Assembly (NCBI GenBank): GCA_001787005.1
Contig: MFUV01000005.1
Location: forward strand, 2,764-66,763
DNA from: Candidatus Nomurabacteria bacterium RIFCSPLOWO2_01_FULL_39_18
GTDB taxonomy: Bacteria; Patescibacteriota; Minisyncoccia; Phycocordibacterales; UBA9973
Direction of reading: 5' to 3'
Length of the DNA: 64,000 nt
In this document: one piece after another, positions 1 to 64,000 of the stretch
Numbering within the stretch: the first letter of the stretch is position 1
Layout of the letters: each line of letters begins with the position of its first letter
Notes under the pieces: generated by a model
Database searches by the model: none
What the model saw: only the letters and a program-made list of their open reading frames with translations
Told to the model about the DNA's origin: nothing
Position numbers and translations under genes: made by a program

Positions 1-374
1 TTGAATTTACCGAGAAAGAAAATATAAATTGGGAAAAAGAATTTGAATCTACCAAAGAACTAACTGGAATAATAGCTAATGTTGGGAAAATCAGAGCAGT
101 ATGCAAAGTAATTAATAATACAAACGAATTTATAAAATTAAATAAAGGAGATATTTTAGTCGCAAGAACTACAAATCCGGCATGGACACCGTTATTTGCT
201 ATAGCAGGCGGAGTTATTACTGAAGTCGGAGGGCTTTTATCTCACGCAGCTATTGTAGCCAGAGAATATGGAATACCTGCCATGGTCAATGTAAAAGCCG
301 CAACAAAAATTTTAAAAGACGGTGGCTTAGTAGAAATGGATGCTAACAAGGGTGTTGTAAAAATTTTAACTTAA
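1..374 (+). CDS. C-terminal fragment of a PEP-utilising-enzyme mobile-domain protein (PEP synthase / pyruvate phosphate dikinase-like); 5' end lies outside the window
   Basis: The frame is open from the window edge to TAA at 372-374. The translation ...GDILVARTTNPAWTPLFAIAGGVITEVGGLLSHAAIVAREYGIPAMVNV... matches the phospho-histidine mobile domain signature of PEP-utilising enzymes. Confidence 0.6.
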   Translation, partial: EFTEKENINWEKEFESTKELTGIIANVGKIRAVCKVINNTNEFIKLNKGDILVARTTNPAWTPLFAIAGGVITEVGGLLSHAAIVAREYGIPAMVNVKAATKILKDGGLVEMDANKGVVKILT

Positions 375-404
375 TATTTTATTAAAATCGTCGCCGAAAA
401 TCCA

Positions 405-715
405 AAAGAAGCCCGCCCGCATTCATTCCCCAGACCCCTTTCTGCGGGCGGGAAATCCGCCGAGGTTTTGCCAAATCCTTTTCCCCAGAAAATAGTTTGG
501 CAAAACCGAGTCCGTTTTGAATTCCGTCAGTTTCTCCCTTAGGAGAAACCCGACCTCGCTCTCGCCACCACCATACCGAAAAATAAAAAAGGAAATCGCG
601 CCAAATCAAAACAGAATGCGTGGTGGCGAGGCGAGGGCGGAACGGAACAGCGGTAGCGGAGAGACACTGCTTCCGCAGTGTCTCGTAGCGGACGATGTAC
701 CGTGACGGAATTCAT
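405..715. other. GC-rich island of at least five strong hairpins plus a long-range 11-bp pairing; either a structured RNA or leader, or a nest of palindromic repeat elements
   Basis: Hairpins: gcccgcccgc/gcgggcggg; ggttttgccaaa/tttggcaaaacc; tttctcc-ctta-ggagaaa; ctcgctctcgccaccacc/ggtggtggcgaggcgagg; gagacactgc-ttcc-gcagtgtctc. In addition, gaattccgtca (519-529) pairs with tgacggaattc (703-713). GC content is far above the flanking DNA. The ORFs the track calls here have no coding character. Confidence 0.4.
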
Positions 716-765
716 TACCTCACTTTGTTTTGAAAATAGGTTCTAACTTGGTACAATAGAGACAC

Positions 766-1515
766 ATGATATCAACATATGTTTATGCCTTTGTGAGTGT
801 TGTGGTAGTCAGCCTTATTTCATTTGTGGGTGTCTTTGCGCTATCTCTTAAAGAAGAAGTCTTGCGAAAATATATTTTCATTTTTATCAGCATCGCCGTG
901 GGTGCACTTTTGGGTGACGCCTTGATCCATTTAATTCCTGAAGCATTGGAAACTTCTACCAACACTGTTTTAACAAGTGTTCTGGTCATTATTGGAATTC
1001 TTTTCTTTTTCGTTTTAGAAAAATTCCTTCATTGGCATCACCATGGTGAAGACAAGGAAAAATCAGGCGTCCATCCCGTGGGGAAGCTCATTTTACTTTC
1101 AGATGGTATCCATAATTTTCTAGACGGAATGATTATTGGGACAAGTTTTATGGTTAGTATTCCTGTGGGACTCGCTACAACCCTAGCTGTGATTTTACAC
1201 GAAATCCCACAGGAAATAGGGGATTTCGCGGTACTTCTGCACTCTGGGTACACAAAGAGACGCGCCTTGTGGTTAAATTTTTTATCGGCATTTACCGCGA
1301 TCTTAGGCGTTATTGTTCTCTTTGTTATTGGTAATATCGCCGAGTTATCTTCAAAATTTTTTCTACCAATCGCCGCCGGGGGGTTTATATATATTGCGGT
1401 GGCAGATTTAATTCCCGAACTTCAAAAAACAAAAGAGGTGAAATATTCCATCCTGCAAATAATGGCAGTTATAGCCGGAGTTTTGGCTATGGTTGCTTTG
1501 ACTTTTGCGGAATGA
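766..1515 (+). CDS. ZIP-family divalent metal (zinc) transporter, ZupT-like
   Basis: 249 aa with multiple TM helices. It has a His-rich cytoplasmic loop (HWHHHGEDKEKSGVH) and the ZIP signature HEIPQEIGDFAVLLHSG. Confidence 0.85.
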   Translation: MISTYVYAFVSVVVVSLISFVGVFALSLKEEVLRKYIFIFISIAVGALLGDALIHLIPEALETSTNTVLTSVLVIIGILFFFVLEKFLHWHHHGEDKEKSGVHPVGKLILLSDGIHNFLDGMIIGTSFMVSIPVGLATTLAVILHEIPQEIGDFAVLLHSGYTKRRALWLNFLSAFTAILGVIVLFVIGNIAELSSKFFLPIAAGGFIYIAVADLIPELQKTKEVKYSILQIMAVIAGVLAMVALTFAE

Positions 1516-1677
1516 TTATAAGGACTCATTGCAGGCGTACTTTTTAGAAAGCCTTGCGCAGGAGCTTAGAAAATAAAAGTGGTAATTCACTTATTATTTT
1601 CTTGAGTGACGAGCAGAGCAATCCGCCAGCTGGCGGATATGTGTGCTTTATAAAAAGTATGTCAAAAAAGAGTCCAG

Positions 1678-2823
1678 TTACTGCTTCCAGGACCAGTCAG
1701 CTCCTGGATTTTTAGCGTTGAAAACTTCGAAGTGTAGGTGTGGCCCAGTAGAGCGGCCAGTAGAACCGATGTATCCGATCAATTCTCCTTGTGCTACTGT
1801 TGCGCCTGTAGAGGTCGCTAATTTAGACATATGGGCGTAGAGCGTCTTTGTGCCATTCGGATGCTGAATGATAACCATGTTGCCATATCCTCCGTTATAT
1901 CCGCCTCGAGCCAGAAGCACCGTTCCAGATGCGGAAGCGTAGATTGGTGTGCCGGTCGGAGCGGCTAAATCTATTCCGCGACGACCTGGACCATGCAATC
2001 CTTGACTTTTTCTTTTCAAATCAGGAACTGGATTAATGAAATACCCAGCGGCATTCTTTAGTGTGCTGGTTGCATAATACCCTCCATTTTGAGAACTAGA
2101 TTTTGAACTTGTAGTAGAACCTTCGTCTAGGAGAATGCCGTCTGGGATCATAAGTCTATCGCCAATCGCGAGTTTGGCGTCTTCCGTAATATCATTATAA
2201 ATAAGGATATCATTCACATCCACTTTATACATTTTAGCTATACTTTGCAGTGTTTGCCCCTTTAGGACAGTATGCTCAATACCAGAAATCGGAAGAATAA
2301 AAAGCACATCGCCCTCCACAAGCTTATCCTCTTTTTTCATGTCATTGGCGGCCAGAATTGTGTCCACAGAAACACCAAACATTGAGGCTATGGCAGATAT
2401 TGAATCCCCCTTTCTCACCACATAAACACTCGCTTCGTCGTCAAACGAAGCGTCAAGGACATCAATACCGCCTACGTCTCTTAAGACATTGATGGGGCCG
2501 GCTGTCGGCAAAAGAGCATTGTCGGAGACAATATTTACATCAGTAGTTGCATCAATTTCACTATCTTTTGTTTTCTGATCTTGAGAAACTGGCATGGGTG
2601 AGACATTGGCCTCTAGAAGCGCCATGGTCTGGGAATTACCGATCGATCCTATATCCGTCCGTGCCTGAGCTTCATTGCCTAAAATAGAGGAGAAAAGGGA
2701 GGCATAAACCAAAAGGGGAGAAAATAAGAAGACAAAAAAGACCCCAAAAAATAGGGAAAATACAGAAATAGAGTTTAATATTTTAAATAGAGATTTTATA
2801 AAAAAACAAACTAAATATCGCAA
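1678..2823 (-). CDS. Membrane-anchored LysM-domain M23 family metallopeptidase (peptidoglycan endopeptidase)
   Basis: N-terminal TM segment. Two LysM-like repeats (YVVRKGDSISAIASMFGVSVDTILAAN; HTVLKGQTLQSIAKMYKVDVNDIL). C-terminal M23 motifs HxxxD (GIDLAAPTGTPIYA) and HLHFEV. Confidence 0.85.
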   Translation of the reverse strand: MRYLVCFFIKSLFKILNSISVFSLFFGVFFVFLFSPLLVYASLFSSILGNEAQARTDIGSIGNSQTMALLEANVSPMPVSQDQKTKDSEIDATTDVNIVSDNALLPTAGPINVLRDVGGIDVLDASFDDEASVYVVRKGDSISAIASMFGVSVDTILAANDMKKEDKLVEGDVLFILPISGIEHTVLKGQTLQSIAKMYKVDVNDILIYNDITEDAKLAIGDRLMIPDGILLDEGSTTSSKSSSQNGGYYATSTLKNAAGYFINPVPDLKRKSQGLHGPGRRGIDLAAPTGTPIYASASGTVLLARGGYNGGYGNMVIIQHPNGTKTLYAHMSKLATSTGATVAQGELIGYIGSTGRSTGPHLHFEVFNAKNPGADWSWKQ

Positions 2824-3175
2824 GATATCCTTTTCTAGCCTTTAAAAATAAGGGTAGAATCACAGAACGACCGAAGGCCTGCCCCGTAGTGAGCTCTGCT
2901 CCACTACTGGGGTGTCTGCAAACAAAGGTTCTCACGATGGTTACTATCAGGTCTCTCATTCTGTCATCTTGTGCCGTGCCTCTCTCCAGTACTATGTTTC
3001 CAGGATAACTCAAAAAGGGGTCAAAGTCAATCGGACAAGAAACCCCTGTGGAAAACTTTTTGTAGATAAAAGCCACCAAAAAATTGACAAGAAGGTTAAA
3101 AATATGCAGAATTATAAGAGTTTTTATCAAAAGTTAGGGATTAAAAGCTAAAAGTTTTATAATGGAAATGCAATT

Positions 3176-5329
3176 ATGGAGACACAAAAAGCAAAACCGG
3201 AGTTGAAATTTCACATTCATTACAATGACACGATCTTTTATGAAGGAAAAACTTACAAGGTGGTAGAACTTCCCAGCTGGGAGAATGACAATAGATATAG
3301 GCTGACAAGCCCAGGCTTGCCGGATTTTAAGCTTAAATATACAAAATTACAAGAGGCGTTGGAAAGTGGGAAAGCTGTTTTCGTTCAAACTATTCCACCC
3401 AAAGTACAAGAAGAGGTAGAAAAATACAAAAATCCTGAAACCTTTAGGGTAAAAACCGACAGAAAGAAAACAAAACCTAAAAACGAAGTTGCAAGGTTTG
3501 TTTCGCCTGAAATAAAAAAATTAGAGGAACGTCTTAGGGTAGACAGAGTTAGGCGCATACACCTTCAAGAAGAAGCAAGAGAGGCTTTTGATAGGGGTGA
3601 CTTGTCCAAAGCAAGAAGATTAAACAGCGAAAGCCTTACTCCAATGGAGAAAGATTTGTTTAATTTCTTTGACGATAGAAAACGAGAAATTCCAGCAGAT
3701 ATACTGTCTTTAAATGAAAAATTTAGCCAGATGAGCTATCGTCTTGAATATGATCTGAAACGAAAAGAAGAAGCTTTGGCCCAAGAGCCTACGTTAGTTA
3801 CACTAGAAACAAAAATTCCATGCGCTGTCGTGGAAGATCAGATTAGGCTTGCTCTTTCGTCTCACCTTGAAAACCATGGGAAAATAGAGGAGTTAAAAGT
3901 TAAGGGTGTAGGAGATAAAATAATAATAGGAGCAACAATAATTACACGTAGCTCGATGATGACCTTTAGTCGTGAAGTAAGGGTGACACTTGAGAACAAA
4001 GATACCGGCATTGAAGTGAAAAATGAGATGGAAAAGGAAGATTTTGTTTTTTTAATTAGATCAGCCATTGAAGGTTTGAGGGAAGAGATAGCAGAGAAAG
4101 TAATGTTGGAGGGTTTAGAAATTAAAAAAATAGAGATTAGGAATGGAGAATTAGTGGTAACTTCCGGCGCGCCAGAAACATCTGCTCCTACTCCAGAAAC
4201 AGCACCTGCTCCCGTAGAGTGGACAGAGGCAGATGAAGAAGAATTGCGGAGAATTGAAAAGAAACTTAAGGAGATAGAAGAGCAAGAGATGTTGGAAACC
4301 GGAATTTTTACACCGGAGTTTGTGGGAGAGAGAGTTAAATTTATCCTAGAGTCTTATGTCTTTGGACAGGGGTCAAAAGCAGTTATAAAAGTGGAGAGTC
4401 TAGCTACTGAAGGCAAAGATAATGCAATAAAATTGACTGGAAAGTTAACAATCTCGGATCATCGGGGCAGCCCAAATCAAAATACTGTTGAAAATATTGA
4501 CACAATTCTTGTGAATAATGTTAAAAAAGGTGAAATCCCTATTGTGGCAAGCGGCGATTTGGTATTTATCCTTGGCGACAGAGGTGAAGTCGTTCCCAAT
4601 GGAATAAAAAAATATATAGAGGAAAAAGGAGGGCGAGAAGTTGAGACAATGAAGATTGAAGATGGAAAGCTGGTGGTGGAGTTTAAGGTACCTACTGGAC
4701 CTGATACTGGAGTGCAAGAGGTAGAAATTCTTACGCCACCAACAGAAACAGGAGAAGGGGTGGGGCTTGATGCCTCGATTTCTCCACCCAGCGTTCCGGC
4801 AGAAACCGCCCCATCTTCCTCGCCTGTTCCACCGCCTGTGCCGGAAGTTAAAAGGGGGCCAGAGGTAGAAATTTTTCCAACGAAGTTTATAGAAGATACA
4901 ATTAAAAAACTTCTCGCCTTTAAAAAAGACAGCAAGCTTGAAGGTGGGGGGGAAGAGGAGAAAATAAAGGTTGGAGAAGTTAAGGGTTTAGAAATTAAAG
5001 GAAAAGGTGGTGAAATAATTCTAAATGCAAAAGTTAATGTGGAGATGAAGGTACCAGGGACAGAAAAAACTGTAACCAGTGATGTTGGAATAAAAGTAGT
5101 TCTTGGAAGTAAAAATAACATTATTGTGGTAAAAAATTGCGAGATTAAAGCAAATGTTAATATGATTATTGATCGGATTCTGAACCCACTTCTGGTCCAC
5201 TTCGTCAAACCACACCTTGAAAAAATTTCAGAGACATTAAAGTCTTACATTGAAGACAACGATCCGAAAAGAAGAAAAGTTGAAAAAATGGAAATTGAGA
5301 ATGGTCAATTGAAAGTTACGTTTAAATAA
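3176..5329 (+). CDS. Hypothetical Lys/Glu-rich protein containing two copies of a ~120-aa module shared with the next gene
   Basis: 717-aa ORF starting after a TATAAT at 3158. Internal repeated module ending ...RKVEKMEIENGQLKVTFK. A Pro/Ser/Thr-rich linker. Confidence 0.6.
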   Translation: METQKAKPELKFHIHYNDTIFYEGKTYKVVELPSWENDNRYRLTSPGLPDFKLKYTKLQEALESGKAVFVQTIPPKVQEEVEKYKNPETFRVKTDRKKTKPKNEVARFVSPEIKKLEERLRVDRVRRIHLQEEAREAFDRGDLSKARRLNSESLTPMEKDLFNFFDDRKREIPADILSLNEKFSQMSYRLEYDLKRKEEALAQEPTLVTLETKIPCAVVEDQIRLALSSHLENHGKIEELKVKGVGDKIIIGATIITRSSMMTFSREVRVTLENKDTGIEVKNEMEKEDFVFLIRSAIEGLREEIAEKVMLEGLEIKKIEIRNGELVVTSGAPETSAPTPETAPAPVEWTEADEEELRRIEKKLKEIEEQEMLETGIFTPEFVGERVKFILESYVFGQGSKAVIKVESLATEGKDNAIKLTGKLTISDHRGSPNQNTVENIDTILVNNVKKGEIPIVASGDLVFILGDRGEVVPNGIKKYIEEKGGREVETMKIEDGKLVVEFKVPTGPDTGVQEVEILTPPTETGEGVGLDASISPPSVPAETAPSSSPVPPPVPEVKRGPEVEIFPTKFIEDTIKKLLAFKKDSKLEGGGEEEKIKVGEVKGLEIKGKGGEIILNAKVNVEMKVPGTEKTVTSDVGIKVVLGSKNNIIVVKNCEIKANVNMIIDRILNPLLVHFVKPHLEKISETLKSYIEDNDPKRRKVEKMEIENGQLKVTFK

Positions 5330-5341
5330 TTTTTAAAATTT

Positions 5342-7102
5342 ATGGAAGAACCACCCTTAACAAAAGAACAAATAAAAGCACTCCGGGATGCACTTCTGGC
5401 AAAAAAATTAGCGGCACAAGCTACATCTGTGCCCCCTGCACCAGATACTGCGTCACCTCCTATGGAAACGCCACCTGCGAAACCTAAAACATTCAGGGAG
5501 GAAAGACTAGCTATGTTCGACAGACAATATGATGAGGGTAATTCTGATTACACAACCCCTGTTTTAGAACCGCCCACATCACCACTAACCCCAACTCAAA
5601 ATGAATCGGGGGCTGAATCAGAACCTGAAGTATCGCCCGCAAGACCTGCAGATACAGATACTCGCAGATATTATCCAAACGGTGAATTGGCGTGGGAAGC
5701 ACTTCCTGGTGGAAGAGAAAGAATGTATAGAGAAGATAAAACATTAAAGAGAGAACGTTTGCCTGATGGCACTCGAGTATATTACCGAGAGGATGGGAAA
5801 ACAAAAGAAGTGGAGTATCGTTCTAATGGAGACACAATATATTACCGATGGGATGGGGGAAGCATAATAAGCATAAGATATAACAGTGGAATTATAGAAG
5901 AATACGACAGAGAAGGAAGAAAAACTGGACGTTTTCGTTATGATGAAGAGGGAAGGAGAGTTGATGAACCCATTGTGCCTACTCCTGCACCGAAGGCCGA
6001 AAAGGCGTCTCAGGTAGAATTTTTTTCAGCTGAATTTATAAGACAACAAATTGGGAATCTTCTTGCTTCCAATGAAAACATTAAAGAAGTTGTAAATATT
6101 AAGATTGATGGTAGGGGCAATGAGATAATGTTAAATATAAGAGTAAAAGCTGGTCCTGTGGATTCAGACATTGGTATACAAGCAGTTCTTGAAAACAAAA
6201 AAAATGCGGTAGCGGTGAAAAGTTACAAAATTGATGCAGGTTGGCTTATAAAAAGTAGCGTGGAAGGTATGATAGCGCCAAAACTCAATGAAGTTTCAGA
6301 GATGCTAAAAGAATTTATAGAAAAAGAGGATAAAAAAGGTAGGAAAGTAGAAAAAATGGAAATTGAAAATGGGCAATTGAAAGTAACTTACGGCACTTCA
6401 GGGTCTACACAAGATGTTTCAAGGACTACTTCAAGAAAAGAAGGAGCAGGAAAAATACTTGTGCCAGAGCTTGGGCCGGTTAGAAAACCAACCTTGGAAA
6501 CAAAAATCGAAAAAGCTGAAGCAGTAGCTAGACTTAGAGAAGCTGTAGCAAGCGCCCAGACCATAATTCAAGAAGAAGGTGAGAGAATGGAAAAGAGAAA
6601 ACAGGTAAGGGAAACTTTGCTTGTGGAGCTTGAATTGGTCAAAGATAAAATAAAAAATCCTTTTAAGTATTTCATAATTGACCATATGAGCCCTAAAGCT
6701 TTTATTTGTTTGTACCAGAGAAGAAAAGAGGAAGTTACCTTGAAAGATATAAATTCTGTATCCGGCAACAATATAACTGGGGAAGATGGTAAGAAGATAT
6801 GTGTTTTCACTCCTGAATTTATTTTACCGGGAAGGAATGATTCAGTGTACTTTTCTTCTAATGGATTTTCTTTACAATTATTAAATAAAGATGAAATAAC
6901 AGTTAAAAAGGAGGGTAGAAAAATTGTAATGGTAGACAGCCCCAACGCAAAATATAGGTTGGTTCATCCGAACTGGACGCATGATCCAGATGATCGTGCG
7001 TCTGATCTGGAGGGGTGGAAGAAACTCTTGGACCAAAGAGCTCAACAATATCAAGCGTGGCAGATTAGTCTTTTTGAAAAACAAAGTAAGCAAGTTAAAT
7101 AA
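5342..7102 (+). CDS. Hypothetical protein with MORN/YwqK-like repeats (YYPNGEL.., YYREDGK.., YYRWDGG..) and one copy of the shared ~120-aa module
   Basis: 586-aa ORF. The block KKGRKVEKMEIENGQLKVTYG is about 90% identical at nucleotide level to the corresponding block in the previous gene (5270-5329 vs 6335-6395). Confidence 0.6.
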   Translation: MEEPPLTKEQIKALRDALLAKKLAAQATSVPPAPDTASPPMETPPAKPKTFREERLAMFDRQYDEGNSDYTTPVLEPPTSPLTPTQNESGAESEPEVSPARPADTDTRRYYPNGELAWEALPGGRERMYREDKTLKRERLPDGTRVYYREDGKTKEVEYRSNGDTIYYRWDGGSIISIRYNSGIIEEYDREGRKTGRFRYDEEGRRVDEPIVPTPAPKAEKASQVEFFSAEFIRQQIGNLLASNENIKEVVNIKIDGRGNEIMLNIRVKAGPVDSDIGIQAVLENKKNAVAVKSYKIDAGWLIKSSVEGMIAPKLNEVSEMLKEFIEKEDKKGRKVEKMEIENGQLKVTYGTSGSTQDVSRTTSRKEGAGKILVPELGPVRKPTLETKIEKAEAVARLREAVASAQTIIQEEGERMEKRKQVRETLLVELELVKDKIKNPFKYFIIDHMSPKAFICLYQRRKEEVTLKDINSVSGNNITGEDGKKICVFTPEFILPGRNDSVYFSSNGFSLQLLNKDEITVKKEGRKIVMVDSPNAKYRLVHPNWTHDPDDRASDLEGWKKLLDQRAQQYQAWQISLFEKQSKQVK

Positions 7103-7113
7103 ATTAAAATTTT

Positions 7114-8721
7114 ATGGAGCAAGATCCACTCATTAGACAAAAGCAAATAGAAGAAGAGCTCAAAAGACTGGCTGAAGAAGACAAGCTAGGGCAGGAGAGA
7201 ATAATAAATGCTGAAAGAGTTGTGAGAGAAGCTACGGAAGCTTTGCGGGCAGCTGGTGCGAGCCCAGAAGAAGAAAGAGATGTTTTTGGTGCGCCCTTGG
7301 GGCCAGAAGAAGAAAAATCAAAAGGTCCGCGGAGAAGATTAATTTCTGGAAGAGGACGAAGATTTTTGAGAACTGCGGCATTGGCGGGTGGACTTGCGGC
7401 ATCAACTAGCTATCTTATACGTACCGGACAAAAGAAGGGTATATGGAAAGATCTTGGTACCCAAGTGGTTGCGTTGAAAAATAGAGTAACTGGAAAGAGA
7501 GAGAGGGCATCAGTTTCTCCGGCCGCAATAAGGATTGCAAAATACATTGGTCTCGATGATGTTACAAAACTTCTTTCTGACGTTGTAAATGATAAAAAAA
7601 TCGGTTTAGATCGTATTGTGAAAGGAATTATTTATAACGAGGGTGGGTCTCCAGAAGGAGTAATAAACAATCGAGGGAATATCAAATATATTGGTGCACC
7701 GGGACAAAAAAATAGTAACGTTGAAGCGGCCGACGGAGGAACATTCGCTTCCTATGACACAGAACAAGATGGGGAAAATGCTATTAGTGCATTAGTTATA
7801 GCGGCAGCTGAAAGGGGAGAGACTTTTGCATACTTTATAGGTAGATATACTGGCACTGGGGGGGGAGAAAATATCGTGAGAACAGCACGAAGCCCCGTGC
7901 CAAAAACAACAATCCCGATCCCTAGCAGGGAAGAACCTGCACAAGAAGAAGAACAAAGACCTTCACCCCTTGTGACAAGAACTCAACCTGAAAAAAGCGA
8001 CACACCAGCTACGCCTACTCCAGAACAACAGCCACCGGCTGCGCCAGACACTCAACCGGTTATAACTGAAGATACTCCACCGCCTGAGCCAGAACAGCCA
8101 TCAGCTCCACCCGAGAAACCAAAAGAAGAACAAAAAAGAAAACCGAGACTAACCACTGCGCCAGTAAGAGTAACAACGGGGACAAGAGTACAAATGGGGA
8201 CGACTGTCCACCTTGGTGGTAGTCCAGATGCTGTCGAAGCATTGAGAAAAAAAATAAAGGAACAAATGGATGCTGGAGAAGAACCGACCGGAGCTGTAGA
8301 GGTCAGTAGAGGACAAGGTGGAAGCAATATTTATTTCGATACTGGCGCAGTGGATCGTGAGATTCTAGAGCGAGCAAACAAAATACTTAAGGAACACCCT
8401 GAATTCAGAGGAAATCCTTTTTTCCTTACACCAGCAGAATTGCTAAAAGTATATGGAATTTATCAAAAAGATATAGAGAAAATGTTTGAAAACCATGATG
8501 ATGGACTGAAGGCATGGGAAGAAATGAGAAAGTTAAAAGCAAATGAATTTATGGGAAGAGAAAAATCTGATCCAAACGATCGTATAATGAGATATTTACA
8601 AAAACTTCAAGAAGTAACCAATTCAAAACCAGACAAAAAAGAAACTGTTGATCAGTATATGGCGCATGCTTTGCAAAAAGCGATGAAAGGAGGAAAAATA
8701 GATGAAGTAATAATAAAATAA
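7114..8721 (+). CDS. Hypothetical protein with a Pro/Glu-rich central linker
   Basis: 535-aa ORF, same strand and tightly spaced with the two preceding genes, so probably one operon. Confidence 0.55.
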   Translation: MEQDPLIRQKQIEEELKRLAEEDKLGQERIINAERVVREATEALRAAGASPEEERDVFGAPLGPEEEKSKGPRRRLISGRGRRFLRTAALAGGLAASTSYLIRTGQKKGIWKDLGTQVVALKNRVTGKRERASVSPAAIRIAKYIGLDDVTKLLSDVVNDKKIGLDRIVKGIIYNEGGSPEGVINNRGNIKYIGAPGQKNSNVEAADGGTFASYDTEQDGENAISALVIAAAERGETFAYFIGRYTGTGGGENIVRTARSPVPKTTIPIPSREEPAQEEEQRPSPLVTRTQPEKSDTPATPTPEQQPPAAPDTQPVITEDTPPPEPEQPSAPPEKPKEEQKRKPRLTTAPVRVTTGTRVQMGTTVHLGGSPDAVEALRKKIKEQMDAGEEPTGAVEVSRGQGGSNIYFDTGAVDREILERANKILKEHPEFRGNPFFLTPAELLKVYGIYQKDIEKMFENHDDGLKAWEEMRKLKANEFMGREKSDPNDRIMRYLQKLQEVTNSKPDKKETVDQYMAHALQKAMKGGKIDEVIIK

Positions 8722-8734
8722 AAAATTCTGTGCT

Positions 8735-8811
8735 ACCCGGCAGTAGAGCTTGGCAATACTTATAAAGTAAATTTTTATTTTAAAAAAACTTTGCCAAGTC
8801 TCACTACCGGG
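8735..8811. repeat. REP-like hairpin element (ACCCGGtAGTAGAGCTTgG...CAAGTCTCACTACCGGGT), copy 1
   Basis: Imperfect long stem with conserved termini shared with copies at 12815-12854 and 37053-37122. Termini resemble the inverted repeats that flank the IS200/RAYT-like gene at 45576/46294. Confidence 0.5.
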
Positions 8812-10845
8812 TGCTATATTTCAGATGTGACAACAGAAGCTCAACATCTAGGAGGATTAAATAACGAACAAAAAGAAGCGGCGCTTCATATGAAGGGTCC
8901 TATGCTCATTATCGCGGGCGCGGGCGCGGGAAAGACTAAAACAATAACACACCGAATTGTGAATTTGATAAAGGAGGGTATCGTCCCAGATAAAATCCTG
9001 GCTGTAACATTCACCAACAAAGCGGCTAAAGAAATGCGAGAGAGGATTATCGCAGAAATTGAGAAAAATGCGGGAGAACAAGACTCCGTACCGTTTGTCA
9101 GCACTTTCCACTCATTGGGAGTTTTTATTATAAAAGAAAATGCCAGGGTTCTGGGACTAACAAAATATTTCACCATTTTGGACGAGTCAGATTCTACGAT
9201 ATTGATCAAAGAATCATTAAAAGAATTGGGGATAGATCCAAAACAGCATGACCCGAAAAAAATAAAAAACATTATCAGCCGAGAGAAGGGGAAGTTCGTG
9301 CATTTGCCTATGTTTACAGAAGAAAGAACGGATTATGTGGGCAAAATTGTGGCGCAAGTTTGGAATTTGTATGAAAAGAAAAAGGAAAAAGAAAATTCGC
9401 TGGACTTTGATGATCTGCTTTTGAAAGCAACGAAATTATTGCAAGAACGGGAAGAAATTAGGCAAATTTATCAAGAAAAATGGGAATATATTCACATCGA
9501 TGAGTATCAGGACACAAATGAAGTGCAATATTTAATGTCAAAATTGCTTTCTGAAAAGCATAAAAACATAGCTGTGGTAGGGGATGCCGATCAGAATATA
9601 TATTCTTGGCGCGGAGCAAATTTAAAAAATATTTTGAGTTTTGAAAAAGATTACCCTGACGCAAAGATAGTCTTGCTGGAGCAGAATTATAGATCAACAA
9701 AAAACATCTTGGAAGCCGCGAACGTAATAATTAAAAAAAATAAATACCGCCCAGATAAAAATTTATTTACGAAAAACGCCATGGGTGAAAAAATTGGTTT
9801 TTATGAAGCGCTTGATGAGACCGATGAAGCGGACTTTGTGGCAACAAAGATTTTGGAAATTTTGGACAGGGCTGGTGTTGCTTTTGAGAATGGTCTGGCT
9901 GGGGGAGGGACCCAGGAATCCGAGGACCTGAGCAAAAGCAACACCAGCCCTGTCCTCTCCAACATAGCAATTCTCTATCGCGCAAATTTTCAATCTAGGG
10001 CGCTGGAAGAAGCAATGCTAAGATACAACATTCCATATCAAGTTTTAGGTGTTAAATTTTTCGAAAGAAAAGAAATCAAAGATACTTTGGCATATCTGCG
10101 CGCGGCATTAAACAGAGACAGTCTTTCGGATATAAAAAGAATTATCAATTTCCCTGCGCGAGGCATAGGGAAAGTAACTTTGGTGAAAATTTTCGCGGAT
10201 GATATAGAGAACCTGCCAGTAAAAATGAAAATAAAAATTATTAATTTTTATGAAATATTGGAGGAGATAAAAGAAAAAATAAAAAGTGAAAAGGCAAGCC
10301 AGGTGATAAAATTCGTAGTGAAAAAGTCTGGCATTGAAAACGAATTATCGAGTGGCACCGAGGAAGACATGGAAAGACTTGAAAACATAAAAGAGCTTGT
10401 AACATTGGCCCTCAAATATGACAATCTGGCGCCAGGGCTAGGCATAGAAAAGCTTTTAGAAGATGCGTCGCTTGCTTCTGATCAGGATTCTTTGATTGAA
10501 AGAGGAGAGAAGAAAGAAGTAAAAAATTCAGTAAAATTAATGACAGTTCATGCATCAAAGGGGCTTGAATTCAAATATGTTTTCATCACTGGGCTAGAAG
10601 ATGGACTCTTCCCACACGAGAAACAAAATGAAGAAACTAGTATTGATAGCGAAGAGGAGCGCAGACTTTTCTATGTAGCGGTTACCCGGGCTCGGAATAA
10701 ATTGTTTTTGTCATTTGCAAATTTTCGCACTATCTTTGGTTCACGCTCCATTAATACTCCATCAGAATTTATTTCCGATATCCCAGCTGATTTATTAGAA
10801 AAAGAAGAAGAGAAAAATTTATTGAAAACAATTTATTTAGACTAG
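8791..10845 (+). CDS. pcrA: ATP-dependent DNA helicase PcrA/UvrD (SF1)
   Basis: Walker A IIAGAGAGKTKTITHRI, DEYQDTN, QNYRST, VKLMTVHASKGLEFKYVF, LFYVAVTRAR. The true start is probably the GTG at 8827 (MTTEAQHLGGLNNEQKEA..), just after the REP-like hairpin. The gene carries an 88-nt palindromic insert at 9866-9953. Confidence 0.9.
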   Translation: MPSLTTGCYISDVTTEAQHLGGLNNEQKEAALHMKGPMLIIAGAGAGKTKTITHRIVNLIKEGIVPDKILAVTFTNKAAKEMRERIIAEIEKNAGEQDSVPFVSTFHSLGVFIIKENARVLGLTKYFTILDESDSTILIKESLKELGIDPKQHDPKKIKNIISREKGKFVHLPMFTEERTDYVGKIVAQVWNLYEKKKEKENSLDFDDLLLKATKLLQEREEIRQIYQEKWEYIHIDEYQDTNEVQYLMSKLLSEKHKNIAVVGDADQNIYSWRGANLKNILSFEKDYPDAKIVLLEQNYRSTKNILEAANVIIKKNKYRPDKNLFTKNAMGEKIGFYEALDETDEADFVATKILEILDRAGVAFENGLAGGGTQESEDLSKSNTSPVLSNIAILYRANFQSRALEEAMLRYNIPYQVLGVKFFERKEIKDTLAYLRAALNRDSLSDIKRIINFPARGIGKVTLVKIFADDIENLPVKMKIKIINFYEILEEIKEKIKSEKASQVIKFVVKKSGIENELSSGTEEDMERLENIKELVTLALKYDNLAPGLGIEKLLEDASLASDQDSLIERGEKKEVKNSVKLMTVHASKGLEFKYVFITGLEDGLFPHEKQNEETSIDSEEERRLFYVAVTRARNKLFLSFANFRTIFGSRSINTPSEFISDIPADLLEKEEEKNLLKTIYLD
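9866..9953. repeat. Intragenic palindromic element inside pcrA, with 23-bp perfect terminal inverted repeats around a 37-nt GC-rich core
   Basis: ggacagggctggtgttgcttttg ... caaaagcaacaccagccctgtcc flank the core ggtctggctgggggagggacccaggaatccgaggacc. That core is the exact reverse complement of 11225-11261 in rsmA. It is translated in frame as ..AGVAFENGLAGGGTQESEDLSKSNTSPVLS.. Confidence 0.65.
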
Positions 10846-10882
10846 TTGAAAGTTATAAAGTTCATAAAGTTATAAAGTAAAA

Positions 10883-11851
10883 ATGCAAAAAGAAAGAAAA
10901 TACAAAGCAAAAAAGTCGTTAGGGCAAAATTTTTTAAAATCAGAACTGGCTTTAAAAAAAATTATTGAAGCAGGGGAGATAAAAAGGGGTGACATAATTT
11001 TAGAAATAGGACCAGGCAGAGGAGCATTGACCGAAAAACTTCTAGAAAAAGTTTACCTTGCTGGGGCGGGGCAGGGGTTGGTCATCGCAGTTGAAAAAGA
11101 CCGCGAGCTTTTTGAATTTTTAAAAACAAAATTTAAAAAAGAAATAGAGCAACGCTCTCTTGTACTAGTATATGGAGACATATTAAAATTTGATGCAAAA
11201 AAAACTGTTTTGAAGTTTTTTTCAGGTCCTCGGATTCCTGGGTCCCTCCCCCAGCCAGACCATTCAAAAAACTCAAAATCGTCTGATTTTAAAATAATTG
11301 CCAACATCCCCTACAACATCACTGGAGCGATTTTGAAAAAATTTTTAGGAGGGTTAAACCAACCGACAGACATGGTATTGATGGTTCAGCAAGAAGTCGC
11401 GAGGAGGATAATGGCCCGAGATAGTAAAGAAAGTATTCTTTCGATTTCTGTGAAGGCTTATGGTGAACCAAAAATTGTTATGAAGGTGCCAGCGCGATAT
11501 TTCAGGCCTGTGCCGAAAGTAGATTCAGCGATAATCATTATAAAAAATATTTCTCGCAAAATTTTTTCAGTATTACCCCCTCCGCCCAGAAAGTCTAATT
11601 GGGCACCTCCCCCTTATCAAGGGGGAGGTAGTAAAGAAGTTCAAGGTAAAACCTTGAACAGCCATGAATTTGAAGAGAAATTCTGGGAAATAGTGAAAGC
11701 GGGCTTTGCCCATAAGAGAAAAAAGCTCTCCAGTAATTTAAAAAATCTAAAAGACGGAAGCAAGGCTTCCGTCTCGAGCCTGGGAGATAGGAGAGCGGAA
11801 GATTTAACACTAGAAGACTGGATTGCGTTGTGTAAAAAGTGTTATAATTAA
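10883..11851 (+). CDS. rsmA: 16S rRNA (adenine1518/1519-N6)-dimethyltransferase RsmA/KsgA
   Basis: SLGQNFL, ILEIGPGRGALTEKLL, ANIPYNITGAIL. At 322 aa it is longer than typical RsmA because of two GC-rich in-frame inserts (11221-11268 and 11598-11634). Confidence 0.9.
   Translation: MQKERKYKAKKSLGQNFLKSELALKKIIEAGEIKRGDIILEIGPGRGALTEKLLEKVYLAGAGQGLVIAVEKDRELFEFLKTKFKKEIEQRSLVLVYGDILKFDAKKTVLKFFSGPRIPGSLPQPDHSKNSKSSDFKIIANIPYNITGAILKKFLGGLNQPTDMVLMVQQEVARRIMARDSKESILSISVKAYGEPKIVMKVPARYFRPVPKVDSAIIIIKNISRKIFSVLPPPPRKSNWAPPPYQGGGSKEVQGKTLNSHEFEEKFWEIVKAGFAHKRKKLSSNLKNLKDGSKASVSSLGDRRAEDLTLEDWIALCKKCYN
11221..11268. repeat. Intragenic GC-rich element in rsmA (tcaggtcctcggattcctgggtccctcccccagccagaccattc), inverted copy of the pcrA element core
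   Basis: 37 nt identical, and about 48 nt near-identical, to the reverse complement of 9891-9927. Flanked by an A/T-rich imperfect inverted repeat. Encodes FFSGPRIPGSLPQPDHSK in RsmA. Confidence 0.65.
11598..11634. repeat. GC-rich hairpin element cctccccc-ttatcaa-gggggagg inside rsmA
   Basis: 8-bp G/C stem with loop TTATCAA. The same loop and a near-identical stem (ccccctcc-ttatcaa-ggaggggg) occur at 19463-19485 inside another gene. Translated as PPPYQGGGS. Confidence 0.55.
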
Positions 11852-12004
11852 ACCATAATTAAATCAGATTGGTTAAAATACAAAAAAAGGATTCTTTTAA
11901 TCGTTTTTGCGGTTGTTTTTATTGTTGTACTTTTTTTTCTGAAAACAACCTCTGTATTCAAAAATGAAGAAAAACAAGAAAATCTAGCAGAACAACAAGA
12001 GGGG

Positions 12005-12799
12005 TTGGTTTATAATACTGAAACGCTCGGAGATATAATAAATAAAGACACCGATGGAGACGGAATACTGGACTGGGAAGAGAGTTTGTGGGGAACCAGC
12101 CCGATGGAGAGGGAAACTACTCCCGGAATATTAGATAGTGTGGCAATAGAAGAACTAAAGGCGCAAAAAGCAGAGGAAGCAGAATTGAACGGGGAATTAG
12201 AAAGTCTAGACACAGAAAATTTGACTCAAACAGACAGATTCTCAAGAGAACTTTTCTCTACAATCAGCGCACTCTCTCAAAATGGGTCTGTGGATCAGGT
12301 GGTTATTGACGAATTGAGCACTTCTCTGGCCGAACAAATAAAGAACTCCCCAGTTCAAAAGATATTTCTATTGTCTGATCTAAAAATCATACAAGATGAT
12401 AATTTCCAGAGTATAAAAAATTACGACGATACTCTAAATATTATTCACCAAAAACACCCCGCGGAACGAACTGTAATGGATGTATTGCAAGATTTCGCAG
12501 CTGATGAAGAAAATGTTGATACTGCTGTCCTGTCGGAACTTGACCCTATAAATGCACAGGTACGAGGGATAATAGGAGACATGGTTGAAATGAATGTCCC
12601 GCAATCCCTGGCAGTTTTGCATTTGGATATCGTGAATGGGCTCCAAAGACTATCCGAAAATATAGATAATATAAAATTTTTCGACACCGATGTCATTGTT
12701 GCGCTTGGCGCCATAAGTCAATATGAAGCAAACACCGATCTATTAGCAGAAGCAACCATAAACCTCACGGACGCCATTAATCAAAAATTGAGTAATTAA
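12005..12799 (+). CDS. Hypothetical membrane-anchored protein with a DTDGDGILDWEE calcium-binding-like motif; the N-terminus probably extends to a TTG at 11868 across a homopolymer frameshift
   Basis: ORF from the track. The reading frame stays open upstream to 11876 and there encodes a classic signal-anchor (KKRILLIVFAVVFIVVLFFL). It joins the TTG at 11868 only if the A7 run at 11882-11888 is really A8. Confidence 0.55.
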   Translation: MVYNTETLGDIINKDTDGDGILDWEESLWGTSPMERETTPGILDSVAIEELKAQKAEEAELNGELESLDTENLTQTDRFSRELFSTISALSQNGSVDQVVIDELSTSLAEQIKNSPVQKIFLLSDLKIIQDDNFQSIKNYDDTLNIIHQKHPAERTVMDVLQDFAADEENVDTAVLSELDPINAQVRGIIGDMVEMNVPQSLAVLHLDIVNGLQRLSENIDNIKFFDTDVIVALGAISQYEANTDLLAEATINLTDAINQKLSN

Positions 12800-12814
12800 A
12801 TAAAAAACGATATA

Positions 12815-12854
12815 ACCCGGTAGTAGATCTTTGGTAAAAGTCTCACTACCGGGT
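12815..12854. repeat. REP-like hairpin element, copy 2 (acccggtagtagatctttggtaaaagtctcactaccgggt)
   Basis: Same termini as copies 1 and 3. It directly abuts a TATAAT and the start of the 12869 gene. Confidence 0.5.
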
Positions 12855-12868
12855 ATAATATAAGGAAA

Positions 12869-15490
12869 ATGACAGAAAAAAATAGTAGAATGGTAAAATT
12901 TATTTCCTCGCTTTTAATTATCGCAACAATAGCACCGAGTATTTTACTGTCCAAACCGAAACAAGCGGAAGCCTTCGGCGCTACATGGTTAACGGATATA
13001 TTTACTGGCGCAAATGTAGTCCCCGCTACGGTAAGCGCAGGGCAAGAAACTACTCAAACCGCATTGAAGCTTAAAGATGTCGCCAAAGAAATTTTGAAGC
13101 AAATTGTCATGACCATTCAGAGAAGACTTCTGGCGGAGATGACTAAAGGCATGGTGAACTGGATAAATAGAGGCTTCCATGGATCACCGCTTTTCCTGGA
13201 AAATCCAAAATCTTTCTTCCAGGATATTGCGAAATATGAAGTTAAAACTTTAATAGACACCTTCGGCTACGATAGCCGGAGATTTCCTTTTGGCAGAGAC
13301 TTTGCTTTAAATACAATCAATAGTTATAAAAGGCAACTGGGAGATAATGCTGAATATACTTTAAGCAGGGTGATTAACGATCCTGCTTTATTAAATAATT
13401 ATAGAAACGACTTCGACTTCGGAGGCTGGAATGGATTTTTAATAAACACACAATACCAGCAAAATAATTATATCGGGTTTCAACTACTAGCGACAGAAGA
13501 ATTAGCTGGGAGATTACAAGGCACAGTTGAAAATAATGCGCAGAAAGTACAGACTACTCTTGATCAAGGGATGGGTTTCTTGTCTCCGCAAACTTGCGCG
13601 GATAATGGCGGGAATAATGAATACAATAAAATTGTCGCAAATCAGTTTAAGCGACCAAGCTTTAAACCTGTAACAAAATTCGACCCGACTCCCATGCTAT
13701 TAGAATGTGTGGATGGTGGTCCAAACCCACCACCATATTGTGAGGCTGCATTTCAAGGATATCAAGCCGAAGTGCAACTGTACCAGGAAAGACTAGCAAA
13801 AGAAAGAGCTGCCTGGGCAACAAAAAACACTTGTAAAAACTTAGTGGCAACTACTCCTGGTTCTGTAGTAGCGAATCAAATAACGAACGCCATGGGGTCA
13901 AATTTCAGGCAGACCGAACTTGGAGCGGCTTTGGGCAACAGCATGTCTGCTATTTTTGACGCTTTACTTAACCAGTTCTTGAGTAAGGGTTTGAATGCCT
14001 TGGCAACCACAAAAAATCCTCCAAAACCACCACCGGACGATTGGTCTTATGGCGGTCTGACCCTAGGCAGTCCGACAGATGAAACTAACGAGGAATGGGA
14101 TTCCGGACCGGATGAAGTTGTCATTTTGGATGATTTCGGGAAACAATTAGTTGGAGAAATAGTTCCAGGTAATTCTGCTAGCTCAATTTGTATTATGCAA
14201 ACTGGATTGGCGCTACCGGGTTTCACGCAAGCGGCTTGTATAGCAGCAGGCGGAATATGGGTACCTGCTAATTCGGTATACGTACCCGGCGATATAGCAA
14301 ATACGCAAAAAGAATTGGCATTGATGGATAATCTGGATCCAAATAATCCTTATGTCAACGCATCTGGCGCATTTCCTCCAGGATGTACATCAAATCTAGG
14401 ATTCAACGCAACGACTGGCCTGCCATGCAATAGCGGAATAACGCAAATAATAAGCGGCACTTGGCCCAAGATCAGAGAACTCGACATGTGTCTGCCAGGT
14501 CCAGACTTTGGTTGGAAAGACAGGTTGCTGGATGAAATGGTGAGAAACAGCAAAAAACTTCAGGAAAGAGCAAGTGACAGTGACGGGCAAAAAGCTGCGG
14601 AGGCCGACCTAGTTCTTAAGGAATTAAAATTTGCCGTAAATTCTTTCAGGGATTGGATAAATAATAAAATGATAACGGAACTCCCAAATTCTATAATTTA
14701 TATGGACGCGGTAGATGAAATTGAAGACTTATATCAGCAATCAGAGGAACTCACCGACAGAAAAAGGGGAAAGACCCAGGCTTTGATACGACTTCAGGTA
14801 ATAAAAACACAATTGCTTGAATTGAAAAATCTCCTAGCTTCGCAAAATCCACCCCTCATCCAACCAGCCGCGGGATCAGCCGAAGAAAAAACTTTAATTG
14901 CGCTAAAAAAACAATACAACGCCATTCGGACTTCAATCTCGAGCCCTGTTAGCGTGGATGAAATAAAAAATGAATTATTTTTCTCGGTAGATAAATTGGC
15001 CAGACTAAATTCATTGATTACACAATGCAAGACTGAAAAATCGGCTAAACCCGCCATCTCAGAACAAAATGTATTTTGTGAGGCACCGATTAAGGGTGGT
15101 TATTCCCATGGAACATTCATTGGTCCTGACACTACAACTCCTAAATTGCCAATGGTAAATGCAAAAAAGGTGTATACGTGGAGAAGCTGGCTGGGACTGA
15201 AGGGTAATCAGGTCAACATAGATCTGAAATGTGACATTATCTACAAAGCCACTTTGGTAGATTACAAAAAGGATTTGCCAGGTTTAAATAGTGGTCTCAC
15301 GGATCCATTACCAAGTACGGGTGGTACCACACAATTTGGTTCTTGCACTTATGAAGAAACAGGTATGACACAGGATGAATGTACCGCTAGCGGAGGATCA
15401 TGGAATATCTCAACCGATATTTGTACTCGCACGGACCAAAATGTAACAGAAGAAAACTGCACCGCAAATGGAGGAACGTGGGAACAATAA
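12869..15490 (+). CDS. Large secreted Cys-rich protein (signal peptide), hypothetical; T4SS-cluster associated
   Basis: 873 aa. N-terminal signal peptide MVKFISSLLIIATIAPSILLSKPKQAEA. Many paired cysteines. C-terminal CTASGGSW / CTANGGTW repeats. Confidence 0.6.
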   Translation: MTEKNSRMVKFISSLLIIATIAPSILLSKPKQAEAFGATWLTDIFTGANVVPATVSAGQETTQTALKLKDVAKEILKQIVMTIQRRLLAEMTKGMVNWINRGFHGSPLFLENPKSFFQDIAKYEVKTLIDTFGYDSRRFPFGRDFALNTINSYKRQLGDNAEYTLSRVINDPALLNNYRNDFDFGGWNGFLINTQYQQNNYIGFQLLATEELAGRLQGTVENNAQKVQTTLDQGMGFLSPQTCADNGGNNEYNKIVANQFKRPSFKPVTKFDPTPMLLECVDGGPNPPPYCEAAFQGYQAEVQLYQERLAKERAAWATKNTCKNLVATTPGSVVANQITNAMGSNFRQTELGAALGNSMSAIFDALLNQFLSKGLNALATTKNPPKPPPDDWSYGGLTLGSPTDETNEEWDSGPDEVVILDDFGKQLVGEIVPGNSASSICIMQTGLALPGFTQAACIAAGGIWVPANSVYVPGDIANTQKELALMDNLDPNNPYVNASGAFPPGCTSNLGFNATTGLPCNSGITQIISGTWPKIRELDMCLPGPDFGWKDRLLDEMVRNSKKLQERASDSDGQKAAEADLVLKELKFAVNSFRDWINNKMITELPNSIIYMDAVDEIEDLYQQSEELTDRKRGKTQALIRLQVIKTQLLELKNLLASQNPPLIQPAAGSAEEKTLIALKKQYNAIRTSISSPVSVDEIKNELFFSVDKLARLNSLITQCKTEKSAKPAISEQNVFCEAPIKGGYSHGTFIGPDTTTPKLPMVNAKKVYTWRSWLGLKGNQVNIDLKCDIIYKATLVDYKKDLPGLNSGLTDPLPSTGGTTQFGSCTYEETGMTQDECTASGGSWNISTDICTRTDQNVTEENCTANGGTWEQ

Positions 15491-15556
15491 GAAAGTTTTA
15501 AAGTGAAAAGTTATAAAGTTTGTAAAGTAAATGAACATAAAGTAGTGAAAAAAATT

Positions 15557-15949
15557 ATGACTAAAAAAGAAATAAAAAATGCTGTAAAATATTGGAAGGA
15601 AACATCTAAAAGAGATTATGGCACCATGCTTGGGCTTTTTAAGATTAAACGCTACCCAGAAAGCCTGTTCTTTGGGCATATTGTTTTGGAAAAAACTCTT
15701 AAAGGTCTAGTTGTTCAAGAAACAGGGGAACAAGCGCCTTATATACATGATTTGCTTCGATTGGCAAAATTAGCAGAAATCAATTTAAATAAAGAGGAGT
15801 TTAACTTATTAAAAATTGTTAGTACTTTCAACATTCGAGCTAGATACCCTGAGCAAAAGTTGAAACTATATAAAATATGCACAGAAAAATATACAAAAGA
15901 TAAATTGGATAAAATTATCACATTATATAAATTATTATGTCAAAATTAG
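15557..15949 (+). CDS. HEPN-like (nucleotidyltransferase substrate-binding-like) protein, partner of the downstream MNT
   Basis: The track ORF begins at 15503, but 15503-15556 matches a leader motif shared with the rsmA upstream region. An in-frame ATG at 15557 (MTKKEIKNAVKYWKE..) is the more likely start. The gene overlaps the next ORF by 13 nt. The canonical HEPN Rx4-6H motif is not obvious. Confidence 0.45.
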   Translation: MTKKEIKNAVKYWKETSKRDYGTMLGLFKIKRYPESLFFGHIVLEKTLKGLVVQETGEQAPYIHDLLRLAKLAEINLNKEEFNLLKIVSTFNIRARYPEQKLKLYKICTEKYTKDKLDKIITLYKLLCQN

Positions 15950-16251
15950 AAGCAAAGAAAATAATTAGAAACTATGTAAGAAAACTAAGATCTGAAAAAT
16001 ACCCTGTTTCGGCGGCTTATTTGTTCGGCTCCTATGCAAAAAATACCCAGCGCAAGTGGAGTGATATTGATGTGGCAATAATTTCTCCAAAATTTAAAAT
16101 TCGTTTTGGGAAAAGTTACATGAGACTTTGGGATTTTCGTGAAGAAGTGGACAGTCGCATTGAACCACATGGCTTCACAAAGACAGATTTTAAAAATTTG
16201 GCTGATCCTTTAGTTTATGAAATTAGAAAGACTGGGATAAGAGTGATTTAA
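15937..16251 (+). CDS. Minimal nucleotidyltransferase (MNT) domain protein
   Basis: LFGSYAKNTQRKWSDIDVAI carries the GS...DxD nucleotidyltransferase signature. 104 aa. Confidence 0.75.
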   Translation: MSKLEAKKIIRNYVRKLRSEKYPVSAAYLFGSYAKNTQRKWSDIDVAIISPKFKIRFGKSYMRLWDFREEVDSRIEPHGFTKTDFKNLADPLVYEIRKTGIRVI

Positions 16252-16260
16252 TGTAAATAA

Positions 16261-18645
16261 ATGAAAACGAAGGTTAAAAAAATAATCCCGTACTGCCTGA
16301 TACTCATCATCCTGATCGGACTTCTAAGCCCGATGATTGGCGTTAGAGATGCACGGGCACAGGAACCAGTAGCCCCGATAGGAAAATGCCTTTATGGTGA
16401 TGATGTTAACGGCTACAAATCAATAAATATAACAGAAAACGCTTGTAAAAAAACCCCTTACTTTGGGACTTGGGACCCCACACCCACACCAAATCCCACT
16501 GAAAAACCAAAAACAGATGACCAAACGCCATTCGACAAAGAATTACAAGAATATCAATGCGGATTCGCCGGGATTGGGGGTACTTTCTGGCCTGGATGTG
16601 TCTTATGGGTTGTTTACGGCCTCTTTTATGCTATCCCCACGTTTTTATTTGCAGTAAGCGCCTATTTTTTCAACGTTCTGGTATCCATAACACTAAGTGG
16701 TGGATTGGTGGGCGATTCTCCTTTTGTTTCTGCGGCCTGGGCAGTAGTTCGAGACCTTTCTAACATCTTCTTCATTCTTATTCTGCTCTACATCGCAATA
16801 AAAACAATCTTGGGGATGGGGGGTTCTGAAGTTAAAAAAATGATAGCCCACGTTGTGCTGACAGCGCTACTTATAAATTTCAGCATGTTCTTTACCAAGA
16901 TTATTATTGATACTACGAACATCTTGGCTCTGGTTTTCTATAATAAAGTAAATGTTGAAACGAGGGTAGATGGACAACCGAGACCCTACAAAAGCGCGAC
17001 GGGGGAAAAAGATATTTCTGGTGGTTTATATAAGGCTTTTGATCCTACAAAATTAGTATCAGCGGATTTCTTTAAGCAGGCTAGAGAAATAGATCCGTCA
17101 ACAGAAGGTAAAGTACCACCAAGTATATTGATCTCAATGCTTATCATAACCGGAGTAATTATGGGTTACGCGGCTTATTGTTTTTTCCAAGTTGGAGTAT
17201 TTTTCTTAAGCAGACTTATTGAACTTTGGGTTTTAATTATTTTTTCACCTTATGCTTTTATGTCTTCGTCTGTGCCAGTCTTAAGCAAGTCTGAGGGCAT
17301 AGGCTGGGACGACTGGTGGCATCGGCTCCTTCAAGTGTCTTTCTTGGCGCCGATTTTCATGTTCTTTTTATACATAATATTCAAACTAATAGAAGCTAAT
17401 CCATTCACGGGCGTTCTAAACTCGAGCGACAGCATGTTTGAAACAATATTATTCATTGTACTCCCTGCGCTGGTGATTTTGATAATCCTGAAAAAGGCAA
17501 CTGAAAAAGCCAAAAAGTTGTCGGGAGAATTGGGTACTGTGGTAATGGGAGCAGTAAAAGCATTGGCTGTGATAGGTGTCGGCGCAGCAGCAGGCGGAAC
17601 AGCTCTTTTGGCAAGAACTGCTTTTGCTAGAACTGCAGCAATAGCTTCGAGGACAGAGGGTGCGAAACATTATGGGAAAGCGAGAATCGAGCACAATAAG
17701 GCTTTAGAAAAGTGGGAAGGAGAGGAAAAAAAGGCACGTGGATCTGGTGGTGTCAAACCTACCTGGGAAAAATCTAAAGCAGATTATGAATCTAAAAGCG
17801 GGAAGAAAATTTACACAAGTAATCCACTTAAGAATCCATTCATTACTTTGGGTGGAAGAATTAATGCCGCTCAATCAAGGTCGGGTGAAATAGAACGCGC
17901 AAGACAAGGAGTAGACGAGATAAAGAAGAAAGCTGGATTAGAAGGAGTGGGAGATGCATTCATCACTGGTGCACAACAGGAGAATATAGAAAAAACATTT
18001 GTTAAAGACAAGGGATCCGATATTGAAAGGGATATTAGAAGAGGTCATGACGCTAAAGGTGAAGAAATAAAAGATGAAAATGGTGCTAGGATATTAAGTC
18101 AAGACGAGTACGAGTCAGCAAATCGTAGCAGGATAGCCGCTGGTATAGAGACAGCAGCAGCACCGGGAGATGTTGATGCAAGTGGAAAATTAACAAAGCA
18201 AGGAGACAACAAAGTCGAAAATGAATTGAGAAAAGAGTTTAATGAAAAATTAAAAGGTTTTGTGCAAGAAGTAGGGAAAATAAGATTTGCAAAACTTCAG
18301 GGAGAAGCTAAGGAAAAAATAGGAATGGCAACAAGGGTAGCATCTAGAACAACAAGCGGAACTTATGACATAAGAAACTTGTCAGGACTAAAAACAGATA
18401 AAAGAGAAGGAATCGGAGCCAAAGCAACGGTTGGTCTTATCGCCGCCGTAGCAATGGGCATGAGAATGGGATTAAAACAAGGAGCTGGAGTTGAAGTTGG
18501 TTCAGGTCAAGGAAATGCCCTTAAAGACATCGGTCAAATAGTTACGGAAGCATTAAAAAATGTAAAGTTAGATGTAAAATTAGAAGATGGGGGGGGGAAT
18601 AAAACAGCACATGGTCCAGCCCCAGGCGCGAATGCTCCAAAGTAG
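16261..18645 (+). CDS. Polytopic membrane protein, VirB6/TrbL-like, with a long hydrophilic Lys/Glu/Gly-rich C-terminal tail
   Basis: Signal peptide, about 100-aa periplasmic region, then at least six TM helices, then a roughly 370-aa low-complexity C-terminal extension. Located in the cluster with VirB4. Confidence 0.5.
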   Translation: MKTKVKKIIPYCLILIILIGLLSPMIGVRDARAQEPVAPIGKCLYGDDVNGYKSINITENACKKTPYFGTWDPTPTPNPTEKPKTDDQTPFDKELQEYQCGFAGIGGTFWPGCVLWVVYGLFYAIPTFLFAVSAYFFNVLVSITLSGGLVGDSPFVSAAWAVVRDLSNIFFILILLYIAIKTILGMGGSEVKKMIAHVVLTALLINFSMFFTKIIIDTTNILALVFYNKVNVETRVDGQPRPYKSATGEKDISGGLYKAFDPTKLVSADFFKQAREIDPSTEGKVPPSILISMLIITGVIMGYAAYCFFQVGVFFLSRLIELWVLIIFSPYAFMSSSVPVLSKSEGIGWDDWWHRLLQVSFLAPIFMFFLYIIFKLIEANPFTGVLNSSDSMFETILFIVLPALVILIILKKATEKAKKLSGELGTVVMGAVKALAVIGVGAAAGGTALLARTAFARTAAIASRTEGAKHYGKARIEHNKALEKWEGEEKKARGSGGVKPTWEKSKADYESKSGKKIYTSNPLKNPFITLGGRINAAQSRSGEIERARQGVDEIKKKAGLEGVGDAFITGAQQENIEKTFVKDKGSDIERDIRRGHDAKGEEIKDENGARILSQDEYESANRSRIAAGIETAAAPGDVDASGKLTKQGDNKVENELRKEFNEKLKGFVQEVGKIRFAKLQGEAKEKIGMATRVASRTTSGTYDIRNLSGLKTDKREGIGAKATVGLIAAVAMGMRMGLKQGAGVEVGSGQGNALKDIGQIVTEALKNVKLDVKLEDGGGNKTAHGPAPGANAPK

Positions 18646-18710
18646 TAGTGAAGTGGGAAGTTGAATAAGAGAGAAAGATAGGACATCATTAGAAAATGAA
18701 TTAAAAAAAA

Positions 18711-19697
18711 ATGGATAAAGAAGAATTACAACAGAAAATAGCATTGTACTACTCAAAGCTTCCACCAAAAGCGCAAGCGGTTTTTTCCAGTATGAAATGG
18801 CTTGAGACTATAAAGAGCATAAGTGAAAAGTACGGCTTAAATGACAAACAGAAAGAGATACTCGGCACGGAAACAACTTTGGTGCTTTTGGGCATAATCG
18901 ATATAATCAAGTATGAAGAAATATTGATAGAAGAACTAGCATTATCGAAAGAGTCTGTAGATAAGATGCTTTCAGAAATAAACGATCTAATTATAAATAA
19001 TATACGACCCGAACTCATTGATGCATTCAACGCAAATAAAAATTCTCTAGAAAAAGAAAACCCAGAAATTGAACCAGTCTTAGACACACGTTTTGGGAAA
19101 TTATCACCGGATTTGGAAAAGATAATTGACGAATCCAATTATCAAGACATTCTCTATGGTATTGGCAAAGAGAAAAATTTCAGCGTTACGAAGATGGGAG
19201 CGCTTGAAAGAGCAACCACTGATCTAATAATGGGTACTATTCATCCAGATGAATTCGAGAATGTGCTAGAGAATAATTTAGAATTACCGCTAGAAAAAGT
19301 CAGAGAACTAGTAAATATTATCAACGAAAGAATTTTCAAAAAAATACGGGAAGAATTGATAAAGAATGTTGAGAGAAAAAAGATATTCGCGAACAAAAAA
19401 GCTGAAGAAAAACAGGATACGCAAGTATTGGGCGCCCACGGCATCGAGATTGTCGAGAATCCCCCCCTCCTTATCAAGGAGGGGGCGGGGGGTGGTAATT
19501 CAGAAGAGAACCACCCCGCCTCTGGCACCCCTCCTCAACAAGGAGGGGAAGAAACGCATCCCATATTAGCGCAAAAGTTATCCGGCCCTTATCAGGCTCC
19601 AGTAGTCAAGACGGACCACTCCTTGCAAAATCTTCAGCCTTCTTCTGAACAACAAAATAAGCCTGTAATTGATCCTTACCGCGAAATTCCGGAGTAG
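18711..19697 (+). CDS. Hypothetical protein (T4SS cluster) carrying a GC-rich palindromic insert near its C-terminus
   Basis: 328-aa ORF. The region 19461-19560 is GC-rich and palindromic (ccccctcc-ttatcaa-ggaggggg ...) and is translated in frame as PPLLIKEGAGGGNSEENHPASGTPPQQGGEE. Confidence 0.55.
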   Translation: MDKEELQQKIALYYSKLPPKAQAVFSSMKWLETIKSISEKYGLNDKQKEILGTETTLVLLGIIDIIKYEEILIEELALSKESVDKMLSEINDLIINNIRPELIDAFNANKNSLEKENPEIEPVLDTRFGKLSPDLEKIIDESNYQDILYGIGKEKNFSVTKMGALERATTDLIMGTIHPDEFENVLENNLELPLEKVRELVNIINERIFKKIREELIKNVERKKIFANKKAEEKQDTQVLGAHGIEIVENPPLLIKEGAGGGNSEENHPASGTPPQQGGEETHPILAQKLSGPYQAPVVKTDHSLQNLQPSSEQQNKPVIDPYREIPE

Positions 19698-19826
19698 AAT
19701 CATGCATCCCGTTAGAGATTAATTAGTTAAAAGTAATAAAAAAGTAAAAATATTATGATAAGTTTAAATAAATTATTAATGGTTATTAAAAGAACGGAAG
19801 TCTAGAGACTTCCTATCTCTAACGGG

Positions 19827-20258
19827 ATGCAATTCAAAGTTCCACAATTTTTAGATATAGAAGACAAAATTTTTGGCCCCTTTACTTTTAAGGAATTTAT
19901 TTACTTAGCAGGTGGAGCCGGTCTTTGTTTTGTGCTTTATAAACTGCTGGGTTTCTTCCTAGGCATTATCCCAATGCTTGCGATAGCTGGGCTCTCCTTA
20001 GCGCTTACTTTCTATCGACCAAACAATAAACCTTTCAGCAACATGATCGAAGCAGGATTCAACTATTTTACACAAGATAAACTTTATATTTGGAAGAGAC
20101 GTAAAAATAAAATCGACAAAAACAAGCCAGAAACGAATGGAGTGGAAGAAAGAGAAAGAGAAATGTTGGAAAATGCGGTGAGGCTGGGTAGAAATAAATT
20201 ACGGGATTTGGCTTGGAGTTTGGATGTGCTTGATTTAAGTAAACATCAAGGAAATTAA
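19827..20258 (+). CDS. Small membrane protein, VirB3/PrgI-like
   Basis: 143 aa with a hydrophobic hairpin (LAGGAGLCFVLYKLLGFFLGIIPMLAIAGLSLALTFY). Sits just upstream of the VirB4 ORFs. Its ATG directly abuts the right arm of an inverted repeat (19814-19829). Confidence 0.45.
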   Translation: MQFKVPQFLDIEDKIFGPFTFKEFIYLAGGAGLCFVLYKLLGFFLGIIPMLAIAGLSLALTFYRPNNKPFSNMIEAGFNYFTQDKLYIWKRRKNKIDKNKPETNGVEEREREMLENAVRLGRNKLRDLAWSLDVLDLSKHQGN

Positions 20259-20392
20259 CAATTAAAAATATGGTCCCGTTAGAAGTCGCGGTCGCAGTTT
20301 AAAAAATATAAATATGTTAATCAAAAAAATGAAAATTAATAGTATAATAAAGCTAAATTGCGATGAATTGACCGCGACCTGCTTCTAACGGG

Positions 20393-21040
20393 ATGGCATT
20401 AAAAGCAAAAGCAACTCAAGAGTTCGTACCGATAAAAGAAGTCCGCGATGGAGTGATCGTGCTCAAAGACGGCGGACTGCGAGCTATCATACTTGCTAAT
20501 TCAGTTAATTTATCCCTGAAGTCTGATGACGAACAGAAAGCAACAATAATTCAATTCCAAAGTTTTTTGAATACCCTCGACTTCGCTATTCAGATATCAG
20601 TGCAGTCCAGAAGGTTGGATATCAGGCCCTATCTTTTGCTTCTAGAAGACAGGATGAAAGTTCAAACTGAATCTTTGCTTAAACTGCAGACAAGAGAATA
20701 TATTGAATTCATTAGAAACTTCACCGAATCAGTAAGTATAATGACCAAAAGTTTCTTCGTGATAATACCCTACACTCACACAGTTTTAAAATCAGACTCC
20801 GGAATTTTCGGCGGAATATCAAAAATATTCAACAGAAAAAACAAAGAAGAGGTGAAAATAGCGAAACAAGAAGACTTTGAGGAAAAGAGGTCCCAGCTAG
20901 AAGAGCGGGTGGGGGTGATTAAACAAGGGCTTAATCGCTGTGGCATAAAGTCTGCCGAGCTCGGCACGGAAGAAATCGTGGAAGTATTTTATAAAGTTTT
21001 TAACCCCGGAGAAGTAGAGGGGAAAATTAAGCTGGAATAA
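20393..21040 (+). CDS. VirB4/TrbE N-terminal domain (CagE_TrbE_VirB-like) encoded as a separate ORF
   Basis: VPIKEVRDGVIVLKDGGLRAIILANSVNLSLKSDDEQKATIIQFQSFLNTL.. resembles the N-terminal domain of VirB4. It ends 7 nt before the ATPase ORF, in a different frame. Confidence 0.55.
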   Translation: MALKAKATQEFVPIKEVRDGVIVLKDGGLRAIILANSVNLSLKSDDEQKATIIQFQSFLNTLDFAIQISVQSRRLDIRPYLLLLEDRMKVQTESLLKLQTREYIEFIRNFTESVSIMTKSFFVIIPYTHTVLKSDSGIFGGISKIFNRKNKEEVKIAKQEDFEEKRSQLEERVGVIKQGLNRCGIKSAELGTEEIVEVFYKVFNPGEVEGKIKLE

Positions 21041-21047
21041 AAATATT

Positions 21048-22901
21048 ATGGGAATTTTTGATAAATTATTAAATAGGAAAAAAGATAGCTCAGCTTTGAG
21101 TAATACAAATGCTTCACTCTTGGCTGTGCTTCCAGAAGAAATATATGAAGCGGCCAATCTGGAGCTTCAGGATATCATCGCGCCATCAGCGTTAAAGATT
21201 GAATCAAAGTCAATAAACTTGGGCGATAAAATCGCTCGTACTTTTTTCATAATATCTTACCCGAGGTTTTTGACCGACAATTGGTTTTCTCCAATAATCA
21301 ACCTAGATAAAGTTTTTGATATTTCAATTTTCATTCATCCGATAGACACATCATTGATGTTACGACAATTCCAGAAAAAGGTCGCTGAAGTGCAAAGCCA
21401 GATAAATGTGCGCGAGTCAAAAGGCATGGTGCGCGACCCAATGCTCGACACCGCCTATCAAGACCTAGAAGGGCTCCGTGATAATCTGATACAAGCGCAG
21501 GAAAAGATGTTTGATGTGGGTATCTACATTACAATTTACGCCGACAATGATCTGGAGCTTTTCAAAATTGAAAATGAGATAAAATCAATCCTCGAATCAA
21601 GATTGATCTATATCAAACCAGCGCTCTTCCAGCAAGAAGAAGGTTTCAAAAGCGTTATCCCGACAAATACTGATCTTTTAAATATTCATCAAAAATTAAA
21701 TTCGGAGCCACTCTCAAGTATTTTTCCTTTTATTTCTTTTGACCTGACTTCCGACAGAGGCATTCTCTACGGCATTAACAGGCACAACTCAAGTTTAGTC
21801 ATTTTTGATCGTTTTTCGCTGGAGAATTACAACTCAGTGACCTTCGCCAAATCCGGTTCAGGAAAATCTTATGCCACAAAGCTGGAAATTCTGAGATCCC
21901 TGATGTTTGACATTGAGGTTATGGTGATAGACCCAGAGCGAGAATACGAATTCCTAGCTGAAGCGGTTGGCGGAAGATATTTTAATATTTCTCTTTCTTC
22001 AGACCACCATATGAACCCTTTTGATCTACCCATGCCACGAGAAGATGAGACAGCCGAAGATGTTTTGCGCAGTAATATTATTAATTTAGTCGGACTTTTC
22101 CGATTAATGTTGGGCGGACTGACGCCAGAAGAAGATTCAATGGTTGATCGAGCTATTTCAGAAACTTACGCGATAAAAGATATCACCCCAGAAGCGGATT
22201 TCTCAAATATCGAGCCCCCGCTTCTTTCGGACTTCGAAATGGTTCTGGGCGGGATGGACGGCAGTGATTCGCTCGTGGCTCGCTTGGCAAAATACACCAA
22301 GGGTTCATGGGCAACATTTTTAAACAGACCTTCGAACGTGGACATTGATAAAAAATTTGTCGTATTTTCTATTCGTGATATGGAAGACGAACTGAAGCCT
22401 GTGGCAATGTATATCGTCATGCATTATATCTGGAACTCAATCCGTAAAAATTTAAAGAAGCGTCTGCTCGTGGTGGATGAAGCCTGGTGGATGATGAAGT
22501 CCGAAGATACCGCGTCATTTCTCTATTCCATCGCCAAACGGGGCAGAAAATATTATCTTGGGCTCGCAACCATTACTCAAGATGCGGCAGATTTCATGAA
22601 ATCTTCCTACGGCGTGCCAATCATTACCAACTCTTCTATCCAGCTTCTCTTGAAACAATCTCCCACTACGATGGATATTTTACAGCAAACATTCAACCTT
22701 ACTGATGAGGAAAAATATTTGCTTCTAGAGTCTGGGGTGGGAGAGGGAATATTTTTCGCGGGGCTGAAGCATGTCGCTATAAAAATTATTTCTTCTTATA
22801 CAGAAGATCAGATTATCACTTCTGATCCTTCACAAATATTATCAAATAGAAAAGCCAAAGAAGAGCATGAGGCCCTGGAGCTGGCGGGAGACAAATTATA
22901 A
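21048..22901 (+). CDS. VirB4-like type IV secretion ATPase (AAA-like domain)
   Basis: Walker A FAKSGSGKSY. Walker B/DE LLVVDEAWWMM. 617 aa. Combined with the preceding ORF it is about 830 aa, the size of a full VirB4. Confidence 0.85.
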   Translation: MGIFDKLLNRKKDSSALSNTNASLLAVLPEEIYEAANLELQDIIAPSALKIESKSINLGDKIARTFFIISYPRFLTDNWFSPIINLDKVFDISIFIHPIDTSLMLRQFQKKVAEVQSQINVRESKGMVRDPMLDTAYQDLEGLRDNLIQAQEKMFDVGIYITIYADNDLELFKIENEIKSILESRLIYIKPALFQQEEGFKSVIPTNTDLLNIHQKLNSEPLSSIFPFISFDLTSDRGILYGINRHNSSLVIFDRFSLENYNSVTFAKSGSGKSYATKLEILRSLMFDIEVMVIDPEREYEFLAEAVGGRYFNISLSSDHHMNPFDLPMPREDETAEDVLRSNIINLVGLFRLMLGGLTPEEDSMVDRAISETYAIKDITPEADFSNIEPPLLSDFEMVLGGMDGSDSLVARLAKYTKGSWATFLNRPSNVDIDKKFVVFSIRDMEDELKPVAMYIVMHYIWNSIRKNLKKRLLVVDEAWWMMKSEDTASFLYSIAKRGRKYYLGLATITQDAADFMKSSYGVPIITNSSIQLLLKQSPTTMDILQQTFNLTDEEKYLLLESGVGEGIFFAGLKHVAIKIISSYTEDQIITSDPSQILSNRKAKEEHEALELAGDKL

Positions 22902-22928
22902 AGCAAGGATAAATGGTATAATCGAATT

Positions 22929-23918
22929 ATGAAATTAAAATTTTTATTACTATCTTTGATCACTATGCTTGTAATATTTATGGTGATTTCTGCGTCGGGG
23001 GTAAATGCCGCCTCATCTAGTAGCATTTCGGTTGATATGATACCTTCTAGCCCGGCTCCAGGCGAGAATGTAAGCATTACTTTGAGCAGTTACGCCAATA
23101 ATCTAGATAGTGTTTTAATAACCTGGTCTCTTGATGGAAGAACCGTTTCATCTGGGATTGGCAAAAAATCATTTTCTCTGACGGCTCCAGGCGCTGGCTC
23201 TGAAGTTGTCGTTACAGCCATTATCTCCCTGCCAGAAGGTAGTGTGGAGAAAAGAATGATAATAAGATCAAGCCTAATGGTGCTACTCTGGCAGGCGAAT
23301 GATTCTTATGTCCCGCCTTTTTATAAAGGCAAGGCAATGCCCTCCGTAGGTAGTGAGATAAAAGTGGTAGCCATGCCAGAAATAAAAGTTGGTTCGGACG
23401 GGACGGTTAACCCCAAAAGCATGACCTATTCTTGGAAAGAAGATGACACCAACAACGTAGAGGGTTCGGGTTATGGCAAAAATTCTTTTGTTTTTATAAA
23501 TGATTATTTAGAGGATTCTAACAATATAGGAGTAACGGCATCGACCATAGACCAGACATATTCATCTGAAGCCAGCATAAATGTGGGAATAGTAGAACCG
23601 AAAATATTATTTTATAAATATGATAATAGCCTCGGGATATTATGGGAGAAAATACTCCCTGACTTCCACAGAATACAAGATACAGAGATAGTGGAAGCGA
23701 CGCCTTACTTTATTTCACCGAAAGATATCCGAAATCCAACATTGATATGGAGTTGGTTTATTAATGACACGCAAATAAATACTCCAATTTTTAGGAAAAA
23801 TGTAATGCCTCTCCGGGTAGAGAGTGGAACTTCCGGGATATCACGACTGCGACTTCGAATTGAGAATCAATACAAAATTTTCCAGACAACAGATGGGGAA
23901 ATAGATTTAGAATTTTGA
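22929..23918 (+). CDS. Secreted hypothetical protein (signal peptide)
   Basis: MKLKFLLLSLITMLVIFMVISASGVNA signal peptide, then a Ser/Thr/Val-rich region suggesting beta-rich structure. Confidence 0.55.
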   Translation: MKLKFLLLSLITMLVIFMVISASGVNAASSSSISVDMIPSSPAPGENVSITLSSYANNLDSVLITWSLDGRTVSSGIGKKSFSLTAPGAGSEVVVTAIISLPEGSVEKRMIIRSSLMVLLWQANDSYVPPFYKGKAMPSVGSEIKVVAMPEIKVGSDGTVNPKSMTYSWKEDDTNNVEGSGYGKNSFVFINDYLEDSNNIGVTASTIDQTYSSEASINVGIVEPKILFYKYDNSLGILWEKILPDFHRIQDTEIVEATPYFISPKDIRNPTLIWSWFINDTQINTPIFRKNVMPLRVESGTSGISRLRLRIENQYKIFQTTDGEIDLEF

Positions 23919-23996
23919 GTGAAATTTAATGAGTGAAATGAATATAAATTTCCTCATCCCGTACTAAATTTTAGATTAAATGATATTAAAATAAAA

Positions 23997-25049
23997 ATGA
24001 TTATAAAAGATGAAAATAAATTAAGATTGAGAACTACAAGTAAAATTTTAGTACTGGGATTTATTTTTATACTCATAGGATTTTTTAGTCCGAGTCTAGA
24101 TGTAAACGCTGTGGAACAATACGGAACTTGTAATTGGGTTGAAGCTGAACAGAAAAGGAAGGAAGAAAATTATCTACAAGCAAATTGTTTAGCAAAGGGC
24201 AATACCGCAACTTGGGTAGGTTACTACTATCCCTTGGCTCCATTGCCTGGCTTGGGGAACAGGGAAGATGGAGGAATTGACACCGCGCAAATAGACAGCA
24301 CCGGAAAAAGCATTGCCTTGGGTGCATACCTAAACACAATGATAAAAATAATCATCGGAATTGCCGCAATTTTGTCTGTGGTTATGATTGTGATAGGGGG
24401 GATAGAATACATGACCTCTGAATTAATATCTAGTAAGGAAGCGGGTAAAGAAACAATAAAGAACGCGCTCTTCGGACTTCTGGTAGCTCTTGGCGCTTAT
24501 GCGCTTTTGAATACAATAAATCCGGACTTGCTGAAATCCGACCTAGACGTCCCAGGTGTGACTGTCACAGTAGATCTTGAAGCTGATGTCCCACAGACTT
24601 ATGACCCAGCAACCAGAAAATATGCCAATGGAGCTCTCTTTAACGCGCCATGGAATGACACAGTTGGGGGAATTACCCCAGCATGTACAACAGAAACTGG
24701 TACAGGATGTTTGCCAAGATCAGTTACTGCAAAACAACCAGAATGTTCTACTATTGGTCAACAAAATTGCACTTCAACAAGAGGTCTAAATACTAGTAAT
24801 TTGAGAACAATACAATATGGTTGTGGATGTAACGTATTAATCACTGGTGGAACAGAATGGTGGCTACACGGCGGGCGAAGTGGAAGTACGACCCATCAGT
24901 CTGGAAGTACGACCGTCGACCTTAGAACAACACCTGAATTGACTAGATATCTAATGGGTGGGACAACAGCTCCGGTCGCAGGACGAAGATACCCAACACC
25001 AGTTGGATCGGCATTGTTTGAAGGAAATCATTGGCACATTGGTCCATAA
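23997..25049 (+). CDS. VirB2/TrbC-pilin-like domain (two adjacent hydrophobic helices) fused to a Cys-rich extracellular C-terminal domain
   Basis: Helices KIIIGIAAILSVVMIVIGGIEYM and ALFGLLVALGAYALLNTINP, separated by a short polar loop, as in T4SS pilins. The C-terminal 150 aa have 8 Cys. Confidence 0.45.
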   Translation: MIIKDENKLRLRTTSKILVLGFIFILIGFFSPSLDVNAVEQYGTCNWVEAEQKRKEENYLQANCLAKGNTATWVGYYYPLAPLPGLGNREDGGIDTAQIDSTGKSIALGAYLNTMIKIIIGIAAILSVVMIVIGGIEYMTSELISSKEAGKETIKNALFGLLVALGAYALLNTINPDLLKSDLDVPGVTVTVDLEADVPQTYDPATRKYANGALFNAPWNDTVGGITPACTTETGTGCLPRSVTAKQPECSTIGQQNCTSTRGLNTSNLRTIQYGCGCNVLITGGTEWWLHGGRSGSTTHQSGSTTVDLRTTPELTRYLMGGTTAPVAGRRYPTPVGSALFEGNHWHIGP

Positions 25050-25130
25050 AATAATTTTACTTGTCCCGTACTAAATTTTTGATTACGGGGTATAATGATA
25101 AAAATTAATAAATAAAATTTTAGTATCGGG

Positions 25131-26495
25131 ATGTCAAAAAGAAACTTCACACTTTTAATAATAATTTTAATTCTAGGAACAGTCGGGTTTTTTGTATTTC
25201 TATATTCTCGTGGAGAGACACCTAGAGGAGAGGGAGGCGAGGGCACTAATTTCATCGCAAGGTTTAATCCATTCAGCAACAAAAAACCAGCGCCGGAAGA
25301 CACAGGGCCCACAGAGGATACCTCTTCACCTATAGAAGATCCTGAAGAAAAAATGCTGGAAGTAGAACTAAAAAAAGTTTCAAGTATGGAAATCGCTGGG
25401 TTTGGAGTATTTACGAAAGAAAGATTGAAAGAGATGAACCCCTCTCCAGCCCTCCCCTTGTCAGGGGAGGAAGAGAATCCTGCCCCCCCTGCTAAGGGGG
25501 GTTCGGGGAGTCTGAAACCCACACCGCCACCGACTGAATTTGCAACAGCAGTAAGATATGTGGCGAGAGCTACTGGGAACATTTATCAGACTTTCGCAGA
25601 CAAAATAATTGAGCGAAAGTTTTCTGGAACATTAATACCTAAAGTATACGAAGCGCATTTCGGCAATCATGGGGGATCTGTGGTGATGCGATACTTAAAG
25701 GGGGATGAAAAGACCATAGAAACTTTTTTCAGTGTCCTCCCGAAAGAATATTTGGGCGGTGATGCAACGGAAAACAATGAGATAAAAGGATCATTCTTAC
25801 CTAATAACATAAAAGATATAAGCCTTTCATCTGATACTTCTAAAATATTCTACCTTTTTGAGAGTGAAAGTAATTTAGGAGAAAGCATCATAGGCACAAC
25901 CTTGAGCTTGTTGGACAATAAAAAGGTTCAGATATTTGATTCTCCTTTTACGGAATGGCTGTCATCCTGGCCAAATAATAAAATTATCACCCTTTCCACT
26001 AAGCCTTCTGCGAACACTCCAGGATACATGTACAGCATTGATGGAGTTGGTAAAAACTTAACTAAAATCTTGGGTGATATAAATGGATTAACTACGCTCA
26101 CAAGTCCGGACGGAAAGTTGGTTCTTTACAGTGATAATAATCTAACTTCATATATTTACCATACGGATACTAAAAGTTCGGATTTATTGGGGATAAAAAC
26201 TCTGCCAGAAAAATGTGTCTGGGGGGGCGGGAGTGATATTTTTTACTGCGCTGTACCGAAATTAATTGGCGCTAGCCAATATCCAGATACTTGGTACCAG
26301 GGAGAAGAGTCATTTTCTGACCAAATTTGGAAAATAGATGTTGAAACAGGAAATGCCACCATGATCGAAGACCCGATCATGGCTCTGGGGGGAGAGGATG
26401 TTGATGGCATTAAGCTTGCTTTAGACGAAGGAGAGAGTTATCTATTTTTTGTAAACAAAAAAGATTCTTTTTTGTGGGAACTAAAGCTGAAATAA
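25131..26495 (+). CDS. Membrane-anchored protein with TolB-like beta-propeller repeats; hypothetical
   Basis: N-terminal TM helix LLIIILILGTVGFFVFLY. A GC-rich in-frame insert at 25452-25510. Repeats such as SPDGKLVLYSDNN. Confidence 0.55.
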   Translation: MSKRNFTLLIIILILGTVGFFVFLYSRGETPRGEGGEGTNFIARFNPFSNKKPAPEDTGPTEDTSSPIEDPEEKMLEVELKKVSSMEIAGFGVFTKERLKEMNPSPALPLSGEEENPAPPAKGGSGSLKPTPPPTEFATAVRYVARATGNIYQTFADKIIERKFSGTLIPKVYEAHFGNHGGSVVMRYLKGDEKTIETFFSVLPKEYLGGDATENNEIKGSFLPNNIKDISLSSDTSKIFYLFESESNLGESIIGTTLSLLDNKKVQIFDSPFTEWLSSWPNNKIITLSTKPSANTPGYMYSIDGVGKNLTKILGDINGLTTLTSPDGKLVLYSDNNLTSYIYHTDTKSSDLLGIKTLPEKCVWGGGSDIFYCAVPKLIGASQYPDTWYQGEESFSDQIWKIDVETGNATMIEDPIMALGGEDVDGIKLALDEGESYLFFVNKKDSFLWELKLK

Positions 26496-26578
26496 ATCAC
26501 CACCCCTGACCCCTCCTCGAAAAGGAGGGGAGGTCCCCTCTCCCCCTGCGAAGGGGGAGAGCTTGAAAGGCGAGGGGG
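26496..26578. terminator. Pair of GC-rich hairpins between convergent genes (cccctcc-tcgaaaa-ggagggg and ctctccccc-tgcgaa-gggggagag)
   Basis: Perfect 7- and 9-bp G/C stems immediately after the stop codons of 25131..26495(+) and jag(-). They belong to the same GC-rich palindrome family found inside genes. Confidence 0.5.
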
Positions 26579-27073
26579 TTAGATAGCGCCAATGTATTTG
26601 ATCACTACTCGGCGAGACGGTCCGAAACCAACTGATTCAGTTTTTAGATCCGTGGCATCGGACAAAAATTCATGTACCACCCGTCGTTCGAAAGCTGACA
26701 TCGGATCCACTTCTATGTTTGATTTGAAATAGCGCGCTCGCTCCGACATCATATGTGCCACGGCACGAACATTATCAACACGTTTCTTTTGGAAACCATT
26801 AATGTCAATTAGAATTTCTGGCCACATGTCGGACTTGTGGGAATCCCACAAGTCCGACATGTGGTCTCTCTTGGCTTCAATCATTCTGCGAGCAAGATGG
26901 TTTAAGGCATTGAGCGCTTCACCATCGCGAGAGATGAAAAGATGCGGTTCATTTACCTCAACTGAAAACCATGTATTAGTACCATTGTCTTCAGTAATGG
27001 TAATTTTGTTGAGCATCGTTCCAGTTTTCTCAATCAATTCTTTTATTAAATTTTGTATTGTTTCCTTGTCCAT
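26579..27073 (-). CDS. jag: Jag/KhpB RNA-binding protein (KH + R3H domains)
   Basis: R3H motif RRVVHEFLSD. Position immediately downstream of yidC in the conserved rnpA-yidC-jag arrangement. Confidence 0.85.
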   Translation of the reverse strand: MDKETIQNLIKELIEKTGTMLNKITITEDNGTNTWFSVEVNEPHLFISRDGEALNALNHLARRMIEAKRDHMSDLWDSHKSDMWPEILIDINGFQKKRVDNVRAVAHMMSERARYFKSNIEVDPMSAFERRVVHEFLSDATDLKTESVGFGPSRRVVIKYIGAI

Positions 27074-27077
27074 AAGA

Positions 27078-27815
27078 TTATTTTACTATCATTGTCGTTT
27101 CCTTTTTCTTTCTACTCACATAAATCTGCTGACCTACTGTAAATATATTATTCGTAATCCAGTATAAAGCGATAGCTCCGGAAATAGTGTAAGAAATAAA
27201 AACCACAACAAATGGAAAAATATATTTCATCTGCATGTTCATGCTTTTACTAAAACTCTCCCCGAAAGAAGGGGTGGAAGAAGTAGTGGGAGGAGGAGAG
27301 GGTGGTTTGGGCATGAAGTGGGCCTGTAAGTATTGAGATACACCGGCTAAAATTGCCAAAACAAAACTCTTTTGACTTATATCAAGAACTCCCAAGAAAA
27401 GCATGTTGATCTTTTCTGGGACATGAACGAAGGAATAAAGCAACCCTCCTTGGAAATCTATCCCTTTCAAAAAAACATAGTACAGCGCGAAAATGATTGG
27501 AATTTGAATCAAAACCAAAAGACACCCGGAAAATGGATTAGTTTTGTGTTGCTTGTAAAGTTCGAAGGTCCTCCGTGCTTGTTCTTCTTTAGAGACCCCG
27601 CTACTTTTTATCTTATTTAATTCTGGGGCAAGCACATTCATGGCGGCCTGGCTTTCGATAGATTTCTGCGAAAGAGGGAAAAGGATAATTTTGACAATAA
27701 TAGTCAGAATAATGACAGCGATACCCACATCTCCTCCGGGGACAATAGAGACTAAAAAAGCCAGAGCATTCAATAATGGCTTATATAAAAGAAAATTCCA
27801 TAAATTTGAGAGCAT
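27078..27815 (-). CDS. yidC: Membrane protein insertase YidC (short, Oxa1-like form)
   Basis: MLSNLWNFLLYKPLLNALAFL...IVKIILFPLSQKSIESQAAM..., 5 TM segments. A GC-rich loop insert at 27235-27310 is translated as PPSPPPTTSSTPSFGE. Confidence 0.9.
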   Translation of the reverse strand: MLSNLWNFLLYKPLLNALAFLVSIVPGGDVGIAVIILTIIVKIILFPLSQKSIESQAAMNVLAPELNKIKSSGVSKEEQARRTFELYKQHKTNPFSGCLLVLIQIPIIFALYYVFLKGIDFQGGLLYSFVHVPEKINMLFLGVLDISQKSFVLAILAGVSQYLQAHFMPKPPSPPPTTSSTPSFGESFSKSMNMQMKYIFPFVVVFISYTISGAIALYWITNNIFTVGQQIYVSRKKKETTMIVK

Positions 27816-27869
27816 TGTTTCATTCTATACGAAAAGAGCTGAAAATCAAAATTTTGCTATAATTAAGAT

Positions 27870-29606
27870 ATGAAACCAATTTGTCAAAATTGCAAAGGTA
27901 AATTTACTATTGAACCAGATGATTTTGGTTTTTACGAAAAAATGAAGGTTCCGACGCCAACATTCTGTCTAGAATGCAGATTTGCTCGACGCATGTCCTG
28001 GAGAAATGAACGTTCATTATATAAAAGGAAATGTGATGCTACGGGAATCGATATAATTTCTATTTTCTCGCCTAATTCGGAGTATAAAGCATATGAAGAA
28101 AAATATTGGTGGAGTGATAATTGGAATCCACTTGATTATGGTATTGAATATGATTTTTCCAAATCATTTTTCGAGCAATATCAAGAATTATTAAAGCGGG
28201 TGCCGCATTTGGCTTTATTTAACATGTTGCATGTCAACAGTGAGTATTGCAACTATGCTTCCCACAACAAAGATTGTTATCTATTTACTGGTGGTGGGTG
28301 GAATGAAAAATTATCATATGTAAATCGCTCCACAAACTCAAGAGACTCAGTTGATTGCTACATCATCGAAAAAGATGAATTTTGCTACGATTGTTTATAT
28401 TGTTATGGATGTTACAAGCTTGCGCATTCCAATAACTGTGAAAATTGTTTGGAAAGTGCCTTCTTGTACAATTGCCGAAATTGCAGTTATTGTTTTGGCT
28501 GTACAAACCTTGTCAGTAAATCATATTGTATATGGAATAAGCAGTATTCTAAAGAGGAATATGAAGTGAAAATATCGGAAATGAACCTTGGAAGTTTTAA
28601 AGCCTTAGAAAAGTTGCGTAAAACTTTTGAAGAAGTTTATCTGAAATCAATACATAAATATGCGGATCTTATTAATTGTAAAAACGTGACAGGAAATCAC
28701 GTTCGTAATGCAAGAAACTGCACTCATTGTTTTGATTTTGGAGGAGACAATACTGAGAATTGTCATTACGCCACTTGGAGTGGATTCGGGGCCAAAGACT
28801 TGTTTGATGTCGGACCAGGTTCTGGATGGGTTTCTGAACTTGTCTATGAGTGTGTGGATACTATCGATGCTTCTAATTTATTGGGTTGTATGACCATACA
28901 TAATTCAAATAATATTTCTTATAGTATAAATTGCCATAGTTCTAGTAATCTTTTTGGTTGTTGCGGAGTAAAGAAAAAATCCTATTGTATTTTAAATAAA
29001 CAATATACCAAAGAACAGTATGAAGAACTGGTCCCCAAAATTATAAAACATATGGGAGATATGCCGTATATAGATAATAATAAAAAAGTATATAAATATG
29101 GAGAATTTTTACCAAGCAATTTATCATTCTTCGCCTACAATGAAACTATTGCTCAAGAATATTTCCCCTTAGCCGAAAAAGAGGCTGAAAAACAAGGCTA
29201 TAAATGGAAAAATCGGGAAGAAAGAAACCATTCTATAGACATTAAAAACGAAAATATTCCAGACAATATAAAAGACATGAGAGAAGATATTGTTGGCAAA
29301 GTCATCGAGTGCGCACATCGGGGAACTTGTAACGAACAATGCACAGAAGCCTTTAAAATTATTTCCTCGGAACTTCAATTTTATAAAAAAATGAACTTGC
29401 CAATACCACATCTATGCCCCAACTGTAGACATTATCAAAGATTAAAGAAAAGAAACCCATTAAAACTTTGGCATAGAATATGTATGTGCGAGAAAAAAAA
29501 TCATACACATAAAGGGAAATGCCCCGTAGAGTTTGAGACTAGTTATGCACCCGAACGCCCTGAAATTATTTATTGCGAGCAGTGTTACCAACAAGAAGTT
29601 TATTGA
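27870..29606 (+). CDS. Cys-rich zinc-ribbon protein, paralog A of a two-member family (unknown function)
   Basis: 578 aa with more than 40 Cys. N-terminal ribbon CQNCKGKFTIEPDDFGFYEKMKVPTPTFCLECRF. Central tandem CxxC arrays. C-terminal block LQFYKKMNLPIPHLCPNCRHYQRLKKRNP...YCEQCYQQEVY, shared nearly verbatim with the 56367..58121 ORF. Confidence 0.6.
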   Translation: MKPICQNCKGKFTIEPDDFGFYEKMKVPTPTFCLECRFARRMSWRNERSLYKRKCDATGIDIISIFSPNSEYKAYEEKYWWSDNWNPLDYGIEYDFSKSFFEQYQELLKRVPHLALFNMLHVNSEYCNYASHNKDCYLFTGGGWNEKLSYVNRSTNSRDSVDCYIIEKDEFCYDCLYCYGCYKLAHSNNCENCLESAFLYNCRNCSYCFGCTNLVSKSYCIWNKQYSKEEYEVKISEMNLGSFKALEKLRKTFEEVYLKSIHKYADLINCKNVTGNHVRNARNCTHCFDFGGDNTENCHYATWSGFGAKDLFDVGPGSGWVSELVYECVDTIDASNLLGCMTIHNSNNISYSINCHSSSNLFGCCGVKKKSYCILNKQYTKEQYEELVPKIIKHMGDMPYIDNNKKVYKYGEFLPSNLSFFAYNETIAQEYFPLAEKEAEKQGYKWKNREERNHSIDIKNENIPDNIKDMREDIVGKVIECAHRGTCNEQCTEAFKIISSELQFYKKMNLPIPHLCPNCRHYQRLKKRNPLKLWHRICMCEKKNHTHKGKCPVEFETSYAPERPEIIYCEQCYQQEVY

Positions 29607-29612
29607 AATAAA

Positions 29613-29822
29613 TTATTTAACGGGATCAATGTGATTTTTCTGCCATGGGTGGCAACGCAAGATCCGAAAAAATCCTAGACGAATTCCGTGAACTACCCCA
29701 TATTTTTCTATAGCTTGTTTTGTATATTCTGAACAAGACGGATAAAAAACACATTTGTTTGGAAGGGACAGAAATTTTTGGTAAAAATTAATTAATTTTA
29801 TTGAGTATGTTTTTAATTTCAT
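29613..29822 (-). CDS. yidD: Membrane protein insertion efficiency factor YidD
   Basis: [33 protein letters not shown]. The start is taken as the MKLKTY Met; the longer track ORF overlaps rnpA. Confidence 0.8.
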
Positions 29823-30114
29823 TTTCAATTGTCGGAACATCCTGCTGGTTCTTTTTAAAAAGAAAAACACCGATTAGGCCACGGGGGAAGCTTCTAATAT
29901 GTTTCCGGAGCGCGTCATAGCCCCGGCGTCTGAGAGAATTTCTTAGAACAGCCAGCTTTGCTATGTTTTTAGGCGCGATGAAAGAGATGCGAGGTAAGGT
30001 CGCATCAGTGGTTAGTATAAACTTAAAGCTTAAGTCGGAAGAATTAATAGAATTCCCTTTTTTGAAAAGAAAATCAATATCTCTTTTATCAACTCTATTC
30101 TCTTTGGGAAGCAT
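29788..30114 (-). CDS. rnpA: RNase P protein component
   Basis: 108 aa, basic, [19 protein letters not shown]... Located between rpmH and yidD. Confidence 0.8.
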
Positions 30115-30126
30115 GTTTAAACAAAG

Positions 30127-30261
30127 TTAAACACTGAGCTTTTTTCTGCCTTTTTGACGTCTTCGTAGCAAAACTTTGGAACCAGTTTTGGTCCTTGATC
30201 TAACCAAGAATCCGTGGGCTCTTGCTCTTTTTCTTTTTTTAGGCTGATATGTGAATGACAT
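30127..30261 (-). CDS. rpmH: 50S ribosomal protein L34
   Basis: [44 protein letters not shown], 44 aa. The track ORF is longer, but its N-terminal extension is upstream non-coding sequence. Confidence 0.9.
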
Positions 30262-30274
30262 GCAGAAAGTATAT

Positions 30275-30300
30275 AACATTATCCACAGATTATCAACATG
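30275..30300. promoter_or_regulatory. DnaA boxes in the rpmH-dnaA intergenic region (oriC / dnaA promoter region)
   Basis: Perfect TTATCCACA at 30279-30287 and a variant TTATCAACA at 30290-30298, immediately upstream of dnaA. Confidence 0.55.
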
Positions 30301-30354
30301 GTTAATAAGTTTTTGCAAGTATTGCAAATTTGATAAATAGTATAATATGAGACC

Positions 30355-31704
30355 ATGAATACAAAACAACTCTGGGAAAATTGCCTAGCAGAAATCGGGG
30401 CGGGTATATCAAAGGCCAATTTCAGCACTTGGTTCAAAAACACTTCTATTATCAAGGAGGACGCAGGTATTATTTATATTGGAGTGCCGAATGAATTTGT
30501 CCGCGACTGGCTGATGAATAAATATCATAAACTAATCACCAAAACCATAGCTGATGCATATGAAAATATGCGCGCTGTAGAATACGCCATTTCTAAAATA
30601 GAAAACAAAAAGCAAGAAATACTAACGGCAAGCGAAACCGAGCTTTATGTAAACAAAGAGCTACCCTTAAAAGATCTTTATATAAATCCAGAAGATAATT
30701 TAAACCCACGTTATCATTTTAATTCTTTTATCGTTGGAACCTTCAATGAGTTAGCATATGCTGCATCTCAGGCAATCATTGATAACCCAGGCACCAAGTA
30801 TAATCCCTTTTTTGTTTATGGGGGCACGGGCTTAGGTAAAACTCATTTAATCCAAGCGGTGGGGAATACAATAAAAGAAAAGTACCCAAATAAAAAGATG
30901 CATTACATGACCCTGGAAAAATTCGCCACTGACTTTGTGAATTCATTGCAGAGTAATAAAGCAAACTCTTTTAAAGAAAAGTATAGAAAGTATGATCTTC
31001 TAATCATCGATGATATTCAGTTCATTGGGAAAATGGAAAAAATTCAAGAAGAGCTCTTCCATACATTCAATACTTTTCATGAAAATAACAAACAAATCAT
31101 ATTTTCTTCGGATAAGCACCCTAACTATATACCAGAATTGGCTGAACGTTTAAAATCCCGTTTTGCCGCCGGTATGATAGTGGATATTTCTGAACCCGAA
31201 TATGAGTCCCGTCTGGCAATCTTGAAAGTAAAATTAAGAGAGCAAAACATTGATTTAGACCAAGAAATTATAGAGTATGTGGCAAGTGCGGTGGAGGGGA
31301 ATATTCGTGAACTAGAAGGGAGTTTAAATATTATTGTTTGCCAATATCGTTTGAAAAATAGGTCTTTAACACTAATGGAAGTTAAAAGTTTGTTAAAGAA
31401 CAGCATGAAGCCCAAGAAAAATATCGCGATAAAAGACGTTGTCAAACTGGTAAGTGAACATTATCAGCTAGAGGAAGCTTCTATTTATGAAAAAACCAGA
31501 AAAAAAGAGATCGTGAAGGCACGACAAATAGTGATGTATCTCTTACGAGAAGATTTCAATGTATCCTACCCACTAATTGGGCAAAAGTTGGGGGGAAAAG
31601 ATCACACAACAGTCATTCATTCTTGTTTAAAGATTAAAACTGACTTGAAAAACGACCCACAACTTCTGCAAGAATTGGAACAAATAAGAATTATGTTCAA
31701 ATAG
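30355..31704 (+). CDS. dnaA: Chromosomal replication initiator DnaA
   Basis: Walker [20 protein letters not shown], and C-terminal DNA-binding helix [13 protein letters not shown]. Confidence 0.95.
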
Positions 31705-31844
31705 TTAAAAGTTATGAATAATTATTAGACCTAAATTAAAAATAAACTAATAGAAACAGTCATATAAAACAATACAAAACCAACTTATCCACTTATTAAC
31801 ACACATATTAGTACTAATAAATTAAATATACAAAATATAAACAT
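31705..31844. promoter_or_regulatory. AT-rich dnaA-dnaN intergenic region with DnaA-box-like TTATCCACT; candidate oriC/DUE
   Basis: 140-nt, almost pure A/T spacer. One-mismatch DnaA box at about 31777-31785. Typical position for a bacterial origin. Confidence 0.45.
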
Positions 31845-32942
31845 ATGAAACTAGAATGCCAGGTTGAAAAGATAAAAAATGGAATTTTACAAGTTGAAAA
31901 AATTACTGGTAAAAATTTAACTTTGCCAATTTTAAATTCAATTCTTTTGGTTGCGTCATCTAAATCTTTAAAACTTAGGTCTACAAACCTTAGTCTTGGG
32001 ATTGAGATAGAAATCCCAGCAAAAGTAGAAAAAGAAGGAATTGTTGCTGTGTCTGGATCGGTATTAGGGGGTATTTTTTCTAATGTTTTTCAAAACGAGA
32101 GTGTTTCTCTTGAGGATTTTGGTGGGAATCTGTTAATAAAAACAAAAAAAAGCCAAATAAAACTAAAATGTCAACCACACGAAGATTTCCCCACAATACC
32201 CAAAGTTGCTGGAACAATTTTTGAGATAGAATCAAAAAAATTAACAGACGGAATAAAATCTGTGTATTACAGCTCCTCTCCATCTGATATAAAACCCGAA
32301 ATTTCAAGCGTTTTTATTTATTCAGTAGAAGATAATTTGATTTTTGTTTCGACCGACTCTTTTAGGCTGGCTGAAAAGAGAGTAAAAATAAAAAGACTTG
32401 AGGAGATAAGTGGCATTCTTATCCCATTTAAAAACGTTTCTGAGATATTGAGAATTTTTGGGGAATTAACTGGTACCGTAGAAGTTTGTTTTAATAAAAA
32501 CTTAATTTCCTTTTCAACAGGAGATATTTATTTGACTTCACGGGTGATTGATGGAATTTTCCCTGATTATCGCCAGATTATTCCTAAAGATTCAGAAACC
32601 AATGCGGTGGTTCTCAAGCAAGATTTATTAAACGCGCTTAAACTTTCAAATATTTTTTCAGACAAACTTAACCAAGTCAACCTTAAAATTTTGCCGAAAG
32701 AGAAAATTTTTGAATTGTCTTCTGCCAATAATGATGTGGGCGAGAATAAAACATATTTAGATGCTGCCCTGGAGGGGGAGAGTGTCTTGCTTGGTTTTAA
32801 TTATAAATATTTTTTAGATTGTTTACAATCAATCAATACTGACAGTGTGTCTATAAAACTCTCTGGAGCGACACGGCCCATAGTTATATCTCCCGTGAGT
32901 GATTCATCATTTACTTATCTTATAATGCCAATGAATAGGTAA
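31845..32942 (+). CDS. dnaN: DNA polymerase III beta subunit (sliding clamp)
   Basis: 365 aa directly downstream of dnaA with a three-domain beta-clamp layout (..RPIVISPVSD..YLIMPM C-terminus). Confidence 0.9.
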   Translation: MKLECQVEKIKNGILQVEKITGKNLTLPILNSILLVASSKSLKLRSTNLSLGIEIEIPAKVEKEGIVAVSGSVLGGIFSNVFQNESVSLEDFGGNLLIKTKKSQIKLKCQPHEDFPTIPKVAGTIFEIESKKLTDGIKSVYYSSSPSDIKPEISSVFIYSVEDNLIFVSTDSFRLAEKRVKIKRLEEISGILIPFKNVSEILRIFGELTGTVEVCFNKNLISFSTGDIYLTSRVIDGIFPDYRQIIPKDSETNAVVLKQDLLNALKLSNIFSDKLNQVNLKILPKEKIFELSSANNDVGENKTYLDAALEGESVLLGFNYKYFLDCLQSINTDSVSIKLSGATRPIVISPVSDSSFTYLIMPMNR

Positions 32943-32952
32943 CTGGGGGGAG

Positions 32953-35472
32953 CTAATAGTCCACTTCAAAGGCCGAAGTCGTTTCTCCGCGGTTAAAGAC
33001 ATTATCATAGAAGATTATCTTCAACTCATTATTTTTTTGTAAGTTTTCCAGCTCTTTAGGGATGAAAGAGAATGAAAAGGGGGCTTCCAAAGTTTCTAGA
33101 AAAACATCATTTACAAAAACATCAACTCTCTCCAACGGGAAACGCCCTGAACTTGAAATCTCCAGCTGTATCTTCTGGTCAGGCAAATAAGTTTTTGTTC
33201 CACTAGGTTCAATAATAAAGACTTCAGGCTTTGATTGATCGGTATGCACATCGTCCACTCTGTTTGGCTTATCATTCCAAGTGGTTATTGGGTACCTTCC
33301 TTTATTTTGTGCCCACCAGTTTTGTACAGGAATTTCCCAATGGCTGAATTGCTGGTTTCCAGATGGATTTTGAGGTGGTGGCCCCAAGATGTCATTCCTA
33401 TCCACCCAAAAAAGGATCGAGTGCACATTTGTTACCACTTTTTCTTCCATGGTTTCTTTTGGGGTAAACTCTCCAGCTAGTTTCCCGGATATTTTATCTT
33501 TAAAGAAATTTTCATTACCTTGCCAGAAACCTCGCAATATTGGCTTTATTGTTTGCGGGTCAGTTTCCAGATTTGGTTCCTCAAATTTTTCATTAGGCAG
33601 AACTTTTAAAGTCTCACTTATATATTTATTCCAGATCGGCCCCGCCAGAGCTACCCCGCCTTTTTTCATTGCTTTATTATCATTATTACCCGCCCAGACA
33701 CCCACCACGATCGAAGGGGTATAACCTATCGTCCAGGCATCCTTATTATTATTTGTTGTTCCGGTTTTTACAGCTACGTCCTTTCCAGGAACAAAAAGAG
33801 CCGAATGCGCCCCAAAAGTTGGAATGCGAGATTTTTCATCCGAAAGAATGTCTGAAATAATCAAAGCAGTGTTTTTCGGCAAAACTTCCCATGAATTTGG
33901 CTTAAATTCTTCTAAAATGTTTCCGTTCAAATCTTCAATTTTTAAAATTCCAGTGTAGGGACTTCTCATCCCATCATTTGCAAAGACTCCATACGAAGAT
34001 GTCATGTCGAGAAGGGATACTTCTCCACCTCCGATAACAAGGGTCAAGCCATACCTGCCGACATCAGTTAAAGTTTTAATACCCATATCTTCTGCTGTTT
34101 TTAAAGAATCAGATAGCCCGGCTAAATAGAAAAGTTTTACAGCAGGGATGTTGATTGATTGCGCTAGGGCGTTTCTTAAGCTGACGGGGCCTCGAAATTT
34201 CCCGTCATAATTGTCAGGCTTGTAACAATCTTTTTGATTGTGACCGGGCAATGCTCTGCCATAAGCGTCACAGGTAGTCTGAAATTCCGTGGACAGATCA
34301 AAGAGCACTGTGTCGGGAGTAAAGCCCTTGTTAAAGGCTGTGGCGTAGATAAAAGGCTTAAAAGAAGATCCTGGTTGTCTCACCGCTGTCGCGATATTGA
34401 AATTGCCATCAATTGTTTTGTCGAAATAATCTCTTGAACCGATCATCGTTAGAATTTGTCCTGTTTTGGGATCGATTGCCACCAATCCAGCATTTGATCC
34501 ACCCCAATCTTTTTCATTTTGCGATGCTCCCTCCTTCACTATTTGTTCTCCCTTTTCTTGTAAATTATAATCAAGCGTTGTTGTAACTTTTAGCCCGCCC
34601 TTTTCCACCATATCACTTCCATATTTTTCTTCAAGATAATCTTTAATGAAAAAAATAAAGTGTGGAGCTTTAATCCCCGTAGTATTCTGTGGAGCAAAGA
34701 CCACGGTCTCTTTTTTGGCTGTGTTATATTCTTCCTCGCTAATAAAATTAAGCTCCAACATTCGAGAGAGCACTAAATTTTTTCTTTCTTCTAATTTATT
34801 TCTATTTTTACCATAAGGCGAGAGGAAAGTTGGGGATTGCGGGATTGATGCTAAATAAGAAGCTTCGGCCAGAGTCAGATCAAGCGCTTTTTTATTGAAA
34901 TAAGTTTTGCTTGCTTCTTCGATTCCATAAACATTCCCGCCGTAGGGGGCTTCATTTAAATAGTATTCCAAGATTTTTTCTTTCGACATGGAATTATCTA
35001 TTTTAATTGCCAAAACCCATTCCTTTATTTTTCTAGTATAAGTCTTCTTTTGTGTTAAGAGCGTGTTTTTTACTAACTGCTGGGTTATAGTCGAACCGCC
35101 TTGAGTACGGCCAGTGCCAAAAAGATTGGACAACACGGCACGAATAATAGAAGTGATTCTTATTCCGCTATGATTGTAAAATTCAGAATCTTCAATGGCA
35201 ACAGTTGCGTTTTTAATGTTTGCGCCCATGTTTCCAAAGGCAATGTCAGTTCTTTTCGTGTCTCTATGCACATCATAGAGCAAGATTTCTCCCGTACGAT
35301 CATAAATTCTGATAGAATTTTCAACCTTCCTATCTTCAAAGGAATGGAAATCCGGTATCTGGAAAGAAGATATCCAGAGCATCCCTGTTCCAGCCATAAG
35401 TATAGAAATACTTATACAAAACAGGATTAAATTCTTCCGAAAACTTTTATTTATTCTAGGCTTCTCTATCAT
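32953..35472 (-). CDS. Bifunctional penicillin-binding protein 1A (GT51 transglycosylase + transpeptidase)
   Basis: N-terminal TM segment. GT51 motifs AIEDSEFYNHSGI and TITQQLVKN. Transpeptidase motifs SSFKP, SIN and KTGTT. 839 aa. Confidence 0.9.
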   Translation of the reverse strand: MIEKPRINKSFRKNLILFCISISILMAGTGMLWISSFQIPDFHSFEDRKVENSIRIYDRTGEILLYDVHRDTKRTDIAFGNMGANIKNATVAIEDSEFYNHSGIRITSIIRAVLSNLFGTGRTQGGSTITQQLVKNTLLTQKKTYTRKIKEWVLAIKIDNSMSKEKILEYYLNEAPYGGNVYGIEEASKTYFNKKALDLTLAEASYLASIPQSPTFLSPYGKNRNKLEERKNLVLSRMLELNFISEEEYNTAKKETVVFAPQNTTGIKAPHFIFFIKDYLEEKYGSDMVEKGGLKVTTTLDYNLQEKGEQIVKEGASQNEKDWGGSNAGLVAIDPKTGQILTMIGSRDYFDKTIDGNFNIATAVRQPGSSFKPFIYATAFNKGFTPDTVLFDLSTEFQTTCDAYGRALPGHNQKDCYKPDNYDGKFRGPVSLRNALAQSINIPAVKLFYLAGLSDSLKTAEDMGIKTLTDVGRYGLTLVIGGGEVSLLDMTSSYGVFANDGMRSPYTGILKIEDLNGNILEEFKPNSWEVLPKNTALIISDILSDEKSRIPTFGAHSALFVPGKDVAVKTGTTNNNKDAWTIGYTPSIVVGVWAGNNDNKAMKKGGVALAGPIWNKYISETLKVLPNEKFEEPNLETDPQTIKPILRGFWQGNENFFKDKISGKLAGEFTPKETMEEKVVTNVHSILFWVDRNDILGPPPQNPSGNQQFSHWEIPVQNWWAQNKGRYPITTWNDKPNRVDDVHTDQSKPEVFIIEPSGTKTYLPDQKIQLEISSSGRFPLERVDVFVNDVFLETLEAPFSFSFIPKELENLQKNNELKIIFYDNVFNRGETTSAFEVDY

Positions 35473-35546
35473 TGATAGATTATAACAGAAAATAGCCTGT
35501 CCCGTAGGAATTTTGAAAATTTCCTTTAAGATGTTATTATTCGAAT

Positions 35547-36731
35547 GTGAAAGTTATAACCAATAAAGAAAAAATAGATGAACTCTTAACTCGAGGGGTT
35601 GAAAGAATTTATCCATCTCGCGAAAAACTAGAAGAAGTTCTGCTTTCCGGCAAGAAGTTGAAACTCTATCAGGGCTTTGACCCGACAGGAGACAAACTGC
35701 ACCTTGGGCATATGGTGGGTCTAAGGAAATTGGCCGAATGGCAATCATTGGGACACCATGTTATTTTTTTAATTGGTGACTACACTGCGATGATCGGAGA
35801 TCCGTCGGGAAAGTTGTCATCCAGAAAAGTACTTACTCACGAAAAGACCATGGCTAACGCGAAAAATTATAAAGAACAAGCGTCTAAAATCCTTAATTTT
35901 AATGGTGATAACCCAGCCGAAGTGCTTTTTAATGGAGACTGGTTGGGTAAGTTAAGTGCAGTGGAGTTTCTAAGAATTGCTGGGAACTTAACTTATAGTC
36001 AGGTCATTGAACGAGACATGTTTCAAGAGAGGTTAAAACAAGGGCAGGATATAAACACAACTGAATTTTTATATCCAGTTATGCAGGCCTATGACAGTGT
36101 TGTTATGGATGTGGATCTGGAGTTGGGGGGAAGAGATCAAATGTTTAATATGATGATGGGACGCAAGCTCATGCGACAAATTCTTAAGAAAGAAAAGTTT
36201 GTTATGACCACGAAACTTTTAGAAGATAGTCAGGGCGTCAAGATAGGCAAAACTGAAGGCAACGCTATCGCTCTCGATGATAAACCAGAAGATCTGTTTG
36301 GTAAAATAATGGCTTTCCCGGATGAAGTAATCGTTCCTTGCTTTGAGGCTTTAACTACAATACCGATGAGAGAGATTCCAAACAAAAATCCATTGGAAGA
36401 CAAGAAGAGACTTGCATTCGAGATTGTAAAGGATCTAAATAATAAAAAAAATGCGCAAGCCGCACAAGAAAATTGGGAAAATACTTTTCAGAAAAGAGAA
36501 ATTCCCAAAGAAATAAAAGAAATAGAGGTTAAAGATGGCGAATCCTTGAGTGGGATTTTAGTAAAAATAAAAATCCTACCCTCAAAAAGCGAGTGGCGCA
36601 GGCTTGTCTTAAGCAATGCCATTCATGACTTAGCTAAAAATAGAAACATTACGGATGTAAATTTAAAAATAAAAGGAAATTTGATTCTTAAAATAGGTAA
36701 GAAAAAGTTTATCAAGATCAGGACTAAATAA
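35547..36731 (+). CDS. tyrS: Tyrosyl-tRNA synthetase
   Basis: YQGFDPTGDKLHLGHMV (HIGH), KIGKTEGNAIAL (KMSKS-type KFGKT motif), and a C-terminal S4-like domain. Confidence 0.9.
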   Translation: MKVITNKEKIDELLTRGVERIYPSREKLEEVLLSGKKLKLYQGFDPTGDKLHLGHMVGLRKLAEWQSLGHHVIFLIGDYTAMIGDPSGKLSSRKVLTHEKTMANAKNYKEQASKILNFNGDNPAEVLFNGDWLGKLSAVEFLRIAGNLTYSQVIERDMFQERLKQGQDINTTEFLYPVMQAYDSVVMDVDLELGGRDQMFNMMMGRKLMRQILKKEKFVMTTKLLEDSQGVKIGKTEGNAIALDDKPEDLFGKIMAFPDEVIVPCFEALTTIPMREIPNKNPLEDKKRLAFEIVKDLNNKKNAQAAQENWENTFQKREIPKEIKEIEVKDGESLSGILVKIKILPSKSEWRRLVLSNAIHDLAKNRNITDVNLKIKGNLILKIGKKKFIKIRTK

Positions 36732-36740
36732 ATACAAACT

Positions 36741-36768
36741 AAAACACCCCGAGCGGGGTGTTTTAGTT
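36741..36768. terminator. Intrinsic terminator hairpin after tyrS (cacccc-gagc-ggggtg + TTTTA)
   Basis: 6-bp G/C stem with a 4-nt loop followed by a T tract. Could work in both directions. Confidence 0.7.
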
Positions 36769-37052
36769 AGGTGTATCTACTTTCTGGATCATCATCTTCT
36801 GGTTCAAAGCCGGGCATTTCTTCGAGTGGGATATTTGGGTCGAATGACTCTTCATCACCGTCCACCTTAAACCCACTACTTATTTCTTCATCTTCATCGT
36901 AACTCATATAAAATTATTTTTTTCCGCCAGGGGCGGATCCGCCTTGGGCGGAAAATTTTTTAAACGACCAAATTATATTTATTTCCCAATTTCATACTTT
37001 GTAACAAAATATAAATCGCTTGGCAATAGCAAAAAGACCAAAAGTGTGGATA

Positions 37053-37122
37053 ACCCGGTAGTAGAGCTTTGCGATATGCGAAGCATGCATCGAAGATGCG
37101 TCGCAAAGTCTCACTACCGGGT
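37053..37122. repeat. REP-like hairpin element, copy 3
   Basis: acccggtagtagagctttgcga ... tcgcaaagtctcactaccgggt with an inner GCATGC-centred hairpin. Same termini as copies 1 and 2. Confidence 0.5.
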
Positions 37123-37128
37123 AACTCC

Positions 37129-37608
37129 CTATCCTCTCATATGTGCAAAGGCAGTCAAAGCGATCGCGATCGCGTCTAGCTCATCATCTGATGTTTTAAA
37201 TTTATCTACATCAACCAAAATTTTAACCATTTTCATCATTTGTATTTTGTCTGCTCGCCCAAAGCCGGTGGTGGCTATTTTTATTTGCAAAGGAGTTGCT
37301 TCAAAAATGCGAAGTCCTGCCTGGATGGCTTCGTAGATTACCACTCCCCGCGCTTCAGCCACGCGCATCACTGTTTTTTGATTGGTGTTTAAAAATAAAG
37401 TCTCGATTGAAAGAACTTCCGGCTTGTATTTTTTTATTATTTTTCTGACTTCTCGGCCGATTAGATGCAATCTCTCCGCAAAGTCTAGCGAACTCGAAGT
37501 CTTAAAACATTCGGAAAAAATCATACATTCTTTCGCTCCATTTTCTTTCTTTTCTAATACCGAGATTCCCAATCGTTCGAACCCCGGGTCTATTCCTAAA
37601 ATTCGCAT
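37129..37608 (-). CDS. ruvC: Holliday junction resolvase RuvC
   Basis: MRILGIDPGFERLGISVLE... and DDELDAIAIALTAFAHM. Confidence 0.9.
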   Translation of the reverse strand: MRILGIDPGFERLGISVLEKKENGAKECMIFSECFKTSSSLDFAERLHLIGREVRKIIKKYKPEVLSIETLFLNTNQKTVMRVAEARGVVIYEAIQAGLRIFEATPLQIKIATTGFGRADKIQMMKMVKILVDVDKFKTSDDELDAIAIALTAFAHMRG

Positions 37609-37680
37609 AAGTTAAGTTTAACACTTTTTAATTCGTAGACACACCACATTCTCTGATAATTATGTTAAAATTAAATCATT

Positions 37681-38313
37681 GTGAAAAAACTTTTTGCTAT
37701 TTTGCCACTCTTTGGGTCTCTCGGGTTCTTTTTTGGAGCTTACGTATCTTTAGAAACAGCGAAGCTCTCCCCTTGGGCGTATATTAGCGTGGTCATGTTT
37801 GGGCTCTGCGGTCTGGCATTTCTACTCTGGGGGTTCTGGGCGCTTCTAGAGACTAAAGATGAAAGTGTATCCTACCAAGACGGACAAGCACTAAAAAATT
37901 CAGGAATAAAGCTTACAGCCAATATCATTCATCTACAGCAAGTTACCAATGTTAAAATTAATGGCCGCTCGCCCTACATCATTCATGCCAGAGGGACGAA
38001 TCCGACAACTAAAGAAGAACAAATTTTCAAGAGCTTCTGGCTTTGGAGTGATCCGTTTGCAGAGGCTACGATGGGGCGTGAGATTGATGTCTATATTGGT
38101 AAGTACAATCCGCTAAAGTATTATCTAGACGTAGAAAGCATCGGCCTGCCTTCCGAGCAAACAAAAGTTAACAAGATTGTAAGCTTGGCAATAATTATCC
38201 CGATTATCATCCTATTTGCTGGCCTCATTATAGCCCTGGTGATGTATCAGAAAAATAAAAAATATATTAACCTTTTGGAACCTGTTCAAACATCTCTTCA
38301 AGTCTTTCCTTGA
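37681..38313 (+). CDS. Hypothetical membrane protein (GTG start)
   Basis: Two N-terminal TM helices, a soluble domain, and a C-terminal TM helix. 210 aa. Confidence 0.5.
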   Translation: MKKLFAILPLFGSLGFFFGAYVSLETAKLSPWAYISVVMFGLCGLAFLLWGFWALLETKDESVSYQDGQALKNSGIKLTANIIHLQQVTNVKINGRSPYIIHARGTNPTTKEEQIFKSFWLWSDPFAEATMGREIDVYIGKYNPLKYYLDVESIGLPSEQTKVNKIVSLAIIIPIIILFAGLIIALVMYQKNKKYINLLEPVQTSLQVFP

Positions 38314-38893
38314 ATTTTTCAATATACTCCAACGAGTCTGGGGTAGAAGCGAGATGAAGTGATTTCAGATCCATCGCAACTCTGCCCAAAATTTCCACTT
38401 CTGCGCAGTTTTCCGCAAGGTGTCTGAATTTTTCAAAAAGCACCCTAAGGTTAGTTTTCTCTTCTTCAAAAACTTGCGTAAATTCTTCCACTGCTTCGTT
38501 TAAGGGTGCTTCGTCTTCATATAGTTGAGCGTAAAGCGCCATACCTCCTAATCTGATTTCGGGTTCTTTTGGCACAAGCTGAGGTCCTTGCTGTTTATTT
38601 TTTATAGCCATACGTCGCTTGTATTCTTTATATTCACTCTCTCTAAACATTTCACGGGGCGTCACTTTTTCTTTTGTTGCAAAATATTTTTTTGCTACAG
38701 ATTGAATATCTCCCAGCGAATCCAAGCATATAGACTTGACAATATCTAAGACAACCAGAATTTCCATTCTAGCTTCTGTTGTCTTCTCTTCTCTCCTTCT
38801 GTCTTCTTTACTGATACTTACAACCTTTTTCCCGCTAATTCCGTTTTCCATAAAATTAATTATAAGTTTACCCGTACACCTAGCATAAGTCAA
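38267..38893 (-). CDS. Hypothetical protein (start probably the internal MENGISGKK Met at about 38852)
   Basis: ORF on the minus strand. A CCCGTAC-type hairpin overlies the first 14 codons of the track ORF, so these are probably 5' leader. Confidence 0.45.
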   Translation of the reverse strand: MTYARCTGKLIINFMENGISGKKVVSISKEDRRREEKTTEARMEILVVLDIVKSICLDSLGDIQSVAKKYFATKEKVTPREMFRESEYKEYKRRMAIKNKQQGPQLVPKEPEIRLGGMALYAQLYEDEAPLNEAVEEFTQVFEEEKTNLRVLFEKFRHLAENCAEVEILGRVAMDLKSLHLASTPDSLEYIEKFKERLEEMFEQVPKG

Positions 38894-39002
38894 AGTTAAG
38901 TGTGCGGGTTTGATGCATTTAACGGCTTTTTCTGTTACCTTGACTTTTGTACTGATTAAACATATACTATAAAAGTATTATAAGTTAATATTATATAATC
39001 AT

Positions 39003-39224
39003 ATGTCTACAATATCTGTGCCTTTAAATCCTAAACTAGAGGCGTCATTGGATAATTTAATAAGATCTGGCTTTAGAGACAATAAAGCCGCAGTTATGCG
39101 AGAAGCTCTGTCTCGTCTTGCTGAGGAGGAGGCAATTCAAGTTGTACTTCGGGCTGAACAGGAAATATCACAAGGTAAAGGATTACGAGGAGATTTAAGA
39201 GATCTGATGAAAAAAATAAAATAA
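39003..39224 (+). CDS. ParD/RHH-like type II antitoxin
   Basis: 73 aa. N-terminal beta-strand followed by helices (..AAVMREALSRLAEEE..). Directly precedes a RelE/ParE-like ORF. Confidence 0.6.
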   Translation: MSTISVPLNPKLEASLDNLIRSGFRDNKAAVMREALSRLAEEEAIQVVLRAEQEISQGKGLRGDLRDLMKKIK

Positions 39225-39225
39225 A

Positions 39226-39486
39226 ATGCTTGAGCTCACTTATGCCCCGATCTTTATTAAAGAATTCAAAAAACCAGAAGCATTTTTACAGGAGGAGGTT
39301 AAAGAAAAAATAGAATTATTTAAAGACTCATCGAACCATAAACAATTAAGAGTTCATAAACTAAAAGGTCCCATGAAAGACAGATACAGTTTTTCTGTAA
39401 GTTACAGTTTCCGAGTTGTTTTTTCCTATGCCTCAAAAACAAGAGTCAATATTTTATCACTTGGTGACCACGACATTTATGATTAA
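39226..39486 (+). CDS. RelE/ParE-family toxin
   Basis: 86 aa with QLRVHKLKG...YSFRV...ILSLGDHDIY, a pattern typical of RelE/ParE. Starts 2 nt after the antitoxin stop. Confidence 0.7.
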   Translation: MLELTYAPIFIKEFKKPEAFLQEEVKEKIELFKDSSNHKQLRVHKLKGPMKDRYSFSVSYSFRVVFSYASKTRVNILSLGDHDIYD

Positions 39487-39507
39487 GTGGCGGAAGTTTC
39501 TGCTTGC

Positions 39508-40581
39508 CTACAAAAGCTTACTTTGTTTTTCTTTCACCTTAACCCCCAGATGTTCGTACGCCTTCTTGGTAGCCACCCGGCCGCGAGCAGTGCGCTCGAG
39601 GAGTCCAAGCTGGATTAAATATGGCTCTATTACTTCTTCCACTGTCGCTTCTTCCTCAGACATCGCTGCTCCGATAGTTTTCAATCCCACCGGTCCGCCA
39701 CCGAATTTCTTAATTAATATTTCCAGAAATTTTCTATCAGAAGGATCTAAGCCGAGTTCATCAATCGCCAGCATGGCAAGGGCACTTTTCGTTGTTTCTT
39801 TACTTATGGTTTTTTTGCCTGCCCCGTAGGAAGCAAGATTCCCTTCGGGGTGAACTTGAGCAAAGTCTCGGACTCGTTTTAAGAAATAGTTAGCCGTGCG
39901 GGGAGTGAACCTGCTTCGTTTAGCTATCTCTTCCAGAGCGCCACTGTCTAATTTTGCCTTAAGTAATTTACTAGATCTTTCTATTATTTTTTCAATCTCT
40001 TTATTTGAGTAAAATTCCAGCCTGAAAACTCCACCAGAGAATCTTGATCGTAGCGGTGAAGAAATCAAAGCTACTCGGGTGGTAGCCGCTATCAAGGTGA
40101 AAGGGGGGAGATCTAATTGAATTGTTCTGGCAGATGGTCCCTTGCCGAGGATGATATCTAGAACTCCAGACTCCATGGCAGGGTAGAGTATTTCTTCAAC
40201 CATTTTATTGAGTCGATGGATTTCATCAATGAAAAGGATATCGCCCGGGGATAAATTTGTAAGAATGGAAGCCAAGTCACCCACTTTCACGATTGCTGGT
40301 CCGGAAGTGATTTTTATTTGTCGGTTGGTTTCCTTGGCAATCAGATGAGCCAAGGTGGTTTTACCTAGACCTGGGGGACCATAGAAAAGAATGTGTTCTG
40401 GTATATGTCCGCGCTCTTTGGCAGCTTGTAAAAGAATTTTGACGTTATCCTTTATGTGTTTTTGGCCTATATACTCATCAAAACGCGTAGGACGCAAGGT
40501 CTGGTCCAAAAAAGAATCTTCAGATTTACTTGCCCCGCCCTGGCTTCTGGCGCTTGTTTCTTTGGTTATTTTGCTTGACAT
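39508..40581 (-). CDS. ruvB: Holliday junction branch-migration helicase RuvB
   Basis: ILFYGPPGLGKTTLAHLIA and DILFIDEIHRL. Carries a 30-nt GC-rich palindromic insert at 39821-39850, translated as PEGNLASYGAGKK. Confidence 0.95.
   Translation of the reverse strand: MSSKITKETSARSQGGASKSEDSFLDQTLRPTRFDEYIGQKHIKDNVKILLQAAKERGHIPEHILFYGPPGLGKTTLAHLIAKETNRQIKITSGPAIVKVGDLASILTNLSPGDILFIDEIHRLNKMVEEILYPAMESGVLDIILGKGPSARTIQLDLPPFTLIAATTRVALISSPLRSRFSGGVFRLEFYSNKEIEKIIERSSKLLKAKLDSGALEEIAKRSRFTPRTANYFLKRVRDFAQVHPEGNLASYGAGKKTISKETTKSALAMLAIDELGLDPSDRKFLEILIKKFGGGPVGLKTIGAAMSEEEATVEEVIEPYLIQLGLLERTARGRVATKKAYEHLGVKVKEKQSKLL
39821..39850. repeat. CCCCGTAGGAAGC...TTCCcTTCGGGG palindromic element inside ruvB
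   Basis: Imperfect palindrome. Same family as 53858-53889 (uvrA), 56331-56360 (intergenic), and the degenerate copies at 2877-2908 and 35497-35527. Confidence 0.6.
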
Positions 40582-40866
40582 TGATTTAATAATATGTTAT
40601 ACTACTTGTATGGTACATTTATCAACAGGGTATCAACAAGGCTATCAACATTATAGCATTTGTCGCTCTTCCCATATAGTAAAATGTATTTAGGAAGTTA
40701 TTTGATGAAAGAAGGCATTAATCTCTAAGCAATCAGCCACCGGTTATACGAGTTTGCATAGGACGTTCTGGTACTTTTATTAGTTCTCTGGCGCTATCCT
40801 ATAATAATTTGTTACTCTTCTAGCACAGCTAGGAAAGGATTGTTTAGAGATTAATGCTTTTTCTTT

Positions 40867-40980
40867 GTGAGGAATAAAATATGAAAGTTTTAGAGCACGG
40901 ATATTTTTTTGCTAAAAAATTCCTCGTGCTCGCACCGTCGTGCTCCCAAGTCTCTAAAACTTTCATATTTTATTCCTCAC
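40867..40980. mobile_element. MITE-like element with 29-bp perfect terminal inverted repeats (GTGAGGAATAAAATATGAAAGTTTTAGAG)
   Basis: Left arm 40867-40895 and right arm 40952-40980 are exact reverse complements. A 56-nt GC-richer core has its own inverted repeats. The right arm encodes the last three codons (SEE) and the stop of pilB. Confidence 0.5.
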
Positions 40981-42691
40981 TTAGATCCACCACACTTCGC
41001 ACTTCTTCGAGTGAAGTAATTCCATTTAATACTTTTACCAAACCATCCTGGCGCATTGAAAGTATCCCTTGATTGCGCGCCACTCTCTTGATTTCATGTT
41101 CACTCGGATTTTCAGGCATTATTTTCTCAACCGCTTCATTGGTTATAATCGCCTCAAAAATTCCTATTCTTCCATTGTAACCAGTTTTATTACATTTCTC
41201 ACAGCCGACTGGAGCGAAAAATTTAACAGGCGCGTCTGGGTTTATATTATAGCTTGTGAGGCTTTTGCCCTCATCTTTGATGCTATCCATCACTAGTTTT
41301 ACAGTTTTCGATTCCTCTTCAGTCGGCGTATATTCTTTCCTACAAAATGTGCAAAGAATACGCACCAAGCGCTGAGCCATGGAAAGGGACAGCGCTGAGA
41401 CCAAAATTTTTGGGTTCACTCCAAGGTCAATAAGACGCGGGATGACACCGGCGGCGTTGTTGGTGTGAAGTGTTGAGAAAACCATGTGGCCGGTCAAAGA
41501 CGACTGCACTGCGATTTCCGCTGTATCCCCGTCACGGATTTCTCCAACCATTATTACGTCTGGATCTTGCCGGAGTGCCGAGCGTAGTCCTTCAGGGAAA
41601 GTATAGCCTCTTTTCAGATTTATTTGGGTTTGAGTTATGCCAACTAAATGATACTCCACCGGATCTTCAATGGTGATTATATTTATTTCCGGTGAATAAA
41701 TTTTTCGCAAAAATGCGTAGAGAGTCGTAGTTTTACCAGAGCCCGTTGGACCCGTGACCAGAATCAAGCCGTTTGGTTTTTTGATTTGATCTTGGACGAT
41801 TTTAAAAAGGTATGGTTCAATTCCTAATTTTTCAAATTCCACCTGGATGGATTTCGGATCCAATATACGCATAACAATTGCTTCACCGTATGCACCGGGG
41901 ATTAAGGAAACACGGATATTTATTTCCTCATCTTTTTCCATAATATTGAAGCGCCCATCTTGGGCTACTTTTGAAGTTAACTTCATTCCCGAGAGGAGTT
42001 TAATGCGAGAATTAAGTAAGCGATACACATCAGATCCAAAAAAGTTTATATCCTGAAGCACCCCATCAAGCCGCAACCGCAGTCTGCTCCTGTCTTTCTC
42101 TGGTTCTATGTGCACGTCAGAAGCGCGAATCGCTATTGCTCCAGCTAAAATTATTTCGAGCAGACGAGAAATTCTATGAGTTTTATTCGCTTCCAAAGTT
42201 TCTACTACTAATTTTTCAATATCTTGGATGTGATGTATGTTCTTCGCCGTATTTGTTAAAATTTCTCCGGAAATATCTAAACCCCCGATTCTAGAACTTT
42301 CAGCCATTGAAAGCTCCTTATATCTTTCCCAGACCTTGTTTAGACTTGCGCTAGATGTCATATAGAAAGTCGGATTCAGATTTTTTCTTTCCATATCTTC
42401 TTTTAGTTTTTTAAAAAGATCCTCTGAAGGCGCGCGGACAGCTATATAGACGTTATCTCCGAACAGTTTAAAAGGTGCGACTTTCATCGCGATGGCGTCA
42501 GCCTCCGGAATCGCTCTCAAGGCTTCATTATCCACACCAATACGATGGAGATCAATATAGGGGAGACCGTATTTTGATTCGGCCAAAGTTGCTACTAGTT
42601 GCTCTTCCTCTTGTTTATGCAATTCTTCTAGTTGCCTATTTTGTTTTTCCTCATTAAAATCCTTTGCCACACATAAAGTATACCCCCACAC
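40970..42691 (-). CDS. pilB: Type IV pilus / type II secretion assembly ATPase (PilB/GspE family)
   Basis: N-terminal GspE-N domain. Walker A LVTGPTGSGKTTTLYA. Asp box. C-terminal tetra-Cys CTFCRKEY...CEKCNKTGYNGRIGIFE. The true start is probably the internal GTG (..AKDFNEE), because the track start lies inside the 23-bp palindrome. Confidence 0.85.
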   Translation of the reverse strand: MWGYTLCVAKDFNEEKQNRQLEELHKQEEEQLVATLAESKYGLPYIDLHRIGVDNEALRAIPEADAIAMKVAPFKLFGDNVYIAVRAPSEDLFKKLKEDMERKNLNPTFYMTSSASLNKVWERYKELSMAESSRIGGLDISGEILTNTAKNIHHIQDIEKLVVETLEANKTHRISRLLEIILAGAIAIRASDVHIEPEKDRSRLRLRLDGVLQDINFFGSDVYRLLNSRIKLLSGMKLTSKVAQDGRFNIMEKDEEINIRVSLIPGAYGEAIVMRILDPKSIQVEFEKLGIEPYLFKIVQDQIKKPNGLILVTGPTGSGKTTTLYAFLRKIYSPEINIITIEDPVEYHLVGITQTQINLKRGYTFPEGLRSALRQDPDVIMVGEIRDGDTAEIAVQSSLTGHMVFSTLHTNNAAGVIPRLIDLGVNPKILVSALSLSMAQRLVRILCTFCRKEYTPTEEESKTVKLVMDSIKDEGKSLTSYNINPDAPVKFFAPVGCEKCNKTGYNGRIGIFEAIITNEAVEKIMPENPSEHEIKRVARNQGILSMRQDGLVKVLNGITSLEEVRSVVDLSEE

Positions 42692-42725
42692 TTATTTTAT
42701 TCAAAATAAGTGTGGGGGTATACTT
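42676..42725. promoter_or_regulatory. Perfect palindrome with 23-bp arms and a 4-nt loop in the divergent pilB/polA promoter region
   Basis: aagtatacccccacacttatttt-attc-aaaataagtgtgggggtatactt. Immediately followed by TATAAT (42732-42737) and the polA ATG at 42745. Confidence 0.5.
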
Positions 42726-42744
42726 AAGTGGTATAATTTTCACA

Positions 42745-45135
42745 ATGAATAAAGACAAGAAAACACTGGTCCTGCTCGATGCTCACGCTATCATACATCG
42801 TGCTTATCATGCCTTGCCAGAGTTCTTGTCGTCGAAGGGCGAGCCCACTGGGGCGCTCTATGGACTCTCTACCATGCTGATGAAGATAATTGCTGATCTA
42901 AAACCCGATTACATCGTGGCTTGCTATGATTTACCGGACAAAACTTTTAGGCATGAAGCATATGATGGCTATAAAGCAGGCAGGGCGAAAACAGATGATG
43001 CGCTCATTTTGCAATTAAAAAACTCTCATCAGATTTTCGAAGCATTTAATATACCCCTCTATAATGCGCCAGGATTTGAAGCGGATGATGTGCTGGGGAC
43101 GATAGTAGAGAGATTCAAGGGGGACAAAGATCTGAACATCATCATTGCTTCTGGCGATATGGACACGATGCAGTTAGTCGATGATAAAAAAGTGCAGGTT
43201 TATACTTTGAAGAAAGGCATCAATGATACAATTTTATATGATGAAGAAAAGGTGGTGGAGAGATTTGGTTTTAAGCCCAAATTTTTGCCGGACTACAAGG
43301 GGCTACGTGGCGACCCATCGGATAACATCAAAGGCATTAAGGGAATCGGAGAAAAAACAGCGCAGACCCTGATAGTAAACTTCGGCACGATTGAAGAGAT
43401 TTATAAAAAAATAAAAAAAGATGAAAAATCTTTCACCATAGCCGGGGTTAGTCCTCGAATGATCGAGTTGGTAAAAAATAACGAAGAAGAAGCTTTATTT
43501 TCGAAAACTCTGGCGACAATCCGGACTAATGTGCCGATAGATTTTAAAATACCGGGAAAAACTTTTTGGGACAACGCTGATCTAAAAAAGATTGAACAAG
43601 TTTTCATATTATTTGAATTTCGTTCTTTATTTGCGCGTTTGAAAAGCTTTTTTAGAAAAAGTGGGAACGAAAACAGCTCTAACCAGCTTCTTTTTGTCGA
43701 AGAAAATAAGACGAACGAGAAAGATGTAGATCCGATTAAACTTCAAGAAGCTTCTATCGCGCTTTGGCTTATCAACTCGGATATCTCAAATCCAAGCTTA
43801 GAAGATATTTTACAATTTGCCAATACGGATGATTTTATTGTGGCATATGAGTATATTTTAAAAGAGCTAAAGGAGAAAAAACTAGATTTAGTATTCTCCG
43901 AAATAGAGAAACCCATTATGCACACAGTAAAAGAGATGGAAGACTACGGGATTCTGATAGATAAAAAATATTTTAAAAAATTATCTGATGAATATCATAG
44001 AGAATTAGATATATTGACGAAAAAAATTTACAAAATGGCTGGCATGGAATTTAATATAAATTCACCGAAACAATTAGGCGAAATTCTTTTCGATAAATTG
44101 GGCATGAAGTCAAGCAAAAAGAAAAACGCAAGTGGATCTTTCTCCACTAAGGTTTCTATTTTGGAAGAATTAGAAGATGAAAATGAGATCATAAAAGAGA
44201 TACTAGCCTATCGCGAACTCCAGAAATTGCTTTCTACTTACATTGATGTAATACCCAAGATGGTGGGGGAGGATGGCCGTCTACATGCGAAATTTCTGCA
44301 AAATGGGGCGACGACGGGTAGATTCTCTTCACAAGATCCAAATTTACAGAATCTGCCGATAAAAACTGAACTAGGCAGAAGGATCAGAAGCGGATTTGTA
44401 GCGACGCCTGGGCACAAACTTTGCGCTTTCGATTACAGTCAGATAGAGCTGCGGGTGGTGGCAATGCTCTCGGGAGATAAAAAGATGACGCAAATATTCC
44501 GTGAGGGGAAGGATATTCACGCGGGCGTAGCGTCTTTTGTATTCGGAGTACCTATTGAGAAGGTTGATAGTGAAATGCGCCGCAAAGCAAAAATAATAAA
44601 TTTTGGCATTATTTATGGCATGGGGATTTCTGCCCTGAAGAAGAACCTCAAAGGCACGCGCGAAGAAGCGCAAAAATTTCATAATAATTATTTTAATCAA
44701 TTCTCCGGCGTACGAGATTATTTAGAAGAGGTGAAAGCTTTCGCCCTTAAAAATCTCCACACTGAAACCCTATTCGGTCGGCGTCGATATTTCCCTAATA
44801 TAAATTCCAGAATCCCATTTTTGAAAAATATAGCAGAACGTACAGCTACCAATGCTCCGATTCAGGGCACAGCCACGGCTGACATCATTAAGCTTGCCAT
44901 TCGATATGCCGATGAAGATTTAGAGGCGGCAGGAATAAAAGATCGAGTTCATCTCATTCTCCAGATACACGATGAACTGGTATATGAAATACATGAAAGC
45001 GCGACAGAAAAAGCTTCCAAGATAATAAAAAAAGCGATGGAAGGGGTGCTGGAACGTTCATATCTTCATTTTAAAACAGACATCCCGCTAGTTGTTCATT
45101 CTAGTTCAGGGAATAATTTCGGAGAGGTGAAATAA
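42745..45135 (+). CDS. polA: DNA polymerase I (5'-3' exonuclease + polymerase domains)
   Basis: 5'-nuclease motifs in the N-terminal 250 aa. Polymerase motifs DYSQIELR, RRKAKIINFGIIYGM and QIHDELVYE. The start is taken as the MNKDKK Met; the track ORF begins upstream inside the palindrome. Confidence 0.9.
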   Translation: MNKDKKTLVLLDAHAIIHRAYHALPEFLSSKGEPTGALYGLSTMLMKIIADLKPDYIVACYDLPDKTFRHEAYDGYKAGRAKTDDALILQLKNSHQIFEAFNIPLYNAPGFEADDVLGTIVERFKGDKDLNIIIASGDMDTMQLVDDKKVQVYTLKKGINDTILYDEEKVVERFGFKPKFLPDYKGLRGDPSDNIKGIKGIGEKTAQTLIVNFGTIEEIYKKIKKDEKSFTIAGVSPRMIELVKNNEEEALFSKTLATIRTNVPIDFKIPGKTFWDNADLKKIEQVFILFEFRSLFARLKSFFRKSGNENSSNQLLFVEENKTNEKDVDPIKLQEASIALWLINSDISNPSLEDILQFANTDDFIVAYEYILKELKEKKLDLVFSEIEKPIMHTVKEMEDYGILIDKKYFKKLSDEYHRELDILTKKIYKMAGMEFNINSPKQLGEILFDKLGMKSSKKKNASGSFSTKVSILEELEDENEIIKEILAYRELQKLLSTYIDVIPKMVGEDGRLHAKFLQNGATTGRFSSQDPNLQNLPIKTELGRRIRSGFVATPGHKLCAFDYSQIELRVVAMLSGDKKMTQIFREGKDIHAGVASFVFGVPIEKVDSEMRRKAKIINFGIIYGMGISALKKNLKGTREEAQKFHNNYFNQFSGVRDYLEEVKAFALKNLHTETLFGRRRYFPNINSRIPFLKNIAERTATNAPIQGTATADIIKLAIRYADEDLEAAGIKDRVHLILQIHDELVYEIHESATEKASKIIKKAMEGVLERSYLHFKTDIPLVVHSSSGNNFGEVK

Positions 45136-45159
45136 ATATTTTTATAATATAATAAAGAA

Positions 45160-45549
45160 ATGGAAAAAGAAAATAAAAAACATGGCGTGTTATTAACAGT
45201 GTGGGTAGTTCTGATAATAATCATTAATGTTATTATCAGCGCAGGTTGGTTGTGGGAATCAATACATCCATATACGCCAGAGTCTACATCACTTTGGCTA
45301 ATATATGTTTATGTAATATCAGGATTCGTCAATGTTGTGTTTATAGTATTTTTATTCAGGTGGAAAAAATGGGCATTTTTTGCTTATTTTGGGAGTGTGG
45401 TTGTTGTTTTTATCTTGAATGTGATTAGTGGAAGGATAGAACTCATTAGTCTTCCATTTAGTCTTCCGTACGCGCTAGTTGGACCAGCCGTTCTTTATTG
45501 GATACTTCATTCCAAGACATTTTATTCTAAGTGGGACTTACTTGAATAA
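45160..45549 (+). CDS. Small integral membrane protein, hypothetical
   Basis: 129 aa with four predicted TM helices. Confidence 0.45.
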   Translation: MEKENKKHGVLLTVWVVLIIIINVIISAGWLWESIHPYTPESTSLWLIYVYVISGFVNVVFIVFLFRWKKWAFFAYFGSVVVVFILNVISGRIELISLPFSLPYALVGPAVLYWILHSKTFYSKWDLLE

Positions 45550-45575
45550 TTTTGGATAGGTAAAGTAACCAATAA

Positions 45576-46318
45576 GAGCTTTAGACTCTCACTGCGAGTT
45601 ATGATATAGTAAGATACATGCGGAAGGAACCACTAATAACGGGAGAGTATTACCATATTTATAATAGAGGCGTAGATAAGCGAGATATTTTTAATAATCT
45701 GAAAGATCTCGAGCGTTTTAAAGAAAGCATAAAACAATTTAATCAAATTGAAGGCATTGGTAGTTTAGAAATGTACAATAAATCAATAAGAGCTTTAGGC
45801 TCTCACCCCGACAGTTATCTGAAATTAAAATCAGAACCACTTGTGGCTATCATTGCTTTTTGTATCAACCCCAATCATTTTCATTTTCTTATTAAACAAC
45901 TTGTCGACGGCGGGATAGCTAAATTTTTTCAAAAACTTCAGGGTGGGTATACTTATTATTTTAATCAAAAAAACCAGAGATCGGGGGCACTACTTCAGGG
46001 GACTTTTAAATCTAAATTAATTAAAAATGATGATTATTTCAGAAAAACATTTGCATATGTAAATCAAAATTATTCTGTTCACAATATTCCTAAAAGCAAA
46101 CTTCCTTTTATTTTTGCAAGTGACACGGAATATGAAAGCGAGCTTTTTAATTTAGTGTCAAAGTCTGAAGGACAAAAGATGCTAGACATTTTTGAAGGTA
46201 AGAATAATCTTAAAAAACATTGTAAAGAAATTATATCAATTATTCGAGAAGAACGGGGGAAAACTTCCCTAGAAGAACCGGATGAATTATTTCAGTGAGA
46301 GTCTAAAGCTCTCACTGG
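45576..46318. mobile_element. IS200/IS605-type (RAYT-like) unit: Y1 HUH transposase gene flanked by 20-bp perfect inverted repeats
   Basis: Left AGAGCTTTAGACTCTCACTG (45576-45595) and right CAGTGAGAGTCTAAAGCTCT (46294-46313) are exact reverse complements. The right flank itself forms a 9-bp-stem hairpin. Confidence 0.6.
45618..46298 (+). CDS. IS200-like / REP-associated tyrosine transposase (HUH Y1 family)
   Basis: YHIYNRGVDKRDIF..ERF, HuH motif NPNHFHFLIK, and YFNQKNQRSGALLQGTFKSKLIKNDDYFRKTFAYVNQN (catalytic Tyr region). These align closely with IS200 TnpA blocks. Confidence 0.8.
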   Translation: MRKEPLITGEYYHIYNRGVDKRDIFNNLKDLERFKESIKQFNQIEGIGSLEMYNKSIRALGSHPDSYLKLKSEPLVAIIAFCINPNHFHFLIKQLVDGGIAKFFQKLQGGYTYYFNQKNQRSGALLQGTFKSKLIKNDDYFRKTFAYVNQNYSVHNIPKSKLPFIFASDTEYESELFNLVSKSEGQKMLDIFEGKNNLKKHCKEIISIIREERGKTSLEEPDELFQ

Positions 46319-46340
46319 GTGATCTTAAAGTTCTTGGGAG

Positions 46341-46835
46341 ATGTTTTTGTGGTACAATACGAAAATGGAAGTAGAAAATAAGAATCTCAATAAACACAAC
46401 ATACACAAGGTTCTGGCACATTCATACACAGCTTATTTCATCTTACTTTTAATAGGTGTTTATTTAGATTTTGTTTTCCAATTTAAAATTTTCCAAGACC
46501 CCGTAATGATACCCGTGGGCTTCCTTTTTTTAGTGTTTGCTACTGTCGTAATAATCTGGGCGCAAAAGACTGGGCGTGATTTAAGAAAAGTTGAGGAAGT
46601 AAAAACAGAGCATTTTTGCCGAGGACCATATTGTTATACCAGAACTCCGACACATTGGGGGCTCTTCTTCTTAGTATTAGGATTTGGGATTATCGCCAAT
46701 GCTCTATTCGTTATTTTATCTACGATTGTTTCTTTTATTATTTCTAAATTCATTTTTATAAAAAAACACGATGAAATTCTTGTAGAAAAATACGGGGATG
46801 CTTATTCAGAATATAAAAAGCTAGTTAAATTCTAA
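46341..46835 (+). CDS. Isoprenylcysteine carboxyl methyltransferase (ICMT/PEMT)-family membrane protein
   Basis: Four TM helices and the motif CRGPYCYTRTPTHWGLFFLVLG, resembling the ICMT signature G.Y..VRHP.Y.G. Confidence 0.55.
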   Translation: MFLWYNTKMEVENKNLNKHNIHKVLAHSYTAYFILLLIGVYLDFVFQFKIFQDPVMIPVGFLFLVFATVVIIWAQKTGRDLRKVEEVKTEHFCRGPYCYTRTPTHWGLFFLVLGFGIIANALFVILSTIVSFIISKFIFIKKHDEILVEKYGDAYSEYKKLVKF

Positions 46836-46911
46836 AATACTTGTCCCGTACTAAATTTTTGATTATGACACATGACCATTATTAATAAAAACTTAAAATT
46901 TTAGTACCGGG

Positions 46912-47607
46912 ATGATTTATCTTTTTTCTGGCGATGATGTGAAGAATAAACACCTCTCTTACGAGAAGTTTATAAAATCCCTGCCTGCGCAGGCAGGTAT
47001 TCCAGCGAATACTGAAACCTTTTTTATAAACAGAAATGATTTTAATAGGAATCAGATAGAAAGTCTTTATTCTGGGTCAGGTCTTTTTTTCGAAGATTGC
47101 GTAGTGGTATTCCAAGATGTTTTCGAGAGAGAAGAAACTCGAGAATTTGTTTTAGAGAAGTTGGATTTAATGGGCAAATCTTCCAGCTCTTTTGTTTTTC
47201 TAGAAGGTAAATTAAATAAACCGATTCTAGATGCTTTCAAGAAAATCGAGCCAAAAAAACTCCAGATTAATATTTTCGAATTACCGAAAGAAAAAAAGGA
47301 GAAATTCAATAATTTTCTTCTAGCCAATGCTTTTGGAGTTAGAGATAAATTAAATCTTTGGATTTATTTCCGGCAAGCTGTCGACCTCGGGGTGGGGATG
47401 GAGGAGTTGATCGGAGTACTTTTCTGGAAAATCAAGGATATGCTAATAAAAAAAGATTTCCGCAAATTCTCCGAAGCAGAACTTAAAAATTCCGCCTCTC
47501 GCCTCTCCTACCTTTTACCAGAAGCCCGCAAGGCTAGTCGTGACGCCGAAGCAGTCTTTGAGCAGTTTTTGCTTGAAGCTTTTTTAAAGAGTACTATAAT
47601 TAAGTAG
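46912..47607 (+). CDS. Hypothetical protein, possibly a short DNA polymerase III delta-subunit-like (HolA-like) protein
   Basis: N-terminus MIYLFSGDDVKNKHL resembles HolA starts. Contains the in-frame 18-nt palindrome CCTGCCTGCGCAGGCAGG (LPAQAG) at 46980-46997. The ATG abuts an inverted-repeat right arm. Confidence 0.35.
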   Translation: MIYLFSGDDVKNKHLSYEKFIKSLPAQAGIPANTETFFINRNDFNRNQIESLYSGSGLFFEDCVVVFQDVFEREETREFVLEKLDLMGKSSSSFVFLEGKLNKPILDAFKKIEPKKLQINIFELPKEKKEKFNNFLLANAFGVRDKLNLWIYFRQAVDLGVGMEELIGVLFWKIKDMLIKKDFRKFSEAELKNSASRLSYLLPEARKASRDAEAVFEQFLLEAFLKSTIIK

Positions 47608-47632
47608 TCGGTATCGGGGGGTGTAAAAATCA

Positions 47633-48239
47633 ATGCCTCAACTATATTTTTTGATTTACTGGGCACTTTCGGTTTTTCTGTTTTGGGTGCTTACGCAGCG
47701 GAGAAAAGGGGCTTCGACATTTTTGGTGTTTTTGTCTGCGCTTTTATTAGCGGTGTTGGGGGTGGTACAGTAAGGGAATTCTTCCTAAATGGTTTACCGG
47801 CCTACTTTATTAATTATGATTATCTGCTTGTAATATCTCTTGCTACGATTTTTACTATAGTATTTTTAGAAAGTTTGAGAAAATAAAATATTGGATATTG
47901 GTGATGGATGCGGTTGGTTTAGCAACTTTTGCTTATGTCGGTGCCGCACGGGCTATGGCAGAAAACCTAGGATTTTTGGGGGTTGTGATGTTTGCCATAA
48001 TAACTCCCGCTGGTGGTGATGCCATACGATCAGTTATATCAAGGGAAGTTCCTGCCATTATGTATCGAGACGTATATGCCACCCTGGCGATGCTGTTTGG
48101 TATCGCCTATTTTCTATTGAGGGATTTTAAAGACAATGTATGGGTAGTTTATATTTTGCTTTTAATTATTTTCATTTTGCGTTTATTGGCAATTAAATTT
48201 AATTGGCAGTTATGGGAGCCAAAGAAAAGTTATAAGTGA
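47633..48239 (+). pseudogene. TRIC/UPF0126 (YadS-like, two Gly_transporter repeats) membrane protein gene interrupted by two 1-nt frameshifts in homopolymer runs
   Basis: Three frames together encode MPQLYF|FDLLGTFGFSVLGAYAAEKRGFDIFGVFVCAFISGVGGGTVREF...ESLRK|IKYWILVMDAVGLATFAYVGAARA..GGDAIRS, which is collinear with YadS-type proteins. The frame shifts fall in the T6 run at 47647-47652 and the A4 run at 47880-47883. Confidence 0.6.
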
Positions 48240-48248
48240 TCAGAACTG

Positions 48249-48321
48249 TGCGCCCGGTTGGGATCGAACCAACGACCTTATCCTTAAAAGGGATCTGCTC
48301 TACCGACTGAGCTACGGGCGC
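48249..48321 (-). tRNA. tRNA-Lys (anticodon UUU)
   Basis: Cloverleaf: acceptor GCGCCCG/CGGGCGC; D-arm GCTC-AGTCGGTA-GAGC; anticodon loop CTTTTAA; T-arm GTTGG-TTCGATC-CCAAC. No encoded CCA. Confidence 0.9.
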
Positions 48322-48578
48322 ATGTGTTTTATTAAATTTTTAACAAATTCTCTACCCCTAAAACTTTTTAATTGTCGCTCCCTTTTTATGGCTTCAGTTC
48401 TCGTGGGGAATGCTTCTTTATGGATCAATGCCCACGGACCCCTATTTTGCAAAGTGAACTTACCTAAATGATCACCCCCGTTACTATTATGCTGTTTTAG
48501 TCTGCTATCTATATCGATAGTTTGACCTATATATATCTTATCAGAGGTCTGACTATAAATTGCATAAACTGTGAACAT
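48312..48578 (-). CDS. Small GIY-YIG nuclease-domain protein (UPF0213/YhbQ-like)
   Basis: VYAIYSQTSDKIYIGQTIDIDSRLKQHNS matches the GIY-YIG motif. 88 aa. Its last 10 nt, including the TAG stop, are nt 1-10 of tRNA-Lys. Confidence 0.75.
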   Translation of the reverse strand: MFTVYAIYSQTSDKIYIGQTIDIDSRLKQHNSNGGDHLGKFTLQNRGPWALIHKEAFPTRTEAIKRERQLKSFRGREFVKNLIKHMRP

Positions 48579-48585
48579 AAATTTT

Positions 48586-48628
48586 TCTGCTCTACCTCTG
48601 CCAGCTGGCGGATGAGCTACGGGCGCAT
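48586..48628 (-). repeat. Partial duplicate of the tRNA-Lys 5' end (nt 1-14 and 18-28), with a 17-nt palindromic insert in the D-loop position
   Basis: gatgagctacgggcgcat and tctgctctacc match the tRNA. They are interrupted by tctgccagctggcggat, which is related to the 18-bp palindrome at 1623-1640. The copy lies 7 nt upstream of the GIY-YIG ATG. Confidence 0.5.
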
Positions 48629-48829
48629 CTTGTGATAGTATAAGAAATAAGGCTAAAAATCAAGAAAAATGGTAATATATTAGTATGTTTAAGATCAGCA
48701 AAACGTTGTTGTGCTTTCTAATTTTAACGATAGTAAGTTCTTTGTTTGCTTACACTATTATAGTAAAAGCATACGAAAATGCATATCCCGACTATTTAAT
48801 CCAATAAATTTTCGTGTTAAGGTGTAACT

Positions 48830-51112
48830 ATGACTCAAGGTATTTTCAAGTTGCATAGCCCATTTAAACCAGCTGGCGATCAGCCTGTGGCTATTTTAAA
48901 GCTCCTTGATGGATTAGAGAAGGGCATGCAAAAACAAACTCTGCTCGGGGCAACTGGCACAGGCAAGACTTTTACCATGGCAAATGTGATAGTAGAATAC
49001 AATAAGCCGACATTGGTAATAGCGCACAACAAAACCCTTGCGGCTCAACTAGCTCAGGAATTCAGAGAATTTTTCCCAGATTCCGCGGTGCACTATTTTG
49101 TTTCCTACTATGATTATTACCAACCAGAAGCTTATATGCCGACAACGGACACTTATATAGAAAAGGATGCGCAGATAAACAAAGAAATAGATCGTCTTCG
49201 TCATGCTTCAACCCAAGCGCTTTTGACTAGACGAGATGTTATCATTGTCGCTTCCGTGTCTTGTATTTATGGTTTAGGTTCTCCAGAAGAATATGAAAAA
49301 GTTAATTTAAAAATTAAACTTGGTATGAAAATGGAGAGGCTGACTCTGATGAAACGTCTGATTGAAATTCATTTCGAACGCACAAATGCTGATCTTACCC
49401 CAGGGACTTTCCGATCTATCGGCTCTTGGGTAGAATTTATGCCAGTGTCAGAGACAATAATGTACCAGATTGAAATAGATGATGGGGCTGTCTCAAAAAT
49501 AACCAAAATTGATCCAATTTCTTCTCAGATAATAAAAGAAGAGAAAGATGTTTTTATTTTTCCGGCCAAGCATTTCATCACAGAAGATACGAAAAAGAAC
49601 AAAGCCCTGATTGAAATTAAGAAAGAACTCGCATTGCAATTAAAAAAGTTTCAGAAAGAAGGCAAGTTGCTTGAGGCAGAGCGGATAAAGCGCCGGACCA
49701 ATTACGATCTCGCCATGATCAAGGAAGTTGGTTATTGCAGTGGCATCGAAAATTATTCGCGACATTTATCAGGTAAACAAAAAGGCGAACCGCCAGAAAC
49801 CTTGCTCTCTTATTTCCCCCATACTGGAGATGGCGAACCTGATTTTCTTACCATCATTGATGAATCCCACGTAACTCTGCCTCAACTAGAAGGTATGTAT
49901 GCGGGCGATGCTTCACGCAAAAAAACCCTTGTAGAATATGGTTTTCGCCTGCCTTCAGCTAAGGATAACCGGCCTCTTAAATATGAGGAATTTCAGAAGC
50001 GCATCGGTCCAGTAGTTTATACCAGTGCGACGCCCGGAAAATACGAAATAGAAGAAAGTAAAAAAGAATGTGAACAAACTTGCCCCGCACGAAGTACTCT
50101 TTCGTGCGGGGTCGTAGAGCAAATAATCCGACCAACCGGGCTTGTCGATCCAGAGACAATAGTTCGACCAGTGAGTGCAAATTCTCCTCTTGAGGAGTAC
50201 CCGAAGGGGGAGGTGGATGAATTTTCCACCCCGTCTCGCAAGCGATCCACTCCTCAAGAGGGGAATAAATACCCCGGCCAGATTCAAGATTTTATAAGTG
50301 AAGCAGAGAAAACAATTAAAAAGGGTTTTCGAGTTCTAGCCACCACACTAACAAAAAAAATGGCCGAAGATCTGTCTCTTTATCTCAAAGACCTGCCTGC
50401 GCAGGCAGGCAAGAAAATAAAATCAGAGTATCTGCATAGTGATATAAAAACTTTGGAAAGAATCCAAATACTTTCAAAGTTTCGCAAAGGTGATTTTGAT
50501 GTTTTGGTGGGAGTAAACTTGCTTCGCGAAGGGCTTGATTTGCCCGAAGTGGCGTTAATTGGGATTCTCGATGCAGACAAAGAGGGATTTTTGCGCTCAG
50601 AAACATCTCTTATCCAAACCATCGGGCGTGCCGCGCGCAACAGTGAAGGGAAGGTAATTCTCTATGCAGATGTTATCACTGGCTCGATGAATAAAGCGCT
50701 AGCCGAAACTGCTCGTCGTCGGGATATTCAGCTCACCTATAATAAAAAGCACGGCATCACCCCCAAGACGATAATAAAAAAGATAAAAGATATTACCGAA
50801 GAATTCGAAAGTGAACATGGAAAAGCTGTAAATGCAGAATTAAAACTTGATGTGGAAATATTCCGTAGAGCTTACAAAAAAGAACTGACTAGACCACTTA
50901 AACCAAAAGGTTTAGGCGAATCGCATCTCTCTGATCAAGAAATAGAGGCATTAACCTATGAGAAAATAATAAAAATAAAAGAAAAAGAAATGAATCGAGC
51001 CGTGAAAGAGCTGGATTTCGAAACAGCGGCCATACTTCGTGATGAAATTAGAGTTTTGTCTCAAAAAACTGTTTACGGTACCGGCAATAAAACAAAAAAT
51101 GTAGTTCCTTGA
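48830..51112 (+). CDS. uvrB: Excinuclease ABC subunit B
   Basis: Walker A GATGTGKTFT, beta-hairpin region, helicase motifs, and a C-terminal UvrB/UvrC interaction domain (EIEALTYEKIIKIKEKEMNRAVKELDFETAAILRDEI). At 760 aa it carries about 90 aa of GC-rich in-frame inserts (50082-50116, 50176-50281, 50392-50409). Confidence 0.95.
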   Translation: MTQGIFKLHSPFKPAGDQPVAILKLLDGLEKGMQKQTLLGATGTGKTFTMANVIVEYNKPTLVIAHNKTLAAQLAQEFREFFPDSAVHYFVSYYDYYQPEAYMPTTDTYIEKDAQINKEIDRLRHASTQALLTRRDVIIVASVSCIYGLGSPEEYEKVNLKIKLGMKMERLTLMKRLIEIHFERTNADLTPGTFRSIGSWVEFMPVSETIMYQIEIDDGAVSKITKIDPISSQIIKEEKDVFIFPAKHFITEDTKKNKALIEIKKELALQLKKFQKEGKLLEAERIKRRTNYDLAMIKEVGYCSGIENYSRHLSGKQKGEPPETLLSYFPHTGDGEPDFLTIIDESHVTLPQLEGMYAGDASRKKTLVEYGFRLPSAKDNRPLKYEEFQKRIGPVVYTSATPGKYEIEESKKECEQTCPARSTLSCGVVEQIIRPTGLVDPETIVRPVSANSPLEEYPKGEVDEFSTPSRKRSTPQEGNKYPGQIQDFISEAEKTIKKGFRVLATTLTKKMAEDLSLYLKDLPAQAGKKIKSEYLHSDIKTLERIQILSKFRKGDFDVLVGVNLLREGLDLPEVALIGILDADKEGFLRSETSLIQTIGRAARNSEGKVILYADVITGSMNKALAETARRRDIQLTYNKKHGITPKTIIKKIKDITEEFESEHGKAVNAELKLDVEIFRRAYKKELTRPLKPKGLGESHLSDQEIEALTYEKIIKIKEKEMNRAVKELDFETAAILRDEIRVLSQKTVYGTGNKTKNVVP
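50082..50116. repeat. Perfect 11-bp-stem GC hairpin (ccccgcacgaa-gtactct-ttcgtgcgggg) inside uvrB
   Basis: Translated as TCPARSTLSCGV, between conserved blocks where other UvrB proteins have no such segment. Confidence 0.55.
50176..50281. repeat. About 105-nt GC-rich element with inverted terminal repeats inside uvrB
   Basis: tcctcttgaggagt (50177-50190) and actcctcaagaggg (50264-50277) are inverted copies of each other. The element encodes NSPLEEYPKGEVDEFSTPSRKRSTPQEGNKYP between the conserved IVRP and GQIQD.. blocks. Confidence 0.55.
50392..50409. repeat. 18-nt self-complementary element CCTGCCTGCGCAGGCAGG inside uvrB (LPAQAG)
   Basis: Identical 18-mer at 46980-46997 in an unrelated gene, where it also reads LPAQAG. 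Degenerate copy at 55495-55512 in uvrC (LPTQAS). Confidence 0.6.
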
Positions 51113-51798
51113 TTTTCCTTTGACTCAAACCATATCTTGCCCTGGTGTTGCTCGATGATATTTTTACTTACGTATAGTCCCAAACCAGTTCCATCAGCAT
51201 GATGATGCAACGCGCGAGACGATCTGAAAAATTTTGTAAATATTTTCCCGAATTCTTCCTTAGGGATGCCAATACCCATATCCTTGATTGAAATAACGAG
51301 CTCATGGTCATTACAAGCGACTTCCAGCTCCACCCTGTCTCCCGAGGAAGAATATTTGATAGCATTATCAAAAATATTATTTATAGCCATCTCCATTTTT
51401 TCTATATCTACATTAAGCGGAGGTAGGTCAGGGGGGATTTCAAACTTAAAAACAACCTTCTTTTCATCTCCAATATTTTTAAATGAATCCTTAAGATTTT
51501 TAAATACTGGCAAAATGGATTGTTTCTTCAAAATAACTCCGAAAGATCCCTCCGCAATCTGGCCTACATTCAGAAGATCATTCACCAAGCTGAGCATGTG
51601 GCTCGTGGCTACAGAGGCTTTAGATATAATTTGCTTCTGATCAGGGTTCAATTTACCCGCTTCTCCGGAAGAAAGAATTTCCAAAGACCATTTCAATCCA
51701 ATTAATGGGGTTCTTAACTGATGGGCGGCAATAGTGACAAATTCGGCATTTGGCAAGATTTTTCTTACTTTTTTATGAGATTTTGCCTGTTTCATCAA
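51073..51798 (-). CDS. Cytoplasmic sensor histidine kinase (HisKA + HATPase_c, no TM region)
   Basis: H-box AAHQLRTPL; N-box IFDNAIKYS; G-boxes DMGIGIPKEEFGKIF and GTGLGLYVSKNII. Overlaps the uvrB 3' end by 40 nt on the opposite strand. Confidence 0.85.
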   Translation of the reverse strand: MMKQAKSHKKVRKILPNAEFVTIAAHQLRTPLIGLKWSLEILSSGEAGKLNPDQKQIISKASVATSHMLSLVNDLLNVGQIAEGSFGVILKKQSILPVFKNLKDSFKNIGDEKKVVFKFEIPPDLPPLNVDIEKMEMAINNIFDNAIKYSSSGDRVELEVACNDHELVISIKDMGIGIPKEEFGKIFTKFFRSSRALHHHADGTGLGLYVSKNIIEQHQGKIWFESKENQGTTFFVLLPVP

Positions 51799-51904
51799 TA
51801 TTTGTAATTTTACTAAAATTTGCCAAATAAGTCCAAAATGTATTCACATTTGTGTTCATTGTATATTTGCGCATTTCCCCCACAAATGATATAATTCTAC
51901 CGTT

Positions 51905-52327
51905 ATGGCATCTGACGACAAACAAAAAACTATTGATGGACTTTCCAAGAAAAGAGTGTTGTTAGTTGAAGATGATGTTTTTCTAAGCGACATTATTGCC
52001 CGCAAACTTGTTGCTCAAGGCTGCGTTTTCCTCTACGCGCAAGATGGTGAGAAAGCGCTGCTCCTAGTGGAGAGAGAAGTACCAGATATTATTTTACTCG
52101 ACATTCTTCTTCCTGGCATTAATGGTTTTGATCTGCTTAAAAAATTCAAAGAAAATCCAAAGACTAAAGATATCCCAGTCATCATTCTTTCCAATTTAAG
52201 CCAGCCTAGTGATATAGAGAAAGGCAAAAGCCTAAAAGCTGCCCGTTTCTTAATAAAAGCTACCACCTCGACCGATGGAATAATGTTGAAACTAAAAGAA
52301 GTCCTGGAAGAGAAGAAAAAATCCTAA
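51905..52327 (+). CDS. Single-domain response regulator (CheY-like receiver)
   Basis: VLLVEDDVFL, phospho-acceptor Asp in IILLDILLPG, and the conserved Lys region. 140 aa. Divergent from the histidine kinase. Confidence 0.85.
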   Translation: MASDDKQKTIDGLSKKRVLLVEDDVFLSDIIARKLVAQGCVFLYAQDGEKALLLVEREVPDIILLDILLPGINGFDLLKKFKENPKTKDIPVIILSNLSQPSDIEKGKSLKAARFLIKATTSTDGIMLKLKEVLEEKKKS

Positions 52328-52406
52328 AAAGAAGACTTTTGTATTTTTTCTGCTATACTAAATTTATATACACCCCCTATGAATAAAGTGGGGTGCGGTT
52401 GTATTT

Positions 52407-54977
52407 ATGGCAAAACAAGAAAAAGAATCAAATAAAATAATAATAAAAGGGGCGCGAACACACAACCTTAAGAATATTACGGTTGAAATACCACGAGATA
52501 AGATGACAGTCATTACCGGAGTTTCTGGAAGTGGCAAATCTTCTCTCGCCTTCGATACAATTTTTGCCGAAGGGCAGAGGCGATACGTAGAGTCGTTGTC
52601 TTCTTATGCCCGGCAATTTCTGAATCAAATGCCCAAGCCGGACGTGGATGAAATCACGGGGCTTTCACCCGCTATTTCCATTGACCAAAAATCCCGATCG
52701 AACAATCCTCGCTCCACCGTAGCGACCATTACAGAAATTTATGATTATCTCCGGGTAATGTACGCGCGTATTGGGCACCCGCACTGCCCGGAATGCGGAG
52801 AAGAGATAAAGAAACTTTCTAATGAAGAAATTTTGAATTTTATTCAAAATAAAATCAAAACTCATTCTTCTGTTTCTATTTTTTCTCCAGTCGTTAGAGG
52901 GAGAAAAGGAGAATATTACCAGTTATTGTACGACTTGCTGGGCAAAGGTTTTTCCGAGATTCGGCTGGATGGAACGATGAAAAAGCTTCGGGAGCAAATC
53001 ACCCTCTCAAAATACAAAGCTCACAACATCGAGGTCTTGGTGGATGGTTTTTCGATTGATGGATTAAAAAAAGAAGAATTGCGCATGCGCTTGTCTGAAG
53101 CGATCGAGCGAGCTCTGATTGAATCTGACGGACTAGTCACAACTAAAATTAATGATGAAGAATTTATTATGTCTGCAAAATTTGCCTGCAAAAATGACGG
53201 CTTTTCTTTTCCAGAGATTGAGCCTCGTTTATTTTCTTTTAATTCTCCCTATGGCGCATGCCCAGCTTGTAATGGCCTTGGTTCGAAGTATTTTATGGGA
53301 GACGAACCCTGTGATGTTTGTCATGGTGCGCGCCTTCGCACCGAAGCCCTAAATGTTTTTTTGGAAACTAAAAATAAAAAAGTTAATATTTTAGATCTCG
53401 CTTCTCTCTCCATTGCCGATGCGCATGATTTTTTCAAGAACCTTAAGCTCTCAAGCCAAGAGAAAGAAATATCCATGCCAGTAGTGAGGGAGATAGAAGC
53501 GCGGCTACAATTCATGCTCGACGTTGGGCTCAACTACCTTCAGCTTTCTCGTAAAGCCAATACTCTCTCCGGCGGAGAGGCTCAGCGCATTCGCCTGGCT
53601 TCACAGCTCGGCTCCAGGCTTGTGGGAGCTCTCTATGTGCTCGATGAGCCGACGATAGGGCTTCATCAACGAGACAATGACCGTTTAATCAGAACATTGC
53701 AGAATCTGCGCGATCTAGGCAATACGATTTTAATTGTTGAACACGATGAAGACACTATTTATGCATCAGATTATATCGTAGATATTGGACCGAAGGCTGG
53801 GGTGCATGGCGGGGAAATTATTGTTTCTGGTTTTCTCGAGGATTTATTGACTGCTAACCCCGAACGAAAGCCTACGGCTTCATACGGGGCAGGGAAAAAC
53901 ACGAAGTCCAGAACACTTGGCTATTTAAGAGGTGAGTTAAAAATAGAAATTCCCAAGAAGCGTCGCGGCGGTAAAGGCGCGCTTCGCATCAGCGGGGGAA
54001 AAATTTTTAATATAAATAATTTGAATGTAGAAATTCCGCTTGGCGTCATGACCTCTATCACCGGTGTGTCCGGGAGCGGTAAAAGTTCCTTAATGTATGA
54101 AATTCTTTACAAGAATTTACAGGCGAGGTATGAACGCAAATATCGTACTGCTAAAGTTTACAATTGCTCTTCTTTTTCTGGTACTGAATACCTATCTCGA
54201 GCGATTTTAATTGACCAATCACCCATTGGTCGAACTCCGCGTTCTAATTTGGCAACTTATACGGGCGCTTTTACTCATATTCGAGACCTTTTTGCCACCA
54301 CCGAAGAGGCTCGTCTGCGTGGCTGGAAGGCAAACCGCTTTTCTTTCAACGTCAAAGGCGGCCGCTGTGAAGCTTGTGAAGGCAACGGCGAGATCGCTGT
54401 GGAAATGCACTTTTTGCCGACAGTTTACGTGACTTGCGATGTATGCAACGGCAAAAGATTTGATAAAGAAACACTTACTGTAAAATATAAGAAAAAAAAT
54501 ATTTATGAAGTGCTCCACATGACGGTCGAAGTTGGACTCTCATTCTTCAAGGACATTCCTGCGATTTCTGATCGACTGGAAACTCTGATGGATGTGGGAC
54601 TAGGGTATCTAGAGCTTGGTCAGTCGGCCACCACACTCTCTGGCGGGGAAGCGCAACGGGTAAAAATATCGAGTGAGCTATATCGTCCGCATGCAGATAT
54701 GACCATCTATCTTCTTGATGAACCTACTGTGGGGTTGCACTATGATGATGTGCATAAACTATTGGAAGTGTTAAATAAACTTGTAAGTAAAGGCAACACC
54801 GTCATTCTAATAGAGCACAATCTGGACATTATAAAGAGTTCAGACTACATAATAGATATTGGGCCAGAAGGGGGAATGAATGGGGGTAATTTAGTGGCGA
54901 AGGGCACACCAGAAGAAGTGGCGAATAATACAAAAAGCTACACTGGGAAATATTTAAAGAGGGCTTTACGCAAATGA
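52407..54977 (+). CDS. uvrA: Excinuclease ABC subunit A
   Basis: Two ABC modules ([15 protein letters not shown] and [15 protein letters not shown]), LSGGEAQR x2, and zinc-finger Cys clusters. Carries a 32-nt palindromic insert at 53858-53889 translated as [13 protein letters not shown]. Confidence 0.95.
53858..53889. repeat. CCCCGAACGAAAGC..GCTTCATACGGGG palindromic element inside uvrA, same family as the ruvB insert
   Basis: Its reverse complement, ccccgtatgaagc...ttcgttcgggg, matches the CCCCGTAGGAAGC/TTCCTTCGGGG termini. Both intragenic copies read ASYGAGK in the host frame. Confidence 0.6.
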
Positions 54978-56260
54978 AAATTGAATTAATAAAAAAAATA
55001 CCTGATAAATCTGGAGTCTACTTTTTCAAAAAAGGTAAAGAAATTCTTTACATTGGCAAAGCAACATCACTGAAAGATAGAATAAAAAGTTATTTTGGCA
55101 AGGACTTGATACAAACTAGGGGGCCACTTCTGGTGGATATGATCGTTCGTGCAAATAAAATAGATTGGCAAGAGACAGACAATGTTCTGGAGGCTATAAT
55201 TCTCGAAGCCAACTTGATTAGAAAGCACCAACCCTATTACAACACCAAAGAAAAAGACGACAAAAGTTTCAACTTCGTTTGTATCACAAGAGAAAAGTTG
55301 CCTAGAGTAATTACTGTGCGGGGGAGTAGTGTTAAACACCGAGTGTTTAACAAAATCTACGGACCATATACGAGTGGCGTACATCTTCGTGAAGCGCTCA
55401 AGATAATCAGGAAGATTTTTCCATTTTTAGATGATAAAAGTAAAAATTATATTGAATTTTATCGACAAATAAATTTAATTCCTGACCTAAATGACCTACC
55501 GACGCAGGCAAGTCGTAAACTATATTTGCAAAATATCAAAAATATCAAATTGTTTTTGGGTGGCAAGAAAAAACAAATTTTCAAAAACTTGAAAAAAGAA
55601 ATGCATGAATACGCGAAGAAGCATGAATTTGAAAAAGCCGGAGAAATTAAAAGACAGCTTTTTGCTCTACAACACATCAATGACATTGCTTTATTAAAGG
55701 CTAATAGCTTCGCAGACAGTAAAATTTTTGATCCTGCGCCCTTCTTTGGGCGCAGGATAGGGAACAAAGCGGAACCCTCGGATACAAAAATTTCATTGTC
55801 TGCTTCGCCGATTCGCATTGAGGCCTACGACATAGCTCACATGGGTGGCAAAAATATGGTAGGAGTGATGATAGTAGTTGAAGAAGGTGAACTGGTGAAA
55901 AGTGAGTATAAAAAATTCAGGATAAAAACTCAAGCTGGAGCAAATGATACTGGTGCGCTTGCGGAGATTCTAGAGAGGCGTTTGGCGCACAGAGAATGGG
56001 CATATCCTGATTTAATCGTAGTTGATGGCGGAATAGCCCAAATAAATATGGCTAAAAAAAATTTATCAAGGATTCACCTTGATATTCCCGCAGTGTCGGT
56101 TGTAAAAGACGAAAGACACAAGCCAAAAAGCATTATGGGTGAGAGAGAAATTGTGGCAAAATATAAAAGGGAGATCTTGCTTGCGAACAGCGAAGCGCAT
56201 AGATTTGCCATCGCATACCACAAAAAAATGCGTAATAAAAATTTCCTTAAAATTTATTGA
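54974..56260 (+). CDS. uvrC: Excinuclease ABC subunit C (short form lacking the C-terminal HhH region)
   Basis: N-terminal GIY-YIG (SGVYFFKKGKEILYIGKATSLKDR), UvrBC-binding region (EKAGEIKRQLFALQHI), and an RNase H-like endonuclease domain. 428 aa. Start overlaps the uvrA stop (ATGA). Confidence 0.9.
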   Translation: MKIELIKKIPDKSGVYFFKKGKEILYIGKATSLKDRIKSYFGKDLIQTRGPLLVDMIVRANKIDWQETDNVLEAIILEANLIRKHQPYYNTKEKDDKSFNFVCITREKLPRVITVRGSSVKHRVFNKIYGPYTSGVHLREALKIIRKIFPFLDDKSKNYIEFYRQINLIPDLNDLPTQASRKLYLQNIKNIKLFLGGKKKQIFKNLKKEMHEYAKKHEFEKAGEIKRQLFALQHINDIALLKANSFADSKIFDPAPFFGRRIGNKAEPSDTKISLSASPIRIEAYDIAHMGGKNMVGVMIVVEEGELVKSEYKKFRIKTQAGANDTGALAEILERRLAHREWAYPDLIVVDGGIAQINMAKKNLSRIHLDIPAVSVVKDERHKPKSIMGEREIVAKYKREILLANSEAHRFAIAYHKKMRNKNFLKIY

Positions 56261-56330
56261 TTTAAACTGCAAAAGGCATACTATATAAAAATGAAGTTCG
56301 AAACAAGAATCTGCCAGAACCCCGAAGGAA

Positions 56331-56360
56331 AGTAAAGCTTCCTACGGGGCAGGTTGCAAA
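56331..56360. repeat. Intergenic copy of the CCCCGTAGGAAGC...TTCCTTCGGGG palindromic element (reverse orientation)
   Basis: ccccgaaggaaagtaaagcttcctacgggg. Sits 7 nt upstream of the ATG of the Cys-rich paralog B. Confidence 0.55.
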
Positions 56361-56366
56361 AAAGTT

Positions 56367-58121
56367 ATGGAATATAAATCAAAAAATGTAGTGTGCCAGA
56401 ACTGTAAAAGTAGCTTCACGATAGAGTCGGAAGATTTTAATTTTTATGAAAAACTCAAAGTTCCTCCGCCAACTTGGTGCCCACATTGTAGATTTATAAG
56501 AAGATTAACATTTATTAATCATCGCTCTCTTTATAAGCGTGTTTGTGAACACTGTAATGCATCTACAATATCTATGTATCATCCCGATACACCTATTCCC
56601 GTTTGGTGTGTAAAATGCCATATTAGTGATGCTTGGGACGCTAGAGATTATGCAAAAGAATATGATTTCTCAAAACCCTTTTTTGAGCAATTCAATGATT
56701 TAAAGATTAACGTACCTCACCGGGCACTTGACCAAAATGAAAAGAATGGCACAGGATGTGAATATTCAAATTATTGCTTTGGGTCTAAGGATACCTACTT
56801 GTCTTTTAGTGTGGGTGGTTCCGAGAATGTTAAGTATTCGGCTCATGTTTTTAAGGGGAATAAAAATTGCTTTGATAGTTTGAGTGTTAAAAACAGCGAC
56901 CGAGTTTATGAACTAGTCCAATCCAGCGGTAGTTACAATTCATCTTTTTTAATAGAGAGTGATCAATGCATTGAATCACATTTCCTTTTTGATTGCTCTA
57001 ATTGCACAAATTGTTGCCTATCTTTAAATCTTAGAAACAAGAGTAATGTTTTTAGAAATAAACAGCTTTCAAAAGAAGAATATCAAAAAGCTTTTTCCAA
57101 ACTTAAGCTTGACACATACTCTGGTCAACTAAAAGCCAAAGAAGAATTTTATAAAATTGCACAAAATGCCATCCACAGAGATGCGCACATAAAAAATTCA
57201 GTGAACACGATAGGAGATTTTATTGAGAATTCAAAAAACGTTTACCATTGTTATGGTCTCATTGGTGCTGAAAATATAAAGCATATATTTTTCGCAATGA
57301 ATATGATTAAAGATTCTCAAAACATCGCGTTTTGCGGTCTCAATGAGGAATGCTATGAATTTACTTACGGCGGACGTGACGCAAATAAAGCAATTTTTGC
57401 TATAAGTTGTGGAGGAGGATGTAAAAATATTTTTTATTGCGATAGCTGTCGTGAATGTTCTGACTGCTTCGGCTGTGTTGGTCTTAGTAAAAAACAATAC
57501 TGTATTTTAAATAAACAATACTCGAAGGAAAAGTATTTTGAAATGATTAAAAAAATACAAGCTCATATGAATAATAATCCATATATAGACAGAATCAACC
57601 GAAAATACTCCTTTGGTGAATTTTTTCCTACTGAAATTTCCCCATTTGCTTACAATGAAACTGTAGCATTTGAAGAACAACCTCTTTCCCAGAAAGAAGC
57701 CATATCTCTGGGATATAAATGGCGAGAACCGGAATTAAAATCTTATAAACCGACAATAAAAGGGGATGATATTCAAGATAGCATTAATGATGTTGCTGAT
57801 TCTATATGTAACGAGATCATTGAATGTCCCAATCAAGGCAAAGTGAAAACACAATGTACTTCTGCATACAGAATATTACCTGATGAATTGTCATTTTATC
57901 GCCAGATGAATTTACCAATCCCGAGATATTGCCCCAATTGCAGATATCATGCCCGCTTGGTCTGGAAAAACCCCTTTCGTTTTTATGAGCGAGAATGTAT
58001 GTGTGAGCTGTCGAATCACGAACATCAACAAAAGTGCTCAAATAAATTTGAAACGATATACGCGCCCGATAGGCCGGAACTAATTTATTGTAAAGAATGT
58101 TATCAAAAAGAAGTGTACTAA
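56367..58121 (+). CDS. Cys-rich zinc-ribbon protein, paralog B
   Basis: 584 aa. N-terminus CQNCKSSFTIESEDFNFYEKLKVPPPTWCPHCRF and C-terminus LSFYRQMNLPIPRYCPNCRYHARL...YCKECYQKEVY are collinear with the 27870..29606 ORF throughout. Confidence 0.6.
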   Translation: MEYKSKNVVCQNCKSSFTIESEDFNFYEKLKVPPPTWCPHCRFIRRLTFINHRSLYKRVCEHCNASTISMYHPDTPIPVWCVKCHISDAWDARDYAKEYDFSKPFFEQFNDLKINVPHRALDQNEKNGTGCEYSNYCFGSKDTYLSFSVGGSENVKYSAHVFKGNKNCFDSLSVKNSDRVYELVQSSGSYNSSFLIESDQCIESHFLFDCSNCTNCCLSLNLRNKSNVFRNKQLSKEEYQKAFSKLKLDTYSGQLKAKEEFYKIAQNAIHRDAHIKNSVNTIGDFIENSKNVYHCYGLIGAENIKHIFFAMNMIKDSQNIAFCGLNEECYEFTYGGRDANKAIFAISCGGGCKNIFYCDSCRECSDCFGCVGLSKKQYCILNKQYSKEKYFEMIKKIQAHMNNNPYIDRINRKYSFGEFFPTEISPFAYNETVAFEEQPLSQKEAISLGYKWREPELKSYKPTIKGDDIQDSINDVADSICNEIIECPNQGKVKTQCTSAYRILPDELSFYRQMNLPIPRYCPNCRYHARLVWKNPFRFYERECMCELSNHEHQQKCSNKFETIYAPDRPELIYCKECYQKEVY

Positions 58122-58163
58122 TACCCATTGTCACATTCGTACGAATAGGTAAATAGATAAAAT

Positions 58164-58649
58164 ATGATTAAATCAAAAAAAGACCAAGAAAATATTTTAA
58201 TATTGCACAATATCAGAAGCGTCGAAAATGTCGGGGCGATGTTTCGCACTGCTGATGCGGCGGGGGTGGATAAAATTTATCTGACAGGCTACACACCTTG
58301 CCCACTCGACCGTTTCGGGCGGATTCGTAAAGATTTAGCAAAGTCGGCGCTCGGCGCGGAGAAGTTTGTTGGGTGGGAACAGAGGAAAAATATTATATCT
58401 TTGATCTCAAATCTAAAAAGTTCAGGGCACCAAATTATCGCCATAGAACAGGATAAAAATTCGATTGATTACAAAAAACTGAAATTAAAATCAAGGAATG
58501 CTTTCATTGTCGGCGCAGAGGTGACAGGAATACCCAAAAATGTACTGAAGAAATGTGATGTGATTGCCGAAATCCCAATGAAGGGCAAAAAAGAATCTCT
58601 AAATGTTTCTGTGGCTCTGGGGATTGCTTTGTTTGGGATATTGCGATAA
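58164..58649 (+). CDS. SpoU/TrmH-family (SPOUT) RNA 2'-O-methyltransferase, TrmL-like
   Basis: VGAMFRTADAAGV, IAIEQDKNS, NAFIVGAEVTGI, and ESLNVSVALGIALFGI (SPOUT motifs I-III). 161 aa. Confidence 0.8.
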   Translation: MIKSKKDQENILILHNIRSVENVGAMFRTADAAGVDKIYLTGYTPCPLDRFGRIRKDLAKSALGAEKFVGWEQRKNIISLISNLKSSGHQIIAIEQDKNSIDYKKLKLKSRNAFIVGAEVTGIPKNVLKKCDVIAEIPMKGKKESLNVSVALGIALFGILR

Positions 58650-58687
58650 TTTTGACAAAAATTTAGTTTTTGTAATAATACATCTAT

Positions 58688-59362
58688 ATGTCAATGGAAA
58701 CGAAAGGAACACCTCCTCTGGATCCAATGCTTGCTGGTCTGGTAGAACTTTATCGTAATAGAAACCGTAATATAAACAACGAAAAATGGTTAGCCATTCC
58801 TGACCGTAATTTGCTTAAATGTGCGATAGAATTGGATTTAGATTATAATGAAATAGAAGGGAAAAAGGTTTTAGATATCGGCTCTAGGTTGTTAAGAGAG
58901 AAATTTTCGATACAAGCTAAAAAACAATTACAAGCGGAGGTTTTTTCTGTTAATCCTGCATTGAAGGGATGGATTTATAGAAAAATACTTAAATTTAAAA
59001 ATCCTGGCTGGCAGAGAAAATCAATTGCCGCCACTGGGGGGAAGCTACCATTTATTGATAATTATTTTGATACAGCGATCTCATCATCGGAAATTACGGT
59101 TTTTTACCCAGAAGGAGAACAGCGCCTTCAAGCAATCAAAGAAATTATTAGAACTCTAAAACCAGGTGGAAGATTACACATGGCTCCGCGAGGGATAGAA
59201 AGTATTTCTGGTAATCCTGTAAGTGTGGAAAAAGTACTGGGCGAAGATTTTGTAGATTGGCTAATTGAAAATAATCACACGCTAGAAAGTGACGGAGATC
59301 CTAAAAGTGGCGGGTACGGTCCAATTATTATTAAAAAAAATCCGAACCAAACAGAGAAATAG
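58688..59362 (+). CDS. Hypothetical protein, possibly a degenerate class I SAM-methyltransferase fold
   Basis: KKVLDIGS (motif I-like) and LKPGGRLHMAP (post-II-like). Weak evidence. Confidence 0.4.
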   Translation: MSMETKGTPPLDPMLAGLVELYRNRNRNINNEKWLAIPDRNLLKCAIELDLDYNEIEGKKVLDIGSRLLREKFSIQAKKQLQAEVFSVNPALKGWIYRKILKFKNPGWQRKSIAATGGKLPFIDNYFDTAISSSEITVFYPEGEQRLQAIKEIIRTLKPGGRLHMAPRGIESISGNPVSVEKVLGEDFVDWLIENNHTLESDGDPKSGGYGPIIIKKNPNQTEK

Positions 59363-59377
59363 GATTTGTTGAAAATT

Positions 59378-60277
59378 TTATCTCTGGCAACGAGAACAAA
59401 AAATAGTTGTGCGACCACCTATAATTATTTTTTGAAGTGGTTTGCCACAGGTAATGCACATTTTGCCTGCCTTACCGTAGACTTTATGCTCTCTTGCATA
59501 ATTACCTCTCGTGTTGTCGAGAAGCCTGTAAGTAGCAACGGAAGAACCACCAACTTTAATTGCGCGTTCCATAATTCTTTTTATTGCTTTATACAGTTTT
59601 TCAATTTCTGATTTAGATAAAGAAGAGGCCCTACGGTCTGGGCGTATTCTTGCTTCAAAGAGACTTTCGTCCACATAAATATTCCCCAGCCCTGTCACTA
59701 TTTTTTGATCCATCAAAACTGATTTGATTTTTCCATTCTTTTCTTTTAGAGAGTCCCAAAAATATTTAGAAGTAAAGTTTTTTGCCAGAGGCTCTAAGCC
59801 ATAAGAAGCAAAATAATTTTCAGCATCTAACGCACCCTCATTTTTATAGTAGAGTAGATAGCCAAACATGCGTGTGTCGTTGTAGTAGAGAGTTCCTCGC
59901 TCAAGCTCGAAAATAATATGGCTGTGTTTGTTAGGTAGTTTGTATTCCGAAACCTCAATAGGGTGCCCGCCCATTACGGTTTTTCTTTTATTCTTGTCTT
60001 TATAAACAAACTGGCCGGACATCTTCAAGTGAGCCAGAATTATTTTTCCATGACTTAATTTAAAAATAAGATTTTTTGCTCTGCGTTCAACGCCGACAAA
60101 GTGCTCACCCCGTATTCCTTTTATGAATTCAACCCTCTTGGGCAGGGATGCGATGCGCTTGGTTCCTTTTCCAGAAATTAGTTTTGGTTTTTGAACTGTA
60201 ACTTTGCGAATTATTTGACCGACAATGGTGCTCATGAGTCCTAGACGCAAATTTTCAACTTCTGGTAATTCCGGCAT
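59378..60277 (-). CDS. mutM: Formamidopyrimidine-DNA glycosylase (Fpg/MutM/Nei family)
   Basis: N-terminal MPELPEVE (catalytic Pro2/Glu3), H2TH region, and a C-terminal zinc finger CITCGKPLQKIIIGGRTTIFCSRCQ. Confidence 0.9.
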   Translation of the reverse strand: MPELPEVENLRLGLMSTIVGQIIRKVTVQKPKLISGKGTKRIASLPKRVEFIKGIRGEHFVGVERRAKNLIFKLSHGKIILAHLKMSGQFVYKDKNKRKTVMGGHPIEVSEYKLPNKHSHIIFELERGTLYYNDTRMFGYLLYYKNEGALDAENYFASYGLEPLAKNFTSKYFWDSLKEKNGKIKSVLMDQKIVTGLGNIYVDESLFEARIRPDRRASSLSKSEIEKLYKAIKRIMERAIKVGGSSVATYRLLDNTRGNYAREHKVYGKAGKMCITCGKPLQKIIIGGRTTIFCSRCQR

Positions 60278-60287
60278 ATATTTAGAT

Positions 60288-60400
60288 AAACATACGAATA
60301 TGCGAATAATGCAAATCTGCGAATGGATGCGAATGAGTCTTGTTTAACATACGAATTAGCGAATAATACTAATCTACGAATGAATACGAATAATTCTAGA
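60288..60400. repeat. Two roughly 50-nt direct repeats built from reiterated (A/G)CGAAT(A/G) heptamers
   Basis: aacatacgaatatgcgaataatgcaaatctgcgaatggatgcgaatga versus aacatacgaattagcgaataatactaatctacgaatgaatacgaataa. Lies upstream of fpg and overlaps the 3' end of the GxxExxY ORF. A related cluster occurs at 60745-60775. Confidence 0.5.
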
Positions 60401-60763
60401 TGGTTTTAGATATTTATTTCGAAAATTTATCAACAAACCTAAATCCAATTTAGTTTGTTGCAAATAGTTTTGTATTTGTCTATAGTGCCCCCTGGTTAAA
60501 ACCCTTACTGCTTTTAGTTCTAATATTATTTTTTTATCTACGACAAAATCTAAAATATTTCCACCATCTCCAATACCTACTTCTCTTTCATAAGGCAAAC
60601 TAGATTCTTTTAATTTTTCTTCTATCAAGTTACCGTATTGTTTTTCCTTTGCATACGGGCCTAGTTCGTTATGAACACTAAACAATAATCCAGTAATTTG
60701 GTAGGATAATTCAGGATACAAAACTTTTTCACCAACTTTATTATTCGTAGACATTCGCATCAT
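60374..60763 (-). CDS. GxxExxY-family protein (PD-(D/E)XK-like)
   Basis: VLYPELSYQITGLLFSVHNELG...ILELKAVRVLTRGHYRQIQNYLQQTKLDLGLLINF. The start is probably the MSTNNK Met. Confidence 0.6.
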   Translation of the reverse strand: MMRMSTNNKVGEKVLYPELSYQITGLLFSVHNELGPYAKEKQYGNLIEEKLKESSLPYEREVGIGDGGNILDFVVDKKIILELKAVRVLTRGHYRQIQNYLQQTKLDLGLLINFRNKYLKPSRIIRIHS

Positions 60764-60785
60764 TCGTTACATTAGTAGTTTCGCA

Positions 60786-61364
60786 TCATTTCATTGCAAG
60801 TATTTTCAGCGCTTCACGAATTTTCGCGTTTGTGTTTCCTTCATGGGAGACCTTCTTCATTGCTTCCCGAGCTTCATTTTGAGAATAGCCCAGAGACTTC
60901 AATGCCTCTAACACATCAAGCTCTCCCTGCAGGGAACCGCCCTCCTTCTCTCCCTTCATTTTCTCCGAGATTTTGTCGCGCAATTCGAGGATAATTTTCT
61001 CTGCTGTTTTTTTGCCGATGCCGGAAATTTTCGTCAGATATGCTGTGTCACCTGTGCCCACAGCCCTCTTCAATGTTTCAATCGTCGTAACTCCCAAAAT
61101 AGCGATTGCCCCTTTTGGCCCAATGCCAGAGACATTAATCAGCATTTCAAAGAATTCCAGTTCTGGATATTCTAGGAATCCATATAAATCTAAGACATCC
61201 TCGCGGACATGGGTATGAATAAACAGAAAAATTTCGGCATCTGTTTTGTGAGTTTTAGAAAGTCCGTCAGGCAGGATACTGATTTTATATCCCACGCCCC
61301 CCGCCTCAACGATCAAGAATTTCTCCTTTTTAAGTATTATTTTCCCTCTGATACTTCCGATCAT
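60786..61364 (-). CDS. ruvA: Holliday junction DNA helicase subunit RuvA
   Basis: MIGSIRGKI..VGYKISI (OB domain), two HhH motifs (GIGPKGAIAILG and GIGKKTAEKIILEL), and a C-terminal domain III. Confidence 0.9.
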   Translation of the reverse strand: MIGSIRGKIILKKEKFLIVEAGGVGYKISILPDGLSKTHKTDAEIFLFIHTHVREDVLDLYGFLEYPELEFFEMLINVSGIGPKGAIAILGVTTIETLKRAVGTGDTAYLTKISGIGKKTAEKIILELRDKISEKMKGEKEGGSLQGELDVLEALKSLGYSQNEAREAMKKVSHEGNTNAKIREALKILAMK

Positions 61365-61437
61365 GAATTAATAATAGCATATCATGCCAAAGAACAGACA
61401 ATTTGCGTTTTATAGTTATTTTTGATATGTTTACACC

Positions 61438-61689
61438 ATGCCAATTACGCAATCAGCTAAAAAAGCAGTCAGAGGGTCTCTCCGCAAGAAGGCTTTTAAT
61501 GATGCTCGCAAGAAGTCGATGAAGGAGATAATGAAGAAAATTGAGAAATTGTCCAAAACAGACAAGGCTAAAGCAGCCGAAATGCTTCCAAGCGCATTCA
61601 AGGCGATAGATAAGGCCGCACAGAAGGGTGTGATCAAAAAGAACAATGCTGCTCGCAAGAAATCCCGCTTGTCACGAATATTGAAATAA
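61438..61689 (+). CDS. rpsT: 30S ribosomal protein S20
   Basis: MPITQSAKKAVRGSLRKKAFNDARKKSMKE...AARKKSRLSRIL. 83 aa. Confidence 0.9.
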   Translation: MPITQSAKKAVRGSLRKKAFNDARKKSMKEIMKKIEKLSKTDKAKAAEMLPSAFKAIDKAAQKGVIKKNNAARKKSRLSRILK

Positions 61690-61808
61690 TTTCCAGAGAA
61701 ATCTTTTCTAAAAGGGTACGGATTTTTTGAAGCTAAAAAAATCCTGAAGTTCTCGGCTCGTCAGCCTCGAAACCCCCTTTTAGTAAAATTTCTCTTTCAA
61801 TTAAAAAC

Positions 61809-62069
61809 ATGAGTCATTTATTAGAATTTTATGGAACCGAATGCCCGCATTGCGAGCGGATGCATGAGCTCGTGGAGAGATTAGAGAAGGAGGAGGGGGT
61901 CAAGGTGGAGAGTTTAGAAGTCTGGCATAATAAAGAAAATGAAAAGCGCCTCTTGGAACTCGACAAGGATTTCTGCGGTGGTGTGCCTTTTTTCTATAAT
62001 ACAAAAACTGACAAGTGGATTTGCGGGGAAGATAGCTACAAGGCGTTGAAGGAGTGGGCCAAGGATTAG
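61809..62069 (+). CDS. Thioredoxin-fold protein (CPHC active site), glutaredoxin/thioredoxin-like
   Basis: 86 aa. FYGTECPHCERM near the N-terminus. A downstream cis-Pro-like GGVPFF motif. Confidence 0.75.
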   Translation: MSHLLEFYGTECPHCERMHELVERLEKEEGVKVESLEVWHNKENEKRLLELDKDFCGGVPFFYNTKTDKWICGEDSYKALKEWAKD

Positions 62070-62077
62070 GCAGAAAA

Positions 62078-62110
62078 ACAAAAACACCCGATAAGGGTGT
62101 TTTTGTTTTA
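62078..62110. terminator. Intrinsic terminator (acaccc-gataa-gggtgt + TTTTGTTTT), possibly bidirectional for the thioredoxin and cspA genes
   Basis: 6-bp stem and 5-nt loop, flanked by an A tract upstream and a T tract downstream. Confidence 0.7.
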
Positions 62111-62161
62111 AGAGAATGTCCCGACTCTAGTGAGTCGTGGATCCTCGATCTTATGTCGGGA

Positions 62162-62371
62162 TTATGCTCGTTGCACGTTTACCGCATTCAATCTTTTTTC
62201 ACCGTTCTTTTCAGTTTCTTCTGTCTCAAAAGAAAGTGTATCACCTTCTTTTAATTCATCGAAGCTTACTCCAACAAGGGAATTGGTGTGAAAGAATACA
62301 TCTTTCACAAGTTCTTCTGCGGTGATGAAGCCGAAACCTTTATCAGTGAGTCTTTTTATTGTACCAGTCAT
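62162..62371 (-). CDS. cspA: Cold-shock protein (CspA family)
   Basis: MTGTIKRLTDKGFGFITAEE carries RNP1 (KGFGFI) and RNP2-like (VFFH) motifs. 69 aa. Confidence 0.9.
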   Translation of the reverse strand: MTGTIKRLTDKGFGFITAEELVKDVFFHTNSLVGVSFDELKEGDTLSFETEETEKNGEKRLNAVNVQRA

Positions 62372-62493
62372 TGATTTTGATTTTTAAATTAGATTTTTAA
62401 ATTACAAATAGATAAAATTAAGAAATCGACTCTTTTCGCACCTACTTTGTCTTTTAAGTATAGCACACTTGATGTCTTTTTGTCAAGCCTTTT

Positions 62494-63525
62494 TTATTTT
62501 TGAGATTTGGAAGAATGATCCCAAATGTATTTGAATAGCATCACAGCCATCAAGACAAGAATAAGAAGCAGAAGCCACCCCAGAAGGCTTCCTGGCAGAA
62601 AGCCAGCTCCATAGACATTTGCTCCGATGGGAGACGTTCTAGTTGTCTCTGGTTGATCCTCCACAGAATTATCTTTTTTTTCATTTTCCTCAACTGCTGT
62701 GGCAGGAGCGGGGATTTCCACTATCACAGGTTCCCGGATAATAATTGTATTTACATTTTGTTCTACAGTGCCTTCATTTGTAACAAAACTCAAAACCGAG
62801 CCATAATTTCTCCAATAAGAATTCTCTGCCACCGCGCGGAAGTAATAAATTCTCCCAGGCGTAAGCCCCAAGAGAGTATGAGCGTGTCTTACAGCTGGAA
62901 GCGATCCGACCGACATCTCCGCAGTTCTATTGCCTAGACTTGGAGTTGTGCCCCATTCAAACCACGCATTAGTAGGACTATCTACCGAACTTATAATGAG
63001 AGAATTAAGCTGTGCGCTAGTGTTCCCCACCTCTGTTGCGCCATCGGTGATAGCTGTTAAATCATCCGAAGTTATTCGCCCATCATTATTTGAATAATAG
63101 TAATCATCTTCATCATAATAAAAATTTGAATACCTGTCCGTTCTAAATGAAAGAATACTTCCGCGATCGATGCCCTCGTCATTTTCGGCAATAGCGCGGA
63201 AATAATAAGTAGTATTTTCACGAAGTCCTGTAATCCGGATGTCGAAGTTTTTTGTTCCCGAGCCAATCACTACGTCAAAGGTGGAATCATCCAGGTCTCT
63301 ATCTCTACCCCATTCAAACCAAGCGTAAGTATAAGCGCCGTTTCCATCTACTCGTCCATTCAAGACGGCGCTCTCATCGGTGACATTAGTTGCACTTCTA
63401 GTCGTTGTGTCTGGCTCATCAGCCGCTTTAGCCACTATAGGGAAAGATAAAACACCCAAAAAGGTCATAAAAAGCATGGCTGAAATAAAAAAGTTTCCGG
63501 CAGATTTAATTAGTTTACTAACCAT
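62494..63525 (-). CDS. Surface protein with an N-terminal signal/TM segment, two fibronectin-III-like repeats and a C-terminal TM anchor
   Basis: Repeats ..AWFEWGRD..TYYFRAIAEN..GSILSF and ..AWFEWGTTPSLG..IYYFRAVAEN..GSVLSF. C-terminal hydrophobic LLGWLLLLILVLMAVMLF. Confidence 0.5.
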   Translation of the reverse strand: MVSKLIKSAGNFFISAMLFMTFLGVLSFPIVAKAADEPDTTTRSATNVTDESAVLNGRVDGNGAYTYAWFEWGRDRDLDDSTFDVVIGSGTKNFDIRITGLRENTTYYFRAIAENDEGIDRGSILSFRTDRYSNFYYDEDDYYYSNNDGRITSDDLTAITDGATEVGNTSAQLNSLIISSVDSPTNAWFEWGTTPSLGNRTAEMSVGSLPAVRHAHTLLGLTPGRIYYFRAVAENSYWRNYGSVLSFVTNEGTVEQNVNTIIIREPVIVEIPAPATAVEENEKKDNSVEDQPETTRTSPIGANVYGAGFLPGSLLGWLLLLILVLMAVMLFKYIWDHSSKSQK

Positions 63526-63564
63526 TCTTGTATTATATCACCTTATGACATAAAAGTCAAATTC

Positions 63565-63640
63565 TGGTGCGCGCTGAGGGGCTCGAACCCCCGACCTTTC
63601 GCGTGTAAAGCGATTGCTCTACCAACTGAGCTAAGCGCGC
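63565..63640 (-). tRNA. tRNA-Val (anticodon UAC) with encoded CCA
   Basis: Acceptor GCGCGCT/AGCGCGC; D-arm GCTC-AGTTGGTA-GAGC; anticodon loop TTTACAC; T-arm GGGGG-TTCGAGC-CCCCT; 3' ACCA. Confidence 0.9.
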
Positions 63641-63662
63641 AGACAAATTCAAATTACCATTT

Positions 63663-63971
63663 TTACAATGATGGGTCAATTATGGGCGAGGGAGAATTTA
63701 AAATACTTTCGGATTTATTTTTTCGATCAGAAAAATATTCCAATGCTTTGTCGATTCTTTCTTTGCTGATTGTTTCAGCTTGCTTATGGGTGTTTTCGGC
63801 TGATGAGATAAACTCTTTGTTTATTTTCCTGAAAAGCAAAAAGCCAAAAACGAAAGATCCAAGGATTAAAAAGAAAGTTATTCCCTGAATGACATTCCAA
63901 TAAATACTCGGATTCGTGTGGAAGCCCCCCTTGGTGAATTTTTTCTTAATTTTAAAAATTTTTATTTCCAT
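63663..63971 (-). CDS. Small hypothetical membrane protein
   Basis: 102-aa ORF with one central TM helix (ITFFLILGSFVFGFLLF). No recognisable motif. Confidence 0.35.
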   Translation of the reverse strand: MEIKIFKIKKKFTKGGFHTNPSIYWNVIQGITFFLILGSFVFGFLLFRKINKEFISSAENTHKQAETISKERIDKALEYFSDRKNKSESILNSPSPIIDPSL

Positions 63972-64000
63972 AATTTAATTTTATTGGATAAAGTTCACAA

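Follow-up and report, generated by a model that had tools for sequence, protein, structure and literature searches.

The window, by which we mean the whole 64-kb stretch of DNA analysed here, derives from a groundwater bacterium with a tiny genome. Two neighbouring essential genes, encoding a PcrA/UvrD-type helicase and the 16S rRNA dimethyltransferase RsmA/KsgA, each carry one copy of the same short repeat in frame, and the two copies are inverted relative to each other and 1.3 kb apart. The features are as follows (the arms have no strand).

8791–10845, plus strand: host gene 1, PcrA/UvrD-type helicase (Pfam UvrD-helicase, 8e-85; UvrD_C, 6e-64)
9864–9886: left copy-specific arm of the helicase palindrome; encodes DRAGVAF and starts at the conserved Asp codon GAC
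9882–9937, minus strand: constant unit of ~56 nt, helicase copy; T-run, CTCA, core, ATTCT and A-run in element orientation
9892–9928, minus strand: 37-nt GC-rich core, helicase copy; exact match to the rsmA core, read by the gene as GLAGGGTQESED
9933–9955: right copy-specific arm of the helicase palindrome; encodes KSNTSPV
10883–11851, plus strand: host gene 2, RsmA/KsgA 16S rRNA dimethyltransferase (Pfam RrnaAD, 1e-49)
11208–11222: left arm of the rsmA copy, decayed; TTTTGAAGTTTTTTT, encoding VLKFF, part of helix alpha-D
11216–11271, plus strand: constant unit of ~56 nt, rsmA copy; 93% identical to the helicase copy
11225–11261, plus strand: 37-nt core, rsmA copy; sequence GGTCCTCGGATTCCTGGGTCCCTCCCCCAGCCAGACC, read by the gene as GPRIPGSLPQPD
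11266–11278: right arm of the rsmA copy, decayed; AAAAAACTCAAAA, encoding KNSK

The core at 9892–9928 is the exact reverse complement of 11225–11261, a match found in 0 of 100 shuffles, and no third core copy occurs in the 64-kb window when up to three mismatches are allowed. A first-pass annotation of this DNA had recognised the inverted exact repeat and placed the rsmA core correctly, but gave the helicase core as 9891–9927. The similarity that it estimated at about 48 nt does extend beyond the core, reaching 56 nt at 93% identity (9882–9937 versus 11216–11271). The perfect 23-bp inverted repeat that it reported in the helicase gene is also present, at 9864–9886 and 9933–9955 rather than at 9866–9888 and 9931–9953. 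DNA folding of the 92-nt helicase palindrome gives −35 kcal/mol (z = −8.7); self-folding of the 56-nt shared part by itself is not significant (z ~ −0.5). Around the rsmA core, the A/T-rich imperfect inverted repeat described earlier is a decayed repeat in which 11208–11222 pairs with 11266–11278 with one indel. The orthologous rsmA arms in L002 measure 21–25 bp.

The PcrA/UvrD and RsmA assignments of that annotation hold, as do the peptides that it quoted and its statement that both host frames are open. Because the open reading frames 8791–10845 and 10883–11851 both continue across the element, the inserts are probably translated; across the family, copies inside genes would add 19–30 residues of coil. 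In the helicase, the insert takes the place of a short loop directly ahead of motif IV (..LYRANFQSR), and residues 362–390 stand opposite 5 residues of the solved protein in the alignment with PDB 1pjr. The RsmA insert follows helix alpha-D and precedes the ..IANIPY strand, with residues ~113–130 left unaligned against PDB 6ifs. In the AF2 model of RsmA, residues 105–113 form a helix and the insert is coil (pLDDT ~49–60); the helicase insert is low-confidence coil in a model that is poor overall (pLDDT 57.5) and serves for the local coil assignment only. The inserts are gaps against solved PcrA, KsgA and MnmA. Judging from these alignments and models, they occupy tolerant loops that appear compatible with the host fold.

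Distribution and coding context of the repeat family

We scanned for the family with one degenerate pattern of 22 specified bases, for which ~0.1 chance matches are expected. At least 117 stretches with at least 129 copies were recovered from about 70 Nomurabacteria/Paceibacteria species genomes, all Patescibacteria, with several copies per genome, these per-genome counts being lower bounds. The copies come from independent assemblies spanning many projects and sample types and lie in at least 32 unrelated host contexts. Among the matches listed, 68 of 129 (53%) are internal to a coding sequence, with at least 40 codons on both sides of the copy, and the remainder includes intergenic DNA; the further copies that the first-pass annotation proposed to look for, intergenic ones included, exist. 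Hosts among the matches listed include PcrA, RsmA, the CCA-adding enzyme, TsaD, MnmA, SMC, UvrA, a class-V aminotransferase and glycerate kinase, with intact Pfam domains flanking the inserts on both sides. Where spacing could be judged (JBAZSF contigs), there is about one copy per 30 kb. A scan of viral contigs for the core returned 0 matches, and a search of Rfam 15 at permissive thresholds gave only generic hairpin matches below the gathering score.

Inside genes, the insertions seen all keep the frame and avoid stops. Five of the six frames (P0, P1, P2, G0 and G1) are used within coding sequences among the matches listed; the sixth has a TGA and is used by none of them. The family is a repeat dispersed in palindromes that stands in frame inside unrelated housekeeping genes of Nomurabacteria and Paceibacteria, and it belongs in this respect to the behavioural class of the Rickettsia palindromic elements (RPEs), as had been proposed from the two window copies. 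It is previously undescribed: we found no account of such elements in CPR (Patescibacteria) in the searchable literature, in line with the earlier remark that this behaviour is not generally described for CPR-like genomes.

A large part of bacterial diversity belongs to the Patescibacteria, whose genomes are very small and densely packed with genes and whose mobile DNA is little known. The family shows that their housekeeping proteins have been repeatedly invaded by short read-through palindromic repeats, which are a source of new protein loops and account for odd length variation and low-complexity "inserts" in CPR orthologue alignments. Gene calling, alignment, phylogeny and structure prediction for CPR proteins can all be led astray by such elements.

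Copy-specific arms, flipping centres and turnover

In the 129-copy alignment (A2), the constant unit corresponds to the conserved columns ~22–77 and reads T-run, TCA, the 37-nt core with its own 5-bp hairpin, ATTC and A-run, ~56 nt in all. It sits at the apex of a ~22-bp inverted repeat whose sequence is different at every site while complementarity is kept, the common part being junctions of ~5–8 nt. The 23-bp repeats in the helicase are such copy-specific arms and not, as first annotated, the terminal inverted repeats of the element itself. Arms have a median length of 22 bp with 2 mismatches, versus 5 bp with mismatched partners. In a formal count of the arms, paired cells make up 87.2% of the total versus 69.1% in shuffles, and the covariation score is 0.415 versus 0.118 when shuffled (0/500 shuffles) and a maximum of 0.219 with slid partners. 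Of the outer-helix pairs, 20/28 have changed on both sides. The inner stem also covaries (C:G in 67 copies, T:A in 59, broken in 3), and both of its states are found within single genomes. Mismatches that could form a wobble on the transcribed strand are not enriched (39 G.T versus 97 A.C), which places the complementarity at the DNA rather than the RNA level.

We considered whether the arms are carried by the element. This was ruled out because one genome has five copies whose cores are identical but whose arms are unrelated, and because the arm codons at the glycerate kinase site match the codons of the empty allele on both sides. The helicase arms, for their part, start at a conserved Asp codon. 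These comparisons show that arms, of about 20 bp, are built from local host sequence.

Orthologous sites show that the insertions are patchy and long-lived. At the orthologous helicase site, L002 matches the core at 37/37 positions and L001 at 36/37, and in L002, L003 and L093 the arms differ in sequence and retain complementarity. The core is likewise present at the matching RsmA position in most orthologues. Both sites are filled in many species at protein identities of 57–87%, often in opposite orientation, and both are empty in some close orthologues (rsmA: L001, L056, L123 and L124; helicase: L004, L096 and L122–L124). The earlier description of an insertion into loops stands, given the empty close orthologues and the loop gaps; the insertions are not recent or private to this genome, given the many species with filled sites. 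The repeat is also not unique to the two window loci. We found no pair of filled and empty sites at strain-level identity. Conservation of the core at sites filled in many species could mean purifying selection for function instead of homogenisation.

The centre occurs reverse-complemented within matching arms in cluster 6 (L039/L112 versus L019) and at the helicase, rsmA and glycerate kinase sites, and a second element family flips as well. Insertion hotspots hold several element families stacked in tandem, and several unrelated centre families are interchangeable at one site. Core differences average 2.24 within a genome versus 3.21 at the same site across genomes (permutation p < 0.0005), suggesting from sequence comparison that copies evolve in concert within genomes. 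Some copies are damaged: the rsmA copy of L003 has an internal deletion with arms intact, and P0244 retains a single arm. One-arm alleles such as that of the L004 helicase had been considered as evidence of a pre-existing host arm, and we dropped this argument because P0244 indicates that such alleles can be deletion derivatives.

Origin of the repeat and competing explanations

We think it likely that the two window segments are copies of a dispersed, selfish, RPE-like DNA repeat of Nomurabacteria and Paceibacteria, with a constant unit, locally made arms and a flipping centre. The element would act at the DNA level. Its constant unit would spread from site to site within a genome, or be made uniform there, through transposition or short-tract gene conversion. 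Arm complementarity would be made and maintained with one flank serving as the template for the other, either when a flank is copied in inverted form during insertion or at a later time, through quasi-palindrome template switching in replication. The asymmetric centre would flip between two orientations inside its arms, and copies would decay through internal or one-arm deletions. A further-reaching version can be put forward only tentatively, namely that this is a new kind of bacterial mobile DNA: the ~56-nt unit may integrate so as to make its host flanks a perfect palindrome (an inverted "target duplication"), or be processed later to the same effect by replication or an HUH/Y1 enzyme, and may then flip at the apex. 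If true, a rolling-hairpin-like or template-switch mechanism would operate within chromosomal genes and steadily make new peptide loops in essential CPR proteins.

The conserved unit could instead be a host-beneficial DNA motif at the apex of a hairpin or cruciform, a recognition site for a cellular protein with each copy kept by selection. Nucleoid organisation, replication or repair, and restriction-modification are examples of the role that it might have, with compact genomes forcing the motif into coding sequence. Such selection would fit a core that is ~90% conserved at shared sites where host proteins are only 57–75% identical and flanking codons have diverged, the compensatory changes in inner stem and arms, the Watson–Crick complementarity at the DNA level, the spacing of copies (about one per 30 kb on the JBAZSF contigs), and the many hosts that are DNA-repair genes. 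We nevertheless consider it unlikely, since sites are filled patchily and stand empty in close relatives, copies are found decayed (L003 rsmA) or as one-arm deletion derivatives, and unrelated centre families replace one another at one site and stack in tandem. Moreover, genome-specific core signatures are more simply explained by homogenisation, and no candidate binding protein was identified.

The first-pass annotation called the element MITE-like, which is apt for a small, dispersed, non-coding sequence that lies between inverted repeats and whose inner T-run/A-run junction is conserved. A classical MITE, derived by deletion from a DDE-type insertion sequence, mobilised in trans through terminal inverted repeats of its own and leaving direct target-site duplications, is nonetheless improbable. 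Each copy has long inverted repeats of its own, made from host sequence, and the part conserved among copies is a short T-run/A-run junction; there are no direct duplications of fixed length, and no full-length or autonomous partner with the same core or ends was found in ~1 Mb of related DNA or in the viral contigs. Next to the arms, direct repeats hardly exceed the shuffled control and show no preferred length.

That the repeat works at the mRNA level, as a structured hairpin through which the host message would be regulated in its translation, stability or processing, strikes us as very improbable. A long stable stem with covariation and a conserved apex would suit such a role, but at one site the element occurs in both orientations relative to transcription, some copies are intergenic, the transcribed strand shows no excess of G.U-compatible mismatches, no Rfam family matches, and the strictly kept frame with avoidance of the stop-containing one suggests that it is translated through. 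Chance similarity, private gene conversion between neighbouring genes or an assembly artefact might have been entertained for a window with just two inverted copies, but is refuted because at least 129 copies occur across independent assemblies, those in genes always in frame.

Comparison with known repeats and candidate mechanisms

RPEs are short palindromic repeats of several families that lie in frame in Rickettsia genes (Ogata et al. 2000 Science 290:347, summarised in PMC10969869 and PMC1166351). The repeat described here resembles them in consisting of short palindromes of several families in a reduced, AT-rich genome, intergenic as well as in frame in unrelated housekeeping genes, with positions retained in related species, an extra loop peptide that is tolerated and no known transposase. 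It differs from RPEs in its host phylum, in being read in five frames, in having the centre in both orientations within matching arms at orthologous sites, and in hotspots that stack several families in tandem. RPEs are roughly 100–150 bp long, versus ~56 nt for the constant part here, and their stem is part of the family consensus, whereas the long stem here is copy-specific and derives from host sequence; the present family consensus includes the junctions of ~5–8 nt and not the long stem. Given phylum, length and composition, homology to RPEs proper is unlikely and the likeness would be behavioural. The family offers a second independent system beside Rickettsia for the question of how selfish DNA colonises coding sequence.

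REPs and REPINs are extragenic, and their conserved part is the stem (two REPs) around a variable spacer (PMC3116915, PMC3337134, PMC3479197). Our family shares with the REP/REPIN-RAYT systems DNA-level hairpin repeats, compensatory change, long vertical persistence and concerted evolution within genomes, but has a conserved centre and a variable stem and is 53% CDS-internal among the matches listed. The window also encodes a Y1_Tnp/RAYT-like gene, with homologues in three related loci (L039, L088 and L030), and as in REP/REPIN-RAYT systems inverted hairpins bracket the gene in the window and in each of these loci. Unlike REP sequences, these hairpins do not resemble the core in sequence, occur almost only at the Y1 loci and are not dispersed, and the proposal tying the window gene to the element was dropped for that reason. 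No PDB entry matched the Y1 protein by sequence. Hairpin-specific single-strand Y1 (HUH) transposases are the most plausible enzyme class, as candidates only. IS200/IS605-derived (PATE-like) hairpin elements have no terminal inverted repeats or target-site duplications, carry subterminal hairpins that are recognised in single-stranded form, insert beside a short fixed target and have a cognate TnpA(Y1); the lack of target-site duplications, the conserved inner hairpin and the Y1 genes in these genomes would be compatible with such an origin.

Yeast mitochondrial GC clusters are mobile GC-rich palindromes in AT-rich organelle genomes, with an optional in-frame cluster in var1. The present family is similar in forming GC-rich palindromic islands of several families in AT-rich DNA, optional between strains and occasionally in frame, but it is bacterial and those clusters are organellar. 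To our knowledge, GC clusters do not have copy-specific arms built from host sequence.

Parvovirus flip/flop terminal hairpins, generated by HUH endonucleases, are telomeres of linear single-stranded DNA replicons. They share with our element an asymmetric centre in two reverse-complement orientations on a symmetric stem, and the HUH/Y1 class is encoded in these genomes; the element is a chromosomal insert, unlike a telomere, and the analogy is mechanistic only. Quasi-palindrome template-switch mutagenesis is reportedly a replication error that perfects imperfect inverted repeats at single hotspots in E. coli (Ripley; Lovett and co-workers). It would explain the DNA-level covariation of arms and inner stem without selection, and we know of no description of it building 20-bp arms around a dispersed repeat. 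The combination of constant centre, local arms and flip/flop yields sequence-level predictions on hairpin-templated DNA synthesis or HUH enzymes.

Net insert lengths are +57–66 nt in rsmA, +57–60 in MnmA, +63–81 in the helicase, +66–72 in glycerate kinase and +90 in UvrA, and they do not all fit any one model of how the arms form. The loops of the host proteins vary in length between species.

An element shared by the helicase and rsmA genes

The 37-nt GC-rich core GGTCCTCGGATTCCTGGGTCCCTCCCCCAGCCAGACC lies within rsmA, and its exact reverse complement lies within the gene for the PcrA/UvrD helicase. Shuffled sequences gave no match to the core, and a search of the 64-kb window at ≤3 mismatches gave no third copy.

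8791-10845: ORF of the host gene, PcrA/UvrD helicase
9892-9928, minus strand: 37-nt core, exact reverse complement of the rsmA copy (helicase copy)
10883-11851: ORF of the host gene, RsmA/KsgA
11225-11261, plus strand: 37-nt core GGTCCTCGGATTCCTGGGTCCCTCCCCCAGCCAGACC (rsmA copy)

The first-pass annotation had described an exact core, inverted between the two genes and bracketed by arms; this was accurate, except that its coordinates were 1-2 nt off. Across 56 nt, helicase positions 9882-9937 and rsmA positions 11216-11271 are 93% identical. A perfect 23-bp inverted repeat (9864-9886/9933-9955) encloses the helicase copy, and the rsmA copy is bracketed only by a decayed A/T-rich repeat. The 92-nt helicase palindrome has a predicted DNA fold of -35 kcal/mol (z = -8.7 vs shuffles); the shared 56 nt alone fold no better than shuffles (z ~ -0.5).

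Both inserts are gaps relative to solved homologues: helicase residues 362-390 stand opposite five residues of G. stearothermophilus PcrA, directly ahead of motif IV, and RsmA residues ~113-130 are without a counterpart in the alignment with B. subtilis KsgA. In the AlphaFold model of RsmA, residues 114-135 form a coil (pLDDT ~49-60) that separates helix 105-113 from strand 136-141, and the helicase model, poor overall, also has coil at the insert. The gaps and the low-confidence coil between regular elements agree with the initial proposal that the inserted segments sit in loops. Judging from the nucleotide sequence, the element would be read through as peptide, FFSGPRIPGSLPQPDHSK in RsmA and FENGLAGGGTQESEDLSK in PcrA. 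RsmA has a second hotspot of variable inserts at the junction of the methyltransferase and C-terminal domains (window ~11570-11650, residues ~230-254, SVLPPPPRKSNWAPPPYQGGGSKEVQGKTLNS), which is highly variable in the RsmA orthologue alignment (A1) and predicted as low-confidence coil.

Dispersal, reading frames and orthologous sites

We ran a degenerate pattern with 22 specified bases on a collection of species-representative genomes. At least 117 stretches match, and the core is thus not unique to the two loci, in keeping with its earlier reading as an inserted repeat. Among the matches listed, every one comes from a MAG of Nomurabacteria, Paceibacteria or Patescibacteria; the MAGs stem from many projects and often contain several matches. 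All genomes are MAGs, and the copy numbers are lower bounds. The 129 copies listed comprise 55 core variants, and 101 of them lie within stop-free stretches of at least 100 codons, in 32 unrelated host clusters. By position, 68 are clearly internal to a coding sequence, 34 lie at the edges of ORFs and the other 27 are short-ORF or intergenic. Other hosts among the copies listed include the CCA-adding enzyme, a class-V aminotransferase, TsaD, SMC, MnmA, UvrA and glycerate kinase. Where copies lie near recA, RF and RecJ, they are at the 5' edge. Five reading frames are used (GPRFSGSLSRPDH, RSSVLRVPIPARP, QVLGSPGPYPGQT, NGLAGIGTRRTEDL and WSGRGRDPENRGP). The sixth has a TGA in the conserved flank and never occurs inside an ORF among the copies listed.

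Orthologue alignment revealed the same sites filled, reversed, otherwise occupied or empty among relatives, as expected of insertion. Most RsmA orthologues (57-75% identity) have FSGPR[IF][SP]GSL[SP][QR]PDHSKN at the same position, some have NGLAG..T..TEDL.K, which is the element in the opposite orientation, and the remainder have other peptides or, in a few cases, nothing. The motif-to-motif distance in rsmA is exactly 46 residues at 12/12 intact filled sites in either orientation, 42 residues in the related locus L003, which has an internal deletion, and 24-27 at empty sites. In helicase orthologues (76-87% identity) the insert site is a hotspot that contains the same element either way round, several other peptide families, tandem stacks of 2-3 elements, or nothing. 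Among individual related genomes, L001 has a 36/37 core in reversed orientation at the helicase site and an empty rsmA site, both genes of L002 have a 37/37 core, the L003 helicase has a variant core, and L004 has the element in rsmA only. Decay takes the form of internal deletion with intact arms (~24 bp, L003 rsmA) and of single-arm alleles (P0244, at the glycerate kinase site). At the "empty" rsmA site of L056, a small arm-only hairpin, TGCGCTAGGC-AAG-GCCTAACGCA, sits exactly at the position of the element in other genomes; it may be a footprint of centre loss or a pre-existing target hairpin.

A constant centre, in either orientation, between copy-specific arms

A gapless alignment of the 129 copies (A2) defines a ~56-nt constant unit, ...TTTTT-n-TCA + core + ATTC-n-AAAAA..., whose flanks are without consensus, yet within each copy they are complementary to one another. 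The median arm is 22 bp long with 2 mismatches, compared with 5 bp if the left flank of one copy is combined with the right flank of another, and 87.2% of alignment cells are paired in the proposed structure (69.1% in shuffles). Covariation scores 0.415, compared with 0.118 in shuffles (0/500 reach it) and ≤0.219 with slid partners; kinship of the sequences inflates the shuffle-based value, and the slide control and within-genome contrasts are independent of that. In the outer helix, both members have changed in 20/28 pairs, and all four Watson-Crick types are represented. Of the pairs in the inner 5-bp stem of the core, one varies: it is C:G in 67 copies, T:A in 59 and broken in 3, and the C:G and T:A states coexist in single genomes on otherwise identical cores. 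This pair occupies A2 columns 45 and 59 (core positions 15 and 29), and both changes are CCGG to CTGG, each on its own strand, the pattern expected if 5-methylcytosine deaminated at a putative CCGG methylation site and the partner was then corrected.

Folding of the mRNA was considered as the keeper of this complementarity. The transcribed strand shows no enrichment of wobble-compatible mismatches, both orientations of the element occur, and some copies are intergenic; it is therefore at the DNA level that the complementarity is maintained. Copies outside coding sequence have the better-preserved arms (median score 17 vs 14, p = 0.0002), and no Rfam family matches the element.

The arms are not element-borne, because genome JBAZSF has five copies whose cores are identical and whose arms are unrelated. 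In glycerate kinase, where the majority of orthologues have an empty site (KIFS-AKEENTVV-LAAGEP), the filled allele has an inner left arm, AAT GAA GGA, that matches host AAA GAA GGC, and an outer right arm, GGT TTT GTT, that matches host GGT TTC GTT, each with a complementary copy on the opposite side. Helicase arms begin at a conserved Asp codon regardless of the family inside, and the RsmA left arm codes for the end of helix alpha-D. These host-matching arms argue that complementarity arose by inverted copying of local sequence. The inverted copy would be made at insertion, or later via quasi-palindrome template switching. Net insert length is +57 to +90 nt, depending on the host, and the relatives offered no filled/empty pair at strain-level identity.

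At orthologous sites, identical arms hold the centre either way round. In the cleanest case (host-gene cluster 6), L039 and L112 differ from L019 only in that CTCA-core-ATTCT is reverse-complemented between identical arms, and the glycerate kinase site has a similar flip. If the 46-nt centre is inverted in silico in the helicase copy of the window, the product is FAQVLGFLGPSPSQTILKS, a peptide type found in other genomes. Likewise, "family 2" and "family 4" of the helicase site (peptides RGVSQADGPRGSAPRARGDSDP and SLSVRARTALPLGSSACETP) are the two orientations of a single DNA element (L016, L031, L054, L068, L076, L093, L103, L118), and other centre families have the same architecture. A third family, LERTLGRSDGDGQRKFSAENFRGESE, occurs at the helicase site, at the rsmA site and also elsewhere (L017, L113). 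Mean core differences are 2.24 for copies of one genome, 3.36 for copies from different genomes and 3.21 when the same site is compared across genomes (permutation p < 0.0005); cores evolve in concert within genomes. We infer that the element is mobile.

A candidate enzyme, known systems and other repeats

The window encodes one candidate of the Y1 (HUH) class.

45618-46298: ORF of 226 aa, IS200-like/RAYT-like Y1 (HUH) gene; Pfam Y1_Tnp 30.6 bits (cutoff 23)

In NCBIfam the best match is to "REP-associated tyrosine transposase" (REP_Tyr_transpos), under the curated cutoff, and the protein has an HUH-like NHFHFLI motif. The gene lies between an inverted pair of copies of the hairpin CAGTGAGAG-TCTAAAG-CTCTCACTG (45570-45594, 46293-46317), and a third copy sits within it at 45785. 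The homologues in L039, L088 and L030 are each flanked by a hairpin of their own, with an internal copy ~215 nt downstream. None of these hairpins is related to the core, and they stay local to Y1 genes; the link between Y1 and the element is therefore by enzyme class only. As hairpin-specific single-strand DNA transposases, Y1 enzymes are a candidate mobiliser; such genes occur at ~4 per Mb of sampled DNA.

REP/REPIN elements are extragenic, with a conserved stem, a variable spacer and a RAYT flanked by the same REP (PMC3116915, PMC3337134), and the element departs from them in all these respects. Nor does the earlier label "MITE-like" apply in the classical sense: the copies have neither shared TIRs nor target-site duplications. 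The comparison with Rickettsia palindromic elements (RPEs) fared better. RPEs are several families of short palindromic repeats in coding and non-coding DNA that are read through (PMC10969869; PMC1166351), with 728 in R. felis, 85 of them in ORFs (PMC1166351). The repeats described here likewise form several palindromic families that invade coding and non-coding DNA, in frame and with apparent read-through. They differ from RPEs in phylum and size, in their constant centre with copy-specific host-derived arms, and in their flip/flop states, five-frame use and tandem stacks at hotspots. The first-pass annotation held that such behaviour is not generally described for CPR-like genomes, and we found no account of such an element in CPR/Patescibacteria in the literature searched, whose coverage was incomplete.

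Other repeats in the window

40867-40980: intergenic palindrome of the same build, 29-bp arms (94% over 34 nt), 56-nt centre
50181-50266: in-frame palindrome of the same build in uvrB (ORF 48821-51112)
55712-55803: in-frame palindrome of the same build in uvrC (ORF 54929-56260)
11605-11629, 19463-19485, 19528-19548, 25451-25470, 25484-25501, 26510-26530, 26538-26561: CCCCTCC(T) hairpin family
23951-24060, 25058-25132, 46838-46913: three copies of intergenic repeat TCCCGTACTAAATTTT...AAAATTTTAGTAC(C/T)GGGAT (families D1, D7, D14)
2878-2911, 39809-39834, 53877-53902, 56320-56353: recurrent motif CCTGCCCCGTAGG/CCTACGGGGCAGG, both orientations (families I8, I16)
60289-60397: 57-nt unit in two tandem copies, 83% identical, CGAAT/GCGAAT-rich (family D11)
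42676-42725: perfect hairpin AAGTATACCCCCACACTTATTTT/AAAATAAGTGTGGGGGTATACTT, stem ~21-23 bp

The uvrB and uvrC palindromes have site-specific 18-19-bp arms and a GC-rich 50-54-nt centre, with a TTTTTG/CAAAAA junction and an inner hairpin of its own in uvrC; a search of ~1 Mb of related DNA gave no further copies. No other copy was found of the intergenic palindrome, which lies upstream of a T2SSE-type ATPase gene (40970-42691, minus strand). The short perfect GC-rich hairpins CCCCTCC(T)-loop-(A)GGAGGGG form a second family, unrelated in sequence to the core, with five within ORFs (rsmA, ORF 18705-19697, ORF 25116-26495) and two between convergent genes. The TCCCGTACTAAATTTT...AAAATTTTAGTAC(C/T)GGGAT repeat is an inverted repeat with a ~50-nt A/T-rich spacer ahead of genes; it may serve as a promoter or operator, or represent another repeat family. 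The hairpin at 42676-42725 sits where the ends of ORFs 40970-42691 (minus) and 42658-45135 (plus) overlap.

Follow-up and report, generated by a model that had tools for sequence, protein, structure and literature searches.

Several G/C-stem hairpins, some inside genes and others between convergent ones, occur in a 64,000-nt stretch of DNA from Candidatus Nomurabacteria bacterium RIFCSPLOWO2_01_FULL_39_18 (GCA_001787005.1, contig MFUV01000005.1, positions 2,764–66,763, + strand), hereafter denoted the window. The locus raises the question of whether these hairpins are members of one element family and, if so, of which kind. An initial annotation had proposed that they act as terminators when intergenic and are tolerated as loops when intragenic.

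Hairpins of the window

Of the eight hairpins reported, seven were confirmed as real, and all seven fall into one family. Their perfect stems of 7–10 bp pair a pyrimidine-only 5′ arm with a purine-only 3′ arm of the same strand. Such hairpins averaged 0.02 per sequence (maximum 1) when the window was shuffled 200 times with dinucleotide frequencies preserved. The data thus support a single nucleotide-level element family, beyond mere GC composition, as had been suggested. The copies, termed TM1–TM7 (TM, intrastrand triplex motif), all lie at 11.5–26.6 kb of the window, the motif finder locating none at 27–64 kb, and show no strand bias (three on the + strand, four on the − strand). In agreement with the initial annotation, they occur both within and between genes and give Pro/Gly-rich peptides: five are in frame in variable gene linkers and two are intergenic. 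The features are as follows (Y, pyrimidine; R, purine).

11567–11653, + strand: rsmA insert, 87 nt, in frame, containing TM1.
11576–11629, − strand: TM1, in rsmA; Y arm CCTCCCCC, loop TTGATAA, R arm GGGGGAGG, 22-nt linker with a mini-hairpin (GCCCA..TGGGC), then mirror arm GGAGGGGG (+ strand 11576–11583, CCCCCTCC); + strand translation PPPPRKSNWAPPPYQGGG; triads with 0 mismatches in 7 (finder), 8/8 by eye; DNA fold z = −6.8.
11605–11629: TM1 hairpin, ACCTCCCCC-TTATCAA-GGGGGAGGT, in rsmA (10883–11851, +), read PPPYQGGGS.
11639–11659: AT-rich hairpin joined to TM1, GTTCAAGGT-aaa-ACCTTGAAC, reaching 6 nt beyond the aligned insert end.
19463–19497, + strand: TM2; Y arm CCCCCTCCTT, loop ATC, R arm AAGGAGGGGG, linker C, mirror arm GGGGG(G)TGGTA; 0 mismatches.
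19463–19485: TM2 hairpin, CCCCCTCC-TTATCAA-GGAGGGGG, in ORF 18711–19697 (+).
19510–19548, − strand: TM3, inverted partner of TM2; + strand ACCACCCC-GCCTCTGGCA-CCCCTCCT-CAACA-AGGAGGGG; DNA fold z = −5.9.
19528–19548: TM3 hairpin, CCCCTCC-TCAACAA-GGAGGGG, in ORF 18711–19697 (+).
19463–19548: paired composite of TM2 and TM3, read PPLLIKEGAGGGNSEENHPASGTPPQQGGE in ORF 18711–19697.
25438–25470, − strand: TM4, in ORF 25131–26495 (+); + strand CCCCTCTCC-AG-CCCTCCCC-TTGTCA-GGGGAGG; hairpin at 25451–25470.
25483–25511, + strand: TM5, in ORF 25131–26495 (+); CCCCCCT-GCTA-AGGGGGG-TTC-GGGGAGT; hairpin at 25483–25501; the weakest copy, with 1 mismatch in the best 7-triad register and 2 in the by-eye register.
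26499–26530, − strand: TM6, intergenic; + strand CCACCCC-TGA-CCCCTCC-TCGAAAA-GGAGGGG; hairpin at 26510–26530; 0 mismatches.
26538–26579, + strand: TM7, intergenic; CTCTCCCCC-TGCGAA-GGGGGAGAG-CTTGAAAG-GCGAGGGGGT; hairpin at 26538–26561.
27235–27310, − strand: yidC loop segment, PKPPSPPPTTSSTPSFGE; rejected, being neither a hairpin nor a family member.

In the variable linker of ORF 25131–26495, translation gives NPSPALPLSGEEENPAPPAKGGSGS for TM4 and TM5. TM6 and TM7 with their flanks make up the whole 83-nt gap (26496–26578) between this ORF (+) and the convergent jag gene (26579–27073, −); TM6 starts 4 nt past the ORF stop codon, and the last base of TM7 lies within the jag stop codon. The two TTATCAA copies are, as previously noted, read in different frames, CCT CCC CCT TAT CAA in rsmA (TM1) and CTC CTT ATC AAG in TM2. 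The yidC segment, formerly counted as a member, has a stem of only 4 bp (CCCC/GGGG) and a fold of −3.7 kcal/mol that is no better than that of shuffles (z = +1.08); the motif finder made no detection at 27235–27310. It encodes a P/S/T-rich loop whose length is unchanged across 20 YidC homologues.

A third arm mirrors the purine arm

Each pyrimidine-arm/purine-arm hairpin in the window is accompanied by an additional G-rich segment which mirrors the purine arm, with 0–1 mismatch per 7 triads in all seven copies and no occurrence in 200 shuffles. The core CCCCTCCTT-N3-AAGGAGGGG-N3-GGGG(T/A)GGT is shared across many phyla and viral contigs, where it is mostly intergenic. For 110 of 137 cross-phylum CCCCTCCTT-N3-AAGGAGGGG copies a GGGG[AT]GG[AT] segment lies no more than 30 nt away (direct-order control, 1), and the linker between purine arm and third arm has a mode of 3 nt with a tail at 12–22 nt. 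Among 118 cross-phylum cases, the third arm reads GGGGTGGT 77 times and GGGGAGGT 41 times. A first mirror control, which used 7-mers with 1 mismatch, gave no discrimination, and full-arm tests were used instead: mirror-only third arms outnumber direct-only ones by 180 to 18 over all arm variants, by 84 to 10 for arms other than AAGGAGGGG, and by 27 to 1 when counted per arm type. When the purine arm varies, the third arm shifts its A/T position accordingly, since, for example, AAGGGGAGG arms score 11 mirror to 0 direct.

Loop 1 is 3–7 nt long throughout the window copies. Loop 2 is 1–4 nt in TM2, TM4, TM5 and TM6 (7 nt for TM4 in the register of the finder) and long in the other three, at 22 nt with the mini-hairpin in TM1, 10 nt in TM3 and 8–12 nt in TM7; these three linkers exceed the 1–6 nt loops of the ITxF definition, the corresponding TMECO values being 3–6 nt for loop 1 and 3 nt for loop 2. 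The defining third mirror arm, present in 7/7 window hairpins, had been overlooked in the initial annotation.

The folding computed for the window sequences covers Watson–Crick pairing only; by analogy with known triplex motifs, the elements, when single-stranded, could form a hairpin whose third arm pairs in reverse-Hoogsteen fashion (G*G-C, T*A-T or A*A-T triads). Alternatively, the mirror symmetry could be due to a G-quadruplex or to protein recognition.

Relationship to known repeat classes

Triplex motifs of E. coli, known as BoxC/PIT/TMECO, were reportedly described by Hoyne in 2000. The window copies share with them the order of Y arm, loop, R arm, linker (about 3 nt where short) and mirror G-rich arm, arms of about 9 nt in a total of about 35–40 nt, conserved arms with variable loops, common inverted pairs, many dispersed copies without a linked transposase, and locally variable surroundings. 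For TMECO/BoxC, Holder et al. (2015, PMC4666352) describe the same class-II purine-motif layout, inverted pairs as a common arrangement, stronger conservation of arms than of loops, local instability and no linked transposase; triplex formation was seen in vitro, and no triplex was detected in vivo in E. coli. The same source reports TMECO copies as always intergenic in E. coli K-12 and absent from phages, whereas five of the seven window copies are in frame in genes and related copies occur in viral contigs, although an intergenic location describes the E. coli family and does not enter into the structural definition. The sequences also differ, the window family comprising CCCCTCCTT/AAGGAGGGG/GGGGTGGTT and CCTCCCCC variants versus CCCTCNCCC/GGGNGAGGG in TMECO, and some window linkers are long or contain a mini-hairpin. 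The strict TMECO consensus (CCCTCNCCC N3–6 GGGNGAGGG N3 GGGNGAGGG) has no match in the window, and within the class the window copies therefore form a family sister to TMECO in sequence, rather than TMECO itself; four matches were found, in 3 of the 134 loci searched.

Rickettsia palindromic elements (RPE) are said to have been presented by Ogata et al. in 2000 under the title 'Selfish DNA in protein-coding genes of Rickettsia'. Like the window TMs, they are short palindromic repeats of a reduced, gene-dense genome, patchy among orthologues, and are found both in intergenic DNA and in frame in housekeeping genes, where they are translated as extra surface segments. They differ in being 100–150 bp long, AT-richer, confined to Rickettsia and without a triplex-type third arm; the likeness would be a resemblance in behaviour and not one of membership.

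Variation among relatives and in metagenomes

The rsmA insert separates the methyltransferase domain (…NISRKIF) from the C-terminal helical domain (EEKFW…). It is missing from the syntenic relative L003, which has no TM in 20.8 kb, and present in L001, where 85 of 87 nt are identical to the window (98%), compared with 74% for the remainder of rsmA; the high-identity tract around it extends for about 200 nt. Because the site is filled in some close relatives and empty in others, and because the insert is far more similar than its host gene, the insert is best viewed as recently gained and spread between related genomes. Comparison of filled and empty sites revealed no target-site duplication at rsmA, and TM inserts of other sequence occupy the identical junction, after …RKxF, in further homologues. 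In the AlphaFold model of RsmA, exactly residues 227–262, the segment into which the insert falls, have pLDDT values below 50. Orthologue alignments, which had been proposed as a check, bear out the idea of a tolerated loop for RsmA, as the insert is absent from 10 of 29 aligned homologues (about one third), and not for YidC, whose loop keeps its length in 20 homologues.

The copies in ORF 18711 and ORF 25131 similarly reside in linkers that differ among relatives, the ORF 25131 linker being about 20 residues shorter in L126 and of different sequence, without TMs, in L124. In-frame TMs are patchy among orthologues in rsmA, in jag of L124 and in uvrD of L132; a composite of the TM2/TM3 type is also found in rsmA of L132, and a variant close to TM4, AACCCCTCCAGCCCTCCCCTTGTCAGGGGAG, in rsmA of another genome, L134. 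A given TM variant, and likewise the paired composite, recurs in different genes from genome to genome.

The paired composite occurs at no fewer than 119 metagenome loci, and 50 of 88 usable copies lie within long ORFs (about 43% outside); the loci of this intragenic census were picked via rsmA or a 21-nt pattern, and the proportions are therefore not genome-wide estimates. Hosts include RNase R, MnmA, UvrA, UvrB, FtsK, LigA, TsaD and PheS, among others, and 43 host ORFs have housekeeping Pfam domains. Intact reading frames suggest that the inserts are translated into protein; one frame, PLLxKEGxGGGNSK…GTPPQxGGE, is used in 40 of 46 distinct host ORFs, and in RNase R, MnmA and rsmA the composite returns to one site across many contigs. 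Shared ancestry or a beneficial peptide, and not tolerance alone, could account in part for this frame bias and for the recurrence in RNase R.

Alternative explanations

A role of the hairpins when intergenic, as bidirectional terminators (as originally envisaged) or as 3′-end stabilisers of RNA, would fit the exact filling of the convergent gap at 26496–26578, the stability of the stems and the placement of many copies in other phyla, which lie between convergent genes or closely follow a stop codon; intrinsic (Rho-independent) terminators are likewise G/C-rich stem-loops 3′ of stop codons. However, on the + strand neither 26530 nor 26561 is followed by a T tract, the − strand likewise has none beyond the stems, and a terminator scan made no call, so TM6 and TM7 are not terminator-like; canonical terminator-like hairpins with T tracts do exist in the genome (for example at 36737–36768). 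Of the relatives that have the orthologous pair, L126 is the closest, and there the upstream ORF continues straight through it; the convergent gap of L124 has an AT-rich hairpin with T runs in place of a TM element. A terminator role of the TM6/TM7 pair is not supported, and the terminator view as a whole is improbable: copies are mixed in orientation relative to flanking genes, their sequence is conserved across phyla, a terminator at five essential-gene positions would be harmful, and the conserved third arm is left unexplained. E. coli members of the class are reported to have neither promoter nor terminator activity (PMC4666352, citing earlier work). That the palindromes are a by-product of CCN/GGN codons in a Pro/Gly-rich flexible linker or module, of which PLLxKEGxGGGNSK…GTPPQxGGE would be the pattern, is very improbable, despite the single-frame usage and same-site recurrence described above, given intergenic copies of identical architecture in the window and many phyla, the ~43% of composites outside long ORFs, readings in different frames and on both strands, CCC/GGG-rich codons in a genome of 39% G+C, orthologues that function without the insert, and a mirror rule for which there is no protein rationale.

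An origin as non-autonomous transposable elements (REP/REPIN with RAYT, or a MITE with an IS transposase), with the mirror arm as a protein-recognition feature, draws on the frequent inverted pairs, reminiscent of REPINs/BIMEs, on presence/absence polymorphism, on near-identical copies in diverged genomes and on copies in viral contigs; REP elements, in addition, are extragenic and G/C-rich, with palindromes that measure about 35 nt, are often inverted doublets and often lie between convergent genes. REP superfamilies typically carry a GTAG or CGTC tag (PMC3733652), whereas reading of the flanks gave GTAG after TM1 only (GGAGGTAGT) and CGTC in none of the seven. REPs are also species-specific, RAYT-associated and without a mirror third arm, while the same TM arms occur in many phyla; among the best 25 of 53 Pfam families for 48 window ORFs there is no transposase, RAYT (Y1 transposase) included, and in the study of Holder et al. 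the E. coli copies had no remnants of transposases or integrases nearby (PMC4666352). There are no terminal inverted repeats beyond the motif. A MITE is not supported at rsmA, where filled and empty sites show no target-site duplication and differing inserts start at the same junction. We consider a transposable-element origin unlikely. A cellular function at the DNA level, such as programmed replication pausing or recombination hot spots producing variation close to the origin or within the conjugation-like cluster, is hardly credible: all seven copies lie 4–19 kb from the rnpA/yidC/dnaA/dnaN region and coincide with hypervariable segments, and TMs have been tied to local instability and origin-proximal replichore-half clustering in K-12 (PMC4666352), but the clustering is a post hoc observation in one 64-kb window, syntenic L003 lacks TMs over 20.8 kb, no strand bias exists, and a selfish or neutral repeat predicts instability equally.

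Proposed explanation and implications

Our verdict is that the window hairpins represent an established repeat class, intrastrand triplex motifs of the BoxC/PIT type, occupying a niche inside genes that is new for this class and resembles that of the Rickettsia elements. We consider it likely that they are dispersed class-II TMs, selfish or instability-prone, which are tolerated in permissive linkers and have recently spread between relatives. The elements would be non-coding repeats without a cellular job, defined by their structure: a homopyrimidine arm, a 3–7 nt loop, a complementary homopurine arm, a linker and a G(+T/A) mirror arm. In most phyla they lie between genes; in the present gene-dense Nomurabacteria genome they occupy the few short gaps, such as that between ORF 25131 and jag, and permissive variable linkers. 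The arms are pyrimidine-only or purine-only and therefore cannot contain stop codons, and an insert with a length that is a multiple of three would be translated into a Pro/Leu/Gly/Glu-rich coil, with selection then retaining only copies in a tolerable frame. No copying mechanism or enzyme and no target-site duplication were found, and the most likely route of spread would be recombination of the insert with short flanks between related genomes.

The view that intragenic copies are tolerated loops is thus retained, for a host that is a tiny-genome candidate-phyla bacterium in which most TM copies are read as Pro/Gly-rich loops inside genuine genes. This in-frame genic habit has so far been described for Rickettsia palindromic elements and not for the BoxC/PIT repeat class.

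Seven hairpins carry a third, mirror-image arm

Seven hairpins in the window, reported in the initial annotation and borne out by our reading of the sequence, are each composed of an arm of C/T only followed by an arm of G/A only; dinucleotide-preserving shuffles give a mean of 0.02 such hairpins per window. An eighth proposed copy, in yidC (27235-27310), is ruled out, as its stem is merely 4 bp, its fold is no better than shuffles (z = +1.08), and it encodes a P/S/T-rich loop of the same length in 20 homologues. The window has a G+C content of ~39% and includes uvrD, rsmA (RsmA homologues: Nomurabacteria/Paceibacteria), a Gram-positive-like conjugation or type-IV-secretion (T4SS) cluster (PrgI, TraG/VirB4-like ATPase, T4SS pilin), jag, yidC, yidD/rnpA, dnaA and dnaN. 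The encoded YidC matches a Candidatus Nomurabacteria bacterium RIFCSPLOWO2_01_FULL_39_18 protein at 100% identity, which, with the RsmA homologues, places the window in a genome of the candidate phyla radiation (CPR, Patescibacteria). The copies, denoted TM1-TM7 (intrastrand triplex motif; pyrimidine (Y) arm, loop, purine (R) arm, linker, third arm), are as follows.

TM1, hairpin 11605-11629, in rsmA; - strand, CCTCCCCC-ttgataa-GGGGGAGG-(22 nt with mini-hairpin)-GGAGGGGG
TM2, hairpin 19463-19485, in ORF 18711-19697; CCCCCTCCTT-atc-AAGGAGGGGG-c-GGGGGTGGTA
TM3, hairpin 19528-19548, in ORF 18711-19697
TM4, hairpin 25451-25470, in ORF 25131-26495
TM5, hairpin 25483-25501, in ORF 25131-26495
TM6, hairpin 26510-26530, in the intergenic gap 26496-26578; - strand, CCCCTCC-ttttcga-GGAGGGG-tca-GGGGTGG
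TM7, hairpin 26538-26561, in the intergenic gap 26496-26578

Beside each hairpin, across a short linker, lies a third G-rich segment, whose sequence mirrors that of the purine arm; the annotated stems are real, with this segment having been overlooked. The mirror fit holds in 7/7 copies, with 0-1 mismatch in 7 triads, and in none of the shuffles. TM1 has a stem unlike the others and its third arm differs likewise, in mirror order. The G-rich strand is + in three copies and - in four. TM2 and TM3 form an inverted pair at 19463-19548 ([hairpin-GGGGGGTGGT]-AATTCAGAAGAGA-[ACCACCCC…hairpin]), hereafter the paired composite, and the intergenic gap (26496-26578) holds a second pair.

An initial comparison of mirror with direct order (7-mers, one mismatch) gave no discrimination and is uninformative because the arms are almost entirely G; tests on full arms were therefore used instead. 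A scan of one genome per species with the pattern CCCCTCCTNNNNAAGGAGGGG gave at least 120 loci, and of 137 cross-phylum copies 110 have GGGG[AT]GG[AT] on one side, no more than 30 nt away, against a single copy with the same letters in direct order. The commonest linker before this arm is 3 nt, and the arm itself is GGGGTGGT in 77 copies and GGGGAGGT in 41. When every Y-R hairpin in the loci fetched up to then is counted, 180 fit the mirror order only and 18 the direct order only (84 versus 10 for arms other than the search arm), with 27 arm types favouring the mirror and one favouring direct order. As the excess holds for other arms and across arm types, the mirror rule covaries with stem sequence. 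The antiparallel placement of third-arm T/A opposite A, and of G opposite G, corresponds, as far as sequence can indicate, to the predicted reverse-Hoogsteen triads of a purine-motif triplex.

Relationship to BoxC/PIT/TMECO elements

This arrangement is that of the class-II purine type of intrastrand triplex motif, in which a Y arm and an R arm are followed by a reverse-Hoogsteen arm; its best-known member is the E. coli BoxC, PIT (Hoyne et al. 2000) or TMECO element, with the consensus CCCTCNCCC N3-6 GGGNGAGGG N3 GGGNGAGGG (Holder et al. 2015, PMC4666352). The K-12 elements are always intergenic and often form inverted pairs; E. coli elements have no link to transposases, phages or plasmids, occupy loci that are unusually variable among strains and, according to earlier work by Maher's group, have neither promoter nor terminator activity (PMC4666352). 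G/C-rich motifs of the class are abundant in Enterobacteria, cyanobacteria, Neisseria and Pseudomonas (PMC4666352). The window copies have the Y, R and mirror arms that define the class structurally, but the strict TMECO consensus has 0 matches in the window; we therefore regard them, by sequence, as a sister family within that class. A permissive Rfam scan of 9-28 kb returned sub-threshold chance matches only and no known RNA family, one example being whalefall-1 (25449-25504; 18.5 bits versus a 37-bit gathering score).

In-frame inserts in rsmA and other genes

TM1 lies within an 87-nt in-frame insert in rsmA (11567-11653), joined, according to DNA alignment with two relatives, to an AT-rich hairpin (11639-11659). 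The insert is present in one related locus (L001) and absent from another that is syntenic (L003); 10/29 aligned homologues have no insert at the site, and others have different Pro/Gly-rich inserts at the same junction. At the DNA level these are also TMs: a BoxC-like copy in L131, the paired composite in L132, and almost the same variant as TM4 in L134. Between the window and L001 the insert is identical at 85/87 positions, compared with 74% for the remaining gene, and the high-identity tract of ~200 nt comprises the insert and ~50 nt on each side. The AlphaFold model of RsmA (mean pLDDT 66.9) falls below 50 at residues 227-262, which are the TM insert; the two other insert sites, residues 60-62 and 117-132, likewise have low values. 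Both the absence from 10/29 homologues and the low-confidence segment agree with the initial proposal that genic copies are tolerated loops. Predicted peptides across insert junctions read …EGAGGGNSEENHPASGTPPQQGGEETHPILAQK and, for RsmA, SNWAPPPYQGGGSK. Elsewhere in rsmA, a 21-nt G-rich in-frame insert (11056-11076; VYLAGAGQG) is missing from L001 and L003, and a few other homologues have VHPAVAGQG, VCPAGAGQG or SEGSPCSDCS at that site.

In ORFs 18711 and 25131 the TMs occupy linkers whose orthologous counterparts either have unrelated sequence or are shorter. For ORF 18711 a clean indel relative to L003 was rejected, the orthologous linker being of similar length and unrelated sequence, as expected of replacement or variability instead. 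Related loci totalling ~204 kb have almost all of their TMs within the open reading frames of genuine genes (UvrD, RsmA, Jag, CCA-adding enzyme). Freedom from stops in all frames does not account for this tolerance, since only the arms are intrinsically stop-free; intragenic copies have 2-3/6 frames open, near background, and the intergenic pair 5/6.

Copies in metagenomes, other phyla and viruses

A metagenome scan for the first half of the paired composite (AAGGAGGGG-N1-4-GGGGTGGTAATT) gave at least 119 loci (median G+C of those listed, 40%); as these were selected by pattern, the proportions that follow are not genome-wide rates. Among copies far enough from contig ends, 50/88 (57%) lie inside long open frames, compared with 75% for random intervals of the same loci. 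The gene runs along the G-rich strand in 45/50 intragenic copies, and 40/46 distinct host ORFs share one frame, P[LS]LxKEG[AV]GGGNSK.HH…GTPPQ.GGE, which is also that of window ORF 18711. GG-TAA-TT always closes one frame of the composite, and the favoured frame is open in 48/50 intragenic copies versus 27/67 others. Hosts assigned by Pfam are RNase R (8), MnmA (4), UvrA (4), FtsK (3), LigA (2), TsaD (2), UvrB (2), PheS and others. The assignment of these loci to CPR rests on composition, sample types and Nomurabacteria-like protein matches rather than on formal taxonomy.

Cross-phylum matches listed come from Acidobacteriota, Nitrospirota, Bacteroidota, Gamma-/Betaproteobacteria, Chlamydiota, Planctomycetota, Chloroflexota, Omnitrophota and many CPR lineages, and nearly all have the form CCCCTCCTT-N3-AAGGAGGGG. 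Copies in low-G+C genomes outside CPR are mostly intergenic; the placement and orientation of cross-phylum copies relative to flanking genes follow no consistent pattern. In a Thiomargarita locus (L073, 7048-7312) the full motif stands in tandem arrays, recurring every 41 nt (CCCCTCCTTACCAAGGAGGGGTTGGGGGTGGTTAAGTTCCT), so the motif can also amplify head to tail. The viral collection IMG/VR yielded 54 copies in 48 stretches, 46 with the mirror arm and 0 with the direct control, and some viral contigs (for example UViG_3300044996_000692) contain several. The E. coli family is reported as unassociated with phages, whereas the motif described here also occurs on viral contigs.

Other repeats and variable positions

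A second dispersed repeat, the 56-nt family B, is present in opposite orientations in uvrD (9882-9937; peptide FENGLAGGGTQESEDL) and rsmA (11216-11271; FSGPRIPGSLPQPDHSKN), the two copies being 93% complementary; the rsmA copy is 53/56 identical to L003, compared with 74% for the remaining gene, and is replaced by other sequence in L001. A perfect 23-bp inverted repeat (9864-9955; GGACAGGGCTGGTGTTGCTTTTG … CAAAAGCAACACCAGCCCTGTCC; DNA fold -35.4 kcal/mol, z = -8.4) encloses the uvrD copy, at a hypervariable insert position in relatives' UvrD. L132 uvrD has two TM clusters, one just upstream of the annotated start and the other aligned at this site; L001 and L131 uvrD have other repeats. A 43-nt perfect palindrome in jag (26822-26864; 20-bp stem, loop AAT; read …HMSDLWDSHKSDMWP…) lies in the Jag linker (aa 68-85), which has a TM in L124 and is shorter in L126; different palindromes have used this linker as a further hot spot of insertion. 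The peptide modules ERTLGRSDGDGQRKFSAENFRGESEN and FFSLRTAKRNS.L.KI recur at unrelated positions in L131 uvrD, L001 uvrD and two RsmA homologues (P0029, P0066), and this recurrence across proteins and genomes suggests several families of small intragenic repeats.

Elsewhere, a perfect palindrome (42676-42725; 23-bp stem, AAGTATACCCCCACACTTATTTT-ATTC-AAAATAAGTGTGGGGGTATACTT) lies at the overlap of divergent ORFs 40970-42691(-) and 42664-45135(+), and an inverted repeat with 34-nt arms is located at 40862-40895 / 40952-40985. A repeated region (23951-24060, 25058-25132, 46838-46913; repeat families D1, D7, D14) is common to ORFs 23997, 25131 and 46912 at their 5′ ends. It comprises TCCCGTACTAAATTTT… and, 60-90 nt further, an inverted partner AAAATTTTAGTAC.GGGAT; in ORFs 25131 and 46912 this partner is located at the start codon, and in ORF 23997 ~40 nt into the frame. 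The region may serve all three as a promoter, an operator or a 5′-UTR structure. A HEPN and nucleotidyltransferase gene pair (15503-16251) within the conjugation-like cluster has no counterpart in the syntenic L003 and L131 clusters, and the L124 cluster has a 23S_rRNA_IVP (four-helix-bundle) gene instead; this looks like a variable cargo position. A 578-aa ORF (27870-29606; ~34% G+C, no Pfam match) separates yidC from yidD/rnpA, which directly adjoin in L124, L126 and L127, and over a stretch of 78 nt is 71% identical to ORF 56367-58121; it is therefore probably an inserted paralogue.

Alternative explanations

The intergenic pair had been proposed to act as a bidirectional terminator. This reading fails, because no T tract follows TM6/TM7 and a terminator scan does not call the pair; in L126 (YidC 84% identical) the orthologous pair, which differs mainly in loops and linkers, is read through by an upstream ORF without its stop codon; in L124 (80% identical) the gap has no TM, one lying inside jag; PIT elements are published as negative for terminator activity (PMC4666352); and the third arm is left unexplained. 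Canonical terminator-like hairpins at 36737-36768 and 62075-62109, bidirectional and flanked on either side by A and T tracts, show the look of ordinary terminators in this genome. Copies between genes and in other phyla, together with the mirror rule, contradict a reading of the inserts as a protein module. Copying could, with low probability, be of the REP/RAYT or MITE type, although a REP tag was not found as a rule at window copies (GTAG beside TM1 alone, CGTC 0/7), target-site duplications were not found at the rsmA site, and the best 25 of 53 Pfam families among window ORFs include no transposase or RAYT.

Proposed model and significance

The triplex-type repeats have a covarying three-arm architecture, are dispersed over genes and genomes, are present or absent at given sites, persist in frame in variable linkers and have no terminator features. 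By analogy with TMECO, a single strand could fold as a triplex. The inserts are likely to be translated, given that reading frames are intact and hosts are essential genes; frame and site would be filtered by selection, and recombination of the insert with its flanks may spread copies between relatives. We consider the case evenly balanced for a broader model in which, in Paceibacteria/Nomurabacteria and probably other CPR, TM repeats are Rickettsia-like selfish DNA that colonises linkers of essential RsmA, UvrD, Jag, RNase R, MnmA, UvrA/B, FtsK, LigA and PheS, survives almost only in one frame as PLLxKEGxGGGNSK..GTPPQxGGE, moves between related genomes with short flanks and, together with two or more further families of small repeats that share its hot spots, is a main source of lineage-specific CPR protein insertions. 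The Rickettsia palindromic elements, reportedly described by Ogata et al. in 2000, offer a parallel to in-frame residence in genes.

The element class itself is already known. The searchable literature, outside which most subscription journals lie, holds no description of CPR/Patescibacteria coding regions that contain palindromic or triplex repeats. Three aspects appear to be new: the class in CPR genomes, its occurrence on viral contigs and, most notably, that it sits systematically in frame within housekeeping genes, favouring one frame. The hairpins gain a precise identity as triplex-type repeats, members of a class whose biology has gone without explanation ever since the discovery of BoxC in the 1990s, and the range of that class is widened to ultra-small CPR bacteria and viral contigs. 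In-frame copies in essential genes would be a second, independent case of ‘selfish DNA in protein-coding genes’ after Rickettsia. They matter for CPR protein annotation and alignments, as repeat-derived inserts inflate lengths and make spurious similarity between unrelated proteins, and they bear on models of genome streamlining. The natural pairs of filled and empty sites offer a test of triplex-forming DNA as a promoter of indels and recombination in vivo.

Follow-up and report, generated by a model that had tools for sequence, protein, structure and literature searches.

What kind of machine is encoded by a block of genes whose VirB4 ATPase appears to be split in two, and does that machine still work? 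The question is raised by positions 12005-26495 of a 64-kb window (the whole stretch of DNA analysed, 64,000 nt) from Candidatus Nomurabacteria RIFCSPLOWO2_01_FULL_39_18, class Paceibacteria. Most ultra-small Patescibacteria carry a chromosomal type IV secretion system (T4SS)-like cluster near the replication origin (PMC12102498, PMC10633639), and the T4SS of this clade is related to monoderm conjugation systems (Wang 2023, PMC10633639; Quinonero-Coronel 2025, PMC12102498). Patescibacteria T4SS having been published in 2023-2025 by these authors, the system is not new. Our analysis makes it quite probable that the block is a chromosomal, vertically inherited T4SS of the Patescibacteria clade, MPF-FATA-related and monoderm-type, that serves as a non-conjugative host-interaction conduit. 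The first-pass annotation of this DNA had seen in it a minimal T4SS-like machine, not used for conjugation, in an episymbiotic ultra-small bacterium; both our results and the published work (PMC12102498, PMC10633639) agree with this view.

Components of the gene cluster

The block contains the following genes, with the basis of each assignment in brackets. All had been named in the first-pass annotation and were recovered on the + strand, except 18711-19697 and the HEPN/nucleotidyltransferase pair, which was overlooked.

12005-12799, +: accessory protein, 264 aa as listed, first block gene after ksgA (orthologues, fixed position)
12869-15490, +: large accessory protein, 873 aa with 16 Cys, secreted or anchored, hydrophobic segment at the N-terminus (orthologues)
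15503-16251, +: HEPN (15503-15949) and nucleotidyltransferase/MNT (15937-16251) pair (Pfam)
16261-18645, +: putative extended VirB6-like polytopic membrane protein, 794 aa (hydropathy, AF2 fold)
18711-19697, +: acidic accessory protein, 328 aa, cytoplasmic and without TM, internal duplication (orthologues)
19827-20258, +: small PrgI/VirB3-like protein of the membrane, 143 aa, residues 24-63 forming a hydrophobic hairpin (PF12666 PrgI)
20393-21040, +: TrsD/TraC-like protein, 215 aa, VirB4 N-terminal domain as its own gene (NCBIfam, PF26593)
21048-22901, +: VirB4-family ATPase, 617 aa (NCBIfam, Pfam, PDB match)
22929-23918, +: accessory protein, 329 aa, secreted or anchored, hydrophobic segment at the N-terminus (orthologues)
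23997-25049, +: VirB2-like pilin-hairpin protein with C-terminal module (T4SS_pilin, AF2)
25131-26495, +: membrane-anchored accessory protein, 454 aa, last block gene before convergent jag/yidC (orthologues)

The products of 12869-15490, 16261-18645, 22929-23918, 23997-25049 and 25131-26495 all have an N-terminal hydrophobic segment. The description of the secreted proteins as Cys-rich holds only moderately, with 16 Cys in 873 aa and 8 in 350 aa but 0-2 in the others.

VirB4 and its separately encoded N-terminal domain

The VirB4 ATPase, the separate TrsD/TraC-like protein equivalent to the VirB4 N-domain and the PrgI/VirB3-like protein are firmly identified. The ATPase passed the cutoff of the VirB4-like NCBIfam family conju_CD1110 (362.9 bits, cutoff 325) and matched Pfam P-loop_TraG (8e-25) as well as the solved VirB4 structure 4AG5 (E 8.4e-39) and TrwK (3e-8) in the PDB. 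These profile searches group it with secretion and conjugation ATPases, an outcome on which the T4SS reading depended. The Walker A (AKSGSGKS, residues 267-274, nt 21846-21869) and Walker B (LLVVDE, residues 473-478, nt 22464-22481) motifs are intact. Identity was 74-91% in the best 80 of 589 related genome matches; the organism-named ones among these 80 were all Patescibacteria-group MAGs. Across the cluster proteins searched, the best matches with an organism name likewise bore Patescibacteria-group labels (Nomurabacteria, Paceibacterota, Parcubacteria, Saccharibacteria, Wolfebacteria); some MAGs were labelled only 'bacterium'. Synonymous sites were saturated at this protein identity, and dN/dS was ~0.03-0.04 where computable.

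The TrsD-like protein matched NCBIfam TrsD/TraD NF041427 at 2.7e-6 (27.4 bits, far under the family cutoff of 200) and also the N-terminal parts of NCBIfam VirB4 models. The best 120 of its 7877 homologues are 211-217 aa long and carry the precomputed PF26593 TraC-like domain.

The first-pass annotation had allowed that the VirB4 split was either genuine or a frameshift, noting a 7-nt gap (21041-21047) and different frames, both correct, and a G4A4 run, which exists but at 21019-26 rather than 21018-27. If frameshifted, VirB4 would be a pseudogene and the cluster a non-functional, decaying remnant, as two adjacent ORFs in different frames near this run, together with several ORFs lacking a recognisable family, might suggest. 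The TrsD-like protein is, however, a separate gene in 75/75 related loci, where a stop codon and a gap of 1-673 nt lie between it and VirB4 in all frame relations (offsets 30/24/21). The split also falls at a domain boundary, homologue lengths are uniform, protein identity stays high despite the synonymous saturation, and pGO1 shows an equal TrsD and TrsE arrangement (PMC12102498). Decay is accordingly extremely improbable, being effectively refuted by the universal domain-boundary split, the homologue lengths and the intact Walker motifs. These sequence comparisons settle the split as a conserved TrsD-like and VirB4 gene pair with no frameshift, and the cluster copy in the window is intact.

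Membrane components

The small protein predicted in the first-pass annotation to be VirB3-like matched PF12666 PrgI above its curated gathering cutoff (32.6 bits, cutoff 27), and its orthologues occurred in 77 loci with a median identity of 60%.

The 794-aa protein had been described as VirB6/TrbL-like, polytopic and ending in a hydrophilic tail of 370 aa. Behind a signal peptide come a small ectodomain that contains Cys, ~7 hydrophobic helices (residues 109-450) and, by hydropathy, a hydrophilic Lys/Glu/Gly-rich tail of ~345 aa after residue ~450, so that topology and tail were borne out, but a TrbL/VirB6 profile match was absent: Pfam and NCBIfam sequence profiles gave no match, the 120 homologues listed had no precomputed Pfam domain, and its family profile found nothing relevant in the PDB. 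An AF2 model of residues 1-470 (pLDDT 79.6, pTM 0.71) was compared with 350,542 PDB chains by Foldseek, and R388 TrwI/VirB6 chains were found at ranks 1-4, 7, 13 and 21 with weak E values of 0.05-1.2 (0.05-0.15 and prob 0.92-0.99 for the top four), DotA being at rank 8. The modelled fold thus weakly suggests a VirB6-like identity.

The protein at 23997-25049 had been read as a VirB2-pilin-like double helix fused to a Cys-rich ectodomain. It contains a signal peptide, a small Cys-containing beta domain, a conserved YxLLAPLP motif, a two-helix hydrophobic hairpin in the AF2 model (residues 107-174, nt 24315-24518) and a C-terminal domain (residues ~195-350, nt 24579-25046); pLDDT was 83 overall and >90 in the C-domain. 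The single sequence scored 23.1 bits against T4SS_pilin (E 7.8e-5), under the cutoff of 26.6, whereas in the aligned family T4SS_pilin matched 55/55 members (best 2.5e-10) and TrbC/VirB2 27/55. Sequence comparison at the family level therefore supports a VirB2-like pilin hairpin, and PrgI and T4SS_pilin together supply the profile matches outside VirB4 that were expected of a T4SS.

The hairpin part of that reading stood, but the ectodomain proved to be one of many interchangeable C-terminal modules. Among 72 orthologues the hairpin carried NlpC/P60 (13), VanY (10), YkuD (5), Amidase_5 (5), M15_4 (3), SLT (2) or SLT_2 (2) cell-wall domains, and in the papers that we read we found no description of this hairpin-enzyme fusion and domain swapping. 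Comparison of the C-domain in the window with Pfam, with PDB sequences, by Foldseek (PDB, BFVD) and by hhalign gave no match to a known hydrolase; the alignment of this domain has invariant C250, C258, C276, W289, H291, H300, D308, E342 and H345-W-H347. By analogy of position, the window's own copy is a candidate for a muralytic role. Assignment of this domain to the LAS/peptidase M15 (VanY-like) zinc peptidases was considered and rejected, as a profile or fold match combined with the zinc-binding motifs SxHxxGxAxD and ExxH was not found.

Accessory proteins

Five conserved accessory proteins (264, 873, 328, 329 and 454 aa) have no detectable family. The 264-aa protein (33 loci, median identity 32%) has an N-terminal Asp-rich TSP3-like motif and no Pfam, NCBIfam or PDB-profile match; the true start of its gene is probably further upstream, given an in-frame TM helix at ~11888-11940, where there is no ATG/GTG/TTG start. 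The 873-aa protein (42 loci; no Pfam or PDB match) has a conserved N-terminal region with W98, G102, GGW185-187 and TPG329-331 in alignment. The 328-aa protein (56 loci; no Pfam or PDB match) ends in a conserved DPYRE motif, and relatives have one or two shorter genes at its position.

Apart from weak Ig/PKD hints, Pfam and PDB searches gave no match for the 329-aa protein (77 loci, median identity 36%). A VirB8/PrgL-like component was not matched in any cluster ORF by Pfam, NCBIfam or PDB profiles, and the 329-aa protein is a candidate for that role by position. The 454-aa protein (72 loci, median identity 44%; no PDB match) has a TM at its N-terminus, followed by a linker rich in Pro and Glu, and ends in a conserved domain that is probably beta-rich; one family member matched PD40 and another PG_binding_1.

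The HEPN/MNT pair within the block (Pfam HEPN 2.4e-13, NTP_transf_2 1.4e-13) occupies this position in only 1/82 related loci (L043), and is an inserted toxin-antitoxin-like module outside the T4SS proper.

Gene order and genomic context

Comparison of gene order with CPR genomes, which the first-pass annotation had suggested, showed a fixed arrangement across 82 loci from distinct species-level genomes: ksgA-264-873-VirB6-328-PrgI-TrsD-VirB4-329-pilin-454-jag-yidC. Many loci end early at contig ends, and with this shortening ksgA was detected in 26, yidC in 64 and jag in 59. In the window the neighbours are ksgA (10883-11851), yidC (27078-27815), dnaA (30355-31704) and dnaN (31845-32942); the same components in a dnaA/ksgA/rnpA context have been reported for the Paceibacteria T4SS (PMC12102498). 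With median identities of 85% and 71%, VirB4 and TrsD are no less conserved than the neighbours yidC (65%), jag (58%) and ksgA (53%).

A Pfam scan of the 40 larger ORFs of the window detected neither a relaxase nor a VirD4/TraG-type coupling protein nor VirB9/10/11, in agreement with the first-pass annotation, and the only related ATPase in the window is a PilB-type T2SSE protein (40970-42691, -). A coupling protein could lie elsewhere in the genome, beyond the window. The block might then be the transfer module of an integrated conjugative element whose relaxase and coupling protein are encoded elsewhere, a reading in keeping with a VirB4 that passes the cutoff of the conjugative family CD1110, with TrsD, PrgI and VirB6-like partners typical of Gram-positive conjugation systems, and with the VirD4 homologues found elsewhere in many Patescibacteria genomes (PMC12102498). 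Against this, the same housekeeping slot near dnaA is kept in the 82 genomes, no relaxase, coupling protein, integrase, mobile-element or repeat border was found in the window or within the 20 kb examined around each of two related loci (L001 and L002), tblastn of the VirB6-like domain against 72,556 plasmids gave no match, the composition of the cluster does not differ from that of its flanks, and just 109 relaxases were found in 3035 Patescibacteria genomes (PMC12102498). We regard a conjugative element as very unlikely. Since the block keeps a set place among housekeeping genes and has neither a relaxase nor a coupling protein near it, we conclude that it is not a conjugation system.

Comparison with known type IV secretion systems

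The closest likeness is to the Patescibacteria-clade T4SS (PMC12102498; Southlakia epibionticum SEML1_0006-0019, PMC10633639). In common with the block it has a VirB4 beside which a TrsD homologue is encoded separately, PrgI/VirB3, a VirB2-like pilin (PF18895) and a VirB6, whose counterpart in the block is putative; it lacks a nearby relaxase or coupling protein, and is chromosomal, beside dnaA/dnaN/ksgA/rnpA-yidC as reported for Paceibacteria. What Saccharibacteria carry downstream of virB4 is an array of ~6 small pilin genes, with peptidase and lysozyme encoded separately, in contrast to the single pilin-hairpin gene with a large C-terminal module and the five lineage-specific accessory genes of the Paceibacteria version in the window.

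The Trs system of Staphylococcus plasmids pGO1/pSK41 (MPF-FATA subclass with TrsC, TrsD and TrsE) also encodes the VirB4 N-domain as a small TrsD beside TrsE, in a monoderm envelope architecture without VirB7/9/10, but is plasmid-borne and conjugative, with relaxase and coupling protein and without a VirB2-like pilin or recognisable VirB6. In pCF10 Prg/Pcf and CTn2 (CD1110, the family whose cutoff the window VirB4 passes) a PrgI-like VirB3 likewise adjoins VirB4, and a membrane-anchored cell-wall hydrolase (PrgK, CD419) follows downstream. These systems differ in their fused full-length VirB4, PrgL/VirB8-like protein, adhesins, relaxase and coupling protein, and their hydrolase has no pilin hairpin base.

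R388 Trw (7O3V/8RTD) provides in TrwI/VirB6 the best structural match for the membrane domain of 16261-18645, at a low TMt of 0.37-0.49, and in TrwK/VirB4 a match for the ATPase. It is diderm, with an outer-membrane core complex, VirB5, VirB8 and VirB11, and the 'extended VirB6' hydrophilic tail distinguishes the window protein from TrwI. Archaeal Ced and Helicobacter ComB resemble the block in being T4SS derivatives on the chromosome that lack a relaxase; they have a VirB4-type ATPase and VirB2-like pilins, and also a VirB6-like membrane protein, which in the block is putative. They differ in lineage and accessory genes and are DNA-import systems, whereas the window cluster gives no evidence of DNA import, and the CedB model scored only 31.8 bits on the window ATPase (cutoff 700).

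Proposed assembly and function

From R388 and Gram-positive T4SS models, we infer that a VirB4 hexamer would sit on the cytoplasmic face, where the PrgI/VirB3-like protein would hold it to the membrane and the separately encoded TrsD-like N-domain would work with it, while the extended VirB6-like protein would form the membrane platform. VirB4 would draw the VirB2-like hairpin protein out of the membrane and build it into a short conduit or pilus. The C-terminal module of the hairpin protein, which in half or more of the orthologues is an enzyme that cleaves peptidoglycan, would open the bacterium's own or the host cell wall; five further conserved envelope and cytoplasmic proteins would complete the apparatus. 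We know of no pilus or substrate for any Paceibacteria T4SS.

The function of the Paceibacteria T4SS has been termed 'completely unknown' (PMC11665869), and the proposals of attachment or DNA uptake, here and in the literature, are speculation. A competence-type T4SS like ComB or Ced, taking up host or environmental DNA as a nucleotide source, has been put forward (PMC11665869); it would suit a window without relaxase or coupling protein, an ATPase with a weak NCBIfam CedB match (E 5.7e-8, far under cutoff) and the ABY1-class cluster that adjoins comF, recG and radA (PMC12102498). We nevertheless consider it unlikely: the best ATPase model matches are conjugative VirB4 families rather than CedB, the block has no DNA-binding or ComEC-like gene, and in S. 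epibionticum deletion of comEC ended competence with viability intact while the T4SS was still essential (PMC12857230). T4SS genes are essential for epibiotic growth in that species (PMC10633639; PMC12857230), and the most likely function of the block is that of a host-interaction conduit needed for such growth, which would import host material or export proteins as in S. epibionticum.

A palindromic element upstream of the TrsD-like gene

A further feature, in the 134-nt gap 5' of 20393, was also missed in the first-pass annotation.

20274-20393, no strand assigned: palindromic MITE-like element with 12-nt terminal inverted repeats TCCCGTTAGAAG / CTTCTAACGGGA (sequence analysis)

This hairpin represents one copy of a palindromic mobile element that is widespread, inserts at start codons and regenerates them. 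The last base of the copy supplies the A with which the TrsD-like gene starts, and the displaced copy of the start (ATGG) lies at 20270-20273.

Genomic setting, gene order and conservation of the cluster

The window is a piece of Patescibacteria (CPR) chromosome. Two proteins of the cluster match A3A95_00265 and A3A95_00235 from Candidatus Nomurabacteria bacterium RIFCSPLOWO2_01_FULL_39_18 at 100% identity. [quoted passage not shown]

Features of the T4SS-like block and its flanks
8791-11851, uvrD and ksgA, one flank of the block
12005-26495, + strand, T4SS-like block
12005-12799, + strand, first cluster gene (264-aa protein)
15503-16251, HEPN and nucleotidyltransferase (MNT-type) gene pair
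16261-18645, + strand, VirB6-like protein, 794 aa
19827-20258, + strand, VirB3-like protein (PrgI)
20274-20393, palindromic element
20393-21040, + strand, VirB4 N-domain as its own gene (TrsD-like)
21048-22901, + strand, VirB4 ATPase
23997-25049, + strand, pilin-like protein (VirB2-like hairpin)
26579-27815, - strand, jag and yidC, convergent to the block, its other flank
30355-32942, dnaA and dnaN, beyond yidC

Related loci were fetched with the VirB4 ATPase from species-representative genomes as the best 80 of 589 matches (74-91% identity), in all of which the ATPase alignment began at or near residue 1. The gene-order comparison that had been proposed at first pass gave a fixed order over 82 loci, ksgA - 264 - 873 - VirB6-like - 328 - PrgI - TrsD - VirB4 - 329 - pilin-like - 454 - jag(-) - yidC(-), where numbers denote accessory proteins by length in aa, and the conserved core, with ksgA and jag as its bounds, is of 11 genes. 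The HEPN/nucleotidyltransferase pair, situated between the 873-aa and VirB6-like genes, was found here in just one of the 82 related loci (L043) and is thus an insertion.

Median identity to the window proteins in 82 species-level genomes
VirB4: 85%
TrsD: 71%
PrgI: 60%
YidC: 65%
Jag: 58%
KsgA: 53%
Remaining cluster proteins: 32-44%

Identities of 85% for VirB4 and 71% for TrsD, in comparison to 65% for yidC, 58% for jag and 53% for ksgA, indicated that both ATPase parts are constrained at least as strongly as the housekeeping neighbours. Where computable, dN/dS was approximately 0.03-0.04, a value that is indicative only, as synonymous sites were saturated (dS >2) in most pairs. A cluster in decay is an unlikely reading of genes held under such constraint.

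The interpretation of this block as T4SS-like was upheld, and the system is already published; no novel type of machine comes from this window. In Southlakia epibionticum an unusual, Gram-positive-like T4SS was described; it includes pilins, has neither a relaxase nor a coupling protein, and the bacterium cannot grow on its host without it (Wang et al. 2023, PMC10633639). VirB4 was reported in 2417 of 3035 Patescibacteria genomes, mostly as one clade nested in MPF-FATA, with adjoining TrsD, PrgI/VirB3, VirB6 and VirB2-like pilins and with relaxases rare; Paceibacteria systems were located near dnaA, dnaN, ksgA and rnpA (Quinonero-Coronel et al. 2025, PMC12102498). A 2025 review counts these systems as a new branch of T4SS (PMC12857230), their function has been termed 'completely unknown' (PMC11665869) and a 2026 preprint described tubular structures, possibly T4SS pili, at a parasite-host interface. 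The components found here are those of the published Patescibacteria T4SS, and the window provides a clean and complete Paceibacteria example of a machine that is among the few known to be indispensable to these ultra-small bacteria as epibionts.

VirB4, its separate N-domain gene and PrgI

Profile searches, the check suggested in the first-pass annotation, identified VirB4, TrsD, PrgI and the pilin hairpin. With 362.9 bits, the VirB4 ATPase exceeded the curated cutoff (325) of the NCBIfam VirB4-like family CD1110; it also matched 4AG5, a solved VirB4 domain (8e-39), and Pfam P-loop_TraG (8e-25), and its Walker A and Walker B motifs are intact. The only PHROG match, a 'terminase' family on this ATPase, was set aside as generic P-loop similarity. 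The N-domain ORF matched the TrsD/TraD family as well as VirB4 models over their N-terminal parts, and the VirB3-like protein passed the PrgI gathering score.

A gap of 7 nt does separate 21040 from 21048, with a change of frame, as annotated; the G4A4 run considered alongside them is present, at 21019-21026 rather than 21018-21027. Whether the split was genuine or a frameshift had been left undecided at first pass. Among 7877 homologues of the N-domain ORF, the best 120 were 211-217 aa long, 82-98% identical and assigned to PF26593 ('TraC-like'). In 75 loci the N-domain gene had its own stop codon, with VirB4 starting 1-673 nt further on and frame offsets divided 30/24/21. These homologue lengths and the separate genes with varied gaps and frames rule out a frameshift or pseudogene, and the split is a genuine two-gene arrangement. 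The same TrsD plus TrsE arrangement is known from pGO1, and 1664 Patescibacteria virB4 genes have been reported to show it (PMC12102498).

VirB6-like and accessory proteins

As first annotated, the 794-aa protein crosses the membrane several times and has a long hydrophilic tail. Sequence searches lent no support to its assignment to VirB6: Pfam found no domain in the window protein or in the 120 homologues listed, NCBIfam was also negative, the family profile retrieved nothing relevant from PDB sequences and tblastn against plasmids was empty. AlphaFold2 modelling of residues 1-470 (pLDDT 79.6, pTM 0.71) gave a fold that, compared with 350,542 PDB chains, returned TrwI/VirB6 of the R388 T4SS at ranks 1-4, 7, 13 and 21, with weak E-values of 0.05-1.2 and probabilities up to 0.99, and DotA at rank 8. 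This modelled fold, weak as its E-values are, tentatively favours a VirB6-like identity, and the domain layout agrees with the 'extended VirB6' subfamily (PMC12857230).

The 264-, 873-, 328-, 329- and 454-aa proteins are kept in place across loci. Searches of Pfam, NCBIfam, PHROGs and PDB sequences, family profiles included, yielded no match for any of them, and orthologues of the 873-, 329- and 454-aa proteins gave no Pfam match either. A VirB8-like protein was not found in the cluster by Pfam, NCBIfam, PHROG or PDB sequence searches.

An in-frame transmembrane helix within 11852-12004 (RILLIVFAVVFIVVLFFL) matched the N-terminus of orthologues of the first cluster gene, which therefore probably starts upstream of the listed ORF. 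ATG, GTG and TTG are absent before this helix, only ATA/ATT occurring (11855, 11858 and 11891), pointing to a sequence error or a non-canonical start.

A pilin hairpin fused to interchangeable cell-wall enzymes

The window's pilin-like protein matched T4SS_pilin just under the cutoff; all 55 aligned members of its family matched this model (best 2.5e-10) and 27 of them TrbC/VirB2. Its AlphaFold2 model (pLDDT 83) contained a signal helix, a small beta domain, a two-helix hairpin at residues 107-174 and a C-terminal domain with pLDDT above 90. Sixty-three of 72 positional orthologues matched T4SS_pilin, and in the C-terminal domains (heads) matches to several enzyme families were found.

C-terminal families among 72 orthologues of the pilin-like protein
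NlpC/P60: 13
VanY: 10
YkuD: 5
Amidase_5: 5
Peptidase_M15_4: 3
SLT: 2
SLT_2: 2

Even among genomes with VirB4 88-91% identical to that of the window, at least five unrelated heads occurred (NlpC/P60, VanY, YkuD, SLT and the window's unclassified H/D/E/HWH domain). The C-terminal position is a swappable module behind a conserved hairpin. In the window's head, C250, C258, C276, W289, H291, H300, D308, E342 and H345-W-H347 are invariant, with a spacing that resembles VanY/M15 zinc peptidases. Assignment to the LAS/M15 peptidases was not upheld and stays a hypothesis: the motifs look right, but Pfam, PDB sequences, Foldseek (PDB, BFVD) and hhalign against orthologous enzyme tails gave no support. 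By analogy with the enzymes that occupy the same position, this head is probably also cell-wall-active.

One tentative interpretation, which we consider possible rather than likely, is that the Paceibacteria pilin is a modular tool whose conserved VirB2-like hairpin is handled by the VirB4 machine and whose rapidly exchanged, cell-wall-attacking head is matched to host peptidoglycan, the T4SS presenting the head to breach the host wall. If so, the window's C-terminal domain would be a new muralytic fold. The searched literature on Patescibacteria T4SS contained no description of the hairpin-enzyme fusion, the head swapping or a host-wall role, and the modular fusion is the most novel defensible point of this analysis. 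It offers a testable handle on the question of whether host envelopes are a target of the machine.

Putative mechanism and function

By analogy with R388 and Gram-positive models, hexamers of VirB4 would dock on PrgI and on a VirB6-like platform, with TrsD supplying the N-domain in trans. By the same analogy, VirB4 may pull the hairpin protein from the membrane into a conduit or pilus, and the C-terminal head of the hairpin protein would open the peptidoglycan. Conjugation is unlikely; in agreement with the first-pass annotation, Pfam scans of the window's 40 larger ORFs detected no relaxase, coupling protein or VirB9/10/11, and conjugation-specific genes are absent from the window. As to function, we lean, speculatively, towards a host-interaction conduit rather than DNA uptake.

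A palindromic element at start codons

The 134-nt gap before the TrsD-like gene contains the palindromic element at 20274-20393, with 12-nt terminal inverted repeats (TCCCGTTAGAAG / CTTCTAACGGGA) and a predicted RNA fold of -42.1 kcal/mol (z = -6.4). The element ends on the A of the TrsD start codon, and its removal leaves an 11-nt gap, as in the related locus L001. It belongs to a widespread MITE-like family of 60-135 nt with 12-nt ends YCCCGTTAGAAG...CTTCTAACGGGR, further copies of which occur in L001 (10640-10756), L052 (9885-10000), L018 (9242-9359), L083-L162 and further loci; the ends recur at other intergenic sites in related loci and in at least 120 metagenome stretches.

Among 133 distinct copies, 88 were directly followed by ATG (65) or GTG (23), 92 had an exact 4-bp flanking direct repeat (commonest TGAA) and 79 had an ORF of at least 50 codons beginning at the element's end. 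The terminal base pair was T-A in 68 and C-G in 61 of the 133, and within the 79 copies ATG accompanied T-type ends in 57 and GTG accompanied C-type ends in 21. Genes downstream were diverse, of both housekeeping and T4SS function (e.g. DnaA, L3, L22, S15, LepA, PNPase, TrsD, VirB4). These patterns fit a small mobile element whose insertions fall within start codons, the codon being rebuilt from the element's last base and the duplicated target. Rfam gave just a chance miRNA match far under threshold, a literature search gave nothing relevant on the terminal sequence or on MITEs in CPR, and among 200 loci no autonomous transposon had matching ends, the sole long-range arm pairs enclosing housekeeping genes. 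Elsewhere in the window, 45618-46298 encodes an IS200-like Y1 transposase (Pfam Y1_Tnp, 3.4e-7), a candidate for a link with the palindromic element.

Other features of the window

A promoter and terminator scan was not above chance and added no operon information. Three successive large hydrophilic ORFs (717, 586 and 535 aa) upstream of uvrD, at 3176-8721, had neither Pfam matches nor hydrophobic segments. Between yidC and dnaA, 27870-29606 encodes a 578-aa protein with 39 cysteines, many as CxxC pairs, with no Pfam match and no equivalent at the 82 related loci. A PilB/GspE-type ATPase (40970-42691, - strand; Pfam T2SSE, 1e-116) adjoins polA, 14 kb from the T4SS block, and presumably serves type IV pili. 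The coding sequence of the jag/R3H gene (- strand) includes, at 26822-26864, a perfect stem of 20 bp closed by a 3-nt loop; compared with the L001 orthologue, it corresponds to an in-frame 8-codon insertion (DSHKSDMW) formed by an inverted copy of the adjoining sequence.
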